Origin: a virus
IMG/VR virus record: IMGVR_UViG_3300004184_000006
Span: 1 to 64,000 of that record
Direction: 5' to 3' (one strand)
Length of the DNA: 64,000 nucleotides
The stretch's first letter is position 1. Each line of letters begins with the position of its first letter. Position numbers and translations under genes: made by a program. The notes beneath the pieces are model-generated. The model was not told the origin of the DNA, searched no databases, and saw only the letters and a list, made by a program, of their open reading frames with translations. Shown one piece after another: positions 1 through 64,000 of this stretch.

Positions 1-1
1 C

Positions 2-1225
2 ACCGAGACCATATAGAGACTGCAAATAGGTGTGCGTGCCTGATTGCGTCCCTGTCGTTATTACACGCGTACAAACGCCAAAAATCGACGTTGTTAAATA
101 AAAAGTATTAGCATCTATTGGCTCAACAAAATAATCAGTCCCCGTGCTTAAGCCTGTTGGCAGTGCGCCCGTGGTAAAAAGCCTTAACCGCTCGCCCCCT
201 GTAAAGCCATGCGTTGTTTTTGTAAACACACCTGGGCTTGCGATTGTGCAAGTGAATGTTTGCGCCGTAAATCCTTGGCTCGTTACCCACAAGTCGAATA
301 AATCCGCATAAGTGGTGCGAGACAATACAGACCCGTCAAAAACATAACCAGCGGGCGCAACAGTAGAGCTTCCAGTATAAGGGAAAATAGTGCCCACAGG
401 AACAGCCGAGCTGGACTCATCAGGGTTTTGCAGGATAACCTTATCGAGCGTCGAGCTGTATTTAAACTGAGCAATCATGCCAGTCACTAAATTAGCTGCT
501 CTTAATGCCGTACCGCCTATTTTTACAATAGTCTTGGCCGCTAATCCGCTTGGACTAACTGTTGGTGTAGTCGTCGTGTTATTTGCCGTGATTTTGGCAA
601 AAAATGTCATCCCGTCAACCCATGCACTATAAGCAGGTGTATATGTTGCTGTAATAGCGTTTGCCGTGCCGCCAGCGATAGCGTGATTATAAATGCAGTT
701 CTGCACACCTGCTTTAGTTGCCCATGCCGCCGCTCCATGTGCATTAACATCGTTGTTATGCGCGGTAATGGCATTGGTTACATATTGAAACGTAGCCAGA
801 TTTGCAGTATCAAAATTTAACGTGACAGTTGATGTATTAACCCGCTTAATCGGGAATATGATTTGCGTTTCAATCGCCTGCCCAGAGGATAAAATGGATT
901 TTGATATTTCACAGTTTCCTGTGTACATGACAACGCCAGCATTGTCTAAAATCCTAAACTCTCGAATAGTCCAGCCGCCGATGTTATACGGCAAAACGAC
1001 CTCGACATTATCAATAGTCGAGTCTAGCGGATCAACGGTTATTGAGTTGATGCTTGCTAAATGAACTTGGTGGACAATCGCGCCGTCATTGATAGACGGG
1101 GTGAAAAAAACGCCGTTATTGTCGCCTAGTGCCACTTGAGATAGCACGGTAGCCAAAGCGTTCGCTTCATTGTAGGCGTATTTCGCCGCACCTGTTGTTG
1201 TTAATAAAGAGCTGTAAATACTCAT
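2..1225 (-). CDS. Tail fibre protein (3' end runs off the window; not in ORF track)
   Basis: Hand translation MSIYSSLLTTTGAAKYAY...VALGD...GGWTIREFRILD (DUF3751-type fibre N-terminus), later a tail-collar-like VPVGTIFPYTG...PAGY...SRTTYADLF; ATGA overlap with upstream stop. Confidence 0.88.
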   Translation of the reverse strand, partial: MSIYSSLLTTTGAAKYAYNEANALATVLSQVALGDNNGVFFTPSINDGAIVHQVHLASINSITVDPLDSTIDNVEVVLPYNIGGWTIREFRILDNAGVVMYTGNCEISKSILSSGQAIETQIIFPIKRVNTSTVTLNFDTANLATFQYVTNAITAHNNDVNAHGAAAWATKAGVQNCIYNHAIAGGTANAITATYTPAYSAWVDGMTFFAKITANNTTTTPTVSPSGLAAKTIVKIGGTALRAANLVTGMIAQFKYSSTLDKVILQNPDESSSAVPVGTIFPYTGSSTVAPAGYVFDGSVLSRTTYADLFDLWVTSQGFTAQTFTCTIASPGVFTKTTHGFTGGERLRLFTTGALPTGLSTGTDYFVEPIDANTFYLTTSIFGVCTRVITTGTQSGTHTYLQSLYGLG

Positions 1226-1953
1226 ACGCTTGTGCTTAATTTAATGGTTGAAATTACTTTAATTGATGATGCTATGTGCAAGCCCACCGCTTCTACTGAT
1301 TGAATTGGGTCGGTCTCTCTAATGACTATCTTCTGCCTGATTTTTATTCCGCACGCCACATAGTATTTACATGGAATCTCTGCTAATAGTGCTAGATTCA
1401 ACAGCATCCGCGCTGGAATAACGGAGCGCAAAACTGGATTCATTGCGATAACCGACTCAGGCGTTACTTGGTGGTAATCAAGCGATATTCTTATTCTGCT
1501 GGTCAGAAAATAATTAGCGTCAGCCGATGCAGACGGTATTAACTTGGTCGGGTATGGGTATGATTTGTGCTGGGCTAACTGATTTAAAACCCATGCGTTA
1601 GGGAACAACAACTGCAAGTAAGTACGCAAAAAATGCAGTCCGCGCCCTTGGTTGTTGCGAGACTTCCAAGCGCGGTATAAGTAGCGCGTTGCCGTTTCCT
1701 CTCTATCACCCGCTAACAGCACAAGGCCGTCATAATTAACCGCCTTACGCACTAAATTAAGCGACCCAATGTGCGCCATGCCAAGTACGTTTGCATCAAA
1801 AACCGTTTCTGCCATCGAGTCGGTGAACAGCTTAATAAACAGATTTCTAAGCTCGTTTTCAATATCAAAATTTGACTGCCCTGCACTGTTGGCAAGTGGC
1901 TTTAAGGCAGGTAGCTTGGCATTAGGAAAATCCATGCTTAGCGATTCCCCCAT
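1222..1953 (-). CDS. Baseplate wedge / tail protein (P2 gpI-like position)
   Basis: Between baseplate J-like gene and fibre; RGLHFLRTYLQLL and VIPAR motifs typical of gpI-like subunits. Confidence 0.6.
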   Translation of the reverse strand: MGESLSMDFPNAKLPALKPLANSAGQSNFDIENELRNLFIKLFTDSMAETVFDANVLGMAHIGSLNLVRKAVNYDGLVLLAGDREETATRYLYRAWKSRNNQGRGLHFLRTYLQLLFPNAWVLNQLAQHKSYPYPTKLIPSASADANYFLTSRIRISLDYHQVTPESVIAMNPVLRSVIPARMLLNLALLAEIPCKYYVACGIKIRQKIVIRETDPIQSVEAVGLHIASSIKVISTIKLSTSV

Positions 1954-3428
1954 CCGCCTACGGTGATGTTTTTCGTGGTCACGGTAACGGTTAGGCTGTC
2001 AGTTGAAATATAACGCCACAGTTCAGGGCGTAAATTACCAATAGGCGCGGCAATGGCTACCGTTAAATCAGCTCTACCGTCTGATAATTCAGGAATTTTA
2101 GACTTCAACAGCGCGTAAACTTCACGATAAAGCGGCTCATTGCTACCGCGTTTTGAGGCCGCCGCAGTTTCGCCGTATTCTGTCAGTATCGCGGTAATAA
2201 TCTTTGCTCGCACATCGCTGGCAACATAACTGGTTGATACAACTGCCGTTATCGTGGTCGCTATTTTTGAGCGTACAGGCGTATAAAAAACAACCTTATA
2301 TGAATCATCGGCATTTTTAATCGCCGTTTTGATCGCGGTTTGGGTGGCTGTTAAGCTGGTTATTACTGTCGGGGCAACGGGGGCGGCTGGGTTAGGTTCG
2401 GTCAATACGGTCTCTGTACCATCAGCCGATAAAACAGCGACAAATAACGCATTAATATTATCAACGCTTGCTGTCCGCGCAACCTCCTCAATCGACTCAT
2501 TCCAAACAGACAGGAATTGCACGGTAGGGAACTGGTAACGCACTAAAAAATCGAACTCACCAAGGAAAACAGCATTGTGGTCATACACGCTAGGATATTT
2601 TGCTAAGTCGCGTAACGAGGTCATATCTATAGGATTTTGCCCACCATAAACAAGCGTGTTCATTTTTAGCGTAACCAGTGAGTCATTAACCGTTTGCGTA
2701 TATTCAAAGCTAAACGGCGACTGATAAACAGGGGCAAGCTCACCCATTGAGCGATAAACAATAATAGTAATCGCCACGCCGTCAAGCGGTTGAGTGCCTA
2801 CAATGTCTTTTTGCCCGAAACGCACATAAACACGCTGATTATCATCGGCTTCAACGTGATAAATACGCTCACCTGGAAATGTATTGGTGTAGCGTTCCCG
2901 ATATGTGTATTCACCATCTACGTCATAAACGGATAGCGAGCTTAAAAAGCTGCCGTCGTCCGATGCTGGAATCTCAATGGCATAATAAGGAACGCTGCCC
3001 GTTACCGTGTGCGTGACGGTTTCGCTTTTTAACTGCAAAGCATCAAAGTAACCCGTTGCACCTGCGGCAATTGTTGCCGATGTTTCAGCGATATAGGCAT
3101 TACCTACTGAGTCAAGCAGGGTTCTACCTGTATCAACGGTGTACGGGGTTAGGTTGTCGTTCTTTACGCTGATATTAACGCGAGCTGGATTAGCCTTACG
3201 GATAATTCCACGCATGGCAGCATCGGCAAGAATGGTAGCATCCCGCGCCTTGTCGAAAGGCTCTGTCATTGCAACTTCAATCTGTGCTGATAGCGCGGAA
3301 AGCATGGCCGCCATAGAGTCAAGGTGTTGCAATATGCGAGGATCGCCAGCGTTGTAATACGGGGCAACCGATGGGAAATTGGCGATTGAATCAGCTATTT
3401 TTTGCTGAAAATCCGATTTAGTTAGCAT
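1938..3428 (-). CDS. Baseplate wedge protein (J-like / P1 BplA-like)
   Basis: 496 aa; VYVRFG, YGGQNP and AVFLGEF motifs of gp6/J-like wedge proteins; synteny. Confidence 0.75.
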   Translation of the reverse strand: MLTKSDFQQKIADSIANFPSVAPYYNAGDPRILQHLDSMAAMLSALSAQIEVAMTEPFDKARDATILADAAMRGIIRKANPARVNISVKNDNLTPYTVDTGRTLLDSVGNAYIAETSATIAAGATGYFDALQLKSETVTHTVTGSVPYYAIEIPASDDGSFLSSLSVYDVDGEYTYRERYTNTFPGERIYHVEADDNQRVYVRFGQKDIVGTQPLDGVAITIIVYRSMGELAPVYQSPFSFEYTQTVNDSLVTLKMNTLVYGGQNPIDMTSLRDLAKYPSVYDHNAVFLGEFDFLVRYQFPTVQFLSVWNESIEEVARTASVDNINALFVAVLSADGTETVLTEPNPAAPVAPTVITSLTATQTAIKTAIKNADDSYKVVFYTPVRSKIATTITAVVSTSYVASDVRAKIITAILTEYGETAAASKRGSNEPLYREVYALLKSKIPELSDGRADLTVAIAAPIGNLRPELWRYISTDSLTVTVTTKNITVGGWGNR

Positions 3429-3721
3429 TATGCACCATCCACAGAAAACGCCGTACCAGCGACTTCAACAATTAAATCCATGCGATCAACACCCGATGTA
3501 ACGGCGTAAATATTAGTAGTGCCACTGGGCATGATTTGCAAAACAGGCACATCACCGAGCATCTTGTTTATTTGCTCATCGGCACGACCGTCATTTTGGG
3601 CGCGTTGAAGCAGGGACTTTAAATCCTGTCCGTAATCTGAACCGAAGTAGGCGTTAGTTGGCGTTGATAGCCAATGCCCAACCATGTCCTGAATGTCTGT
3701 GCCTGTAATTTGTGTATTCAT
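3428..3721 (-). CDS. Baseplate gp25/W-like sheath initiator
   Basis: 97 aa; WLSTP..AYFGSDYG resembles the gp25 TP-GER...-YG motif; precedes J-like gene. Confidence 0.65.
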   Translation of the reverse strand: MNTQITGTDIQDMVGHWLSTPTNAYFGSDYGQDLKSLLQRAQNDGRADEQINKMLGDVPVLQIMPSGTTNIYAVTSGVDRMDLIVEVAGTAFSVDGA

Positions 3722-3728
3722 GGCACAT

Positions 3729-3768
3729 AGTTTAATCAGTGCCTAGTCGGTTATTAGGTGGGTTTTTC
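3729..3768 (-). promoter_or_regulatory. Putative late promoter 1 (baseplate/fibre operon), apparently leaderless
   Basis: GAAAAACCC (3768-3760), 25 nt spacer, TAAACT (3734-3729), then 7 nt to ATG 3721. Confidence 0.8.
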
Positions 3769-3778
3769 CTGATTTTAT

Positions 3779-3807
3779 TTGACAGAGTTAATTATCGGGA
3801 ATATGCT
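3779..3807 (+). promoter_or_regulatory. Sigma70-type promoter for the C4-RNA / secreted-protein unit
   Basis: TTGACA-17 nt-TATGCT. Confidence 0.75.
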
Positions 3808-3907
3808 TATCTCGCTTTCACCGCATTGTGGAAGTCGGGAATGCAACCCCGCAATTACAAAACGGATGCCAGCGCATCACGCGCTTTTTTTATGCCCGTC
3901 AGTTTAT

Positions 3908-3983
3908 GATGGTCTGGCACAGGCTCACTTCGCGGTGAGGCCGCTTCTGTTTTGGCGGTAGTTGCATCCTGTGTCAGATTGTC
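3908..3983 (+). ncRNA. C4-type (P1 c4 / P4 CI-like) antisense RNA
   Basis: 16-bp closing stem GATGGTCTGGCACAGG/CCTGTGTCAGATTGTC enclosing two hairpins. Loop TTCTGTTTTG is complementary to CAAAACGGA upstream and CAAAACAGGA downstream; unpaired GTTGCAT is complementary to ATGCAAC upstream and GCAAC downstream. Confidence 0.8.
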
Positions 3984-4034
3984 GCCCAACGCAACACCAA
4001 GCGACAGTCTTCTTAAATCAAAACAGGAACAACA

Positions 4035-4463
4035 ATGAAAAAGCTAATTTTATGTTTAGCGTTATTAACCGCTACACCATCAATCGCATTCGCCGATGAG
4101 TCAGTTGATTTTAACGCGGTATCGAATGAAATGCTGGGCGCATACAGTATGTACGAAAATGGCTCTACCGCTATGTTGAGTGTTGAAAACAAGTGCTGGA
4201 ACTCGCTACGAAGCGTTGACATGGCGAAGGCTAAAGCCTGTGTTTCGTACACGCTTGCAGGCGGCATTATTGAGGCTACTTATGCAAGATCACAGGGAAG
4301 ACAACCAACGCCAGATTACACGGGTGAGTTTACCGTACCTAGATTCACAAAAAACCTTAAAGCCGCTGGATTTTCAGCATCACAAATAGAAGAAGCAACC
4401 GATTACGTTCATGGCAACAGTAATTTAATTATTATTGGACTTGCTAACGCTGGAATGCGCTAA
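4035..4463 (+). CDS. Secreted/periplasmic protein, function unknown
   Basis: Sec signal MKKLILCLALLTATPSIAFA; two Cys in the mature part. Confidence 0.8.
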   Translation: MKKLILCLALLTATPSIAFADESVDFNAVSNEMLGAYSMYENGSTAMLSVENKCWNSLRSVDMAKAKACVSYTLAGGIIEATYARSQGRQPTPDYTGEFTVPRFTKNLKAAGFSASQIEEATDYVHGNSNLIIIGLANAGMR

Positions 4464-4486
4464 CCTTTAAATCAAAGAGAAAAACA

Positions 4487-4852
4487 ATGAAAAAATTAAT
4501 AGTTTTACTGGGCTTGCTTGTTGCGTTTTCGGCTAGTGCCAAGGATTGTGAAAAAGAAGCTTATGATGGCGGTATGGCAGCCGTTCGAGACTGTATTGCA
4601 TCTCAAAATGAAGATCAAGTAAATAAGGCTTATCAACAGTTATTGCTGGCTCACAAAGGAAGCGATGCAGCCATTCAAGCAGCTAAAGAAGCGCAAGACT
4701 CATGGGGAAAATTCAGGTTTTCCACTTGTGAGTATATTGGAGAAACAGTTAATAAGGACGAACAGGCTGGCTGTATTGATGACTTCAACAAAGCCCGCGT
4801 AAAGATGCTTAATCAGTATGCAAAACAAGCTAAAGAAAACAAATCAAAATAG
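4487..4852 (+). CDS. Secreted LprI-like (DUF1311) lysozyme-inhibitor-family protein
   Basis: Signal peptide; DC...C...N.AYQQL...AQ.SW.KFR..TC...C..DFN.AR pattern matches recalled DUF1311 helices. Confidence 0.7.
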   Translation: MKKLIVLLGLLVAFSASAKDCEKEAYDGGMAAVRDCIASQNEDQVNKAYQQLLLAHKGSDAAIQAAKEAQDSWGKFRFSTCEYIGETVNKDEQAGCIDDFNKARVKMLNQYAKQAKENKSK

Positions 4853-4942
4853 CTGATTAGCTCAAGATAGTGTAAAATTATTTTTCAGTATGAAAAACGG
4901 AACTCAACACCGTAAAAGTTGAAGCACGAGTGAACCTGACAT

Positions 4943-4979
4943 AAAAAACCCGCAAGTCGAAAGGCTTAGCGGGTTTTTT
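4943..4979. terminator. Bidirectional intrinsic terminator
   Basis: A6-CCCGC...GCGGG-T6 between convergent genes. Confidence 0.85.
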
Positions 4980-5010
4980 ATTGCCTATCAATTTGTGACT
5001 AGATGGCTAT

Positions 5011-7569
5011 TTATATCCCGCCAATACCGCCTTGCGCAATGTGAGCTAAAGACCTATCTGGCAAGCCCTGCCCAATATCACTAACCATGATAGGCATAGG
5101 TGTACCTCGTGAATCGCCCCCTGTTAGCGGCATAATGGTTGGTGTGGATTCGGCTATCTTTGGCACTCTAGGCATGGAAGGCATGGAAGGGGATGGGTTG
5201 CTTACTGATACCGTTTGCGGGGCTACAGATGTTGATTTTGGAGCGGCGGCGGCTATTTGTTCTGCGGTTGCCGCTGTATTTTGTTGAGATATTACGCTTA
5301 AATTTTCTTTCTCTCTACCAACGCTACCAACTAAGGTGTTTAGCTTATTATAATACCCAGCTCGTCTATTATCATGCGATCTCCAATCAAATTTAGCCCC
5401 GCTTCGTAATGTATCTTGACCATACGCCCATTTAATGTATCCCTTGCCAAGTTGTTTGGCCGCAGTTTCAGAATCGACATTTTTATTATCCATAAAATTA
5501 CCTAATCCTTTGTATTGACCACTCTCCATTTCTTCTTTGGCGAATTTAGCTTGTTCGTTCAATGCTTCTTGAGAGCGAACAATATTACCTGAGCTATCTA
5601 ACAAGCCTTTTTCTGCCAATCGTTTTTTTAATGCTGTAGAGCGAATACCCTGCCAACTAAAAAAACCTGTGTTAGTCGCACCATTTGCGGCATCTGTATG
5701 TGAACCAAAAACATTTTTAGGATTATAAGCATTCTCCCTGCCAACTTCCGCCGTCAACGCCTTAGCTTGATCTTCGCTAAAGCCAGCATTTGTAAACGAC
5801 GAATAAACTCCTTTCATCATGTCACTTTGTTTCTCACTAACTTTAGCTACTGAGGTATTGCCTTCGCTTGCATTAGCGGAAGAAACAATAGCATTGCCTA
5901 TTTTTCCTGCTACATCACCTATTCCACCAACAACAGCACTGCCTATTCCCTTAGCACTATCCCACATTTTAGCAGTGAAACCCTTAACGGTATCGGTAGC
6001 TTCTGTGGCTGATTTTTTAGCACTTTCGGCAAAATCGGTTACTGCTTGTTTAGCTTTGTCTGCTTGGTCTATTGCTGGCTGCGCTAATTCTTTTGCCTTA
6101 TTGCTAACCGTATCAATTGCTGCTGGTATGTCGATACCAAACTTATCTTTCATAAAGGTTGAAAATGAGGTAAATACCTCACCAGCAAACTTCATTACTG
6201 CATCGAATTTATCCCCAACAAAGCCGAATATTGATTTTGCAAAATTGGCTACGGGTTCGAATTTTTTAATAAACCAGTCGAATGCCGACGCACCAACAGC
6301 AACAATTTGATTCCATCCAGCGGTGAGCATAGGCATGATTGCACCCGCCAACCATTCTGTAAAAGCACCCCATCCATTAATAACTGACTGACCAACTGCA
6401 TTGCTTAAATCAATAAATACACCGCTGATAACGCCAAGAGCATCAATAGTAAGCTGTCCGACATTATTTATCAGGTCTATAAGTGCTTGCCCTGGGTCAT
6501 TGATAACCCCCATTACAGGAGCGACAATATTCTCGCTAGTCCAGTCTACCGCTTTGTTATAGCCAGCACTTTCTTTTAACCATCCGCCGATTGAATCAAC
6601 AACGGGGTCAATAAAATTCGCTTTAAGTCCCTCAAAAAATTTGCCACCATCTTTGGTAAACAAGCCCCAACCAGCTATAGCCGCTGTAGCAACACCTTGA
6701 ATTAGCCCCATCAAACTAAAACCGCTATCCCCGCCACCAGAATTTTCTGAGGTATTTTTCTCGGTTTTTTTCAGCGTGGAAAATATTTTCTTTAACCAGC
6801 CAATCATCGGCTTGTCTTGTTTATTGCCACTGCCAAACAGGAATTGATAGCCTTTAGCCAATGGTTCAACGGTTTCCTGAAAAGCTTTAACCGTCGGATC
6901 AACTTCCTCTAGCCCTTGGGTATCCAATGCGGCGGTTATTCTGTCGCCTAGACCATCAAACATACCTCCTAGTCTGGACTCATTGCCGCCATCTTTGGTG
7001 TCTTTGTCTAATCCGTTGCCAGAAAATTGACCGCGTGAATTTCTGATGCGCCCGCCGCCGCCCGCACTTTCTCCCGCATCGGTAGTGCCTTCATTGTTAC
7101 TTAAAAACCGACCTCTTGAGTCGCGGGCGCGGGCTTCTGAATGAGCATTTAATTCTTGGTTATCCGCTGATAATGGGGCAGGGCTTACCGATGGCGAGCT
7201 ATTATCAGTCGGGGGGATATTATTTTGAGTATTTGCTGAATTAGCAGAAGGTGTGTCGCTATTTTGCAAACCTAAATTTTGAGAGCCATGATTGCCCGCT
7301 TCCCCACTGGATTCATTGCCAGTATTTCGACTGCGGTTATGCCGTGTATTGCTTTGTTGCTCGCCATTTATAGATTCTGAGTTGCTTGCTTGGGCAGGTG
7401 GGGCAGGTGGATTAACAGGGCGCGGCTGCGTATCACTAGGCTTGCTGCCCAGCATTTTTTTAATTTCCCTGACTTCCTTGAGCAATAAAGCGGTATTTTT
7501 ATTAGCCCGCTTAATGTCTTGTATGGTTTCTCCAACTAAAAAGCCGTGTTCATCTTGTTGCAATGCCAT
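5011..7569 (-). CDS. Tape measure protein with C-terminal phage tail lysozyme domain
   Basis: Trp/Phe-periodic helical middle; GFSEDQAKALTAEVGREN...GFFSWQGIR (Phage_lysozyme2-like); low-complexity N-terminus with two R[DN]SRG[RQ]F motifs. Confidence 0.75.
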   Translation of the reverse strand: MALQQDEHGFLVGETIQDIKRANKNTALLLKEVREIKKMLGSKPSDTQPRPVNPPAPPAQASNSESINGEQQSNTRHNRSRNTGNESSGEAGNHGSQNLGLQNSDTPSANSANTQNNIPPTDNSSPSVSPAPLSADNQELNAHSEARARDSRGRFLSNNEGTTDAGESAGGGGRIRNSRGQFSGNGLDKDTKDGGNESRLGGMFDGLGDRITAALDTQGLEEVDPTVKAFQETVEPLAKGYQFLFGSGNKQDKPMIGWLKKIFSTLKKTEKNTSENSGGGDSGFSLMGLIQGVATAAIAGWGLFTKDGGKFFEGLKANFIDPVVDSIGGWLKESAGYNKAVDWTSENIVAPVMGVINDPGQALIDLINNVGQLTIDALGVISGVFIDLSNAVGQSVINGWGAFTEWLAGAIMPMLTAGWNQIVAVGASAFDWFIKKFEPVANFAKSIFGFVGDKFDAVMKFAGEVFTSFSTFMKDKFGIDIPAAIDTVSNKAKELAQPAIDQADKAKQAVTDFAESAKKSATEATDTVKGFTAKMWDSAKGIGSAVVGGIGDVAGKIGNAIVSSANASEGNTSVAKVSEKQSDMMKGVYSSFTNAGFSEDQAKALTAEVGRENAYNPKNVFGSHTDAANGATNTGFFSWQGIRSTALKKRLAEKGLLDSSGNIVRSQEALNEQAKFAKEEMESGQYKGLGNFMDNKNVDSETAAKQLGKGYIKWAYGQDTLRSGAKFDWRSHDNRRAGYYNKLNTLVGSVGREKENLSVISQQNTAATAEQIAAAAPKSTSVAPQTVSVSNPSPSMPSMPRVPKIAESTPTIMPLTGGDSRGTPMPIMVSDIGQGLPDRSLAHIAQGGIGGI

Positions 7570-7574
7570 CTACC

Positions 7575-7775
7575 CTACTCCTGACTTTCTATTTTTTTAA
7601 TCCCAGTCATTTCGGAAACAGCATCATCAACTGCTTTTAAATCTGGGTATAGTCTAATATGTCCACTGGCATTTGTTAGCGCATAAGCTTCTATCGCGCT
7701 TAGCGTATAACCCTTATTCAGCGCATTTTTCTCTACTTTTTTAAAATATTCCCTTGGCACGCGCTTATGATCCAC
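7575..7775 (-). CDS. Hypothetical protein
   Basis: 66 aa, coupled between flanking tail genes. Confidence 0.55.
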   Translation of the reverse strand: MDHKRVPREYFKKVEKNALNKGYTLSAIEAYALTNASGHIRLYPDLKAVDDAVSEMTGIKKIESQE

Positions 7776-8508
7776 CCATAAATGTATCTAGCTGAACAAA
7801 ACTCATTGTTATCTCTGCCATTGCTATTTCGCTACGCGACAATCCGATAGTAATGTTTCCAGCACGAAACAGCCCTTTTGACTGATAGCCGCCCTTGTTG
7901 GTTTCACTGGAACTAAAAGCGTGAGTTACCTTTATTTTAATTGCGTAGTCATTAGGCAATCCAACCGTGCCATCACTTGCAGAACACGCAACCGCATGGG
8001 CTTCAAACCAGCGTTTTATTGAGCCGTTCACGTCATCCAGCGTGGTAATTGACATTTCAACTGGATCGCCAGAATTAACCAGATCAACGTGGGCCGAACC
8101 GATTTGCTTCTTTTCTCCAGTTATTGTAAATGGCGAGAAATCCACGTTATAGGCATACATATTGAAGATGTCAAAATCACCTTTTAATGCGCTTGACACT
8201 TCAAGTAGCCACAGGTTTTTATAGGCAAAATCAATACCAGCGTGTTGTCGGTATCGGTTAAGGGCCTCGGCTGGCGATAATCCGCCAAGCATTGCCGTTG
8301 GGGTGTTGAAGTGGTTATTGCCAAACCTTCCACCGCCACGCGCATTTAAAAGACGCTGCCCCGCGCCTATCAGATTCCCATCCTGAATATCCTGAAAAAC
8401 ACTTGTGCCTGTACTGATTGCCTGTCTAGCCACCGATGGTATTGCGCTGGAAATTGACTGACCGAATCCGCCGCCTATTTTTTTCTGTACATCACTGAAT
8501 AGTGACAC
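7765..8508 (-). CDS. Tail tube initiator / baseplate protein (tube-fold)
   Basis: MSITTLDD.NGSIKRWFE...DGTVGLPNDY resembles T4 gp19/gp54-fold proteins; next to tape measure. Confidence 0.55.
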   Translation of the reverse strand: MSLFSDVQKKIGGGFGQSISSAIPSVARQAISTGTSVFQDIQDGNLIGAGQRLLNARGGGRFGNNHFNTPTAMLGGLSPAEALNRYRQHAGIDFAYKNLWLLEVSSALKGDFDIFNMYAYNVDFSPFTITGEKKQIGSAHVDLVNSGDPVEMSITTLDDVNGSIKRWFEAHAVACSASDGTVGLPNDYAIKIKVTHAFSSSETNKGGYQSKGLFRAGNITIGLSRSEIAMAEITMSFVQLDTFMGGS

Positions 8509-9134
8509 TACTTAACTCCCTTTGATGGTTGCGCTTTATCCTGACCGTTATACTGCCCATGAACTGCGTAACTCTTATTGAGCGGGACAGGGTCATGCTT
8601 AAAAAACTTTACCTGACCTATTTTCATTCCCTCAGTCAGTATTAATTTATGAAACTGAGTGTTATTTTTTAATTCAAGCGTTACTTTTCCACTAAAACAT
8701 GGGTCTATCCATCCAGCTAATTCATGCCCCAAAAAATTACGCCCTAAACTTGATTTAAGCGAGTATTCTGCACTCAACCAGCTTGGCATGTTGAGTGTTT
8801 CATGGGTACTGGCAAGTAGCACGGTATCGGGCATCATATAGCCGCTTGAATCCAATTCAAACGGTTCAGTGAGCTTGATATTTTCACCATTAACTAAATC
8901 CACTTTATCCATGCCGCCGCTTAAATCTTCAACACAGATAAACTTGTCCAGCGTTACGTCTATGCTTGTGCCGTTAATGTTTTTTCGTGGAAATTCAGTG
9001 TGGTACGGATAGCCTTGTTTTGTAACTGTAATAACCCCTAAGTCAACCAATACGCACAAATCGTTATAACTCAACAATCCGTTTGGAATAAACCAGCGTG
9101 GGTATTTTCGTTTTAACCAATTAAGAAGCGACAT
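8508..9134 (-). CDS. dcd: dCTP deaminase
   Basis: SIDVTL, LASTHE, KSSLGR, AGWIDPCFSGKVTLEL, GMKIGQ and YNGQ motifs. Confidence 0.9.
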   Translation of the reverse strand: MSLLNWLKRKYPRWFIPNGLLSYNDLCVLVDLGVITVTKQGYPYHTEFPRKNINGTSIDVTLDKFICVEDLSGGMDKVDLVNGENIKLTEPFELDSSGYMMPDTVLLASTHETLNMPSWLSAEYSLKSSLGRNFLGHELAGWIDPCFSGKVTLELKNNTQFHKLILTEGMKIGQVKFFKHDPVPLNKSYAVHGQYNGQDKAQPSKGVK

Positions 9135-9138
9135 TTAG

Positions 9139-9561
9139 TTACCTTGGGTCGATGTGGCCGCGTCTCTCTATGACGCTGGTTAGTAGTGTTGACAGCTCTC
9201 TAAATGCCGCAGTGCTTTCTTTGCGGTCGTTTTGAGCCATGACAGACAGCTTTTCTATTTGATCGGTAAATTGTCTGGTTATGCGCTCAATTGTTTCAGA
9301 GTGCATTTTGTCTTTGGCTTCATGCACCTTGTCATTATCCCTAATAACCCTTTCCATTTGGTCGGCGTGGGCATTCGACTTTAAGTCGCTTGCTTTCATC
9401 ATTTGCCATAAAACCAGCAAAAGTGCCACGCAAAAACCAGCAAAATACATATCCTTGTTGATAAGCGCATCAATTGCCCCAGACGGTTCGACGGTACTGG
9501 CCGCCGCCGTACTCACAAACCCAATGATAAAGAGCTTATAAAGTCTAATCTGTTTCTTCAT
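9139..9561 (-). CDS. Membrane protein (holin- or spanin-like)
   Basis: Two N-terminal hydrophobic segments followed by a coiled coil. Confidence 0.45.
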   Translation of the reverse strand: MKKQIRLYKLFIIGFVSTAAASTVEPSGAIDALINKDMYFAGFCVALLLVLWQMMKASDLKSNAHADQMERVIRDNDKVHEAKDKMHSETIERITRQFTDQIEKLSVMAQNDRKESTAAFRELSTLLTSVIERRGHIDPR

Positions 9562-21200: not shown

Positions 21201-22720
21201 TGCTGCCCAATGGCTTGCTGCATGGACATTGCCACAACGGTTGCCTGCCAGTATTTTTCCTGCTCGCCATCGTCTAAACTGGATTTAATCTGACTGGTAA
21301 CTCCGCGCAACCATGCTGGAATATCCAAGCCGCGTGATGTGTTGCGCATGAACTCAGATACAGCATCAACATCTTGCCATGAAACCTTGCTTTCAAACGC
21401 CGCGTAGGGTGTGTCGCACTTGGACATAACCTGACTAGCAAAATTACTATCCTCATTATGTGGTAACGCTTCCCATGTGCCGTTTTTATAGCGCAATGTT
21501 TGACCTGACTGAATAACTGTATCGCCATTTTTATAAACAATAGGGTCGGTTTCAGTGGTATTAAGCAATGCCCAATCAATGCGTGAAGTCGGGAACTTTT
21601 TAAGCATCTTTGCCAGGTCTGGCATGGTTGCACTATTGGTTACGCGGTCGCGCCCCTCTGGGCTTAAATGGTGGGCATTAGGGTCTTTAGCGATAAAGTC
21701 GCCCAGTATAAAACGCTCATTCGCGCCTTTGTACCAGTGGCCATCTAGGAACGTGTCCCATTGCACTTTTGCATCAATCAGGGTTTGCGGGGATTGCTCG
21801 CGCACTTCGGCAATCTTTTCAGACGCTTCTTTGCTGAATTTGCGGAATACAATAACGTCCGTCATGGTATCAGCCGCCGCCGTGCCGAACACCTCATTAG
21901 GCAAGCGATACGCACCTAAGAACTCGGCCATTAAAGAGGCTTTTTGTCGCACTGATACGCTTTTGGCATCCAAGCCAGTGACTACGGACGGGGGGACGAT
22001 AAACGCGGCCAAGCCACGCGGTTTAAGCTTTTCCAGCGAGCGCAAAATGAAATAGCCCTGTAGGGTTTCTTTTTGGTATTTTGGATCGTGCATAAAGTTA
22101 TCGCCACGCGCCGATAATTCGCCGAATGGTACGTTCGTCACTACCGCATCATAAATTTCATCGGGGTTTGCTGCTGCCACCTTTTCAAACGGGGCAATCG
22201 TTGTGCTGTAAAACTCGTTATCATTAACAAGCTTTTGTACCATGCCGCTGGTTTCCGACAATTCCACCGCGTCAATAACTGAGTTTTTGGGGCTTGTTGC
22301 TCCAAAAATACCAGTACCACCACACGGGTCGAGTACCTTACCACCACTAAAGCCAAGCTCAGACAATAATGCCCACATACCTTCGGCTATAGGCGTAGGG
22401 GTGTAGTATTCGTATTGGCTACCTTTCATGCCGTCCGCGCCTGTCAATGCCCCGCCTTGACCTGAATACTTGGCCAATACAGCTTTATCAGCATCGGTTA
22501 CTTGATAATTTTCGTTTTTAACCTTGGCAAGTATTAACTCAGCGGCAGCGTTCGCGGCTTTGCGCTGCTTAGGCGTGCGCTTATCGTCATACTCGTACAG
22601 GTGTGCGGTTGATACGCGCTCAATTTCAAGGGATTCAATCAATAGGTTTTTGAGTAAATCAAAGGCATCAAGCCCAGATTTAACAGACAGAACAGCGGTT
22701 TTTAGCGTTTGGGTATTCAT
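15209..22720 (-). CDS. darB: DarB-like DNA methyltransferase-SF2 helicase fusion, intein-containing
   Basis: SQYEYYTPTPIAEGMW, VLDPCGGTG, TNVPF (MTase); GLGK[intein]T, DEAH, TATP, QRNGRGQRQGN (helicase); N-terminus matches recalled P1 DarB. Confidence 0.9.
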   Translation of the reverse strand: MNTQTLKTAVLSVKSGLDAFDLLKNLLIESLEIERVSTAHLYEYDDKRTPKQRKAANAAAELILAKVKNENYQVTDADKAVLAKYSGQGGALTGADGMKGSQYEYYTPTPIAEGMWALLSELGFSGGKVLDPCGGTGIFGATSPKNSVIDAVELSETSGMVQKLVNDNEFYSTTIAPFEKVAAANPDEIYDAVVTNVPFGELSARGDNFMHDPKYQKETLQGYFILRSLEKLKPRGLAAFIVPPSVVTGLDAKSVSVRQKASLMAEFLGAYRLPNEVFGTAAADTMTDVIVFRKFSKEASEKIAEVREQSPQTLIDAKVQWDTFLDGHWYKGANERFILGDFIAKDPNAHHLSPEGRDRVTNSATMPDLAKMLKKFPTSRIDWALLNTTETDPIVYKNGDTVIQSGQTLRYKNGTWEALPHNEDSNFASQVMSKCDTPYAAFESKVSWQDVDAVSEFMRNTSRGLDIPAWLRGVTSQIKSSLDDGEQEKYWQATVVAMSMQQAIGQHVGTRGFNYLEEYPALSTEIQVIAKLAKSPKSSLGSSVKDALKSVRNQYDMKTGFTKYWRGEVSSIELKATDADKSFEGMMYKAKSKWISLDDAKVALGDDFNEFESTDYCVSGDGKSIIKADDYFVGNLADFLTKLDADIEKAQGNDELIGKLSWQRAEALKRVDTIDVTQMNFTLFSPYVTAEEKLEFVKQFVHPDAMIVVNDKGQKVVDIEINGSKLSDQDKLNKRFGDYLVKRTLSTGGTKFDNLSDIEALRELRKMAVTANTQFDSWVKARPDIQARLNQQSTDASKLQFRPIDDEAELNIAGMNPALKLHGYQCSFVRQMSREFKGVNGFDVGLGKANPLDAKILTPNGWVLMGDIKVGDYVIGSNGKPTKVTGVYPQGEKEIFEVTFNDGAKSECCDEHLWAVRTQVDRNYIGKVKKGLIPFPKDGRMGYQVKSLNEIRQSLFLPHNGTVNYSIPMVEPVEFSSRGELLIHPYALGVILGDGNITHKSISLTICNDDLDIAEKLSGLLPDDVSLNTNKNNKETHCTRYGIAKLSSCVKNSVRQALNDYGLDGASSLTKFIPTDYLLSSVDDRIELLRGLMDTDGYVSKDGITVQFSSSSKQLADGVVFIAQSLGGNATITEKLPSYVDIDGKRVYCALHYTVSLKLSGDINPFYCQRKRDKVLPKTKYSPIRYIKKVKSIGNKPAQCISVDAPDHLYVTDDFVVTHNTFTALAAVQYAHNMGVKSKTLFVVPSSTLSNWKKEAGKAYESMDNTLFIGLRADKDGNESVKSSEYAVDLSRIMENNHSKIFMTYEAFQMIRLKVESVEGYYDYLRRNDDSIQLTGDKKTDEKVKYFLTQITTVLNDKKSNVPNLEDLGIDSIVIDEAHLLKNASTATNTKEAKYLSMPKAAKRAIDAQAKLWVIRGKTPLNDGVLLLTATPITNSPLEVYSMLSLSVGQDKVNNLMMGAAGADSFLEIVCTREDEEDVSIDGIERVISVFKGLDNVAMLRNSIKNTCVIKTAKDVGDQIIVPEADTAIQDLQLGDDIIDMLKDYKGAFRYAIDSLNTAKNDPSKNRGDQQAFVRTMEKFDLTVELMAHPFNLLKNMELLVMDSELDDRATFFTFPKEQLALAKQVIEKFNSKKIKSVRPRMNPYTRDGAITDNISKTDEVTGTIKEWIELNIESYLIDSDTRIVIDTMETLEITAFEDLADTEGLTLNCTIPPKIAALLDNVSKEIMNPRGMVKDGDTVKKSSVVKQIIFCDILATHNKIRRLLTQKCGIPASKIATVTGKTNNEADDILDVQNGFNADGDDNKYQIILANKKAEVGINLQIGTQAIHHLTIGWTPDSLQQRNGRGQRQGNRTAKVNIFFYDADGTFDKQKRSMVERKGDWIGSLMSDQSTNKIDVQGGMSREQMEALMESVGDKDAMERYQENLQAKEAEARAKSTRERQLINLTTIAKQTEWLQANPTAVAYVQAALNDLNNLTLARDKIKKREAKTETAKIKNASALSDLNDSIRVLEEKIDGSCDFFKIDYSGEIDKSYPDAIGAGIIVREVKNWSYNTKGKSFLEILKGYDYIRYDITSGGPIATQWQDNKTMAEGMIESSVKAVETQAADKGAFPASIARAIANGTGVILAGIPIVVGAFVLDADDTEEAPSFNIVTEVSKDYANVIYVYDFKKGGMASSNNFRLHAANIASVKVILPDDNGYTDMCKRAAKLEDTQAYATESGVKLYSDYSSEVSGYRTKAQKFVFYSKSYTLPPPYFSIILNDTLATTPLLKKIAKEQSKVVKVVDTTSSRYDVKVSVDKSLTLADSGKSYVSGISELDIIAALMHYAKAHGLTIGEDDFVGIDAGFKDRSYGFLDDIMEKYFDYSPVIPALEEAVKSVNKVADIEPFVHEHLLKELSFLSPEIADKMVKSGNYAFRIIEKASKALVDSEIDKLTPVFEKILLNAGFPATDHEMIVYAIKRIITSTYMTNPARESSIAGKLAGNLNAANQIMKAAANAGVLPNE
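19061..20176 (-). mobile_element. Class-3 intein (372 aa) with LAGLIDADG homing endonuclease, in the DarB Walker A motif
   Basis: K|ANPLDAKILTPNGW ... EHLW ... LGVILGDG ... LRGLMDTDG ... AQCISV ... VVTHN|T. Confidence 0.9.
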
Positions 22721-22786
22721 AACTAGCCTCGTGTGTAATTGAGGCTAGTTTATAGGGGTGTTAGCGGGTGTTTTATTGGGTTTTTA
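22721..22786 (-). promoter_or_regulatory. Putative late promoter 3 (darB operon) with RBS-occluding hairpin
   Basis: TAAAAACCC (22786-22778)-N25-TAAACT (22752-22747); perfect 10-bp stem AACTAGCCTC/GAGGCTAGTT abutting the ATG. Confidence 0.85.
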
Positions 22787-23201
22787 CAGTGTTGATATGC
22801 TTCTCAATTACAATCCCTATGTGAGCTACCACGCTAGGACATAGACCACCACCTTTCGGTAAAAAATACCCGCCTTTAGGTGAGAAAATTGACCGCATGG
22901 ATTGAACTATAAAAGAGCTGTCTCCATCGCTTTGCCATATCGCGCTTATCAAGCGGGTAACGCACATGACCCACTCATGTGACTCCAAGTGCGAACAGTT
23001 GATAAATATCTCATAGGGCTTTCCATTGAGATTATTAATGGTTATGTACATAGCACACTCTAAACCAGTTGGCTTAATTTTGTAGGTGTAGCCCTGTAGC
23101 ACATCTTCGCGGTCTGGCTTTGGGACGGCAATAACGACCACTTCTTTTTTATCGCCTGCCACCGCATAGCCTGTAATTTTTTTAGTTATTGCCTTAGTCA
23201 T
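22773..23201 (-). CDS. Stand-alone TSCPD-domain (NrdJ C-terminal-like) protein
   Basis: R.DVLQGYTYKIK...MYITIN...PYEIFIN...TRLISA...PSVVAHIG. Confidence 0.7.
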   Translation of the reverse strand: MTKAITKKITGYAVAGDKKEVVVIAVPKPDREDVLQGYTYKIKPTGLECAMYITINNLNGKPYEIFINCSHLESHEWVMCVTRLISAIWQSDGDSSFIVQSMRSIFSPKGGYFLPKGGGLCPSVVAHIGIVIEKHINTVKTQ

Positions 23202-23342
23202 TTTTTGCCGCCTTTATAGGCTTTTTTATTCAAATGTTCCCAGTGCTTCTTTGGCTTTTTCTTTAATTCGATTGGCTTAATATCACAATAGTGATGTCTT
23301 AAAAAAAAGGTTGTTTTTGGATATTGCTGATAAGGGAATCCA

Positions 23343-23543
23343 TTAGCTATGCTCATTCTTTACCACCTTGATAGTGTGCGTTAGTAGTGGGCATTCAGCG
23401 TGCCTTGTATCTGCATCAACATTGTCCTTAATAGGCAAGTCCTTATCTAAGTAACAATAATACAAATACCCATTGGTTTCATGAGAAAAAGGGCATTTAT
23501 GACACCCGCTGGAAACTATTACTTTTTCTGGCAATTCACTCAT
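23343..23543 (-). CDS. Small Cys-rich hypothetical protein
   Basis: C..CPF...C...CPL pattern, common in phages. Confidence 0.55.
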   Translation of the reverse strand: MSELPEKVIVSSGCHKCPFSHETNGYLYYCYLDKDLPIKDNVDADTRHAECPLLTHTIKVVKNEHS

Positions 23544-23758
23544 GATTGCACCTCTGAAACCGATATTGTTAATTCAATTGCAATATTGGCACGGCTGCTA
23601 TTGCTTTTTATGCCGCTAATGTTGTTTAGCTTGCCGCACCATTCTTGGCAGTCTTCTTTATCAGCCCACAATTGTTCGCCTAAAAATCCTTTTAATGGGT
23701 TTTTAGCTTCACATTTTTCTCTGATTATGTACAGGGTGATTGATGATGGGTTTTGCAT
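23540..23758 (-). CDS. Hypothetical protein
   Basis: 72 aa, ATGA overlap with downstream gene. Confidence 0.5.
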   Translation of the reverse strand: MQNPSSITLYIIREKCEAKNPLKGFLGEQLWADKEDCQEWCGKLNNISGIKSNSSRANIAIELTISVSEVQS

Positions 23759-23879
23759 TTTTGAAATCCTTAAGCGTGGATAAAAGTGATAAGCGTATGG
23801 TGTTGTGGCAATACTTGCTTAAGGCACTTTAACGCGGGTAATTAATCCGCGTACAGCCACAACGAGGTAAATTATAACA

Positions 23880-26165
23880 TCAATCCGTAGAATAAATAAC
23901 GCACTTATTGGTTAAATTCCCCACCAATGAGGCTGGGTGAGTTGCCGACGGTGATAAATTAACCGATATATCAGACCAAAAAACAAACGCATTATTATCT
24001 GGACTCCAAGCTCTGTGAAGGTAAGTATTGGCAGAATTAACAACAAATGATACCTGCTCCTGTATCGACTGACAGACACCATAAACTGAAATAGATTCAA
24101 TGCTGGCAATGGCTATACTATCCTGTCCCTGCCACGATAACCCTGCGGCATTAACAACAATAGAGCCTACCGCGCCGCAATAATTATCCTGTACTGAAAT
24201 ACCTATGGCATTAATGATAATGCCAGTCGAAAGCCCTATTGCCTTTGCGCTCTGAGATTGCTCAGACTTACCTATAGCATTAACAGCAGTGTACGAAACA
24301 GAACTAATAGCACGCGAAAACTGAGATTGTTCAGACTTGCCTACGCCACTTACAATAATTCCTAATGATGATCCTATTGCTTTTGTGCTTTGATACTGCT
24401 CAGACAGGGCCGTAGCATTAACGATAATAGATGAAACTGTGCCTATTGCTTTTGTGCTTTGCGCTTGAATAGAACTGCCTACGACACCAGATAATGCAAT
24501 TGTACCAATTGCGGTAGTCGATTGCGCCTGCTCAGATTGCCCAGCACTATTAACGCCTAAAAATGCAACCGATGCTAATGCTTTTGATACCTGACTTTGT
24601 GCCGAATAACCAATGCCGTTTACATTCGCAAAGATAACAGAGGCTACCGCGCTTAAGCCCTGTGTTTGTTCTGATTTTCCTATGCCATTGATGGCTAATG
24701 ACGCAACATTAGGAGAGGCTTGTGTACTTTGTTGCTGTAAGCTGTTACCAACACCGTTGCAATTAACCAAGCCTGTGGCATAAGTAGATTGTAATTGCGT
24801 GCTATATCCTATTCCACTACTTCCTGCCAATGATACCGTGCCAATTGCGCTGGCTACCTGAGATTGATTACTTTGACCTGTGCCATTAATCGCAAGGAAT
24901 GATAATGAACCTACGGCGGTAATATTTTGGGCTTGATTACTGCTACCTATTCCGCTAATAGTGGCAAAGGAAACGCTGCCAACAGCCTGCGTAACTTGCT
25001 TCTGACTGCTCGCTGAAATACCACTAACGCCTGAAAAGCTAACCGATGGAACGGCTCGCGTATCTTGCTGCTGCCAGCTCTGCCCTGTACAAAAAACACT
25101 TAATGTTGCTATTGAAGCTATAGCACTGGAGGCGTGCCGCTGATTGCTTACCGCAATGCCGTTAAGCATTAAATTAGCAACAGAGCCAACCGCGTTTACT
25201 AATTGACCCTGCTCTGATTTTGCTACGCCATTAACCGTAGCAAATGACAATGAGCCTACGGCATAAGATGCTTGTTGTTGAACACTGCCCGCAATGCAGT
25301 TAATTGTTAAATTAGCAACAGAACTTACAGCACTAGACGATTGTTTTTGCTCTGACTTTGCTACGCCATTAACGGCAATAGATGAAACGGTGGCAACAGC
25401 ACTAGATAATTGACTCTGAACGCTTAATACTGAACCATTAACACTAATAGGACCGCTGGATGGTAATGATGGAACAAAGGTTTTATATGGTTTAAAAACC
25501 TGCCACGGATTAGCTGAAATGCTTTTAATTTCAGATAACGATAGCTCTCTATTCCATACTAAAACTAAATCCAGTTCACTTTGGCAATACTCGCTAGCAT
25601 GTCCGAAGCCAATATCAAAAGTTCGTGCAGTCCACGTTCCGCTAATAATGCCCGTTGGAGTTTGAACCACCCCATCTATATAAGCTTTACCGACCGTACC
25701 GTTTTTTGTAATAACAATGGTTTGCGGTTTTCCCGCAACAACTGAACCTGTCGCAGAAAATTGTCTATCCGCATCAGATAATGTACTTCCCCATATCTGC
25801 TTATTGGTCAGATTAGATGGTGCGTAGACTGTAAAGTCATCGCCCATTCCAAAAAGTGACTGTGCATTTTGATCAACAGCTTTGTAATTCTGAATAACAA
25901 GAACAGTAAAGTTCTCGCTATTTATTGGGGTATTAGATTTTGATAATCGATAGGCTGCATTAGCGAATAACTTGCCATGCAAGCCATTTGAGGACGATGG
26001 AGTTGCGGCTGTACCTGTTAATACCGCTAATTCACCGTTCACGGCATTTCTAACAATGCCGTTTTGCAGGTTTACAGCAACTAAAAGTCCTCTGCCTAGT
26101 CCTGTAGTAATAGTGTTTACATAGGCTTTAGGTTGTATACGCCGTTTATTATTAACGGGAAACAT
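23880..26165 (-). CDS. LamG/ConA-like domain plus ~21 x 23-aa repeat protein (virion fibre/adhesin candidate)
   Basis: AYIDG...VWNRELSLSEI (LamG-like), then repeats of VNG.G.S.Q.Q...A.GS.S. Confidence 0.7.
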   Translation of the reverse strand: MFPVNNKRRIQPKAYVNTITTGLGRGLLVAVNLQNGIVRNAVNGELAVLTGTAATPSSSNGLHGKLFANAAYRLSKSNTPINSENFTVLVIQNYKAVDQNAQSLFGMGDDFTVYAPSNLTNKQIWGSTLSDADRQFSATGSVVAGKPQTIVITKNGTVGKAYIDGVVQTPTGIISGTWTARTFDIGFGHASEYCQSELDLVLVWNRELSLSEIKSISANPWQVFKPYKTFVPSLPSSGPISVNGSVLSVQSQLSSAVATVSSIAVNGVAKSEQKQSSSAVSSVANLTINCIAGSVQQQASYAVGSLSFATVNGVAKSEQGQLVNAVGSVANLMLNGIAVSNQRHASSAIASIATLSVFCTGQSWQQQDTRAVPSVSFSGVSGISASSQKQVTQAVGSVSFATISGIGSSNQAQNITAVGSLSFLAINGTGQSNQSQVASAIGTVSLAGSSGIGYSTQLQSTYATGLVNCNGVGNSLQQQSTQASPNVASLAINGIGKSEQTQGLSAVASVIFANVNGIGYSAQSQVSKALASVAFLGVNSAGQSEQAQSTTAIGTIALSGVVGSSIQAQSTKAIGTVSSIIVNATALSEQYQSTKAIGSSLGIIVSGVGKSEQSQFSRAISSVSYTAVNAIGKSEQSQSAKAIGLSTGIIINAIGISVQDNYCGAVGSIVVNAAGLSWQGQDSIAIASIESISVYGVCQSIQEQVSFVVNSANTYLHRAWSPDNNAFVFWSDISVNLSPSATHPASLVGNLTNKCVIYSTD
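24030..25442 (-). repeat. Degenerate 69-nt / 23-aa tandem repeat
   Basis: About 21 units with conserved S-x-Q-x-Q counted in the translation. Confidence 0.85.
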
Positions 26166-26167
26166 AA

Positions 26168-26704
26168 TTAGGCGTTAGTGAAAGTGATTGCTCTATAAGA
26201 TACTACACAACCTGTGCCTAATGCCGCCCCACTGTTGTTTCTAATGACTACGCTAAATGCGTCTGGTAATGCCCCATTGCACAATTCACTTAGCTTAAAC
26301 AACTTCTGAATGCGTTGAGAAGTAATGACATAAGGCACGGCAATAGGCCCCAACATGCTGTTTGGGTCTGACATTGATGCTATCCCCTCTGTCCCTGTCG
26401 GTAATGTAGTTGTGCCGAAGTTGCCGCCGCAAAGCCACGTTGTACCGCCGTCTGTAGACATCCAAGGCACAATATATACATAAACAGCTTGATCGTTAGC
26501 AGGCGCGGTTGCTGCTGTTGACAAGTCTACGGTTATCTCATAATCGACTGCAAACGTACCTACAGCAATATTACTCACTCTAGCCGATTGCCAGCCCGCA
26601 TAAGGTGCGGTCGTGTCAATGGCTAAAGACTGCAAGTTGGTCACAGTCAGTACAGTATATGTACCATAGGCTTGATTGACTGTGGTCATGGCAATAATCC
26701 CCAA
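26168..26704 (-). CDS. Putative virion structural protein (beta-rich)
   Basis: T/A/V/S-rich; coupled within the cluster; true start may be 26689. Confidence 0.55.
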   Translation of the reverse strand: MGIIAMTTVNQAYGTYTVLTVTNLQSLAIDTTAPYAGWQSARVSNIAVGTFAVDYEITVDLSTAATAPANDQAVYVYIVPWMSTDGGTTWLCGGNFGTTTLPTGTEGIASMSDPNSMLGPIAVPYVITSQRIQKLFKLSELCNGALPDAFSVVIRNNSGAALGTGCVVSYRAITFTNA

Positions 26705-27273
26705 ATATCAGATAATTCTTGTATGCCGATTACCCCCTGAACAGTATAAATAACAGCTGTTACTGGCCCTGTTGTTGCTGGCGCATTAGCAAACAATATT
26801 TCAAGGCGTGATGATAATCGTGTACAAGCATTCAAAACAGTAACACCGCCAGCACCACCTGCACTAAGATTAGCTCCTAATGTGCCAGATGGTAAAGCAA
26901 TAACAGCGTCTCTCAAACCTGCTCTGATACCTGCTTTAGACGCATCAATAAATTCTCTTCCACTAATAATATTTTGGAAGTTGAATTGTTTGATACCAAT
27001 AATAAGCGCACGATTAGTTTGTATAGCTGTGCCGTCTGTAGTGTCTGTTGGCGTGTAAGCCGTCCATGTCACTGCATCAATAATTGCATTACTAGGGGTT
27101 ACTGTGTTCCACCCAATAACAGGTGTTACAGGTTTCCCGTTGTAATAATCAGCGATGACTTGCCAGTTTTCGGTTGCTATTGCCTCCTGAAGCGGTTGCC
27201 CTGCTTGTGATAGTGCAACCATATCTACCCTAAGTGCTGCTCTTTGCGTGCTATTTAACATTACTACTCTCAA
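26686..27273 (-). CDS. Putative virion structural protein
   Basis: 195 aa in the fibre-like cluster. Confidence 0.5.
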   Translation of the reverse strand: MRVVMLNSTQRAALRVDMVALSQAGQPLQEAIATENWQVIADYYNGKPVTPVIGWNTVTPSNAIIDAVTWTAYTPTDTTDGTAIQTNRALIIGIKQFNFQNIISGREFIDASKAGIRAGLRDAVIALPSGTLGANLSAGGAGGVTVLNACTRLSSRLEILFANAPATTGPVTAVIYTVQGVIGIQELSDIWGLLP

Positions 27274-27337
27274 CCATGTGTATAGATTAACTTGCCGTCT
27301 GCAATCGATTAATAATCAGTTGCTTGGTAAATTTTCA

Positions 27338-27979
27338 TTATTTATCAACTTTAACAGTCATTTGACCAATAGCAATCGAAAAGGTGTTGGTGTTAAGTAC
27401 AGATTGCGCAACGGTAAAGCCGCCGTACCGTATTAAGTTACCAACAGTCGCGGCATCGTAAAGTGCAAAACCCCAGATTTTTTCGGGGTCAGTTGTCCAG
27501 TTGGCGTTGGCCTGCGTCCAATTGATCGCTCCGTTATTAGACGTTGTTCCAGTTGTGCCGCTTGAAGCTGTCGTTGTGCCTGCGCCTTGTGTGCCTGCCC
27601 ACGCCGCCAAAGTCCCAGCAACCGCTACCCTAGCATACGCACCGCCAGATACCTCATTCATGGCAGTGTTAGCTGCCAGTGCCGCTGATTGCTCAGTCAA
27701 AACTGCCGTGCCATCGGTAATCGCTTCATCTGTTACACCCAAATAAGATGGCGCACCAGCGGCTGTTGTACCCCCTGTTGTTACCTTGTAAAGATGATTG
27801 GCTCCATCGGCTGTTACAACACACACGGTATCATTCAAAGCATACAGTGTTGAACGCGCTACCGTGCCTTTTGTACATTTAAGCAATGCCACATAGAGGT
27901 TAGACACAGGTGTATAAGCTTGTCCGCGCAATTGCGCATCAATAAGTCTGTTTTTTTCGTAATTTGATATAGCTGTCAT
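27338..27979 (-). CDS. Putative fibre/decoration protein
   Basis: SNYEKNRLID...LYVALL...EVSGGAYARVAV...FALYDAATVGN, a recurrent phage fibre-associated family. Confidence 0.65.
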   Translation of the reverse strand: MTAISNYEKNRLIDAQLRGQAYTPVSNLYVALLKCTKGTVARSTLYALNDTVCVVTADGANHLYKVTTGGTTAAGAPSYLGVTDEAITDGTAVLTEQSAALAANTAMNEVSGGAYARVAVAGTLAAWAGTQGAGTTTASSGTTGTTSNNGAINWTQANANWTTDPEKIWGFALYDAATVGNLIRYGGFTVAQSVLNTNTFSIAIGQMTVKVDK

Positions 27980-27980
27980 G

Positions 27981-28400
27981 TTAATAAATTCCTAGGTTAA
28001 AAATGTATGATTGTGTTGTTGTTAAATCGCCGTGCAAATAAAACCCAACTAGCGTATCAGTTGCCAAGACAAAGCCGTCTGTCGCTACCTGCAATGGGGT
28101 TCCTGTTCTTGTAAGTGTTTTTATCACCGTGCCATCTGGCTTTTTTATATCCAGAGTGGCAATGGTTGTTTCGAGTGATGTGCCGAAAGCTGCTGTAAAT
28201 ACGGTATAAGTTCCAGCGGGGAGCATAAACTCATCGACCAACAATGGTGAGACACCAGCAACCCCACGATTTAAGGCGCGGCTGTTGTAATAATTACCCG
28301 CATCACCCTTGTCGCCTTTGTCACCTTTTATGCCAATATTAACCTGTGCCATTACAACGGTTTTTCCTCCGTCTGGAGCTTGAACTAAAAACTTGCTCAT
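27981..28400 (-). CDS. Putative structural protein with short collagen-like segment
   Basis: GIKGDKGDKGDAG. Confidence 0.55.
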   Translation of the reverse strand: MSKFLVQAPDGGKTVVMAQVNIGIKGDKGDKGDAGNYYNSRALNRGVAGVSPLLVDEFMLPAGTYTVFTAAFGTSLETTIATLDIKKPDGTVIKTLTRTGTPLQVATDGFVLATDTLVGFYLHGDLTTTQSYIFNLGIY

Positions 28401-28717
28401 TGAGTAATTGACCTCACTACGTTAATTGTCGCTGTCTCTGTGTGCCTTACCACGCCACCTACAATTTCCTTTAAATCCCAGCTAAGCAAGCCAATTGGCC
28501 AGCTACCAGTTCCGTCAGTTGCCGTAATCGTAAACGTGCCAGCGGGCGAACTTAAAACTGCTATCGTCAAAGTGGCTACCAATTTATCACCCTTTTCTCT
28601 AACTTGAGAGGTTAGCGTAACGCCCGATAGTGACTTTGGCGTTACGCCGTCATTCTCAAGATACTGGCAAGTCAAAACAAATGTTTCACCCCTTTTTATC
28701 TCGATAGTTTCTGGCAT
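28397..28717 (-). CDS. Ig-like / BppU-like structural protein
   Basis: IKRGETF...LSGVTLTSQVR...TGSWPIG...WDL pattern. Confidence 0.55.
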   Translation of the reverse strand: MPETIEIKRGETFVLTCQYLENDGVTPKSLSGVTLTSQVREKGDKLVATLTIAVLSSPAGTFTITATDGTGSWPIGLLSWDLKEIVGGVVRHTETATINVVRSITQ

Positions 28718-28719
28718 TA

Positions 28720-29079
28720 CTAAGCGACTCCCTCAATTTCAGCCAAGTCTGCACATTTGATGCAGGCGGCTTTTAATGCCGCATCAAGCAGGCTATCACC
28801 ACTTATCACCTCACGGCTTAGTCGGTCTACCTCGGCTTTAATCTTTGTGAATACGCCAATTGCACCTAGGGCATCGTGTATGCCGTTGGCTATTTGCTGA
28901 AATAGGTTTTGCTCTGCTTCGGGAACCGATACCGACTCACCTAGCTTCTTAAGGCATACGATTACCTCGCTTTGCGATGATCTTTTGTCCGAAAAAGTAA
29001 GTTTTCCACTGGCGATTTTAGATAAGTTATCGGCAATAGTTTTTTGTAATGCTCTTTTTTCACTAAATGACAATGCCAT
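28720..29079 (-). CDS. DdrA-like protein
   Basis: 119 aa directly after darA, MALS..E...L start; size and position match P1 ddrA, similarity weak by eye. Confidence 0.55.
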   Translation of the reverse strand: MALSFSEKRALQKTIADNLSKIASGKLTFSDKRSSQSEVIVCLKKLGESVSVPEAEQNLFQQIANGIHDALGAIGVFTKIKAEVDRLSREVISGDSLLDAALKAACIKCADLAEIEGVA

Positions 29080-29082
29080 GAC

Positions 29083-32000
29083 TTATGCCGCCTTTTTCAG
29101 TAGTTCGGTTAGTAAATCGGCCAGCTCATTAAGCTGTGTGTCGTATTGCTCCATGAGTCCAGCGGCTTCTAATTTTCCAGCCAGTTCATCTAACTTGTCA
29201 TTGAATACCGTGTAGTCGGTTTCACCCCGCAACGCTTCAATATCGGCATCGAATGAGTTTACAGGCGTTTCGACTACTGGCAACTCTGGTTGTGGCTCTG
29301 GTGTTGGTGTTGGTGTAGGTTCTGGCATATTAGCCCTCTTGTTTTCCAGGTCATAAGCAAGCTGACTGGCAGTTTTAATCTCAGTGCCTAACAGAAGGTT
29401 AGTTGAGTAAATGGCATTATCGGTCAACTGTCTTTGCCATGCGCTGTTAGTTGGCGACCACTTAAAGCCGCTTGATTTTAGCTTGGCAATCATCTCTCTA
29501 TCTGGCTTGGTGTCGAAATTAACTCGTAGCCTGTCATCGCCATAATCAAGGTCAACCGTGCCGCCGTCAAAGTCGTAGCTAGTTTCACGATCACCGCTTG
29601 CCGCCATTGATGCTGATAATTCACGTTTTTTAAGTTCATCAATACGGTTTTTGGTGTTTTTGATGGTGGCGTTGTTGTTGGTTAGCTCGTAAGCCGCATA
29701 GCCGTTAGCCATCCCATCCTTCCATCGCTCTGAAATATCCAGCTTAGATGCTTCCGCACCAAAGCCCGCGTCAGTCAACTTAGCGCGTTTTTGGTCATCG
29801 CTTAGCGTTTTGCTTTTGATGATTTTATTAACGGCTTTCATGCGGTCCTGCATTCCCTGCAATCGGCTTAGCTTAAGTTCTTGCTGTTGGATTTCAGTTA
29901 GCGGTTTGGCGGGTTCTACTGCTGCCGCTGGCACTACCGTTACCGCTGGTTTTGTTTTCCAATCAGGAAAATCACCCTCAACAACTTCCGATTCAACAAA
30001 TGAGGCATAAGCGTCATCAATCTGGCTTTTAATCTTGCCGATCTCGTCGGTCATGATGTTTTCAGGCGGACGGACAGCACTGCCCTTGCTGTTAATGCTG
30101 ATTGCCGCCTCGCCATTGTCGTTAATTTCAACATAGCCAACCACACCCCCATCTTTAGTGCCAAATTGACCGACCACGCCATTTAAGACTGAATCAAAGA
30201 TACTTTCACTAACAGCACCGTTAAAATCGCCCCATGACACTACACCATCATGCTGTTTGATTATTTTCTCGATAATCCACGCGGTTCTGGTTTTTTCTGA
30301 TACTTGGTCAATATCAAGGGTTTCTTTTTCGTCGTCGTCATCATTGACGGCTTCAAACATTGAGTAAAACTCAAATGGTATGGGTATGCTCTCAGAACCC
30401 TCAGTGAACGCCACCAATTCATAAGCCTGTCTGAGTTTTTCAGGCGTTATGTTTTTGTTCTTTGTTAATCCAGCATAAACATCCGTTTCGTCAAGTTCGC
30501 TATCAATGCCAAAATAATCACCTACCAACAGCATTAAATCGGTATCTCTATGTCCGTCAATAATAGCTTTTTTGACTTCTTCGTCTGACATTGTAGGCGT
30601 GGTTTTATCCATTTCAGGATAAACAGCCGATTGCTTACTTAAAAACTCATCCACAACAGGCTTAATCACATTAGCCACGAATGCTTTAACGTCCAAGTCG
30701 AAAGGTAGCGCAAAACCCCATGATTTAAGGTCTTCTAGGGTTTTGGTTGAGTCGAAGTGATTGCGATTAATGCCAGTCGTTTCATCCATTGTTTCAAATG
30801 TTACTTTATATCCATATCTATCTTGAACTTCAATTTGCACCCAGCTATTGTTATCAAGCACTATTGCTACGCCTTGACCTGCAAGTGTCTCTTGCCTTTC
30901 AAACAATGGATTTATAGATAATATTTCAGCAAAAAAAGCTTCTTTTACACTTTCCATAATCGCCTTTAAAGACTTATGCGCAATATCCTTAATTTCATGA
31001 CTTGTCGGATTAGCCGATAAATAAGCAATCGCTTTTTTCTTAATCGCTGCGCTGATATTTGCGGCTTCGATGTTCGACTTGGCAACGGGGTCTATGCCTT
31101 GAGCTGGTTGTGCAGGATTTATTTCGCCTTTAATCTGATTAATTTCTGGTATTTCACCGTTATTTATATTAATAAGCATATCTACAATTGCTTTATCAGG
31201 TGTTTCAAACGAAGCAGAGTAATAACTATTACCTTCATTATCAACAAATCTTATGCTGTAATCTTTTGATTTTGGTGAGTAATTGCAAGTAAATACCGCG
31301 TCAATCATTCTGTATCTGAATGATATTGACTCGTCGCTAATTGTTTTTAGCTGCTCATTTCCAGAGCTAACAACAGCATCAATCATATTTTGAACAATGT
31401 TTTTTTGCTCAGATAGCTCTGGGGAAACCTCTGGATTAACTACCTCCTCTGGAAACCCATTACCATAATCAACACCATAATCAGGAAAGTTAGGATCGTC
31501 CTTAATAGCTACAACCTCATTATCAATATCAAGGTATTCAGTACCATCTGCACTTTGCCAATTGCCATCTTCATTGCGCATTATTTCAACAGTGCCGTTG
31601 TCTGGATCGTTATAAGTATGCGTGGCAATAAATCCGCCGCCAGCCGTAGCAGGGTTAATGACTTGCTCAACCTCTTTATCATCGGCGGCTTGCTTAGCTA
31701 TCTCATAATCAGCTTGTGCCTGTGCCAATTCTGATTCCAGTGTACCGATTTCGGTTTTTAGGTCAGTGATAGCCTGATTTTGCTCGGAAACTTTCCCGTT
31801 TGCACGCTGGAACGCCGCGCTGTTCTTTTCTGCCAGAATCATAATGCGCTTTGCTACATCCATAGGCTTTAAATCTTCGCCTTTTTCTGGAGCAACAATG
31901 ATAGTAATGTCCTTTTTATTCAGCATCCACTTCCATGCAATAACGGTATCTGCTGGGGTTATTTTTGCAGGGGTTGAATCTGGGTTGTGAAAAACGATTG

Positions 32001-32922
32001 AAATTGTCTGCCCATCGGTTAGATTGAACAGTGCGGTAAGCATGGTAACGCCGTCTTTTTTATATGGCCCGATAATCTGCGGCGATGCTTCGCCTTCTGC
32101 TGGCTCAGCTACCTTTAACTCAGTGCCAGCACGATTAAACGCTCCACGCACCACGCCCATTCTGCGCTCCAATTGAGCATAGGGCATATTCAGAGAGTCA
32201 AGGAATGCGCTTTCTGGCAACATGCAGTCGCCATAATCATGATAAATGTCGTCTGCATTAATGGAATCCAACAGCAAGCCGTCATCTTTATCAATAGCCT
32301 GCATTTCATAAACGATGCGAGCGGTAGTTGTGCCAATCGGCATACCTTCTGGAGTCCAGTGAATCTGTTTCATTTGTTCGATCTCTGTAATTGGTAAATT
32401 ATCGGCGGCAATCGGCTTGGTCATATCGCCGTGCTTAAGCCATTGCTTGAATTGTTTAATCGTTAGTTCAACCATGCTATGTAATCCGTTCCAATCACGG
32501 CTATAACTCAACTGGTAATCACTTTTTGCAAAGGATTCACCAAGATAGCAAAGCATTACCTTGTGTTCGTCGAATTTGCCATTGACGTATTGGTTAATCA
32601 CATAAATACGGTCTGATTGCGGGTAACTGCCGATAAAGCAATCAAGATGATCGCCGTCATTGCCAGTTGTATTAAGTATGTAGCCATAATTAGCGGCCAA
32701 TCTACATGCCCAGCTTTTGCCGTTTTTGTCTACGCCAGTTCGCAACGAGTATTGCGGTTGCTCAATGGCAATGCGTAACCCGTGCAGGTTGAACTTGCCT
32801 TTTTTATAGTTCCCAGCTTCAACTTGCTTATCAGTTGGCAATGGCAATGGGTTATTGCCAAATGCCCCACTGTGGGCAGCGTTGTCTATTTTTATGAATG
32901 TATCTGAACTAGGAGCTGCCAT
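29083..32922 (-). CDS. darA: Enlarged polyvalent DarA-like internal head protein
   Basis: N-terminal InPase-like domain (AGNYKKG...YGYI..T.G.DGDHLD...FDEHKVML); DarA_N-like (DGQTISIVFHNPD...VAPEKGED); DUF3560-like segment; DarA_C-like end (LDELAGKLEAAG...LNELADLLTELL). Confidence 0.8.
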   Translation of the reverse strand: MAAPSSDTFIKIDNAAHSGAFGNNPLPLPTDKQVEAGNYKKGKFNLHGLRIAIEQPQYSLRTGVDKNGKSWACRLAANYGYILNTTGNDGDHLDCFIGSYPQSDRIYVINQYVNGKFDEHKVMLCYLGESFAKSDYQLSYSRDWNGLHSMVELTIKQFKQWLKHGDMTKPIAADNLPITEIEQMKQIHWTPEGMPIGTTTARIVYEMQAIDKDDGLLLDSINADDIYHDYGDCMLPESAFLDSLNMPYAQLERRMGVVRGAFNRAGTELKVAEPAEGEASPQIIGPYKKDGVTMLTALFNLTDGQTISIVFHNPDSTPAKITPADTVIAWKWMLNKKDITIIVAPEKGEDLKPMDVAKRIMILAEKNSAAFQRANGKVSEQNQAITDLKTEIGTLESELAQAQADYEIAKQAADDKEVEQVINPATAGGGFIATHTYNDPDNGTVEIMRNEDGNWQSADGTEYLDIDNEVVAIKDDPNFPDYGVDYGNGFPEEVVNPEVSPELSEQKNIVQNMIDAVVSSGNEQLKTISDESISFRYRMIDAVFTCNYSPKSKDYSIRFVDNEGNSYYSASFETPDKAIVDMLININNGEIPEINQIKGEINPAQPAQGIDPVAKSNIEAANISAAIKKKAIAYLSANPTSHEIKDIAHKSLKAIMESVKEAFFAEILSINPLFERQETLAGQGVAIVLDNNSWVQIEVQDRYGYKVTFETMDETTGINRNHFDSTKTLEDLKSWGFALPFDLDVKAFVANVIKPVVDEFLSKQSAVYPEMDKTTPTMSDEEVKKAIIDGHRDTDLMLLVGDYFGIDSELDETDVYAGLTKNKNITPEKLRQAYELVAFTEGSESIPIPFEFYSMFEAVNDDDDEKETLDIDQVSEKTRTAWIIEKIIKQHDGVVSWGDFNGAVSESIFDSVLNGVVGQFGTKDGGVVGYVEINDNGEAAISINSKGSAVRPPENIMTDEIGKIKSQIDDAYASFVESEVVEGDFPDWKTKPAVTVVPAAAVEPAKPLTEIQQQELKLSRLQGMQDRMKAVNKIIKSKTLSDDQKRAKLTDAGFGAEASKLDISERWKDGMANGYAAYELTNNNATIKNTKNRIDELKKRELSASMAASGDRETSYDFDGGTVDLDYGDDRLRVNFDTKPDREMIAKLKSSGFKWSPTNSAWQRQLTDNAIYSTNLLLGTEIKTASQLAYDLENKRANMPEPTPTPTPEPQPELPVVETPVNSFDADIEALRGETDYTVFNDKLDELAGKLEAAGLMEQYDTQLNELADLLTELLKKAA

Positions 32923-32929
32923 GATGTAC

Positions 32930-32992
32930 TATCGCCTTAATATTGTGACGATATTTTAGGCATTATGAGAGGGGTGGAATGATGGGTTTTTC
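32930..32992 (-). promoter_or_regulatory. Putative late promoter 4 (darA operon) with hairpin
   Basis: GAAAAACCC (32992-32984)-N25-TAAAAT (32958-32953); stem TATCGTC/GGCGATA covers the AAGGCG SD-like site. Confidence 0.85.
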
Positions 32993-33007
32993 TTTTTCAA
33001 CAGACAC

Positions 33008-33038
33008 AAAAAACCGCCTTGTTATCAGCGGTTTTTTT
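33008..33038 (-). terminator. Intrinsic terminator after hdf
   Basis: A-tract-CCGC...GCGG-T-tract. Confidence 0.75.
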
Positions 33039-33073
33039 AATATGTTAGTGATTTTTTATTATCACTTACGCCA

Positions 33074-33613
33074 CTAAGCGGCTTTTTTTTCAGGATCAAC
33101 CAGCTTAGCCGTCTCCTCTTTAACAATGGCAATCTGCTCTTTAAGACCATCGCGCTTTTCAGTCAGTTGAACAATCTGCTGTTTTTTTGACGTGGTTGTA
33201 CTGGTGCGTGGCGTTGGGTCTTTCTTTTTAGCCATTGCCGCCTGAAACTTGGTGCGGCCAGCATTCATAATGCCGATAATTTCATCAACCGCCTTTTTCT
33301 GGTCATCCTGATTTTTAATAGGGGTGATCTTTTTGTTAATCACCACCTGAAAGACATCGCCGCTTTCTTTGATTCTGAGTACCAAAGATTGAGAGTCCAG
33401 AAATGCAATAGCAATCTCTCGATACTTAACGCCATTGGTACGTTTAACCTTGCTTATTTCAGCACTGGCGGCCTTTTCGTCTTCCTGCATGGTCTTGTTG
33501 CCAGCGCGGGTAAAGATGCCTGTAATCTGCTTTAGAGCCTTAGCCGCACCCTGTTCTGTTGCCAAGTCCGTCCATGAGAAAAGCGGGGTTTTGTCGTGTT
33601 TTACTGTATTCAT
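33074..33613 (-). CDS. hdf: Hdf-like protein (DarA N-terminal-domain paralogue)
   Basis: KRTNGVKYR....FLDSQ.L.LRIK..GDVFQV.IN.K..PI; upstream of darA and downstream of lysis genes as in P1. Confidence 0.7.
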   Translation of the reverse strand: MNTVKHDKTPLFSWTDLATEQGAAKALKQITGIFTRAGNKTMQEDEKAASAEISKVKRTNGVKYREIAIAFLDSQSLVLRIKESGDVFQVVINKKITPIKNQDDQKKAVDEIIGIMNAGRTKFQAAMAKKKDPTPRTSTTTSKKQQIVQLTEKRDGLKEQIAIVKEETAKLVDPEKKAA

Positions 33614-34128
33614 TAGATTGGATTTCCTGTGTTTCCGCCGCCCGTTTGAACGCCACTATGCTTGTGTGCCGAACCTACGCTCACGCCGTTATGTTTAAGT
33701 GTCGCGCTATTTATTGCTACATTGCCAGTTGCATTGATTGTCAAATCGCCTGACAAGGTAACGGTCAAATTAACCGCATTAAATGCCATTTCAGCATCGG
33801 CAACCAACTGTATGTTTTGATGGTGGAATCGCCGCCATCCGACATCGTTACCCGCTTTTGGGCAGCGATACCCAACTATGACGGGGTGGTTCTGATCGCC
33901 GTTGATAAACTCTACCCATATTAAATCATCGGGCAACAGTTCAATCTCAGTTGGCACAGTGCCTACCTTGGTTCGCGACTTATCACCAAGCGGGTAGCAT
34001 ATTTGCGCCTCTGGCAATACATCGCCGCCGTCCGTTATTTGCGGTATTTCTACCCGCGCAAGGCGAGTTGCCGCATCGTACACGCGAACTACGGCGGGGT
34101 ATTTGCCTAAAAACTGCTGTTCGCTCAT
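33613..34128 (-). CDS. Baseplate central spike (gpV-like)
   Basis: OB-fold (IWVEFINGD.NHPVIVG) and C-terminal HKH metal-binding tip HKHSGVQTGGGNTG. Confidence 0.85.
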   Translation of the reverse strand: MSEQQFLGKYPAVVRVYDAATRLARVEIPQITDGGDVLPEAQICYPLGDKSRTKVGTVPTEIELLPDDLIWVEFINGDQNHPVIVGYRCPKAGNDVGWRRFHHQNIQLVADAEMAFNAVNLTVTLSGDLTINATGNVAINSATLKHNGVSVGSAHKHSGVQTGGGNTGNPI

Positions 34129-34132
34129 GCTA

Positions 34133-34381
34133 TTAAGCGGCCTTTGACCGTAGCCACATTACAGCAACACTGATTGCCGCATCTAGTACGCACTCAAACA
34201 CATCACCAAAAATGACTCTCAGGTCTTTTTTTACCTTGGCGTGCTTTTCGGCATTTGATAGCCCTGCTAGGTTTTCTGAGTCTTTAACAAACATCCGCAC
34301 ATCATTCCATAACCGCGCACCCAGTACGCCTTTCGCTAACTGGCTGATTGCCGCCTGCTTTAATTCAGGTATTAATTGCAT
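34133..34381 (-). CDS. Lysis-cassette protein (holin/antiholin-like)
   Basis: ATG in TGATG overlap; amphipathic helices ending ...LDAAISVAVMWLR. Confidence 0.5.
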   Translation of the reverse strand: MQLIPELKQAAISQLAKGVLGARLWNDVRMFVKDSENLAGLSNAEKHAKVKKDLRVIFGDVFECVLDAAISVAVMWLRSKAA

Positions 34382-34500
34382 CAAAACCTCACATCAATAA
34401 TAGTAATGACAGGCACATCAAATGCACCTGTCTGAATATCGGATTGCGTTGTAGCACAGCCGCTAAGTAGTAAAGCCAGGCTATACGCCCACTTTTTCAC
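34381..34500 (-). CDS. 39-aa lipoprotein (not in ORF track)
   Basis: GTG start, MKKWAYSLALLLSG-CATTQSDIQTGAFDVPVITIIDVRF; lipobox LSGC; overlaps both neighbours. Confidence 0.75.
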   Translation of the reverse strand: MKKWAYSLALLLSGCATTQSDIQTGAFDVPVITIIDVRF

Positions 34501-34726
34501 TGGTTGCAGCCGTTAAATAGGCGTTCACCGCGCCGCCTAGGGTAGCCAATCCGTAGGCGATAGAGTTTAAATCGGTTTCTGGAATTTCGATATTGCCAAA
34601 CTTTAACCCCGCGCCGATGATAATTAGTAGTGCGTTCATCACCAACTGTCTGTTCTTCCATGCTGCCGATGACTTAAGGCTTTCGCCTGCTTTTAATGCG
34701 TCTAACGCTAAAAATATTTTTCCCAT
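34481..34726 (-). CDS. Putative holin
   Basis: 81 aa with two hydrophobic segments directly after the endolysin. Confidence 0.6.
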   Translation of the reverse strand: MGKIFLALDALKAGESLKSSAAWKNRQLVMNALLIIIGAGLKFGNIEIPETDLNSIAYGLATLGGAVNAYLTAATSEKVGV

Positions 34727-34735
34727 TTAATACAC

Positions 34736-35332
34736 CTACTTCAATAATTTGTAATACTTTTTAAAAAGGGCGATACGGTTATCTAAACCATGTGTCCTAC
34801 CGTTTACCCGCTTAGTCACAGCGGTAATAACTTCCACTCGATCCCCTTTGTCGCAAATTGGTAAAATCTCTTTGATATGGAAAAACCAAGCGGCTGATAA
34901 CAAGGGGTATTTAGTGGCAACCAAATCAGGATTTTTAACTAAATTGTCCATAGTTATATCGCTGAATAACCTGAAACTTTCTTTTCCAGTTAGCTGAATA
35001 TAACCTTTTCCAGAATAGTGAAAGCCATCGCCGCTCGCTTCATTGCCGTTGCCCATGCGGTTAGCGTAAGCAATATTAGCAATCCGAACTGGCTTGCGAG
35101 CGCATTCATTGGCTAATTGACGATTAAAGTATTTAGGAAACACCTTAAGCAAGCCCTCTGCTGAATAGTTAAGGTTTTCTCTAATAGCAGTAAACCCAGC
35201 ACTTTCGTGATGACACTGACTTAAAAAGTGTGCCAGTCGCAATGGGGTATTGATTTTGAATTTATCAATGACGGCGGGCAATTCTGCCATTACCGATTTA
35301 GGGGCAACGCCCTGTAGTCCTTCGATGTTCAT
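34736..35332 (-). CDS. Glycoside hydrolase family 19 endolysin
   Basis: RLAHFLSQCHHESAGF, ENLNYS, YANRMGNG, GKGYIQLTGK, SAAWFF, TKRVNG. Confidence 0.92.
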   Translation of the reverse strand: MNIEGLQGVAPKSVMAELPAVIDKFKINTPLRLAHFLSQCHHESAGFTAIRENLNYSAEGLLKVFPKYFNRQLANECARKPVRIANIAYANRMGNGNEASGDGFHYSGKGYIQLTGKESFRLFSDITMDNLVKNPDLVATKYPLLSAAWFFHIKEILPICDKGDRVEVITAVTKRVNGRTHGLDNRIALFKKYYKLLK

Positions 35333-35335
35333 GCT

Positions 35336-35401
35336 AATACCGATAGTTTTTTGTTAGCGGTATTTTATGGTGACTTTTGTAGGTGGAATGGTGGGTTTTT
35401 C
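35336..35401 (-). promoter_or_regulatory. Putative late promoter 5 (lysis-spike-hdf operon) with hairpin
   Basis: GAAAAACCC (35401-35393)-N25-TAAAAT (35367-35362); stem AATACCG/CGGTATT ends 3 nt before the ATG. Confidence 0.85.
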
Positions 35402-35405
35402 CTGA

Positions 35406-36299
35406 TTAACTCGCTACATCCCCTAGCCATAATTTTGTATATTGCTCACTACCACTTGAGTCTAGGCCGCCCTCGAACACATGAGCTGCTGTAATAACTG
35501 CATATTGACCAACGCCCTGTATGTCTATCACATCTCCCGCACAAATACGGGTATCAAAGGCTATTTTATTAATCTCCTTACGCCTTACCAGTACGCGCCC
35601 CATGTTCTGTAACTGCCTTTCATCCTTATTGGGTACAAAGGTAGATTTGCGGGTTTTTGTCTTGTTGCCATAAATGAAATTGCCGTTATCATCAATCGAG
35701 TAAAACGTAGGAATTTCATGACGCTCTAAAAATCCGCTGTCAAAGTCCTTTACTGAGCTGTTTGGCAAGCTCATGACAGGGGTTTGCTTCATCAAATCCT
35801 GCAATCTGAACAATGCCATTTTGCCATTTTTCCACCGAACAACCGCACCTTCTTCCTGTAAGGTCTTGGCAATATCAACCGTAGGATAATGGCCTGCATA
35901 GCAATAAAATCGCTTCACTGGCAGGTCGTTGTCGATAGCCTTTAAGGCTGCCCCGCTTGCTCGATAAATAGCCTGTATCGTGGTTTTTTCTTTGAGTATG
36001 GCGGTCTTTAGAATGAATGAAGCCTTGTAGACAGACTCCAGATAGGCGAATATCTCAATGAATGACATCTCATGTTCGCCTTGGCTTTGCCTGCCCGTTG
36101 GGGCTGCTGACTTGACGATATAAAATCGGTCGCTACCTGCGGTTATTGTTTGCCCTTCTGATAACAGCTTTCGCAATTCATTATCCACGCGAATGATCGC
36201 GTGCAATGTAGCAGGAATGGGAACTAGGTCTGAACGCAGGACGGCTGATTTTATTAAATCGCCGCGAATTTGTTTACCGTTCGATGGTATTAGTATCAT
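35406..36299 (-). CDS. Baseplate hub protein (gp27/GpD-like)
   Basis: 297 aa; C-terminal ICAGDVIDI....Y.VIT.AH.F....YTKLWLG typical of hub proteins. Confidence 0.6.
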   Translation of the reverse strand: MILIPSNGKQIRGDLIKSAVLRSDLVPIPATLHAIIRVDNELRKLLSEGQTITAGSDRFYIVKSAAPTGRQSQGEHEMSFIEIFAYLESVYKASFILKTAILKEKTTIQAIYRASGAALKAIDNDLPVKRFYCYAGHYPTVDIAKTLQEEGAVVRWKNGKMALFRLQDLMKQTPVMSLPNSSVKDFDSGFLERHEIPTFYSIDDNGNFIYGNKTKTRKSTFVPNKDERQLQNMGRVLVRRKEINKIAFDTRICAGDVIDIQGVGQYAVITAAHVFEGGLDSSGSEQYTKLWLGDVAS

Positions 36300-36459
36300 T
36301 ATTCACAGCAATAGGTTCAAAATCAGGGCAGTCTGCCGCCCGTTTCCCTTGCCCTTGCCCTTGGATAATCACCTTATCGGTTGTAAATACCTGAGTATGC
36401 TTAACGCAATCCATTTTTACAGGGCATGAGCCGTTAGTACAGAAAAACCTGCTTTTCAT
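36274..36459 (-). CDS. Small Cys-rich hypothetical protein
   Basis: FCTNGSCPVKMDC...CPDF. Confidence 0.5.
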   Translation of the reverse strand: MKSRFFCTNGSCPVKMDCVKHTQVFTTDKVIIQGQGQGKRAADCPDFEPIAVNNDTNTIER

Positions 36460-36568
36460 TGGTAACGCCTTTTTTTCCAGTTGCTATATGTCTTTTCACG
36501 CCCGCTAAATATAAAAAATATCAGCGTACAAAAGAGCAATACTATGAATATTGCAGTAGGGAAAAGCC

Positions 36569-36982
36569 TCATAAAATACTCACGACTGAGCATGAAAAAG
36601 CCTCGCGCTGCATATTCATCTCACACTGATTTATATCGCCTTGTATCTCAGCAACCGACCGACCGTAAACATCAACACCCAATGACCGACTGGCCTCAAG
36701 CAATACGGCATTTTCTTTCTCAACGTAATAGACAAACAGCGGGCTAATAATCGACCACTCACCAAGACTAATATCGGTTGCGCTGGTTATCGCTGGATAT
36801 GGCGTAGGTGGCACAGGAGCAGGTACGGAAATTGGAATCAATAAATGCACGTCCAATGCCGCGTACCCCTGATAAAAGCGCACAGCCTTTAAAGCAACGG
36901 CGGTTAAATCAGGAGTCTCAAGCATATTACCAGCTAGATGCTCTTCCATGTACCGCGTTACTAAATCAGCTATGGTAGCCAT
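36569..36982 (-). CDS. Putative neck / head-tail protein
   Basis: 137 aa coupled to the tube gene; function inferred from position only. Confidence 0.4.
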   Translation of the reverse strand: MATIADLVTRYMEEHLAGNMLETPDLTAVALKAVRFYQGYAALDVHLLIPISVPAPVPPTPYPAITSATDISLGEWSIISPLFVYYVEKENAVLLEASRSLGVDVYGRSVAEIQGDINQCEMNMQREAFSCSVVSIL

Positions 36983-37491
36983 TAGATGAACTGTGATGTA
37001 GCAGGGATGGTTTCACCGAAATAGTGATAGAACAATGTGCCGCTAATCATCAATGCTTGACTGCGGTTTTCCCAGTCTGTATCGGGGCTATCTGGCACAA
37101 AGAAACAGCCAGTGTAGCGTTTGCCGCCAACATGACGATCAGGCGTGCCGTGATACGCGATACAATCAAATTTACCCGCATTCTGCCCGCTGGTAGCAAG
37201 AATATCCAAGAAAGCCTGCTCAATAACATGCTTTTGCGTTTCGTAAAATGCCAAAGGCCCTTGCATTGCAACTTTTTGTTGTTGCTTTTCCCACCGATTA
37301 AAGCCAACAGGCATGGCTAGGTCAATTTCACCTGCCGCGCCCGCTTCTGCCCAAGGGCATTGCTTGGTTAAAACCCACAGGCTTTCATGACCTGCAATCT
37401 GTAAAGAAAAATCGGATGATATGGCGACCTGCCCAGCGGCAACTGACCTGTCATATAATAGTTTGGCATCGCTTAAAGAATTGTTCGCCAT
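36982..37491 (-). CDS. Tail tube protein (P1 BplB-like)
   Basis: AAGQVAISSDFSLQIAGHESLWVL aligns by eye with recalled P1 BplB AKGERLVSSEFQLTFAGHEDISVL; 169 aa. Confidence 0.7.
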   Translation of the reverse strand: MANNSLSDAKLLYDRSVAAGQVAISSDFSLQIAGHESLWVLTKQCPWAEAGAAGEIDLAMPVGFNRWEKQQQKVAMQGPLAFYETQKHVIEQAFLDILATSGQNAGKFDCIAYHGTPDRHVGGKRYTGCFFVPDSPDTDWENRSQALMISGTLFYHYFGETIPATSQFI

Positions 37492-37510
37492 GTTTAAATC
37501 TCGCTTATGT

Positions 37511-37711
37511 TTAATGTTTCATGCAATTTGCAATCGTTTTGCAAATATTGTTAGTTCCGCTTATCACGCTGTTTAGTCGGTCTAAAACCTCCTTAACCAG
37601 CTTGTAATCGCCTTCTTTGTTCTTTTTCCACCCTTCGTAGGCCTTGCTATTGAATGCCTTATCGACAATGCTCATAGGTAATTCCAATGCGCTATTTATC
37701 GGGGTATTCAT
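37511..37711 (-). CDS. Hypothetical protein
   Basis: 66 aa in late operon. Confidence 0.55.
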   Translation of the reverse strand: MNTPINSALELPMSIVDKAFNSKAYEGWKKNKEGDYKLVKEVLDRLNSVISGTNNICKTIANCMKH

Positions 37712-37736
37712 GTACAGGCTAAGATTAACTACTGCG

Positions 37737-38510
37737 TTAATTTGATCGCTTAGCCAGCTCTCTCGCTGACTTCGATAAACAGGAATGGGGGCGAAATCGT
37801 GTTGGCATTAAATCCAACTCACCCCCTTGCTCATCGCTTGTTTTTGCGGGTAATACGCAAATTCCGTACTGGTCAAAATCAATGGAAACCATGTGGTCCA
37901 GTTTTGGCCTATGGATTCGATAGGCCAGCATCAATGTCTCAAAATCGCTATCTGGATAGGCTAGAAAGGTATTGATGCGATTCTCTAGCCAGTTGTCCAA
38001 GTCCTGTTCTAAATCAAATTTAACGGGCTTTTCATTTTCAGCTATCAGTTGCGCAGCCATACCGCCGACCAACCAGTGCAAGTAACCATCATGGCTAAAT
38101 GAGGTAGTAAGGCGTTCAATTGATTCCGCCATTGCGCCTGTCAAGTGCTGGATAAACCATTTATCACCGCCGTGTTCACCCAACTCAACGCGGGTAAAAT
38201 CAGGCGATAGGTTTAATTCAAAGTCCAGATAGTCATGATAAAAACTATTGTTGCTTGCAGGGAAATTAGGGCCATCCAATCTGGTGTAGGACATATACCA
38301 ACTAACCGCTGTTATGCGCTCCTGAGCTGTCCAATTAATGGGGTCATCATCAACACCCTTAACTGACTTAATCGCATGTCTTAGTAACTGTGTCGTGGTG
38401 GACTCAAGTTTGGTGGCATCAATGCCAGCTAATTCAATCGCTTGGTTAAAGGTCAATTCCTTTAGCTCTATCGTGAATCGGTTGGTGCGCAATTGAGGTA
38501 GGGTTATCAC
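37737..38510 (-). CDS. Putative tail/baseplate assembly chaperone
   Basis: MITLPQL...IELKELTF start resembles T4 gp26-like chaperones; first gene after late promoter 6. Confidence 0.5.
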   Translation of the reverse strand: MITLPQLRTNRFTIELKELTFNQAIELAGIDATKLESTTTQLLRHAIKSVKGVDDDPINWTAQERITAVSWYMSYTRLDGPNFPASNNSFYHDYLDFELNLSPDFTRVELGEHGGDKWFIQHLTGAMAESIERLTTSFSHDGYLHWLVGGMAAQLIAENEKPVKFDLEQDLDNWLENRINTFLAYPDSDFETLMLAYRIHRPKLDHMVSIDFDQYGICVLPAKTSDEQGGELDLMPTRFRPHSCLSKSARELAKRSN

Positions 38511-38516
38511 AGGATT

Positions 38517-38582
38517 CCGTTACTAAGGTTTGGATTAGCAACAGTTTAATGAATGGATACATGGATAAATGGCGGGTTTTTC
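38517..38582 (-). promoter_or_regulatory. Putative late promoter 6 with hairpin
   Basis: GAAAAACCC (38582-38574)-N25-TAAACT (38548-38543); 10-bp stem CTGTTGCTAA/TTAGTAACGG (two G-U pairs). Confidence 0.85.
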
Positions 38583-38597
38583 TTTTTTGGCGGGCAT

Positions 38598-38621
38598 AAA
38601 AAAACCGCCGTGAAGCGGTTT
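38598..38621 (-). terminator. Intrinsic terminator after antirepressor
   Basis: AAACCGC-ttcacg-GCGG-T7 on minus strand. Confidence 0.75.
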
Positions 38622-38637
38622 CTTTAGTTTGATTAAG

Positions 38638-39327
38638 CTATGCAACTGCTTCCAGCTTGGCTACGCGATAGCGTTTTTCAAAATACACCTGTCCCTTCCC
38701 TGTGATAAGTGTTTTAAAGCTTGGGTGCGATACGCCGTTATTATCAACGTGAGGCGTTTGCTCAATGGAAACCAGTAGCCCCCTGTCAATTGCGCTTTGA
38801 TACGGGCGGTTGTTTGCCATTAAGAATTTATCATTGCGTAGCAGCATGAACAGCCTATTCTGGCCTGTACCGATAACCTTGGCGAAATCACCAACTGATA
38901 CCTTGCCATCGGTATTGCGCACCGCTTCGGCAAACTCAACTTTTGGCTTGTCTGATTCTATTTTTAATTGCAGGGATTGTTTTTCGGTTTCTGATTGCAC
39001 TAATGCAGTAAGTGCTTCAAGGTAGCTTGTGGGTAGTTTTGGCTGTACGGCCTCAAGCTCTAGCCATCTATCAACTATAGCCGCCCTATATTTGACTGAA
39101 TAACCGCTAACCAGAATATCGCATTCTCTGCGCGGAAGGTTAAAACATGGTAAATCCTTGTTTTGCTTTGATTTATAAGAGCCGCGAAAAACCGCGTGTC
39201 CTATTTCAAGCTCATCAAGCATTTTGCGAATATCGACAAGAACCTTGTCATGGTCTTTTTCTGTCAGCTTAGCAATCTCTAAAGATGACATGGTTTGTGT
39301 GGCCGTGGTGCTTAGTAAATTTTGCAT
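38638..39327 (-). CDS. Rha-family N-terminus plus KilAC/ANT C-terminus antirepressor
   Basis: MSSLEIAKLTEKDHDKVLVDIR, LPTSYLEAL, KPKVEFAEAV, IGTGQNRLF, ITGKGQVY. Confidence 0.88.
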   Translation of the reverse strand: MQNLLSTTATQTMSSLEIAKLTEKDHDKVLVDIRKMLDELEIGHAVFRGSYKSKQNKDLPCFNLPRRECDILVSGYSVKYRAAIVDRWLELEAVQPKLPTSYLEALTALVQSETEKQSLQLKIESDKPKVEFAEAVRNTDGKVSVGDFAKVIGTGQNRLFMLLRNDKFLMANNRPYQSAIDRGLLVSIEQTPHVDNNGVSHPSFKTLITGKGQVYFEKRYRVAKLEAVA

Positions 39328-39338
39328 TTGATAACCTT

Positions 39339-39433
39339 TTGAACGATAGGTTGTTGAACGATAGTGGAGTACGGAGGTCCTTGTTCAAGGGATTTTCAGC
39401 CGCTAAGCCTATCCGTACAGGTTTATTGTATCA
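39339..39433 (-). promoter_or_regulatory. Extended -10 promoter and structured leader of the antirepressor
   Basis: TGaTACAAT (39433-39425); stem GTACGGA/TCCGTAC (39418-39369) with inner hairpin; two direct repeats CTATCGTTCAA before the RBS. Confidence 0.65.
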
Positions 39434-39440
39434 CTAAAGC

Positions 39441-40226
39441 TTATTTTTTGTTTCTAAATTTAGACCAATCATCTTTATCAATGGCTGTTAATGAATTTAG
39501 CTTAATTTGCACGGTTAAACTGGTAAAGTCGCCGTTCTTATCAACTGGTGACGCGGTGTCAAAGCTAACGCTCTCGATTACCATAGGGCTTATGGTCATG
39601 CCCTTATAATTCAAGGCAATCATTACAGGTGACTTAGAAGGCAACAGCACATTAATTGCATCCTCTTTGCCTTTTATGCCATCAATACCCCTGCTTAATA
39701 GCGTGGATTGGTCAGCTAGTTTTTGTGGAAGCGACCATGCCATAATTTGCGACAGTGGTGACATAACTTCCATCTTTGGATCACGCCACGCCCTAAAGAA
39801 CAGGTTTATCGGGTAATCTAAAGGCGGCATTCCACTGAAAACTTGGACGCTGTTCAGTTTTGTAATGCCCGTGCGCCCCTCAAACTGCTTAAGGAAGTCA
39901 CCTGCTTCTTTGCCAGATTTTGACTCCTTACCCTGCAATGCATCAACAACGGGTTGCAATGCCCCGCTTTGTAACATCGCCAAGAGCATGGGGGCTTTAG
40001 ATTCAGCCCCCGAACTTTCAAAAGGCGATTGCCAGTTCAAAGAAACACTTAACTGTGCGCCGTCCACTAGCGGTGCTTTTACAGTTATGTCCTCAGTCCC
40101 TTTGGGACGCTTACCATCACGATCAACCTCATAGATAGTAGCAATCAAATGAGGCGATAAGCCATCCCACAACGAACTCAGTGCTGGAGTAGTAGGCTTA
40201 TCTTGTTGACCGTTTTGAACTGGCAT
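39441..40226 (-). CDS. Baseplate / tube-initiator-like protein
   Basis: NWQSPFE, QVFSGMPP, MVIESVSF....PVD.NG motifs of gp48/gp54-like proteins. Confidence 0.55.
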   Translation of the reverse strand: MPVQNGQQDKPTTPALSSLWDGLSPHLIATIYEVDRDGKRPKGTEDITVKAPLVDGAQLSVSLNWQSPFESSGAESKAPMLLAMLQSGALQPVVDALQGKESKSGKEAGDFLKQFEGRTGITKLNSVQVFSGMPPLDYPINLFFRAWRDPKMEVMSPLSQIMAWSLPQKLADQSTLLSRGIDGIKGKEDAINVLLPSKSPVMIALNYKGMTISPMVIESVSFDTASPVDKNGDFTSLTVQIKLNSLTAIDKDDWSKFRNKK

Positions 40227-40232
40227 AAACCG

Positions 40233-40937
40233 TTATTTCAAGCCAGTTTTAACGCGCATACGCATTGACTTAGCTCGCTTCATCATCGCGCCCGCGCTAT
40301 GGCTTTTCATGCCAGCTTTGCGGATTGCCGCTTTTTGTGCGCCTGACAAATGAACAGAACCGCTGATACGCTTGTTAATGCGTACTTTTTTGCCGCCGCG
40401 AATCACTGTACGTTTTTTGTACACTGCATCAAGAATTTCATCTTCAACGCTACGCGAACCCGCCTTATCAAGAAAAGCGAATGAGTCCATATCGTCACCC
40501 GCCGCGTCGTCATCTGGCAGTTCTTCAATGAGCAAATCACGAACACGGTTAGCCGTTTCTTCGTCATCTAGTACATTAATCGCATCAGCCTCATCAACGC
40601 CGTGTAACAGCATATAATCAACTGCAAACCCAGCAACAATATCAAAAGCGTCAGCTTCGTCTTCGTCGATTTCGCCATTTTTGTTAGCATCAATAATGCC
40701 GATAAGTAATGCCTGCAATCTGTCTGCAAACGTCTCGCCTTCTGCTAACGGAACATCCGCGTCTGCCCATTGCTGGATAGCCGCCGCCGCTTTCAGCTTT
40801 AAGTCTGAAACAGCATAATCCGCTACGCCATCTAAAAATGGCTGTTCTTTTTCTTTTTTACCAGTGTCACAGCCATCCAAGATAGGCTTATCCTTTCTTA
40901 GTAGTCTGGCTCTGGCTTCTTCCGTTAAAAATCCCAT
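40233..40937 (-). CDS. Prohead core / scaffold-like protein
   Basis: Very acidic body and very basic tail (LSGAQKAAIRKA...KRAKSMRMR..TGL) reminiscent of T4 gp68. Confidence 0.6.
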   Translation of the reverse strand: MGFLTEEARARLLRKDKPILDGCDTGKKEKEQPFLDGVADYAVSDLKLKAAAAIQQWADADVPLAEGETFADRLQALLIGIIDANKNGEIDEDEADAFDIVAGFAVDYMLLHGVDEADAINVLDDEETANRVRDLLIEELPDDDAAGDDMDSFAFLDKAGSRSVEDEILDAVYKKRTVIRGGKKVRINKRISGSVHLSGAQKAAIRKAGMKSHSAGAMMKRAKSMRMRVKTGLK

Positions 40938-40940
40938 CTG

Positions 40941-42797
40941 TTACACCAATGTTTGAGTTAGGTAAATTTGTCTGGTCGTGCCGACAAAGCAGGGGTAAAT
41001 GTTTATGACAACCGCATCAACCAGTACGCCATGCGGTGCAACTTCATAGGCAAAGTAGTCAGTCGCAAATGACGGATTAGTTTCGCTTGGTTCAGTCACC
41101 CAGCCAGCGGCATATAAGTCAGCTCGCATTTGATGCAGGAACTCACCCATTTTTTTAACAACGGTATTGATGTCTTTTTGCAGAATGTCTTTACCGTAAC
41201 GGGTAATTCTTTCCTGTACATCAACCGACATATCAATGACTGAGAATAGCTTGCGCTTGCTGTTAGATACCGCCGCGCCTGTTAATGAGTCAAAGAATAC
41301 ATAACGGAATCCGCCTGTGTAAGTCTCACCAATGACAGGGTTGATATGCGCCTTTGCCAAGTCGTTTTTATCAAAGTTTGTAACCTGAACAAGTTGCGTG
41401 ATGTTTTGGTTGTACAAAGGATAATCGCGCCCTGCAATCGGGTTTTTCTTATTTTCACAGTAGCCACGCGCGTTTTTCATCGCGTTTCTACGACATGCGT
41501 AAGCAATCAGCAACGTGGCCCTACCAATGATGGTCTTGCCATTAATACCTGTTGGATCGGTCAACTTTAAAGGCGACCAATAAGCAGGCACTAAATCGGA
41601 TGATTCGTAGTTGCCACCGATGTTCAATTGCTCATAAAACGCAATAGCGGCATCTTTTGTTAAGCTACCTGAAATATCAATCGCCAGAATACGGTTTGTG
41701 TCATACGCCAACTGGACCAATTGAGCAATCAAAGCGGGGGCTTGTGAGCCGCCAGAACTGATATAGCCGTAGTTCAGGTTAGTGTTGTGCAACAAGACAC
41801 GCGCTGCCGAATAATCGGCTGTCGTGTAGCCTGTACCGCCCTCAGTGAAGCAAACCAGCACGCCAGATTTTGACCATGCAGGTTGACCGCTGACACCATA
41901 CCCGTAAGCTGGAGAGCCAACAGGAATACTGGTAATGGTTGCACCAACACTAACCTCTACCGCGTCAGTTTGCTGACTAACAACATCAGGAAGGTAAATG
42001 GAGTTTTGATAATCATCAAGTGCCGCTGGATCAAGTGAGCCAGTGAAGTCATACAGCGGGTTATTGTCTTTGTCTTTAATAACGAGACGAATAACACCGT
42101 TGGCCGCGCTTACACCGCCTACCCGTTTATCTTCGGCATGAATTTCACACTGAATGCCGTCGTTAAAGCACTCAAGATGCTTAATGGCTAAAAGATAAGG
42201 CGTTACTGGAATAGTTGTTACTGCCGACCATGCAATAGGGTTAGCAATACTAATAGTAGGGGCAACTGTATAGCCTGTGCCGCCCGCTGAAATAGTCACG
42301 CCAGTAATAACGCCAGCCGTAGCGGTAATAGTACCCACTGCGCCCGTGCCAACACCTGTAAAGGTCAGTGTTTGACCTGTCACATAGCCCGTACCACCAT
42401 TAGTGATGGTAACGGATGACTGAACAACGCCAGCAAGCACGGTTGGCGTTAGAACAGCTCCAACACCCATAGTCGCTACAGCATACTTAACGACCGCCGA
42501 ACTGGTTACTAACCGCTGAACGACTGCCTCATACGCACCTTTGTTCAAGGCCTCTATGATATGCACCCACGCTTCATTTAGCGCGGATAATCGCATAGTT
42601 TCGCCTTTGCCTAATTTCTTGTAGGCATTAGACCGATTAACAGCAAACGGTTTGTCTATGCGACCGCGTGTCAATCGACACATGATCGCAAAGTTTTGGT
42701 CATAATTATCAACCGTTGGCGTTTCTGAGCGATCTTGGAGCGGGTTGTACTGGACACCCGACTCCGCGCCTAATTGTCTAACAAATGATACTGTCAT
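40941..42797 (-). CDS. Contractile tail sheath protein
   Basis: 618 aa downstream of capsid; RGRIDKPF, PIAG.DYP, DLAKAHINPV motifs. Confidence 0.8.
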   Translation of the reverse strand: MTVSFVRQLGAESGVQYNPLQDRSETPTVDNYDQNFAIMCRLTRGRIDKPFAVNRSNAYKKLGKGETMRLSALNEAWVHIIEALNKGAYEAVVQRLVTSSAVVKYAVATMGVGAVLTPTVLAGVVQSSVTITNGGTGYVTGQTLTFTGVGTGAVGTITATAGVITGVTISAGGTGYTVAPTISIANPIAWSAVTTIPVTPYLLAIKHLECFNDGIQCEIHAEDKRVGGVSAANGVIRLVIKDKDNNPLYDFTGSLDPAALDDYQNSIYLPDVVSQQTDAVEVSVGATITSIPVGSPAYGYGVSGQPAWSKSGVLVCFTEGGTGYTTADYSAARVLLHNTNLNYGYISSGGSQAPALIAQLVQLAYDTNRILAIDISGSLTKDAAIAFYEQLNIGGNYESSDLVPAYWSPLKLTDPTGINGKTIIGRATLLIAYACRRNAMKNARGYCENKKNPIAGRDYPLYNQNITQLVQVTNFDKNDLAKAHINPVIGETYTGGFRYVFFDSLTGAAVSNSKRKLFSVIDMSVDVQERITRYGKDILQKDINTVVKKMGEFLHQMRADLYAAGWVTEPSETNPSFATDYFAYEVAPHGVLVDAVVINIYPCFVGTTRQIYLTQTLV

Positions 42798-42799
42798 TG

Positions 42800-43201
42800 T
42801 TATTTAGCCTTGGCTTTTACACCTGTTGTAACGCCGCTTTCAACTACTGGATCGACCACTGGGTCAACCACGTCTAACACAGGGGCGGCATCTTCCATTA
42901 AGCTGATTTCAATCAACGCCTCGCGTCGATTTAGCTCGGCGATTGCCTCTGCATCACTGACAAAGCGGTGTAGCTCGTCAATAGATGCAAAATTAATCAG
43001 CGTGCTTTTGCCGCTGTCGTCATAACAGGGTGTTAAATGCACACCTTTGAAAACGACAGGGAAATCAGCCAGATTCGTCACCGTAAGCGACAAAGGGAAG
43101 CTTTCTGGAGAAAATGACTTGTTGACGCTTTCACTTGCACTAATGCCAGCAAGTGCCGCAAGACCAATAATCAGAGAGATTTTTTTATATTTTGTATTCA
43201 T
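42800..43201 (-). CDS. Hypothetical structural protein
   Basis: Between capsid and sheath genes, tightly coupled. Confidence 0.55.
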   Translation of the reverse strand: MNTKYKKISLIIGLAALAGISASESVNKSFSPESFPLSLTVTNLADFPVVFKGVHLTPCYDDSGKSTLINFASIDELHRFVSDAEAIAELNRREALIEISLMEDAAPVLDVVDPVVDPVVESGVTTGVKAKAK

Positions 43202-43202
43202 G

Positions 43203-44954
43203 TTACTTCATACCTGTCAGCGTCAATTTAGCGAAAGCTAACGCGCTTTGTTTGTGTGGGTTTACACGCATGAAGTCTTTGCGGAAATAATGAACACCGC
43301 TGTCAGCATTCTTTGTTTTCCCGACTTCAATCATGATTGGCGAAACTGACTGACCAGCGACCAAACCTGAGCGAGCAACATCTTGAGATTGACCGATTAA
43401 CAGAACTTCTGCACTGGTAACTCCGCTGCTGGTAGTTTCTGGTTGATCTGGGTCATAGTAGACTTCAAACTGACCATCAAGAGTACCTAAGCGATAGATA
43501 GATGCACGCGCTCTGATACCAGACGGAACAAAACGACCACCCATAACCAGATTATTTAGCCATGCTGCAACGGTTTTGTTTACATACAAGTGAGTTACGC
43601 CCGTGACGTTAGTTCTTACCGCCATATCTTGAGACGCTACCGCCAAAGGAATGGAAATGTCCTGCATGTTTTGTCCACGAGTTTGTGCGCCCGTGTCTAA
43701 CCACAAGCCCATATCCCATGTGTACGGGTAGCTTGCTGCAATACGTCTTGCATACTGCAATGCAGATTTATGATCTTCGTTACCAAGCTGTAACTGCATT
43801 GAACCCATCAGGTTAGACATTGAGTCCAGGCCAACTTCTCGCGCTAACTGTGCGCTTGCATCGATACCAACGGTAACATTACCGCGTGTTACATTAGCTA
43901 GAAACGTGTAATCAGTAGCGATTAAATCAATTTCAGAAATCAATTCAGGCTGTCTGTTGAAGTCAATTTGACCTTCTACCAAAACAGCTACGCCCACATC
44001 AAGATTAGGTGTTGAAGTAAGCGAATACACACCTGTGTCGTTGTTGATCGTACCGCCGATTTGATAAGTAGTGCTTGCCAGCGTTACCGAACCACTGATA
44101 GTCGATGATGTGTCGGTTTTGCTAATTTCTTTAGCGACTGGAATACCGCCAACATAAACAACCGCCTGACCTTTAACCAGCTTTGCCGCAGTCGCGCCAT
44201 TGGCTACTGTTTCGCATGTTTCGCTGGTTAATTGCACGCTGGTAATTTGACCAGCATGAGTACCTACGCCTAACGCTACAGTGTTTGCCGCTGTTGAAAT
44301 TCTGTTGCTTTTGAAAAAGCGTTTACCAGAATGTACGCCATCCATGTTTTCATTGGCTGCATAACCACCGTTTTTTAGGTGCGATTGATGCTCAACGATG
44401 ATTAACTTACCTTCACCCGATTGAATATCAGTAGGAACCTGCATAATCCAAGGAATAGCGCATGTAAATGTGTTTTGCAATGAAACGATTGCGCGATTAA
44501 TCTGCAATGAGCCGTTGTCTGGCGATACGTTGGTCGCGCTGTCCAAGAAGCTGTCAGTAAATCCCGTTGCAATTTGAACCTTGCGCTGACCTTCGTGTGT
44601 AAACTGATATGCAACATCGACCGCTTGAGCGATTAAGTCAGGAGAAGGCTCTTGACCGTGTGCATCTTCATAACGAGTGATTGAGTCCAGCAACGCCGTA
44701 GTTAAGCGCAACCGATCACCAGGATCCAGTTCTTCGTAAAGTTTTGATAGCTTTTCAGGCATGACGATAGAGCCGTGACCAGCAATAGACTCATTGATTG
44801 CTGTGTTCGCGGTCTCTACGCTGTCTAAAAAGTCGCCTGTGTTGTTTACCTCGCCTAATTTTGAGGTATCACGCAAAGAAGAATAAAAGGCAACCGCCCC
44901 AGTCTTCATGCTTTCAAGATTAGTTTTTCGCGGGGCTTTAATATGTTTACCCAT
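43203..44954 (-). CDS. Major capsid protein (P1 gp23-like)
   Basis: 583 aa, first gene after late promoter 7; IYRLGTLDG.FEVYYDP motif; probable cleaved N-terminal extension. Confidence 0.8.
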   Translation of the reverse strand: MGKHIKAPRKTNLESMKTGAVAFYSSLRDTSKLGEVNNTGDFLDSVETANTAINESIAGHGSIVMPEKLSKLYEELDPGDRLRLTTALLDSITRYEDAHGQEPSPDLIAQAVDVAYQFTHEGQRKVQIATGFTDSFLDSATNVSPDNGSLQINRAIVSLQNTFTCAIPWIMQVPTDIQSGEGKLIIVEHQSHLKNGGYAANENMDGVHSGKRFFKSNRISTAANTVALGVGTHAGQITSVQLTSETCETVANGATAAKLVKGQAVVYVGGIPVAKEISKTDTSSTISGSVTLASTTYQIGGTINNDTGVYSLTSTPNLDVGVAVLVEGQIDFNRQPELISEIDLIATDYTFLANVTRGNVTVGIDASAQLAREVGLDSMSNLMGSMQLQLGNEDHKSALQYARRIAASYPYTWDMGLWLDTGAQTRGQNMQDISIPLAVASQDMAVRTNVTGVTHLYVNKTVAAWLNNLVMGGRFVPSGIRARASIYRLGTLDGQFEVYYDPDQPETTSSGVTSAEVLLIGQSQDVARSGLVAGQSVSPIMIEVGKTKNADSGVHYFRKDFMRVNPHKQSALAFAKLTLTGMK

Positions 44955-44957
44955 TTT

Positions 44958-45044
44958 ATTTACCTGTGTGTGTGAAAATTTGAGGCCCTTTGTGGGCTAG
45001 GTAAATTATGAGCGGGTGGTATACGGGCAAAATGCGGGTTTTTC
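44958..45044 (-). promoter_or_regulatory. Putative late promoter 7 (capsid-sheath operon) with hairpin
   Basis: GAAAAACCC (45044-45036)-N25-CATAAT (45010-45005); ATTTACCT pairs with SD-containing AGGTAAAT (44965-44958). Confidence 0.85.
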
Positions 45045-45059
45045 TTTTTCGATGGGCAT

Positions 45060-45087
45060 AAAAAAGCCCGTGCTGTGACGGGCTTTT
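45060..45087 (-). terminator. Intrinsic terminator ending the terminase operon
   Basis: GCCCGT...ACGGGC stem with T6 on minus strand. Confidence 0.8.
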
Positions 45088-45152
45088 GTTTCTTTATCTC
45101 ACGGCTTGTATTCAAGCCGTTAGATTAGGCGGCAATGTCTTTGTCAATAATA

Positions 45153-45542
45153 TCAAATATAAAAAGCAAGTGACTCAAGCACTGACCACACGCCGATACC
45201 TGCTAAGCACGCCAACCCTATTATGAATGAGGCTACCTGAACGCCATATAGAAGCGTAGGGCTTTTGATTTTAACTCCAGTTGGCTTGATAACCTCGCTC
45301 TCAATAGTAATTCTGCTTATGTTTACCGAGGCCCATGTTGACAATATGCTGATAAAAAACAGCACAATGCCCGTTATGTAAGCGATTGCCAGTTGATAGC
45401 AGTCAATGCCGCCGTCCTTGGCCAGTATGAGTAGCATGGCCAAGCCCGCCATTGATAAGTTCATGATGCACTTATCTTGCTCAATATTTATTTTGTGCCA
45501 CGCCAAGCACCCCGCGTGATGTAGTGATGTTTCTCTGTCCAA
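45153..45542 (-). CDS. Membrane protein, three hydrophobic segments
   Basis: Hydrophobicity pattern; follows terL. Confidence 0.55.
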   Translation of the reverse strand: MDRETSLHHAGCLAWHKINIEQDKCIMNLSMAGLAMLLILAKDGGIDCYQLAIAYITGIVLFFISILSTWASVNISRITIESEVIKPTGVKIKSPTLLYGVQVASFIIGLACLAGIGVWSVLESLAFYI

Positions 45543-45559
45543 TGTAAAACTCCAATTAG

Positions 45560-47068
45560 TTATGCGACATCGGCAAACAAGTCACCGACCTTTGTCATTA
45601 ATGACTCGACCTGTGATCCTTTCCCGCTTACTTCGCTTTGTATATATGCAACGCCCTCAAGAAAAAGTTGTGCTATCGCATCCCAACTATCAGGACTAGA
45701 TAGTCCCTGCCTTCTCATTTCTTCTTTACTTTCTATTCTGTACCTAGCCCTTTCATCAAAATGATACGGGATGCGTGACGCTTGGTCTAAAATCTCTTTG
45801 CGACACGGCACATCTGCGGCAATGCCTAAACGCCCCTCTTTAGCCGCCCGTGAAGCGCAAACAATAGCTTGACTTCTTAAGTTAAAAAAACGCTCTCTAT
45901 TGTTATTCTGAAAACACGGCTTACCCCAATAAACCCGCTTAATATCTGGTAGCCCAAGTGTCTCTAATTGCTGACAAACAGCAACCCCCATGCCGCCAGC
46001 ATCAACGATAGTGGTGCAATTTTCTAATTCAGCGGTTGCCCTAAAAATATCTCCCGTTAAATCCTGAATGTTTCGCGTGTTTGACCATATCGGCACTGAA
46101 ATAATCTGTACACGCCGTGCATCCGAGCCTGTATCACCATAACCAGACACTAACGCGACAATCGCTACCGATTTATCACGGTATTCACCCGCCCCAACGT
46201 CCACCGACATAATCACGCCGTAAGCATCCGATTCACGCATGACGTTACGCCCAAAACACGCCTCAATCTCTTTTCTGCCTAACAGGTTGCCATCTGTTTT
46301 ATCGGGGAACTGCCCTAATACCTTAATGGTGTACTCAATTTCAGTATATTCGAGCTTCTTTTCACGGCAAAAATCCAAAGATACCCGTGGGGATTCCTCT
46401 GAACTCATCACAAAGGTATTCCATGCCCCACCCTCTTTTTTACTTAATGAGTGATGGGTATCGTAAAAATACCCGCTTGATTTAGTTGGCTGACTGGTTA
46501 ATAACATACGGTTTCGTTTATCAGTCAACGCGCCCGTTAGCACCTTATAATGCTCATCTGGAATACCCGATGCTTCATCTGCAATAAGTAAATACCAATC
46601 CCTGTGTTGCCCTGCTAAATTCTCACTGCTACCACGCGGCGCGGTCTTAGCAAAGATGAACCATGTTGCCTTGAATCCAATAACATAAACTCGTTCTGCT
46701 TCAATAACAAAATACTGACATACCCACGCATGGGGAGTTTTTTCAACGTGGTTCTTAATGTCGTTTATTTCTTTCCAAGCAATATTGCGCACCTGTTCTA
46801 TTTTAGGTGCTGTTAGCATGGTATTTGAACCGTGATAGCACAATAAATGCCATAACGCCGCAACCGCTATTAATCTGGATTTACCTATACCATGCCCTGA
46901 ACTAACCGAAGTACGAGAGCCAACAGGGACTACAGAATTATTCAAATCATATTGTTGCGGCGTAGGTATTGTTCCGCATACTTCAATTGAAAAGGCGTTT
47001 AGGTTATTAGCATACCTTTTTACAAATTCAATATAACGAATATCACTAAGGATTGTTTTTACTGCCAT
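45560..47068 (-). CDS. Terminase large subunit (P1 PacB-like)
   Basis: SGHGIGKS, LLIADEASG, SVDVGAG, SPDSWDA. Confidence 0.92.
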   Translation of the reverse strand: MAVKTILSDIRYIEFVKRYANNLNAFSIEVCGTIPTPQQYDLNNSVVPVGSRTSVSSGHGIGKSRLIAVAALWHLLCYHGSNTMLTAPKIEQVRNIAWKEINDIKNHVEKTPHAWVCQYFVIEAERVYVIGFKATWFIFAKTAPRGSSENLAGQHRDWYLLIADEASGIPDEHYKVLTGALTDKRNRMLLTSQPTKSSGYFYDTHHSLSKKEGGAWNTFVMSSEESPRVSLDFCREKKLEYTEIEYTIKVLGQFPDKTDGNLLGRKEIEACFGRNVMRESDAYGVIMSVDVGAGEYRDKSVAIVALVSGYGDTGSDARRVQIISVPIWSNTRNIQDLTGDIFRATAELENCTTIVDAGGMGVAVCQQLETLGLPDIKRVYWGKPCFQNNNRERFFNLRSQAIVCASRAAKEGRLGIAADVPCRKEILDQASRIPYHFDERARYRIESKEEMRRQGLSSPDSWDAIAQLFLEGVAYIQSEVSGKGSQVESLMTKVGDLFADVA

Positions 47069-47070
47069 AT

Positions 47071-47670
47071 TTAATTAATCCATTCACCACTTTTTAATTG
47101 CGCCAATCGCTCAGGTAATTCATCGCGTTGTTGTTGTATTTTTTCAAGCCCTTCTTGTAGTATTAAATCCAATTCATCTAGCGAAACAACCATATCAACA
47201 TCTCCCGATACCTCAACAGTTTGCGCTGGTCTTCCAAAGCCGCGATCCAGTAATTCTTTACCTGCTTGTATTCTTTCGCTTATGCGTGGAGGCTCATCTG
47301 ATTCTACTGTGCAATTTAAAACTGACACGAAAAAATCTATAACATCATCACCATATTGCGCGGCATACTCTTTCATTGAACGCGTTAGCTTGTTGGGAGA
47401 ACCAGCAGGTCTACCCATACTCACAGGTACTATTTTTTTTGGATTTCCGCTAATTGACTCCTTATTATCCCCTGTGCGTTCGTGTGCGTTTTTCGCTGGT
47501 TCTGTGCGTTTTTTTTCGCTTTTCTTTACCCATCCTTCTTTAGTTGAACGGCGAGATACGGTAGTATGGGAAACGCCTAAAAACCTTCCTATCGATACAT
47601 AATCTTCCTTGCTAGACCCCTCCCATTTTTCCCTTGCTTTTGCCCACTCATCGCTTGATAATTTTGCCAT
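47071..47670 (-). CDS. Terminase small subunit
   Basis: N-terminal HTH (LGVSHTTVSRR..KEGW), GRPAGSPNK, ELLDRGFGRPAQ; precedes terL. Confidence 0.8.
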   Translation of the reverse strand: MAKLSSDEWAKAREKWEGSSKEDYVSIGRFLGVSHTTVSRRSTKEGWVKKSEKKRTEPAKNAHERTGDNKESISGNPKKIVPVSMGRPAGSPNKLTRSMKEYAAQYGDDVIDFFVSVLNCTVESDEPPRISERIQAGKELLDRGFGRPAQTVEVSGDVDMVVSLDELDLILQEGLEKIQQQRDELPERLAQLKSGEWIN

Positions 47671-48347
47671 TAAATTACCCCAAATTCATGAAGCCGTCTC
47701 TTTGCTAAAATATAGGCATTACTAGCCAGTTCTGGAGTTTCAAAATAACCTAAATGCTTTAGTTTTTTATCTATCCCTATAACGGCTTGAAATTTATTAT
47801 GACTTTTTTTAAAGCTAACACCAAGAAAGCCAGTTTTATTATTTTTAGCGCATCTTCTTTGGTTTTGCTGATTCTCAGCATGATTCGCTAATCTCAAATT
47901 AACCATCCTATTATCGTCTGTAATTCCGTTAATATGATCTATTTGTTTGTCAGGCATAACGCCATGAATATAAAACCATGCCAATCTATGTGCAAAATAT
48001 TGTCCATAATATATTCCAATAACTAAATAACCTTTTCTATTAGACGATGCTACTTTACCGCAATATTTTGAGTTCCATGTATTAAATCCTCTTTCACTTG
48101 CAAAATGATGTAAAGGTCTTTTTTTCCAAATAAAAATACCTGTATCTTTGTTATAATCTATACATTCCTTTAGATAATCATGTGTTATTTCAATTACCTT
48201 TTCTTTTCTTACAATTTTTTTTCTATTTGCGGATATTTTTTCCTTATTTTTTATTCTATATTCCGCATTTTTGGCAGATATTTTTTCTTTGTTGGCAATT
48301 CGATATTCTTTTTTTGCTATAGCCTTTTCTTCTTTTGTCTTAGCCAC
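47670..48347 (-). CDS. HNH homing endonuclease with AP2 domain
   Basis: AHRLAW...IDHING...DNRMVNLR; GFLGVS...HLGYF.T.E.A..AY; GTG after AGGAGG; AT-rich. Confidence 0.88.
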   Translation of the reverse strand: MAKTKEEKAIAKKEYRIANKEKISAKNAEYRIKNKEKISANRKKIVRKEKVIEITHDYLKECIDYNKDTGIFIWKKRPLHHFASERGFNTWNSKYCGKVASSNRKGYLVIGIYYGQYFAHRLAWFYIHGVMPDKQIDHINGITDDNRMVNLRLANHAENQQNQRRCAKNNKTGFLGVSFKKSHNKFQAVIGIDKKLKHLGYFETPELASNAYILAKRRLHEFGVI

Positions 48348-48870
48348 GCTTCCTCCTTTCAAGGATGCTCATATCAATCTGCTTGGCTTTTAATGGCGCA
48401 CGGCTTTTTGTTTCCCTGCTATGAAACCTGTAAAACATTGGGTTAGTCTCCCAGTCAACACGAGCAGTTGAAATAAGGTTGATAGGGGTTGATTCTGTGG
48501 CCTGCCTAGCATAAAGCAACGCAGATTCTAAGTAATGAAAGCAACCGCTTTGAGCGAATAACAGAATATGTCTTGCTGACTTATATGCACTGGTATCTTT
48601 GCTTTGAAACGCATCGTTATACCTGCCCATAATTTCATCAATTAGGCTTGCCTTGGCGGTTTTTTGTAAGTGATATTTTGAGACATCCTTAATAGCTCTC
48701 TCAATGCTGTAGACAGCCTCTTTATAGTCCTGATTAGCTGATTTAAGTCTGCCATCAATTCCGCCGCACGTTAGCTTCTTAAATGCTTCCGCCAAACAAA
48801 ATGGCAGGCTGAATACATTGCTGACACCAAACGGATCGTACTCGCCAAGTTTAGAATAAGGACTGCTCAT
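48340..48870 (-). CDS. Hypothetical phage protein
   Basis: KKLTCGG...K...QDYKEA..SIERAI recurrent phage motif. Confidence 0.55.
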   Translation of the reverse strand: MSSPYSKLGEYDPFGVSNVFSLPFCLAEAFKKLTCGGIDGRLKSANQDYKEAVYSIERAIKDVSKYHLQKTAKASLIDEIMGRYNDAFQSKDTSAYKSARHILLFAQSGCFHYLESALLYARQATESTPINLISTARVDWETNPMFYRFHSRETKSRAPLKAKQIDMSILERRKRG

Positions 48871-49766
48871 TAATTACCCCCATCTATTTTAAAAATATCA
48901 ACATTAACGCCTGTTGATTTCTTTGCAACATCACGAAAACAATTAAATCGTCTTAATTGAGAATTAATTGATCCTGACTCCATCGCAAAATCATCAACAA
49001 CCCTTACTAGAGATGCTCCAGATTTAATATCATTGTCAAAATCTGGATTTATATCCCTTACCTTATCCAATGATGATTTTATAACACTGGCATATTTAAT
49101 TAATTCATTTGCAACAGTGCCAATAGTTATTATTTTACCATGAATAACCCGCATGACATTCATTTGCTCAATAGTATTATGCTCTAATTGGTCATATATC
49201 CATGCGCCAATCTGTCTATCGTTTTTAATATCAATATCTGTTTCAAAGTCATCTGATAATCCAAGCAAATAATCGGCTGCTACTTTGTATATGGTTGCCG
49301 CGCCTCTGATAATCTTAATGTCTGGAATAAGTCCGTCGGTACAATGCTCAAACTGACAGAGTTTTTTTTGGCTAATTCCCAGTAATTTAGCCGCCTTACC
49401 CTGGCTCATACTGCATAACTCCTCGCGGGCTTTTTTCATTCTATAACCAATAATTACCAGCGAATCCTTACTTACAGTGTCGCCATCCTTGCCCTTTTTT
49501 AATTCAAGAATCTTTGCTTTTCGCTTTGCTAAATCCAGTGTTGGAAGGAACGCCTCATAATCGCTTGCAGAGCATCTTATTAAAAATCCCGATATTTCTG
49601 AGATGGTTATCTCACTGTTAGATATACCCACTTTTTTATCTTCTTTTTTAAGATATTTTGATTTTCTATCGGCTCTAAATTTATCAACAGCATACCCAAT
49701 CTTTCCGCTGCTGCTTTCAATAAAATAACCTTGTGATTCTACAATTGTAATGCTTGACTCTGCCAT
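48870..49766 (-). CDS. XRE-type HTH domain protein
   Basis: RMKKAREE...SQGKAAKLLGIS...YKVAADYLLGLSD. Confidence 0.75.
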   Translation of the reverse strand: MAESSITIVESQGYFIESSSGKIGYAVDKFRADRKSKYLKKEDKKVGISNSEITISEISGFLIRCSASDYEAFLPTLDLAKRKAKILELKKGKDGDTVSKDSLVIIGYRMKKAREELCSMSQGKAAKLLGISQKKLCQFEHCTDGLIPDIKIIRGAATIYKVAADYLLGLSDDFETDIDIKNDRQIGAWIYDQLEHNTIEQMNVMRVIHGKIITIGTVANELIKYASVIKSSLDKVRDINPDFDNDIKSGASLVRVVDDFAMESGSINSQLRRFNCFRDVAKKSTGVNVDIFKIDGGN

Positions 49767-49946
49767 TATTTTAACCCTCTTGATTATTATTGATTTTTTC
49801 TAATGTTTTATCTAAATCCAATCTATCTTGATACTTTATTTTTAATATCTCAATTAAGCTATCAATAGTATCTTCGTGATCTCCGATGATAAAACCGCTA
49901 TCACCTTCCTTTAGGTGGTAGCGGATATTTACAGAAAACGAACTCA

Positions 49947-50189
49947 CTACAAGGCCTCAAAATCGCTGTTTAAGGCGTTTTCTTTATCAGTCGGTGCATT
50001 GAGCTTATCCAGATAGCTTTTAATCGCCTGAGCGTCGTATTGTGCCTCCATAGCATCAAAAAACTCATCGACCGCATCATCTAGTGCAATACTGGCTTGC
50101 TGAACCCCTTTTTTATCAACAACTGCATTATTAAAATTTTCTTGAGCGATATTCAGCGCATTACGCGCTTTTTCTACTCTATCGGTCAT
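49947..50189 (-). CDS. Hypothetical protein
   Basis: ATGA-coupled chain. Confidence 0.55.
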   Translation of the reverse strand: MTDRVEKARNALNIAQENFNNAVVDKKGVQQASIALDDAVDEFFDAMEAQYDAQAIKSYLDKLNAPTDKENALNSDFEAL

Positions 50190-50719
50190 GCTTCACCTCG
50201 ATTAATCATGCTGTCCCTTATGTGAGTCCTGCAATTCGCCGCACTTTCGCCAATCCATTTATCGGCATTCCTTAACGCTATGCCTTTGTGAAAAAATAAG
50301 TATTTCCCCTTGGCCTTGACGTTTAGCATCTCACCCTGTGCCGAAAAGTATTCATGCGGGCATAGCTCTGACAACATGCACTTGTAATTTCCATCCACCC
50401 CGTACCACTCGCAAAAATAGTTATTCAGCTCTTTCGCCGCGTAAATATCACGACCATCCGCGCCGTATCTGCTGATAAATTCACTGGGATCGGCAATCAG
50501 CTCATCAAAAAATCGTCTCACTATGTGCTTAAAATCAGCATACCTATCACTCGCCCCATCTTCTGTTTTCTTGATGTTTCGGCGACGTATAGCCTGATGG
50601 TCTGATGGTTGCCATAAAAGCCACCAGTTACGACGACCAATCACGCCAAGCAGATGCTCGACAGTACCCGAATAAATAACCCCAACATTGGGGCGTTCTG
50701 ATTGATACGTTTCTATCAT
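50186..50719 (-). CDS. Hypothetical protein
   Basis: ATGA-coupled chain. Confidence 0.6.
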   Translation of the reverse strand: MIETYQSERPNVGVIYSGTVEHLLGVIGRRNWWLLWQPSDHQAIRRRNIKKTEDGASDRYADFKHIVRRFFDELIADPSEFISRYGADGRDIYAAKELNNYFCEWYGVDGNYKCMLSELCPHEYFSAQGEMLNVKAKGKYLFFHKGIALRNADKWIGESAANCRTHIRDSMINRGEA

Positions 50720-50922
50720 GCTACCTCCACGCTCATTACTTCCTCGTAAACCTGCATCTCTAATTTGTGCTTAATCGCACCATTCAGCCTTTCAAAAGCC
50801 ATTTGCACAGAGTCCCATTCGCTAAAAGTCACATTGATTTTGTGCTTGTGGGCATACGCCATGATTTGACGTAGCGTTGGGGCAGGATGTTCTTTTGGGT
50901 GGTTTACAGTAATCGTACTCAT
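50716..50922 (-). CDS. Hypothetical protein
   Basis: ATGA-coupled chain. Confidence 0.55.
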   Translation of the reverse strand: MSTITVNHPKEHPAPTLRQIMAYAHKHKINVTFSEWDSVQMAFERLNGAIKHKLEMQVYEEVMSVEVA

Positions 50923-51818
50923 TGCTTAACTACCTCGATTTGTTGTTTTGCATTAGCCAGAATATCCCGTTTATGAGCCTGTGTTTCTCTATTACGAGCC
51001 ATAATGTCCTGTTTTATTTCTTCCTTTGTTGCTACAATTTCCTTAGACGGGCAATCATTCACTAGCCCTAAATCAGCTTTAAGTTCTGACAACACAGACA
51101 ATCCTAGTCCGCTTGTTTGCTTCAACGGCTTGGCAATGGCTTTTTGCTCCTCGTAGTGTTCTGGCAAAAACTCATCCCAGCCGCTTTGCACTAAATGTTC
51201 ATAAATTGGTCTCACCATCTCTACGCATTGCTTGGTTGATGAAGTCTTGAACAGAAAAGAATCAAAGCCTTCTGACTTGGCAACTGCAAACACCATCGGG
51301 TGTTGATAGCGACTTGCAATACCGCCTTGTCTTGGCACTGAGTTAGCAAGGATGTTTACTATTTGCTCAACAGGGAGTGCGTCAGACTGAGTGGCACATA
51401 TTTTTCTAAATTCAGGTAATGATGGCGGCCATTCATAGGCTTTTAAAATCAGCACATCAAAACCGTGCTTAATATGCCCAACTGTCATTCCAGCTAATCC
51501 AGCTTGCCAAGTTTTTGCTGCATCGGTTAAAAATCCGTTTTCATCCACTGCCTGCCCTAAGTGCGAATGCCATTTATGCCCGTAAATTGATAACATTCGT
51601 TTCCAGACATGCGCTATGATCTTGTCGCTGGGCGGTTGAGTCGATGTACTCTCGCCGCTCACTGGCTTCGATTCGTTCAATGCCTCGCTGTGCTTCATCG
51701 ACGAGTGAAGGTTTTCTACCAGTGACAGGATAGGTTTCATTGTTTCGATTTTTTGTGGCATAATTCTCACCGTTATTTTTTGAATTGATTTTTGAGCCTC
51801 GATTGGTGTTCGCTGCAC
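50919..51818 (-). CDS. Replication protein P-like helicase loader (start uncertain)
   Basis: WKRMLSIYGHKW...WQAGLAG...WPPSLPEFRKIC; follows O-like gene. Confidence 0.7.
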   Translation of the reverse strand: MQRTPIEAQKSIQKITVRIMPQKIETMKPILSLVENLHSSMKHSEALNESKPVSGESTSTQPPSDKIIAHVWKRMLSIYGHKWHSHLGQAVDENGFLTDAAKTWQAGLAGMTVGHIKHGFDVLILKAYEWPPSLPEFRKICATQSDALPVEQIVNILANSVPRQGGIASRYQHPMVFAVAKSEGFDSFLFKTSSTKQCVEMVRPIYEHLVQSGWDEFLPEHYEEQKAIAKPLKQTSGLGLSVLSELKADLGLVNDCPSKEIVATKEEIKQDIMARNRETQAHKRDILANAKQQIEVVKQ

Positions 51819-52530
51819 TATCGGGGCTTTTTTGTGCCTGTAGTTTTTTGTTTCTGCTTACCCAGATTTTTACAGTGGCTTTCCAGCTTTTCATTTTGTT
51901 TTTAGCAACCATCCAGCCATTCGACTCGTAGTAATTCATGAAGTCACCCGCGTCTATGTGTGATTCAAGACCCTCGGTCACGATGAACTCAATAACCTCT
52001 GTCAGAGTTGGCGGCTTAAAAATTTCACGCTTAGGTTTTTCAATTTTCTCTTGCGGCGATTTATCGCCTATCTCTTGATTTTTAATATCTGTATTTGTAT
52101 CTGTATTTGTATCTGTTTCTTTATGGTTACAATTCCGTTGTAACGTTTCGATAACGTCCGTTGTAACGTTCGCTATAACGTCCGTTACTTTTTCCCTGTT
52201 TTTCCATCTTGCCTCGGCTGATTTCTTGCCAGCGTCGGATGCTTTGGTTGATTTTTCTCTAACTTTTTCTAAATCAGCCTCAATTCTTTTGTGAAACCAC
52301 ATTCCGTTATCGTCTACGTTAAAGAAGTGTTGTAACGTTTCGATAACGTCCGCATAACGTTCGTTACTTATTCGCGTGATTGCCTTAATGTGTTTTTGGT
52401 TAATCGGCTTCCCTGTTTGCCAATAATTCATGATTAAAAGCAGGTACGCACCATGCTCATCAGTCTCTAAGTGCATGGTGTCCGACAGGTAATCAGCAAC
52501 ATAGAGCTGGATGTATGGTAAAGCGGCCAT
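51574..52530 (-). CDS. Replication initiator O-like (DUF1376/YdaU N-terminus)
   Basis: LPYIQLYVADYLSDTMHL...GAYLLLIMNYW; FKPPTL.EV...YYESNGW...MKSWKA; internal iterons. Confidence 0.82.
   Translation of the reverse strand: MAALPYIQLYVADYLSDTMHLETDEHGAYLLLIMNYWQTGKPINQKHIKAITRISNERYADVIETLQHFFNVDDNGMWFHKRIEADLEKVREKSTKASDAGKKSAEARWKNREKVTDVIANVTTDVIETLQRNCNHKETDTNTDTNTDIKNQEIGDKSPQEKIEKPKREIFKPPTLTEVIEFIVTEGLESHIDAGDFMNYYESNGWMVAKNKMKSWKATVKIWVSRNKKLQAQKSPDSAANTNRGSKINSKNNGENYATKNRNNETYPVTGRKPSLVDEAQRGIERIEASERREYIDSTAQRQDHSACLETNVINLRA
52088..52367. repeat. Putative replication origin iterons inside the O-like gene
   Basis: GTTGTAACGTTTCGATAACGTCCG near 52138 and 52329, further TAACGT units about every 12 bp, and tandem ATCTGTATTTGT. 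Confidence 0.7.
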
Positions 52531-52709
52531 AATTACCCCCAAACCGCATTAGGATTAACGCGGCATTTTGATTTGTGTGTTGCGCTAAACCTTGTGTCAT
52601 TGCATCTAGGGCAAATTCTCATCCCGACCGATACATGACCGACGCCAATAGCCTCTCTTTTCGCTATTGCCATGTGGTTTCCCATTTGTGCAACCCTTTT
52701 TTTAGTCAT

Positions 52710-52952
52710 TTAGTCACCCACTACAAAGGAATACTTGCCATTAAATTTCTTGCACTTACGCGGGGCTTCGTCACTCAATGGGCGACCACCAAGCTCATAG
52801 TTAAAAAACGCCGAATTGATGACGATTGACTCTCTTTGGGCTAGTTTTTCATCCCATACGGAACAGGTCCCGTTATCGCCAAAATCGTCATAATGCCCAT
52901 TGCTGGAAAAGCTCTGGCACTGCCCGCAGGTTACTTCTGCCAATTCGCTCAT
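52710..52952 (-). CDS. Small Cys-rich hypothetical protein
   Basis: TCGQCQSF...GTC...PRKCKKF. Confidence 0.55.
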   Translation of the reverse strand: MSELAEVTCGQCQSFSSNGHYDDFGDNGTCSVWDEKLAQRESIVINSAFFNYELGGRPLSDEAPRKCKKFNGKYSFVVGD

Positions 52953-53085
52953 ACCGCACCACCAAAAACATCATCCAGCGTGGTGTTAGCTCCTTTTTCA
53001 ATTTCGTCTGCCAAGTATAAAATCGGTACGATGACGGCGAAAATGAACAGCGATAGCGACCAAATGCCTAACTTCATTAATGGAT

Positions 53086-53280
53086 TCATATTGCCGCCTT
53101 ATTTCTTGCCAATTTGCGCAGACGTTTTTCTTCTGCCTTGGCGTTAAGTTCTTTGTTTTTTGTTTTTGATGGTCTTGGCGGCTGTCTTTTATAAAAGACG
53201 GTCCCGCGCATGATTGGCGTAGCAAAGACTGACCTCATTAATGCCATGTGCAGCCCTATTGCTTTTCTGTCGATTTTCAT
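53086..53280 (-). CDS. Small basic hypothetical protein
   Basis: GAGG SD; K/R-rich. Confidence 0.5.
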   Translation of the reverse strand: MKIDRKAIGLHMALMRSVFATPIMRGTVFYKRQPPRPSKTKNKELNAKAEEKRLRKLARNKAAI

Positions 53281-53422
53281 TTCAACACCTCAGTTTTCAG
53301 TAATTTCATAACAGCGATTAACGCCCTCTTCTTTGCTTTTTCGATAAGTAGCCGTGCGATTACTACTTGAATTTCGATTCCTATCGGGAGGTACGGCATT
53401 CTTCTATTAGTCAAGTGCATGG

Positions 53423-53662
53423 TTAATCCTTGATTCCAAGTGCGATTAATACCGCCATTATGCGTTCTGAGTTTTCACCACGCTCCAGGTCGAGTTCACG
53501 ATATAAACGCCCTAGGTGAGCCTCTACTGTGTTTTCACTGATATTCAAATCACGCGCGATACCTTTGTTTGATTTGCCCATACAAACAGCAACCCAAACA
53601 TCTATAACGCGCGGCGTAAGTCGCTTGTATGACTTCAAAATATCTTCTTCGATTACTGCCAT
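53423..53662 (-). CDS. Stand-alone LuxR-type HTH regulator (cII position)
   Basis: LTPR...GKSNKGIARDLNISENTVEAHL.RLYREL; AGGAG SD. Confidence 0.85.
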   Translation of the reverse strand: MAVIEEDILKSYKRLTPRVIDVWVAVCMGKSNKGIARDLNISENTVEAHLGRLYRELDLERGENSERIMAVLIALGIKD

Positions 53663-53753
53663 TGTCTTGCTCCTCTTTGGGGTTTCCCGTTAATGAATAT
53701 TGCGTAACGGTTAAGTGGAATTGTTGGTTTTTGTAAAACGCCTAGAATATTTG

Positions 53754-53990
53754 CTAAGCGTTTAGAGAATTTATTTTTGGACGCAATGATTCTTTAGCTA
53801 CTAAGCCGTTACATGATTTTTCTAAGGATTCTGCGTAGTTGGTTTCACCAGTGTATTCAGTTCTAGGGGGTTTTCCGTTCTTATGCCATTTCATTACAGC
53901 CTTGCCAGACACGCCACAGGCTCTACCTATAGCGTCATAGCTTCCAAGGATGTCCTTAACTTTCGTTAGGTTTTCTGAGTATGTGTTCAT
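53754..53990 (-). CDS. cro: Cro-like repressor
   Basis: AIGRACGVSGKAVMKW..NG.PPRTEYTGET.YA; divergent from cI; start placed at MNTYS. Confidence 0.8.
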   Translation of the reverse strand: MNTYSENLTKVKDILGSYDAIGRACGVSGKAVMKWHKNGKPPRTEYTGETNYAESLEKSCNGLVAKESLRPKINSLNA

Positions 53991-54022
53991 GAATAAATCC
54001 GATTTAATAAAAAACAGTGCAA

Positions 54023-54099
54023 ATATTAGAACCAATAGTTACCTTTTGTCAAGAACTGATTATTACCATGCTTTAGCGTAAACTGAACCAATGGTTACT
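54023..54099. promoter_or_regulatory. OR region: three operators, PR and a leaderless PRM
   Basis: AGAAC-N5-GTTACC (54028), AGAAC-N5-ATTACC (54052), TGAAC-N5-GTTACT (54084); minus-strand TTGACA-18-TAATAT; plus-strand TAAACT 6 nt before the cI ATG. Confidence 0.8.
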
Positions 54100-54789
54100 G
54101 ATAATGAAAAACAAGCGTTTTCTAAACGATTAAACGCAATACTCGATAAAGCAGGAGTCCCGCCAAAAGGAAAGGGACGACAGCTTGAGCTTGGAAAAAT
54201 GTTCGGGGTATCTGATAAAGGTGCTAGAAAGTGGATAGAAGCCGAAGCAATACCAGCCATGACAAAGCTGACTGAGATAGTCGCTAGGTTTAAAGATACT
54301 GGCGTTACTATCGAATGGTTATTGACTGGAAATGACGCTTATTCGCCAAATCAGACTTTTGAAATAGCTCCAAGACTAGCGATTGCAAAGAGAATACCTA
54401 TAGTCGGAACGGCTAAACTGGGTGATAACGGATATTTTGTGGAACTGGAAACACCAACAGGATTTGGCGATGGATTTATCGAACACGCAACACGCGATGA
54501 AAACGCCTATGCGGTCCGTTGTGTCGGTGATTCGATGAAACCAAGGATTAGAAACGGTGAATTCGTGATCGTCTCACCGAATCAACAACCGATTAGTGGC
54601 GATGATGTGTTGATTCGGGATAAATCAGGTCGGGTGATGGTGAAAACACTGCTTTATATTCGTGATGACAAAGTTCATTTGCTGTCGATTAATGAGGCGC
54701 ATCCACCACAATACATTGAGTTGTCGCAGGTTGAAATTATGCACTATGTCACTGCGATTGCCCCAAAGACCGCGTTTATTCGTGAGTAA
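54091..54789 (+). CDS. cI: CI repressor (HTH + S24 peptidase)
   Basis: FGVSDKGARKW HTH; VGDSMKPRI and VMVK catalytic Ser/Lys. Confidence 0.92.
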   Translation: MVTDNEKQAFSKRLNAILDKAGVPPKGKGRQLELGKMFGVSDKGARKWIEAEAIPAMTKLTEIVARFKDTGVTIEWLLTGNDAYSPNQTFEIAPRLAIAKRIPIVGTAKLGDNGYFVELETPTGFGDGFIEHATRDENAYAVRCVGDSMKPRIRNGEFVIVSPNQQPISGDDVLIRDKSGRVMVKTLLYIRDDKVHLLSINEAHPPQYIELSQVEIMHYVTAIAPKTAFIRE

Positions 54790-54916
54790 TATTAGAAAAC
54801 TGCATGATTAGACTGGCTCGAATTGTTAGCGTATTGGGAAAAGCGGGCGAATAATTGACAGCATGGCTATTTGCAGCCAAACTAACTTCTTTTAAACTCA
54901 GCTAACTGGCAACACT

Positions 54917-55840
54917 ATGACCCCAGCCTCCTTTCAGATTATTTATGATGGTTCGGCACTAGAGAATCATGAAATGGATGTGAATGACCTTGCCCCTGCA
55001 TTATTGGCTATTGGTGGCTTAATGGAGGAAGTAGGTAATAGCCTGTATGGTGAAAAATTTAAAATATCTGTCAGCGTCAAAGGATCATTTAAAACAGGTT
55101 GTTTTGGTGTCGAGATGATTGCTCATGCCAATAGCCTTATCCTTGAAGCCATTGATATATTTAATAATGCCAACACCACGGCGGTATTAAGTGCAGCAGG
55201 TCTTATTGGTTTGGTTAAATCATCAGGCGGCACATTGATTGGGTTTTTACGTTGGGCAAAAGGACGCAAGGTAGCCAGCACAGAAGTTATTAGTGACGGC
55301 ATAGTCAGAGTGTTCATTGACAGTGAACATTATGATATTGAGCAAACCGCTTTGGAAATGCTCAAAAATTACAAAATTCGTAAGGCATTTGACGCATTGA
55401 TCAACGTTCCCTTAAGTAGGGATGGCATAGATTCATTTGCTGTTATTGACCCGCAACACCCACAACAGCCAATTTTGCATATTGAACGTGCAGAAGCGAA
55501 TTACTTTGTCGCTCCTATGCCTGCTGATGAAGAAATTAACGACCAGACAACCATCGTTAGCCTGCAAATTATCAGTGCGGCATTCGCTGAGGGGCACAAG
55601 TGGAAGTTTTCCGATGGAACATCAACATTTTATGCGGAAATTTTAGATGAAGGCTTTATCCAGCGCGTACAAGCCAGTCAGGAAGTGTTCGCTAAAAATG
55701 ACATCCTAAAAGTAAAACTGCATATTAGCCAATGGCTCACAGGACGCGGAATGCGCACCGATTACACCATAAAAGAAGTTATTGAGCATCGCTTAGCGCA
55801 ACGACAAATTGATTTGTTTGTGCAATTACCACCAGAATAA
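54917..55840 (+). CDS. Conserved hypothetical protein downstream of cI (rex-like position)
   Basis: 307-aa intact ORF between cI and terminator; no motif recognised. Confidence 0.75.
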   Translation: MTPASFQIIYDGSALENHEMDVNDLAPALLAIGGLMEEVGNSLYGEKFKISVSVKGSFKTGCFGVEMIAHANSLILEAIDIFNNANTTAVLSAAGLIGLVKSSGGTLIGFLRWAKGRKVASTEVISDGIVRVFIDSEHYDIEQTALEMLKNYKIRKAFDALINVPLSRDGIDSFAVIDPQHPQQPILHIERAEANYFVAPMPADEEINDQTTIVSLQIISAAFAEGHKWKFSDGTSTFYAEILDEGFIQRVQASQEVFAKNDILKVKLHISQWLTGRGMRTDYTIKEVIEHRLAQRQIDLFVQLPPE

Positions 55841-55866
55841 TTAAAAATTATTTCACCAACCTAACC

Positions 55867-55892
55867 AAACCAGCCTAACCGCTGGTTTTTTT
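55867..55892 (+). terminator. Terminator of the immunity transcript
   Basis: AAACCAGC-ctaacc-GCTGG-T7. Confidence 0.85.
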
Positions 55893-55910
55893 GTGCCTGA
55901 AAATCTAGGT

Positions 55911-55976
55911 AGGTAACTTTTTGTGCCAAAAGGTAACTTTTAGTTCTTGACATTAAGTAACTAACAGTTCTATACT
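55911..55976 (+). promoter_or_regulatory. OL region: three operators and PL
   Basis: AGGTAAC-N5-GTGCC (55911), AGGTAAC-N5-GTTCT (55931), AAGTAAC-N5-GTTCT (55955); TTGACA-18-TATACT. Confidence 0.82.
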
Positions 55977-56005
55977 TTACCCGTGCTTGAGATTATTCAA
56001 ATACG

Positions 56006-56016
56006 GCTCTTTAACA
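56006..56016 (+). promoter_or_regulatory. boxA antitermination element
   Basis: GCTCTTTAACA about 25 nt downstream of the predicted PL start. Confidence 0.7.
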
Positions 56017-56541
56017 TCGCTAAACAGATTCAAATACATTGCTTGTAATCCTTTGCGCCCAACTAAATGATTTAGTAGGTGTATCAATCCGAAGATGGAT
56101 AGGCAACCGCATTACACACTGGTGTTTGTATCGTCACGGACGAATAGAAATTTAATCGCTACCCATTCTAGCGGGTGGGTAGTGAGATTAAGTTTTTAAA
56201 ACATAGTCGATGCGCGATTATGCTTATATCTAGCCCACTGGCGACGGTGGGCATTTTTTACGCTAAACAGAATAACAAAAGACTTAACTTCCAAGATATT
56301 TGCTTGGTATCTATGTAATAAAAATTTCACAGGGGTCTCTAATCCTTGACTAATTTAGCCAAAAGCTAAGTTAGATGGGTCACGGTTGCAGGCTCAATAA
56401 ACTATCAATCCATTCTAGGCCTGTCCCTGACATATTACGCGGCTTAATGATGGCAATCCCTAGAGACTTAAAAGGTGTAGGGAAAATTGATGGAGCAACC
56501 AAATCACAATTCAATCACATTATGAAGTATTAGGAGACATT

Positions 56542-57441
56542 ATGTTTTTCAAAAATCTAAGCGTGTTCAGATTAACTGAGCAGTTTGATCGCACTGCCGA
56601 TGAGCTGGCAGAAAAATTACAGGCATTCGCATTTAAGCCGTGCGGACCTCATGACGAAGTATCGGCGGGGTTTGTGCCTCCTGTTGGTAGTGAGTCACTG
56701 ATTCACTCAGTAAGCGACTACATGATGGTTTGCCTTAAAAAGCAAACCAAAGTGTTGCCGTCATCAGCAGTGACGGAGGCCTTTAGTGAAAGATTAAAAT
56801 CGCTTGAAGACGAACAAAAAAAGTTATCAGCAAAAGAGCGACGCGAGCTAAAGGATGAAGTTGTTTTTGAATTGCTCGCAAAGGCATTGACGACCTCAAA
56901 GCTTATTTATGCCTATATTGATGTAAATAGTGGTTTTATCGTCATTGACTCAGCATCCAGTGGCGTAACAGAGGACATACTTAGTATGTTACGCCGAAGC
57001 TTGGGGTCGCTGCCGTGTACAGCGTTAAATCCTGTTTTAAATCCGTCAGTGGTAATGACTGATTGGCTTAATGCAGGCACTTACCCTCAATTAGTTAATA
57101 TTGATATGGATGCGGTTTTCAAGTCAGTAGACGACGAAGATAAAAGCGTTATTAGATGCAAGCATCAGGAGATGTTCTGCGATGAAATTATTGGCCATTT
57201 AACTGCGGGCAAAATGGTTGCAAGCATTGCACTTACTTACAACGACCGCATGAGTTTCATGCTGGATGATACGCTGACCATTAAAAAACTGAAGTTTCTT
57301 GATGCTGTTTACGATGACGTATCGGTTGACGACATTGAAACACCTGAACAACGCTTTGATGCCGATTTTGCAATTATGACGGGGGAATTAACGCCACTTA
57401 TTAATGCAGTGATTAGCTGGTTTGGCGGCATCGTAGAATAG
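56542..57441 (+). CDS. rdgC: Recombination-associated protein RdgC
   Basis: MFFKNLSVFRL, FKPCG, KVLPSS, LRRSLGSLP, IKKLKF, FDADFAIMTGEL. Confidence 0.93.
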   Translation: MFFKNLSVFRLTEQFDRTADELAEKLQAFAFKPCGPHDEVSAGFVPPVGSESLIHSVSDYMMVCLKKQTKVLPSSAVTEAFSERLKSLEDEQKKLSAKERRELKDEVVFELLAKALTTSKLIYAYIDVNSGFIVIDSASSGVTEDILSMLRRSLGSLPCTALNPVLNPSVVMTDWLNAGTYPQLVNIDMDAVFKSVDDEDKSVIRCKHQEMFCDEIIGHLTAGKMVASIALTYNDRMSFMLDDTLTIKKLKFLDAVYDDVSVDDIETPEQRFDADFAIMTGELTPLINAVISWFGGIVE

Positions 57442-57482
57442 CCGCTAAATATACATGGTCGGCATATCCGACACAACACCAC

Positions 57483-57509
57483 AACCGCTGATAGCAAGGC
57501 GGTTTTTTT
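57483..57509 (+). terminator. Intrinsic terminator after rdgC
   Basis: AACCGC...GCGG-T7. Confidence 0.75.
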
Positions 57510-57525
57510 ATGTCTGGAGTTTTTT

Positions 57526-57642
57526 ATGCTTGGAAAAATTCACGGCTTCAAATTTTCACAACGCCGCCGCCGAAACCATATTTTAACGTGGCTTTCAACA
57601 CGGTCTTACCAATCAGATTTACACAGGGTGACTTATGAGTGA
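57526..57642 (+). CDS. 38-aa Arg-rich peptide (not in ORF track)
   Basis: GGAG SD; MLGKIHGFKFSQRRRRNHIL...; overlaps next ORF. Confidence 0.5.
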   Translation: MLGKIHGFKFSQRRRRNHILTWLSTRSYQSDLHRVTYE

Positions 57643-57787
57643 CATAAAACTAGATGAACATGAGCAGTCTTTATGCAAAGACGATCCAATTGATAACCCG
57701 ATTCCAGACTGTATTGTAATAGCAGCAATACTTATTCTTATCTCGGCTTTCATGTTTTTACCAATGGCAATATTCGGAGGTGAGTGA
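57635..57787 (+). CDS. 50-aa single-TM peptide (not in ORF track)
   Basis: ...CIVIAAILILISAFMFLPMAIFGGE; TGATG coupling. Confidence 0.55.
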   Translation: MSDIKLDEHEQSLCKDDPIDNPIPDCIVIAAILILISAFMFLPMAIFGGE

Positions 57788-57933
57788 TGTACCAAACCAT
57801 AGCAGAGCGCAAAAAATTGGCCATGCACTTAGCTGGTCTGGACCATAAAAACAACCCAGTGAAACATTATAGTCCGCCATATATTGAACGGATTATTTTC
57901 GTGTCATTGATAGCTTTGATTATTGCGTCATGA
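57787..57933 (+). CDS. 48-aa peptide with hydrophobic C-terminus (not in ORF track)
   Basis: GGAGG SD; ATGA overlap with 57930. Confidence 0.55.
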   Translation: MYQTIAERKKLAMHLAGLDHKNNPVKHYSPPYIERIIFVSLIALIIAS

Positions 57934-58919
57934 AACCGATTGAGCGGCCCGACGGTGAGAGACAAAAGGCAACGGGCTTTGATATTGCCAAGTTCAAGGC
58001 AGCAATGGCGGATAAGGGCATTCCAGTAAAAGAAGATTATTTAAGCAATGGCAAGGCGTACCGACTTGGGGAAATTGACCATAAAAACGGCGTGCTTCCA
58101 AGGTATCAAGATAATGCAAGTTACATGGATGGCTGGAATAGCTACGAGCCGATAATTATCGCGCGAACCGTAGGCGGTAAAAAAAAGCAATACTCGCTCG
58201 CAGAAGTCACTTATCACCATAAATTACCAGAATGGTATTCAAGCATTTCGGATGCCCTTTATTACTCACGGGTAACTGAAAACACTTTGTTTATTGACAG
58301 GATAAATGAGCATCACATAAAGCTTGGTACATTTGAAGAAAAAATAGCGCGTGATTCCCTGATTAAGCCCGATGTTAAGCGACTTTATCAGTCAACGATA
58401 GACGGCGGTATATCAACATCAACAGACGGCGGCATTACTTGGCTTAACGGCGGGGTTATGAGTTCGTCGCTCATTCCCGTTATTGAGCGTCGAATCGAAT
58501 ACCTTGCTGGCACTTCATATAGACGATGGATAACAGTCGGGCATAAGGCTACCGAGGCTGAGCTTAAAAAAGGCTCATTAACAAAACTAAAGCCGCCACC
58601 ACCCACAAAGCCCGCTGAGTTCAATGAGTTTGAGTGGTGGATTAGGCACATAAAAAGCAGCGAGCGAGCGGGAAACACGTTAGCACTATCAAAAAGAGTC
58701 GATGACTACCCTCAGGATGAGCAGGAATACCTGCTTAAAAAAAGCAGTTGCTTTAATGAGTGGGAGCTTGAACAGCTACACGCCAATAGAGAGCTTTATT
58801 ATAGCGACTATGGCGAGGTTATTGGATGGCGATGCCCCTGCTATTACGCAAGGCTTTCAGCACACCAAAAAGCAGTTAAACAATACGAAAAGGCCCTTGA
58901 AAAGTGGGCAAAACTTTAA
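57930..58919 (+). CDS. Hypothetical protein
   Basis: 329-aa ORF, no motif recognised. Confidence 0.7.
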   Translation: MKPIERPDGERQKATGFDIAKFKAAMADKGIPVKEDYLSNGKAYRLGEIDHKNGVLPRYQDNASYMDGWNSYEPIIIARTVGGKKKQYSLAEVTYHHKLPEWYSSISDALYYSRVTENTLFIDRINEHHIKLGTFEEKIARDSLIKPDVKRLYQSTIDGGISTSTDGGITWLNGGVMSSSLIPVIERRIEYLAGTSYRRWITVGHKATEAELKKGSLTKLKPPPPTKPAEFNEFEWWIRHIKSSERAGNTLALSKRVDDYPQDEQEYLLKKSSCFNEWELEQLHANRELYYSDYGEVIGWRCPCYYARLSAHQKAVKQYEKALEKWAKL

Positions 58920-58934
58920 ATTTAGGAGTTAGTT

Positions 58935-60188
58935 ATGTCAGCAGTAATGAAACAACAACAGCAACAACAAGCAACCGCGCTTGCACCGTTAGAATCATTA
59001 AAGCGGTCCCTGTTCCCGCAAATTAAAGCTCTCGTCCCTGATGATGAGGCTATGGCAAAGTCACTATTTGCATCCGCTGTGCGCCTTGCCAGTGACCCAA
59101 AAATCATGGCGTGTACGCAAAACAGTATTATCAATTGCTTTACCCGCGCCATTGACCTTGATTTAAACCTAGACCCTGCCTATGGCGAGGTTTATTTCAT
59201 CCCTTACAAAGACTGGCGTGACGGTAGCGTAACAGAGCTAACCGTACAGCTTGGTGCAAAAGGTCTGGCAGCTATGGCGCAAAGTCTTGGCGGCTGGCAA
59301 ATACAGATTATTCCCGTGTTCAACTGTGACACTTACGAGGTTAAAAAAGTATTTAAAAATGGATGGATGGAAACGGAAACCACCCTTGAATTTAACGAAG
59401 CAGAGCGTGAGCTGCACATACATGACCAAGCATGGGTTCACTTGAACCTGCGGGCCATTGTCGCCACCGCACGGCGCAAAGAAAATGGTGAGTGGGTAAC
59501 AATCAGTCTTGAGCCAGCGATTACACGGAATGAAATTGAACGTCGTCGCATGATGTCAAATAATCAAAAGTCATACCCAAAAATGGAAGCTGGTAAAAGG
59601 GCCAGACTAGAGAGCGGTCTGCCCATAGGCGTATGGCAAGATCATTATCTGGCGATGGCAGAAAAAACCGCATTAGCGGCAATGGCCAGAAAACTGCCGA
59701 AAAATAAAGGCACTGAAAAACTGTTGAATACGCTTAATAGCGATGCAATTGACTCTACATCAACCGTTATTGATGACAGGCAGGTTGCTTTGCCAGTCCC
59801 TGCGAATCAAGACAAACCCATCGAGCATCTTATTCCTGCTCCTGAACCTGCACCTGCACCTGATTCAGTACAAGATCACTCTTCACGCGACGAAATGGCC
59901 GATGATGCTGAATTTACCGATGTGCAGAACTTTGACAGCCCTGTCAATGTTGACATTGAAACGGGTGAGATACTTGCTCAGTCGGGCGGTGAAAAAACCG
60001 CCGATGATGTGGCCAATGAGGTTATAAGCAAGCCGCTAATCACATTTACCGAAGAAAAATACCTCAAAGGCGCGTTGGCTGCCTGCAAAAACAACAAGCA
60101 GTTGACAGAGCTTTGGGAAACGGTCCCCGCCGAACTGCAACAAAAGTACCAAGAGCAGTTTAACGAACGCCAGGACTTGATGCGCTAG
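58935..60188 (+). CDS. recT: RecT-like single-strand annealing protein
   Basis: SIINC...LDL.LDP..GEVYFIPY...QLGAKG; W..HY.AMAEKTAL...RKLPK. Confidence 0.8.
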   Translation: MSAVMKQQQQQQATALAPLESLKRSLFPQIKALVPDDEAMAKSLFASAVRLASDPKIMACTQNSIINCFTRAIDLDLNLDPAYGEVYFIPYKDWRDGSVTELTVQLGAKGLAAMAQSLGGWQIQIIPVFNCDTYEVKKVFKNGWMETETTLEFNEAERELHIHDQAWVHLNLRAIVATARRKENGEWVTISLEPAITRNEIERRRMMSNNQKSYPKMEAGKRARLESGLPIGVWQDHYLAMAEKTALAAMARKLPKNKGTEKLLNTLNSDAIDSTSTVIDDRQVALPVPANQDKPIEHLIPAPEPAPAPDSVQDHSSRDEMADDAEFTDVQNFDSPVNVDIETGEILAQSGGEKTADDVANEVISKPLITFTEEKYLKGALAACKNNKQLTELWETVPAELQQKYQEQFNERQDLMR

Positions 60189-60237
60189 TTAATTGACCTA
60201 ATCAGCCCGCAGACGCGGGCGCAACCAAGGTAATGCA

Positions 60238-60444
60238 ATGGGTAAAAAAATAATCATTCACTCATGTGAAAATCAAGCTGAAATGCTTGATATTGCCAAG
60301 AACTATATTGGTGATAATCCTGTCGTGCAGTGCAAAAGCAATGGGTATCATGGATTGGTAGCAATAATGCGTAATAACAAGTATGTGGGCAGTGTTCAGG
60401 AGTCCAGTGTATCAATTATTTTTAAAGGTATTGAAAATGGATAA
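60238..60444 (+). CDS. Hypothetical protein
   Basis: 68 aa with AAGG SD. Confidence 0.55.
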   Translation: MGKKIIIHSCENQAEMLDIAKNYIGDNPVVQCKSNGYHGLVAIMRNNKYVGSVQESSVSIIFKGIENG

Positions 60445-61477
60445 TAACAACCAAATTGCTGAATACAGCAAAACTGAAGCTGAATTGAGCGCGTTGCGAG
60501 AAGTTTGCGCGACAACGGTATTCGATGTCAAAACACCTTCTGGTATGAAGCAAGCTGTAAGTTTACGCGCTAAGGTGCGTGGACTAAGAACAAGTGTTGA
60601 AAAGTTACGCAAAGAAACTAAAGCTCCTGTTTTGGCTCTTGGAAAGCTTATTGATAGCGAAGCCAATAGAATAACTAACGCGCTTTTCGATTTAGAAAAG
60701 CCAATTGATGGTGCTATAAAAGCAGAGGAATCGCGCAAGGCGGAAGAAAAAAAGATTGAAGCTGAACGGGAGGCCAAGGTTCAAGAATGGTTTGATTCTA
60801 TTAATCAGATACCAATTTGCTACATAGGCGTTTCATCACTGCTAATTAAAGAAAAAATTGAATGGCTTAGCGGCAATGACGACCTACATCCTGATTTGTT
60901 TAAATCTCGACTTAATGAGGCAAAAGCAGCAATACTATCAATCATCGAAAAGCTAACGGTTATGCTGCATTTTGCCGAGAAAGGCGAAAATGATAGAGCC
61001 GAACTTGCCGAAAAAACCAAACAGCTTGATGAGCTGAGTGTTAAGCCCGATCCAGTCCATGAATCAACGGTATCAGTTGATAGTGTTACCAAACCAGCGA
61101 TTGTTAGCAATGACGATTATCAAGATACGATGTTCGGCCTGTCAAATAGCCAGCTAACGTTTATCAGTACCATTCAAAACTCCAGTGATGTTGCGGTTCG
61201 TAACATACGACGCATGGCAGGTGAATTACTTGCATTGCGAACTTCTTATGAGCATCTTTTATGGCTAACCACATCAAGGCCGATTGAGACAGCCCCAAGG
61301 CACGGTAAAAACATCCTGTTATCAAATGGCAGAATATGGAAACAGGGCTATCACCATGATAGCGACGGCTGGATAGGCGTTGATAAACCTACCCACTGGC
61401 AACCACTGCCAAACACACCAATGCCTCAGGCTGAGGAATCTAACTTAAAAATCGCGGATGACGCGCTAGGAATGTAA
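60437..61477 (+). CDS. Coiled-coil phage protein with C-terminal DUF551-like segment
   Basis: RPIETAP...PTHWQPLP; start placed at MDNNN. Confidence 0.65.
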   Translation: MDNNNQIAEYSKTEAELSALREVCATTVFDVKTPSGMKQAVSLRAKVRGLRTSVEKLRKETKAPVLALGKLIDSEANRITNALFDLEKPIDGAIKAEESRKAEEKKIEAEREAKVQEWFDSINQIPICYIGVSSLLIKEKIEWLSGNDDLHPDLFKSRLNEAKAAILSIIEKLTVMLHFAEKGENDRAELAEKTKQLDELSVKPDPVHESTVSVDSVTKPAIVSNDDYQDTMFGLSNSQLTFISTIQNSSDVAVRNIRRMAGELLALRTSYEHLLWLTTSRPIETAPRHGKNILLSNGRIWKQGYHHDSDGWIGVDKPTHWQPLPNTPMPQAEESNLKIADDALGM

Positions 61478-61714
61478 ATGACTGTACACAGAGATATACC
61501 AGAAGTGATTGAAAGATGTAAAGAAAGCACATCGGTTTTGGCAATTTTCCAAGCACCAGAACCACATAAGTTTAATGTACTGTTTGCTGATACCGTGCAA
61601 ACAACAAAAGACATTAAAGCTGGTCATGACGATAGAGGCAATAAGCTGATTTGTATCGTTAATGTGGGTGATGGCATGGCTGAGTTGGCCGAAAAATTGA
61701 AGGCAGAGATATGA
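61478..61714 (+). CDS. Hypothetical protein
   Basis: Coupled chain. Confidence 0.55.
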   Translation: MTVHRDIPEVIERCKESTSVLAIFQAPEPHKFNVLFADTVQTTKDIKAGHDDRGNKLICIVNVGDGMAELAEKLKAEI

Positions 61715-62139
61715 GCAATGTCTTTAGTTTTACAGGCCGCGTAGGTCGTGACGCGGAGGTGAGGTATATCCCGTCAGGTGCGGCTGTTTTGAATGTGAAC
61801 GTAGCACATGATGTTGGTTATGGCGATAGAGCGCAGACGATATGGGTAGAGTGCGCGGTATGGGGTAAGCGTGCCGAAGGGCAGCTTGTAACGTACCTTA
61901 AAAAAGGTCAGCAGGTTTTTGTCTCAGGGGAATTGTCACAAAGCACATACAAGGCCAATGATGGCACTGAAAAAACCAAGCTGGTTTTAAATGCCAATAT
62001 CCTTGATCTGGTCGGCAGCAATGCGCCGCAATCACAAGCCGCGCCGCAATCACAGCACCATACTGATAGAACCCCATCGCCTAATGCACCACCAAGAGAT
62101 AATTTTGATGAGCCATTTGATGGCGATATGCCATTTTAG
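61711..62139 (+). CDS. ssb: Single-stranded DNA-binding protein
   Basis: GRVGRDAEVRY, VWGKRAE, YLKKGQQVFVSGEL, acidic tail DGDMPF. Confidence 0.93.
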   Translation: MSNVFSFTGRVGRDAEVRYIPSGAAVLNVNVAHDVGYGDRAQTIWVECAVWGKRAEGQLVTYLKKGQQVFVSGELSQSTYKANDGTEKTKLVLNANILDLVGSNAPQSQAAPQSQHHTDRTPSPNAPPRDNFDEPFDGDMPF

Positions 62140-62177
62140 GAGTCAGTTGTTAAGTAATCCTTAACAACTCAACAACC

Positions 62178-62202
62178 AAGCCCTGCTAGTCGGGGCTTTT
62201 TT
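62178..62202 (+). terminator. Intrinsic terminator before xis
   Basis: AAGCCCTG-ctagt-CGGGGC-T6. Confidence 0.7.
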
Positions 62203-62532
62203 ATGTCAAACAAGAGGCAATTTATGGCTGAATCGCTAACAACAAAGCAAGCCGCCAAATTTTTGGGCTGTCACGAAGACACAGTTTATAAGCTGGTTCG
62301 TGAGGGTAAAATTAAGGCCTGCAATATCGGGCGTGGGTATCGTTTTTTAATAGATGACCTAAAAGCGCAATTTGATTATGCTATCAACGGCGATAACAGC
62401 AACGTGGTTGATTTTGGTAAACGCAAACTGGAGGATAAAAAATGCCAATCTATCAACGCGGGGAAACGTGGTGTCTCGACTATACCGACGCAAGCGGGAG
62501 GCGAGTACGCGAGTCTGCTGGGACTAAAATAA
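62203..62532 (+). CDS. xis: Excisionase (HTH_17)
   Basis: LTTKQAAKFLGCHEDTVYKLVREGKI...IGRGYRF; overlaps int start. Confidence 0.82.
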   Translation: MSNKRQFMAESLTTKQAAKFLGCHEDTVYKLVREGKIKACNIGRGYRFLIDDLKAQFDYAINGDNSNVVDFGKRKLEDKKCQSINAGKRGVSTIPTQAGGEYASLLGLK

Positions 62533-63470
62533 AAAAAGAAGCACAAGAGTTACTCAATAAAAAAGTAGCTCAGGTGTTTGAAGAAAAGCGGCTAGGCATA
62601 ATAACCAAGCCGCGTTACACATGGCAAGAGGCGGTTGTTCGGTGGCTATCTGAACAATCGCACAAGAAAAGTATTCACGAAGATAAAAACCATTTGCGTT
62701 GGCTTCATCCACATTTGCATGATACCAAACTGGACGAAATCAATAAAACCATGATTGATAATATCAGGCTTGCCAAGCTGCAAACAGGCGTAGCGAATGC
62801 GACTGTTAATAGAATGCTGGCGGTTTTGAGGTCGATATTGAACAGGGCTAAGGATGACTGGGAGTGGTTAGATAACACGCCACGCATTAAGGCAATGCCG
62901 ATTAAATCAGATCGGGTTCGGTGGCTAACTAGGGCGGAAGCTGAAAGGCTTATGAGTGAGTTGCCTCCACACCTTGAGGCAATGGCGCGGTTCACCCTTG
63001 AAACGGGGCTGCGTGAATCTAACGTGGTCAACTTGCAACGCTCACAGATTGACATGATTAGGCGGTGTGCGTGGATTCATGCTGAAAACTCAAAGAGTGG
63101 CAAGGCGATACCCGTCGCACTAAGTAAAGAAGCCTATCGCATAGTCAGTGAGCAATTGTCGGTAAATGAAACCTATGTGTTCACCTACGAAAATCACCCC
63201 GTTACCCGCGCCAATAATCACGCATGGCGTAAGGCACTAATCAGGGCGGGTATTAAAGATTTTCGCTGGCACGATTTAAGGCATACATGGGCTAGTTGGC
63301 ACGTTCAGAATGGCACGCCGTTGAATGTGCTTAAAGAGTTAGGAGGGTGGTCTGATTTATCCATCGTCATGCGTTACGCGCATTTATCCAGTGAGCATTT
63401 ATCGGGTTATGCGGACAATGCAGGTGGGCTATGTGTCACAAATCCGTCACAGTCTGCAAAAAAGGCGTAA
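62442..63470 (+). CDS. int: Tyrosine integrase
   Basis: TGLR, K, FRWHDLRHTWAS, LGGWS, RYAHL catalytic motifs. Confidence 0.95.
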   Translation: MPIYQRGETWCLDYTDASGRRVRESAGTKIKKEAQELLNKKVAQVFEEKRLGIITKPRYTWQEAVVRWLSEQSHKKSIHEDKNHLRWLHPHLHDTKLDEINKTMIDNIRLAKLQTGVANATVNRMLAVLRSILNRAKDDWEWLDNTPRIKAMPIKSDRVRWLTRAEAERLMSELPPHLEAMARFTLETGLRESNVVNLQRSQIDMIRRCAWIHAENSKSGKAIPVALSKEAYRIVSEQLSVNETYVFTYENHPVTRANNHAWRKALIRAGIKDFRWHDLRHTWASWHVQNGTPLNVLKELGGWSDLSIVMRYAHLSSEHLSGYADNAGGLCVTNPSQSAKKA

Positions 63471-63675
63471 ATCGTTTTTGTAAGTGCATGATTTTTAAAG
63501 CCGATGGGCGGAATCGAACCGCCGACCCACACATTACGAATCTTATACTTATTAAATTAACATAACATAATCAATAACTTGCGGTTATCGCCATTCCTGC
63601 AAACCCGTCACAAGCCGACACAACACGATACGACCATAATGCAACCCTACGACACTGTGTCACAAATTTGTCACA
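63432..63675. repeat. Integrase arm-type repeats and IHF site flanking the att core
   Basis: TGTGTCACAAATCCGTCACA (63432-63451), CCGTCACA (63605), TGTGTCACAAATTTGTCACA (63656-63675); AATCAATAACTTG (63569-63581) fits the IHF consensus WATCAANNNNTTR. Confidence 0.75.
63499..63541 (-). other. att core: 3' half of tRNA-Thr(CGT)
   Basis: ATTCGTAATGTGTGGGTCGGCGGTTCGATTCCGCCCATCGGCT = anticodon loop CGT, T-arm and acceptor 3' strand; 5' half absent. Confidence 0.88.
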
Positions 63676-63734
63676 CCTAAGATTATTTAGTTTATGGCTC
63701 GCGTGAGTCATAAAGAAAATTATTTTAACCAACG

Positions 63735-63757
63735 AACCCGCTATATGCGGGTTTTTT
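63735..63757 (+). terminator. Terminator downstream of int across att
   Basis: AACCCGC-tatat-GCGGG-T6. Confidence 0.75.
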
Positions 63758-63776
63758 ATTGAGCATAGGAAAGAGA

Positions 63777-64000
63777 ATGACATTTCAGGCAATTGTTAGA
63801 GAAAGAGAGGATGGCGATTTTGATGTTATTGCTGCAATACAAGTAAGTGGCTTGCAAGATGAGCTAAATTACATCCCTACCCAGTGGGCGAATGAGATTA
63901 TCGAGTACATGAATAAATGCGCTCCAAATGAAACATTTTCCACGCTTGAACTTGAAAATGTGACGGATGTTATTGAGGGCGACTTAACGGGTATTAATGA
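63777..64000 (+). CDS. Acidic hypothetical protein (runs off the window)
   Basis: AGGA SD; open frame MTFQAIVREREDGDFDV... to the edge. Confidence 0.5.
   Translation, partial: MTFQAIVREREDGDFDVIAAIQVSGLQDELNYIPTQWANEIIEYMNKCAPNETFSTLELENVTDVIEGDLTGIN

What the first reader, a model, noticed from the sequence alone, without database searches (positions are those of the whole stretch)
3729..45044. Seven late promoters with an invariant (G/T)AAAAACCC-N25-(-10) architecture
Seen in sequence: upstream of the first gene of every minus-strand structural operon (3721 baseplate, 11116 portal, 22720 darB, 32922 darA, 35332 lysin, 38510 chaperone, 44954 capsid) lies GAAAAACCC (TAAAAACCC in the copy overlapping a coding 3' end). 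Exactly 25 nt later comes a -10-like hexamer (TAAACT x3, TAAAAT x2, CATAAT x2), with no -35 consensus. Established: P1 late promoters use an Lpa site near -22, and lambda uses Q antitermination; neither matches this layout. Inference: a phage activator binds an asymmetric box at about -38 to -46, a late-control system I do not recognise. Candidate activators are the LuxR-HTH (53423-53662) and the XRE-HTH protein (48870-49766).
Basis: partly seen in the sequence, partly recalled or inferred. Interest (0 to 1): 0.88.

Follow-up and report, generated by a model that had tools for sequence, protein, structure and literature searches.

The report
Conserved phage late promoters, XRE activator
Seven late-gene promoters of a little-studied temperate phage share a fixed upstream box and a -10 element, the same design recurs in about a hundred distant relatives, and it is most likely switched on by a conserved, so far unnamed helix-turn-helix protein.

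Summary
Exactly seven minus-strand sites have (G/T)AAAAACCC, 25 nt, then TAAACT, TAAAAT or CATAAT. None has a -35. Each sits just before a structural or lysis operon.

I add an invariant CC 9 nt after the box. The design is also family-wide. In 79 of 94 unique related loci the capsid gene is preceded by cG-GAAAA, with 79 of the 84 sites found having a NANAAT-type hexamer 33 or 34 nt on. Controls gave 6, 2 and 0 loci. Relatives carry such sites before orthologous operons. In 11 of 13 genomes the baseplate operon's ATG lies 6-7 nt after the hexamer, which implies a leaderless mRNA.

The likely activator is the XRE-HTH protein at 48870-49766. It is the only non-structural, non-packaging gene kept in all relatives (34 of 35 records), and lies directly upstream of terS in 8 of 8 relatives checked. 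Its recognition helix changes together with the box.

The LuxR-type candidate is not conserved. No Lpa, Mor/C, Ogr, Q or sigma homologue was found.

The logic resembles Mu C or P1 Lpa, but the activator family and site are uncharacterised. Nothing has been tested by experiment.

The parts
3729..3768 (-). Late promoter 1: box GAAAAACCC (3768-3760), CC at 3750-3749, hexamer TAAACT (3734-3729). The ATG at 3721 is 7 nt after the hexamer, so a leaderless or near-leaderless mRNA is likely. It precedes the baseplate operon (97-aa and 496-aa genes).
   Evidence: The leaderless layout is conserved in 11 of 13 genomes.
11148..11187 (-). Late promoter 2: GAAAAACCC-N25-CATAAT, before the portal gene (9545-11116) and the operon down to the 852-aa tape-measure-like gene.
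   Evidence: Orthologous portal promoters occur in records G007 and G017.
22747..22786 (-). Late promoter 3: TAAAAACCC-N25-TAAACT, before the DarB-like 2503-aa gene. The box overlaps the 3' end of ORF 22773-23201.
32953..32992 (-). Late promoter 4: GAAAAACCC-N25-TAAAAT, before the 1279-aa DarA-like gene and the operon down to about 23880.
   Evidence: Orthologous site in G007.
35362..35401 (-). Late promoter 5: GAAAAACCC-N25-TAAAAT, before the endolysin (34736-35332) and the lysis cluster.
38543..38582 (-). Late promoter 6: GAAAAACCC-N25-TAAACT, before the PmgB-like 257-aa gene (37737-38510).
   Evidence: Matching sites before the orthologue in L007, G003 and G010.
45005..45044 (-). Late promoter 7: GAAAAACCC-N25-CATAAT, before the major capsid gene (43203-44954) and the tail sheath operon.
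   Evidence: The orthologous promoter is present in 79 of 94 unique related loci.
48870..49766 (-). Proposed late activator (298 aa). It has an N-terminal beta-rich extension (about residues 1-95, found only in this phage and its closest relatives), an XRE-type HTH (about 100-167), and two long helices (178-239, 250-285) that are modelled as a dimerising four-helix bundle.
53423..53662 (-). LuxR/GerE-type 79-aa HTH protein just after the cro-like gene. It was considered as the activator and disfavoured.
   Evidence: for the family; searches show it is not conserved in relatives.
33008..33037 (-). Intrinsic terminator (11-pair stem plus a T run) ending the lysis operon, 16 nt upstream of the box of promoter 4.
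   Evidence: sequence.
38602..38621 (.). Palindromic terminator-like hairpin with A and T runs on both sides, directly upstream of the box of promoter 6.
   Evidence: sequence.
45062..45087 (.). Palindromic terminator-like hairpin (10 pairs), directly upstream of the box of promoter 7. It ends the early/terminase operon.
   Evidence: sequence.
45560..47670 (-). Terminase genes: TerS-like at 47071-47670 and TerL at 45560-47068. They lie downstream of the XRE gene in the same transcription direction and have no late box. In this phage an HNH endonuclease (47670-48362) and a 176-aa ORF are inserted between the XRE gene and terS.

Best explanation
The seven sites are activator-dependent late promoters read by the host's primary-sigma RNA polymerase.

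Layout. Each has a weak -10 (TAAACT, TAAAAT or CATAAT) and no -35. If the hexamer is placed at -12 to -7, each site carries the box (G/T)AAAAACCC at -46 to -38 and an invariant CC at -28/-27.

Cascade. The early leftward operon starts beside the cro-like gene at about 54035. It ends with the 298-aa XRE-HTH protein (48870-49766) and the terminase genes. That protein probably forms a dimer through a C-terminal four-helix bundle and binds the box. From this fixed position it recruits or stabilises polymerase on the -10, as Mu C and other class II activators do. This switches on seven operons that are otherwise insulated by terminators.

The same design is ancestral to a large clade of temperate myoviruses with P1-like morphogenesis genes: core G-GAAAA, then 33 or 34 nt from the G of GAAAA to the first base of the hexamer.

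Shown: the motif, its statistics, its conservation and phasing, the absence of a -35, and the co-conservation and synteny of the XRE gene.

Inferred: transcription start sites, binding of the XRE protein to the box, and activation.
For: (1) Seven sites and no more, all co-oriented with and 7-50 nt (hexamer to start codon) upstream of late operons.

(2) No -35 element. Terminators lie directly upstream of three boxes.

(3) Phylogenetic footprint. Among 94 unique related loci with 330 nt of capsid-upstream sequence, 79 have a G[GT]AAA-type box followed by a NANNNT-type hexamer. Of the 84 hits, 79 are at spacing 33 or 34. The reverse complement gave 6 loci and two intragenic controls gave 2 and 0, with scattered spacings (sequences). 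These relatives range from 40 to 68% GC and share 30-46% capsid identity.

(4) In 12 full relatives a family PWM finds sites before orthologous operons: capsid, portal, DarA-like, baseplate, PmgB-like and a tail operon. The isolated Xanthomonas phage Rb1 has them too.

(5) In 11 of 13 genomes the first baseplate-operon gene has the box 46-48 nt before its ATG, and a hexamer ending 6-7 nt before it. This places the start site at the start codon and supports the hexamer as a real -10.

(6) Activator. Of 99 ORFs, the XRE gene is the only non-structural, non-packaging one with a match in 11 of 12 full relatives by tblastn. It matches in 34 of 35 records by the more sensitive search, and in 9 of 9 records that are at least 90% complete. 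The next most conserved non-structural genes are an SSB (9 of 12) and RdgC (6 of 12).

(7) The protein is an XRE-family HTH. The profile matches the ImmR DNA-binding domain at E = 1.3e-10. The fold matches ImmR, SinR and P22 c2 DNA-binding domains with TM by target of 0.82-0.86.

(8) A modelled homodimer forms through helices 198-281. Score 0.44, best of 3 controls 0.01. That mark was reached by 20 of 30 proteins solved as pairs of one chain and by 1 of 23 solved as single chains. The runs agree in at least 75% of contacts and the partner's pLDDT is at least 69. My own alignment was used, so the counts hold only roughly.

(9) Covariation. Relatives with the cG-GAAAA box share the helix GY.N.SKL.K.E. 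This phage and L007 have GIS(Q/N)-..L and the box (G/T)AAAAACCC.

(10) Synteny. The gene directly after the XRE gene is a terminase small subunit in 8 of 8 relatives checked. The gap is -1 to 22 nt in 7 and 154 nt in 1. P1 has the same order, lpa-pacA-pacB.

(11) No homologue of a known late regulator was found: Lpa, Mor/C, sigma-70 region 2, Ogr/Delta or Q (own record plus 4 complete relatives).
Against: There is no experimental datum. No start site was mapped and no binding was shown. The metatranscriptome contigs that hold this phage cannot show RNA starts.

The box is asymmetric, while the modelled dimer is two-fold symmetric. How a symmetric XRE dimer reads one half-site is unexplained. 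The second conserved element is only CC.

The covariation of helix and box is a single evolutionary event.

The XRE gene's tight linkage to terS would also fit a packaging-related or terS-regulating role. It is conserved together with the morphogenesis module, so guilt by association is not proof.

Small, fast-evolving activators would escape tblastn.

The box detection regex forces G[GT]AAA. The conservation of those letters is therefore partly built in, although the spacing, position and controls are not.

The A-tract lies where, as I recall it, the proximal UP-element subsite sits (-46 to -38), so part of the signal could be read by the polymerase alpha subunit.
Confidence: 0.55

Rival explanations
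1. The sites are activator-dependent late promoters, but the factor is not the XRE protein. It could be the LuxR-type 79-aa protein in this phage, or a small fast-evolving or polymerase-binding protein in the manner of P1 Lpa. On this reading the XRE protein regulates or assists terS and packaging, or has another role.
For: The XRE gene is always directly upstream of terS, which would suit a packaging-linked role. The LuxR-type protein is a real GerE-family HTH (E = 9.1e-12) with likeness to sigma region 4. Several small ORFs of the early operon have no known family. tblastn cannot see small divergent proteins.
Against: The promoter core and spacing are conserved across the family. The LuxR-type gene has 0 of 12 tblastn matches, and a GerE match over the cut-off in only 2 of 36 records. 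No other early gene is conserved. The highly conserved recognition helix of the XRE protein fits a conserved DNA target, and it changes where the box changes. A separate bona fide TerS is present in 8 of 8 relatives checked.
Confidence: 0.22
2. The box is read by the host, not the phage. It might act as an A-tract UP-like element for the polymerase alpha C-terminal domain, or as the site of a host regulator. Late timing would then come from something else, such as genome copy number or read-through.
For: The A5 tract sits at -45 to -41. As I recall the literature (checked in no call), this coincides with the proximal UP subsite consensus AAAAAARNR at -46 to -38. The hosts of relatives are diverse, yet the core is the same, as would be expected for a contact with conserved polymerase parts.
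Against: The invariant G(G) before the tract, and the CCC and CC after it in this phage, are not part of a UP element. Host-only promoters before lysis and structural genes would be active in lysogens; this is inference. The strict 33/34 phasing and the co-conserved HTH gene point to a dedicated factor. Terminators upstream of three boxes argue against read-through control.
Confidence: 0.1
3. The bipartite motif is the promoter of a phage-encoded sigma factor or RNA polymerase, with the box serving as its upstream element.
For: The 79-aa protein resembles sigma region 4 (PF08281 at E = 3.9e-5, below the cut-off; PHROG 'sigma factor' at 1e-6).
Against: No sigma-70 region 2 match was found in the own record or four complete relatives. 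From the end of the box to the hexamer is 25 nt, about 8 nt more than a sigma -35/-10 spacer. The region-4-like protein is not conserved. The large virion proteins are DarB-like and DarA-like, not polymerases.
Confidence: 0.03

Closest known systems
Phage Mu late promoters and activator C (Mor/C family)
   Same: Several late promoters have a recognisable -10 and no -35. A phage activator site overlaps the -35 region and is centred near -43.5 (abstract of PMC2582627). Here the box centre is at about -42. Both are cascades in which an earlier operon encodes the activator.
   Different: The Mu site is a 16-bp imperfect dyad, whereas this box is asymmetric. No Mor-family match above the cut-off was found in the own record or four relatives. 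The candidate here is an XRE-type HTH with a long helical hairpin.
Phage P1 late promoters and Lpa
   Same: Many dispersed late promoters serve separate morphogenesis, Dar and lysis operons: 11 in P1 (passages of PMC10695390). The morphogenesis genes are related (PmgB-like, DarB-like). The activator gene lies directly upstream of the packaging genes, lpa-pacA-pacB, compared with XRE-terS here.
   Different: The P1 element is a 9-bp '-22 region' 4-9 nt from the -10. Here the box is 25 nt from the -10. No Lpa homologue was found: best phmmer E = 0.68, and no tblastn hit in the related loci.
Lambda-repressor-like (XRE-fold) class II activators: lambda CI at PRM and the C proteins of restriction-modification systems
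   Same: The DNA-binding fold is the same. P22 c2, 434 repressor and C.AhdI, C.BclI and C.Csp231I are among the structural and profile matches. As I recall, these proteins activate from a site abutting the -35 region by touching sigma region 4.
   Different: Those proteins bind palindromic operators as dimers and mostly regulate themselves. Here the site is asymmetric, regulates seven late operons, and the protein carries a different C-terminal four-helix-bundle domain.
RinA-type late activators of Gram-positive temperate phages
   Same: A phage activator is required for late operon transcription and acts at a promoter upstream of terS (abstract start of PMC3152322 as listed). The gene position next to terS is my recollection.
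   Different: The protein family is different, as far as I recall, and no call tested this. RinA controls a single late operon, whereas here there are seven promoters and terS itself has no box.

Membership tests
Activator-dependent (class II-like) sigma-70 promoter | Recognisable -10 hexamer with A at position 2 and T at position 6 | tested here: met
   7 of 7 sites. The family consensus is t.A.AAT. The position is supported by the conserved leaderless ATG in 11 of 13 genomes.
Activator-dependent (class II-like) sigma-70 promoter | No functional -35 hexamer at 16-18 nt | tested here: met
   The best match to TTGACA is 3 of 6 or less at all seven sites. None is picked by the consensus scan.
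Activator-dependent (class II-like) sigma-70 promoter | Conserved protein-binding site overlapping or abutting the -35 region (centre near -41.5) | tested here: inconclusive
   The conserved box at -46 to -38 is at fixed phasing. No binding was tested.
Activator-dependent (class II-like) sigma-70 promoter | Transcription depends on the activator | not testable with these tools
   This needs reporters or in vitro transcription.
P1 Lpa-type late promoter | 9-bp conserved element at about -22, a few nt upstream of the -10 | tested here: not met
   In the P1 annotation the -22 regions lie 4 and 9 nt from the -10. Here the only conserved elements are at -46 to -38 and -28/-27.
P1 Lpa-type late promoter | Lpa homologue encoded | tested here: not met
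   phmmer against 99 ORFs gave a best E of 0.68. tblastn on the genome gave only an 18-residue match at E = 0.004. There were no hits in the related loci.
Mu Mor/C-dependent promoter | Mor/C-family activator | tested here: not met
   PF08765: 0 of 5 records over the cut-off.
Mu Mor/C-dependent promoter | Dyad-symmetric 16-bp site centred at -43.5 | tested here: not met
   The position is similar, but the box has no dyad in this phage. A GAAAA...TTTTC inverted pair is seen only in some capsid promoters of one subgroup.
Lambda Q-type antitermination | Q-family protein and a single late promoter read through terminators | tested here: not met
   PF06530: 0 of 5 records. There are seven separate promoters, three of them directly after terminators. 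Other Q families were not searched.
P2 Ogr/Delta-type late promoter | Ogr/Delta zinc-finger activator | tested here: not met
   PF04606: 0 of 5 records. No CxxC motif occurs in the six small ORFs of 44960-50189 that I inspected.
XRE (lambda-repressor-like) HTH proteins (the candidate activator) | Five-helix XRE-type HTH domain | tested here: met
   The profile matches the ImmR DNA-binding domain at E = 1.3e-10 and SinR at 3.1e-6. Foldseek TM by target is 0.82-0.86 for ImmR, SinR and P22 c2 (E = 2.9e-3 at best, because only about 65 of 298 residues align). No Pfam family reached E of 0.01 or better for the single sequence.
Terminase small subunit (alternative identity of the XRE protein) | It is the only TerS-like gene next to the terminase | tested here: not met
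   A separate gene with clear TerS PHROG matches (E from 7e-8 to 9e-84) follows the XRE gene in 8 of 8 relatives checked. In this phage there is a weak TerS-like ORF at 47071-47670.

The most novel reading that the evidence does not exclude
An unnamed family of XRE-HTH proteins with a four-helix-bundle dimerisation domain is the master late-gene activator of a large, almost unstudied clade of temperate myoviruses of Beta- and Gammaproteobacteria. It would be a non-homologous replacement of P1 Lpa at the same genomic position. It would read a single asymmetric half-site (G-GAAAA, here AAAAACCC) held at a rigid 33/34-nt phase from the -10. At one operon it would drive a conserved leaderless late mRNA.
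Probability: 0.5. Interest if true: 0.65.

Novelty: new variant of a known kind. Interest (0 to 1): 0.55.

Why it matters
It gives a concrete, testable regulatory map for a phage clade seen in over a hundred prophage and metagenome loci. Only one isolate of this clade appeared in the 50,697 GenBank phage records searched.

The map consists of seven promoters, their likely start sites, and one candidate master activator.

If confirmed, it would add a new protein family and site type to the short list of phage late activators (Q, Ogr, Mor/C, Lpa, RinA). It would give a simple sequence signature for calling late operons in such prophages. It would also offer a compact, orthogonal activator-promoter pair with strict spacing rules.

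The general logic, an activator replacing the -35, is not new.

Tried and rejected
Near-identity DNA search of 32000-46000 against GenBank phages found no match.

A single-protein capsid search of viral contigs found no relative. The alignment-based search then worked.

The closest relative studied is L007, at 46% capsid identity.

RNA evidence. One search found 4 metatranscriptome runs holding 21-43% of the sampled words of 35300-45100. Laid on 30000-49999, they give short, low-depth contigs over both late and early genes. One contig crosses the promoter at 35401. Contigs cannot show starts or strands, and DNA carry-over is possible, so nothing follows for start sites.

Upstream regions of the PmgB-like gene in 91 loci: my start-codon heuristic mostly landed in coding sequence, so that table was not used for counts.

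7-mer enrichment in ORF-free upstream regions pointed to CGGAAAA, GGAAAAC or AGGAAAA in 6 of 12 relatives but was noisy in GC-rich records. It served only as a lead.

The family PWM, built from capsid promoters alone, recovers 5 of this phage's 7 sites at 14 bits. It gives 1-8 hits per relative against 0-1.4 in shuffles. It therefore undercounts non-capsid promoters.

A second half-site. A TTTTC inverted copy about 21 nt downstream exists in some capsid promoters of the 33-nt spacing group, but not in this phage or in other operons. It was rejected as a general feature.

Hairpins just after the -10. Four of the 7 sites have z scores of -1.5 to -5.5, and three have none. They were not treated as part of the promoter.

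NCBIfam and Pfam give no named family for the XRE protein beyond weak generic HTH hits. The Atlas search gives only generic XRE clusters.

Paper searches. No hit for Xanthomonas phage Rb1 itself. No hit for late gene + XRE family + activator + bacteriophage + late promoter. The 10 papers listed of 30 that hold the 9-mer with 'promoter' and 'phage' looked unrelated by title. The P1 genome paper under the id I recalled is not held, so P1 details come from the GenBank annotation and passages of PMC10695390 and PMC8198154. No supplements were consulted; those of PMC10695390 may list the P1 late promoter sequences.

Full report
**What is in the window**

The window is the first 64,000 nt of a 72,992-nt IMG/VR virus record, classed as linear and 85% complete by CheckV. 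GC content is 43%.

It is a temperate myovirus. A CI-like S24-peptidase repressor (54091-54789, +) faces a cro-like gene (53754-54035, -). An integrase, RecT, RdgC and SSB lie on the plus strand.

A long leftward early operon follows. It encodes a LuxR/GerE-type 79-aa HTH, a DUF1376 primosomal protein, several orphan ORFs, a 298-aa HTH protein, an HNH endonuclease, and the small and large terminase subunits.

About 45 kb of minus-strand late genes come next. They include the capsid, sheath, a PmgB-like protein, endolysin, a 1279-aa DarA-like and a 2503-aa DarB-like protein, the portal, a tape-measure-like protein and the baseplate.

**Checking the observation**

KAAAAACCC occurs 11 times, against 1.69 +/- 1.22 in shuffles. 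Seven copies, all on the minus strand, are followed after exactly 25 nt by TAAACT (3), TAAAAT (2) or CATAAT (2).

The composite pattern gives 7 minus and 0 plus hits. 300 dinucleotide shuffles gave 4 hits in total. No other spacing between 10 and 40 nt is enriched: 25 nt occurs seven times and 16 nt once.

A PWM from the seven sites separates them (38.9-47.9 bits) from everything else in the whole record (next best 18.8).

None has more than 3 of 6 matches to a -35 at 16-18 nt. A sigma-70 consensus scan misses all four sites in 30-50 kb.

Strong terminator hairpins lie directly upstream of the boxes at 32992, 38582 and 45044. These operons therefore need their own promoters.

With the hexamer at -12 to -7, the box is at -46 to -38 and the CC at -28/-27.

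**Relatives**

The capsid protein has only 16 relatives at E of 1e-10 or less among 5.8 billion clusters. Among 50,697 GenBank phage records, one isolate is a clear relative: Xanthomonas phage Rb1, at 38% identity. A far weaker match is Acinetobacter phage ABMM1, at 22%. The sheath and the HTH protein also find Rb1.

A profile search fetched 80 viral-contig loci, the best of 117, and 35 prophage loci. The latter are in Nitrosomonas, Collimonas, Castellaniella, Pusillimonas, Paraburkholderia and others.

**The promoter is conserved**

Upstream of the capsid gene, most of these loci carry 'aaa.cG GAAAA', followed by a hexamer such as CAGAAT, GAGAAT, GAAAAT or AATAAT.

I then ran a controlled count on 94 unique loci with 330 nt of upstream sequence. 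79 have such a pair, and 79 of the 84 hits are at spacing 33 or 34 nt from the G of GAAAA to the hexamer. This phage has 34. The reverse complement gave 6 loci and two intragenic windows gave 2 and 0, with scattered spacings.

The regex fixes G[GT]AAA, so the identity of those letters is partly built in. The phasing, the location about 100 nt before the ATG, and the controls are not.

I fetched 12 complete relatives. In them, a family PWM finds sites before orthologous late operons: capsid, portal, DarA-like, baseplate, PmgB-like and a tail operon. Rb1 shows at least six such sites in its first 50 kb.

**Leaderless baseplate operon**

In 11 of 13 genomes the 97-aa first gene of the baseplate operon has the box 46-48 nt before its ATG and the hexamer ending 6-7 nt before it.

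A start site 7 nt after a -10 would fall on the start codon. This conserved geometry is independent support that the hexamer is a working -10.

**Which factor?**

I compared all 99 ORFs of the record with the 12 full relatives. The structural genes and TerL are shared by all. The early genes are not shared, including the LuxR-type gene (0 of 12).

The single exception is the 298-aa HTH protein: 11 of 12 by tblastn. A more sensitive search found it in 34 of 35 records and in 9 of 9 that are at least 90% complete. The only other partly shared non-structural genes are an SSB (9 of 12) and RdgC (6 of 12).

GerE-family HTHs above Pfam's cut-off occur in only 2 of 36 records. The LuxR-type candidate cannot explain a family-wide design. 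Its place just after cro suggests a CII-like role instead, which is my inference.

**The XRE protein**

A 26-sequence alignment shows a strongly conserved HTH and a less conserved helical C-terminus. The profile hits XRE-family DNA-binding domains: ImmR at 1.3e-10 and SinR at 3.1e-6.

The AlphaFold model has mean pLDDT 82 and pTM 0.42. It shows a beta-rich N-terminal extension, an XRE HTH at residues 100-167, and two long helices at 178-239 and 250-285. Foldseek matches only the HTH, with TM by target of 0.82-0.86 and no match at E of 0.001 or less.

Two copies of residues 95-298 are modelled as a symmetric dimer through those helices. The score is 0.44 and the best of 3 controls is 0.01. That mark was reached by 20 of 30 proteins solved as pairs of one chain and 1 of 23 solved as single chains. 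The runs agree in at least 75% of contacts and the partner's pLDDT is at least 69. My own alignment was used. The model supports dimerisation but does not show it.

Relatives carrying the cG-GAAAA box share the helix GY.N.SKL.K.E. This phage and L007 have boxes that read (G/T)AAAAACCC, and they have a one-residue-shorter, different helix. This covariation is consistent with the reading but is a single event.

All names given by sources are generic. No curated family fits.

**Synteny**

The gene right after the XRE gene is a clear terminase small subunit in 8 of 8 relatives checked. This holds even where TerL lies 11-28 kb away.

The XRE protein is therefore not TerS. It occupies the slot that lpa holds before pacA in P1.

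This tight linkage is also the main reason for caution, because a packaging-related role cannot be excluded.

**Known systems**

P1 late promoters carry a 9-bp element a few nt from the -10, and no Lpa homologue is present.

No Mor/C, sigma-70 region 2, Ogr/Delta or Q family match was found in this record or four complete relatives.

The nearest functional analogue is Mu: a -10, no -35, and a C site centred at -43.5 (abstract). That site is a dyad and the protein is unrelated.

XRE-fold activators such as lambda CI at PRM or the restriction-modification C proteins work from a similar position. This is my recollection; the fold likeness is.

**Verdict**

That the XRE-HTH protein is the activator is the best-supported inference (about 0.55-0.6).

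The control logic is a known kind. The activator family, its asymmetric site and the rigid phasing are not described in anything I could find. Everything mechanistic awaits start-site mapping, reporters and footprints.

Noticed in passing
window 3721-3734, and the orthologous sites in G001, G002, G003, G007, G008, G010, G011, G014, G017 and G023: The first gene of the baseplate operon starts 6-7 nt after the -10 hexamer in 11 of 13 genomes. This implies a conserved leaderless late mRNA.
   Followed up: partly
window: downstream of the hexamers at 22747, 38543, 45005 and 35362: Hairpins begin within or right after the -10 in 4 of 7 promoters (MFE z scores -5.5, -2.7, -2.6 and -1.5). The other three have none. 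Earlier first-reader notes proposed that these hairpins hide the ribosome-binding region.
   Followed up: partly
related loci, for example L010, L013, L014, L016, L018, L036, L043, L082, L088: Many capsid-gene leaders carry a conserved AGTCGGC about 7 nt after the -10, at or next to the predicted start site. This phage lacks it. Function unknown.
   Followed up: no
window 47670-48870: An HNH endonuclease (PF13392, PHROG 99) and a 176-aa orphan ORF sit between the XRE gene and terS. In relatives the two genes are 0-22 nt apart. This is probably a mobile insertion.
   Followed up: partly
window 48870-49766, residues 1-95: The beta-rich N-terminal extension of the XRE protein is present only in this phage, in L007, and in two database proteins of 64% and 58% identity. 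Other family members are 190-250 aa.
   Followed up: no
window 3779-4852, 11361-12457, 23481-23783 (plus strand): Small plus-strand gene islands lie between minus-strand late operons. None is conserved in the 12 relatives, apart from a weak match of the 142-aa ORF in two. They look like morons.
   Followed up: no
G010, G011, G023, G028 (relatives): The XRE-terS pair lies 11-28 kb from terL in 4 of the 11 relatives in which tblastn found the XRE gene. This is an unusual split of the terminase genes.
   Followed up: partly
window 53423-53662: A 79-aa GerE/LuxR-type HTH sits directly after the cro-like gene, in the position of lambda cII. It is found above the Pfam cut-off in only one other of 35 related records.
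   Followed up: partly
window 30000-49999: Four freshwater-sediment metatranscriptome runs hold short contigs identical to late and early genes of this phage at low depth. Eight DNA runs from similar material hold nearly all of it. No conclusion on expression can be drawn.
   Followed up: partly
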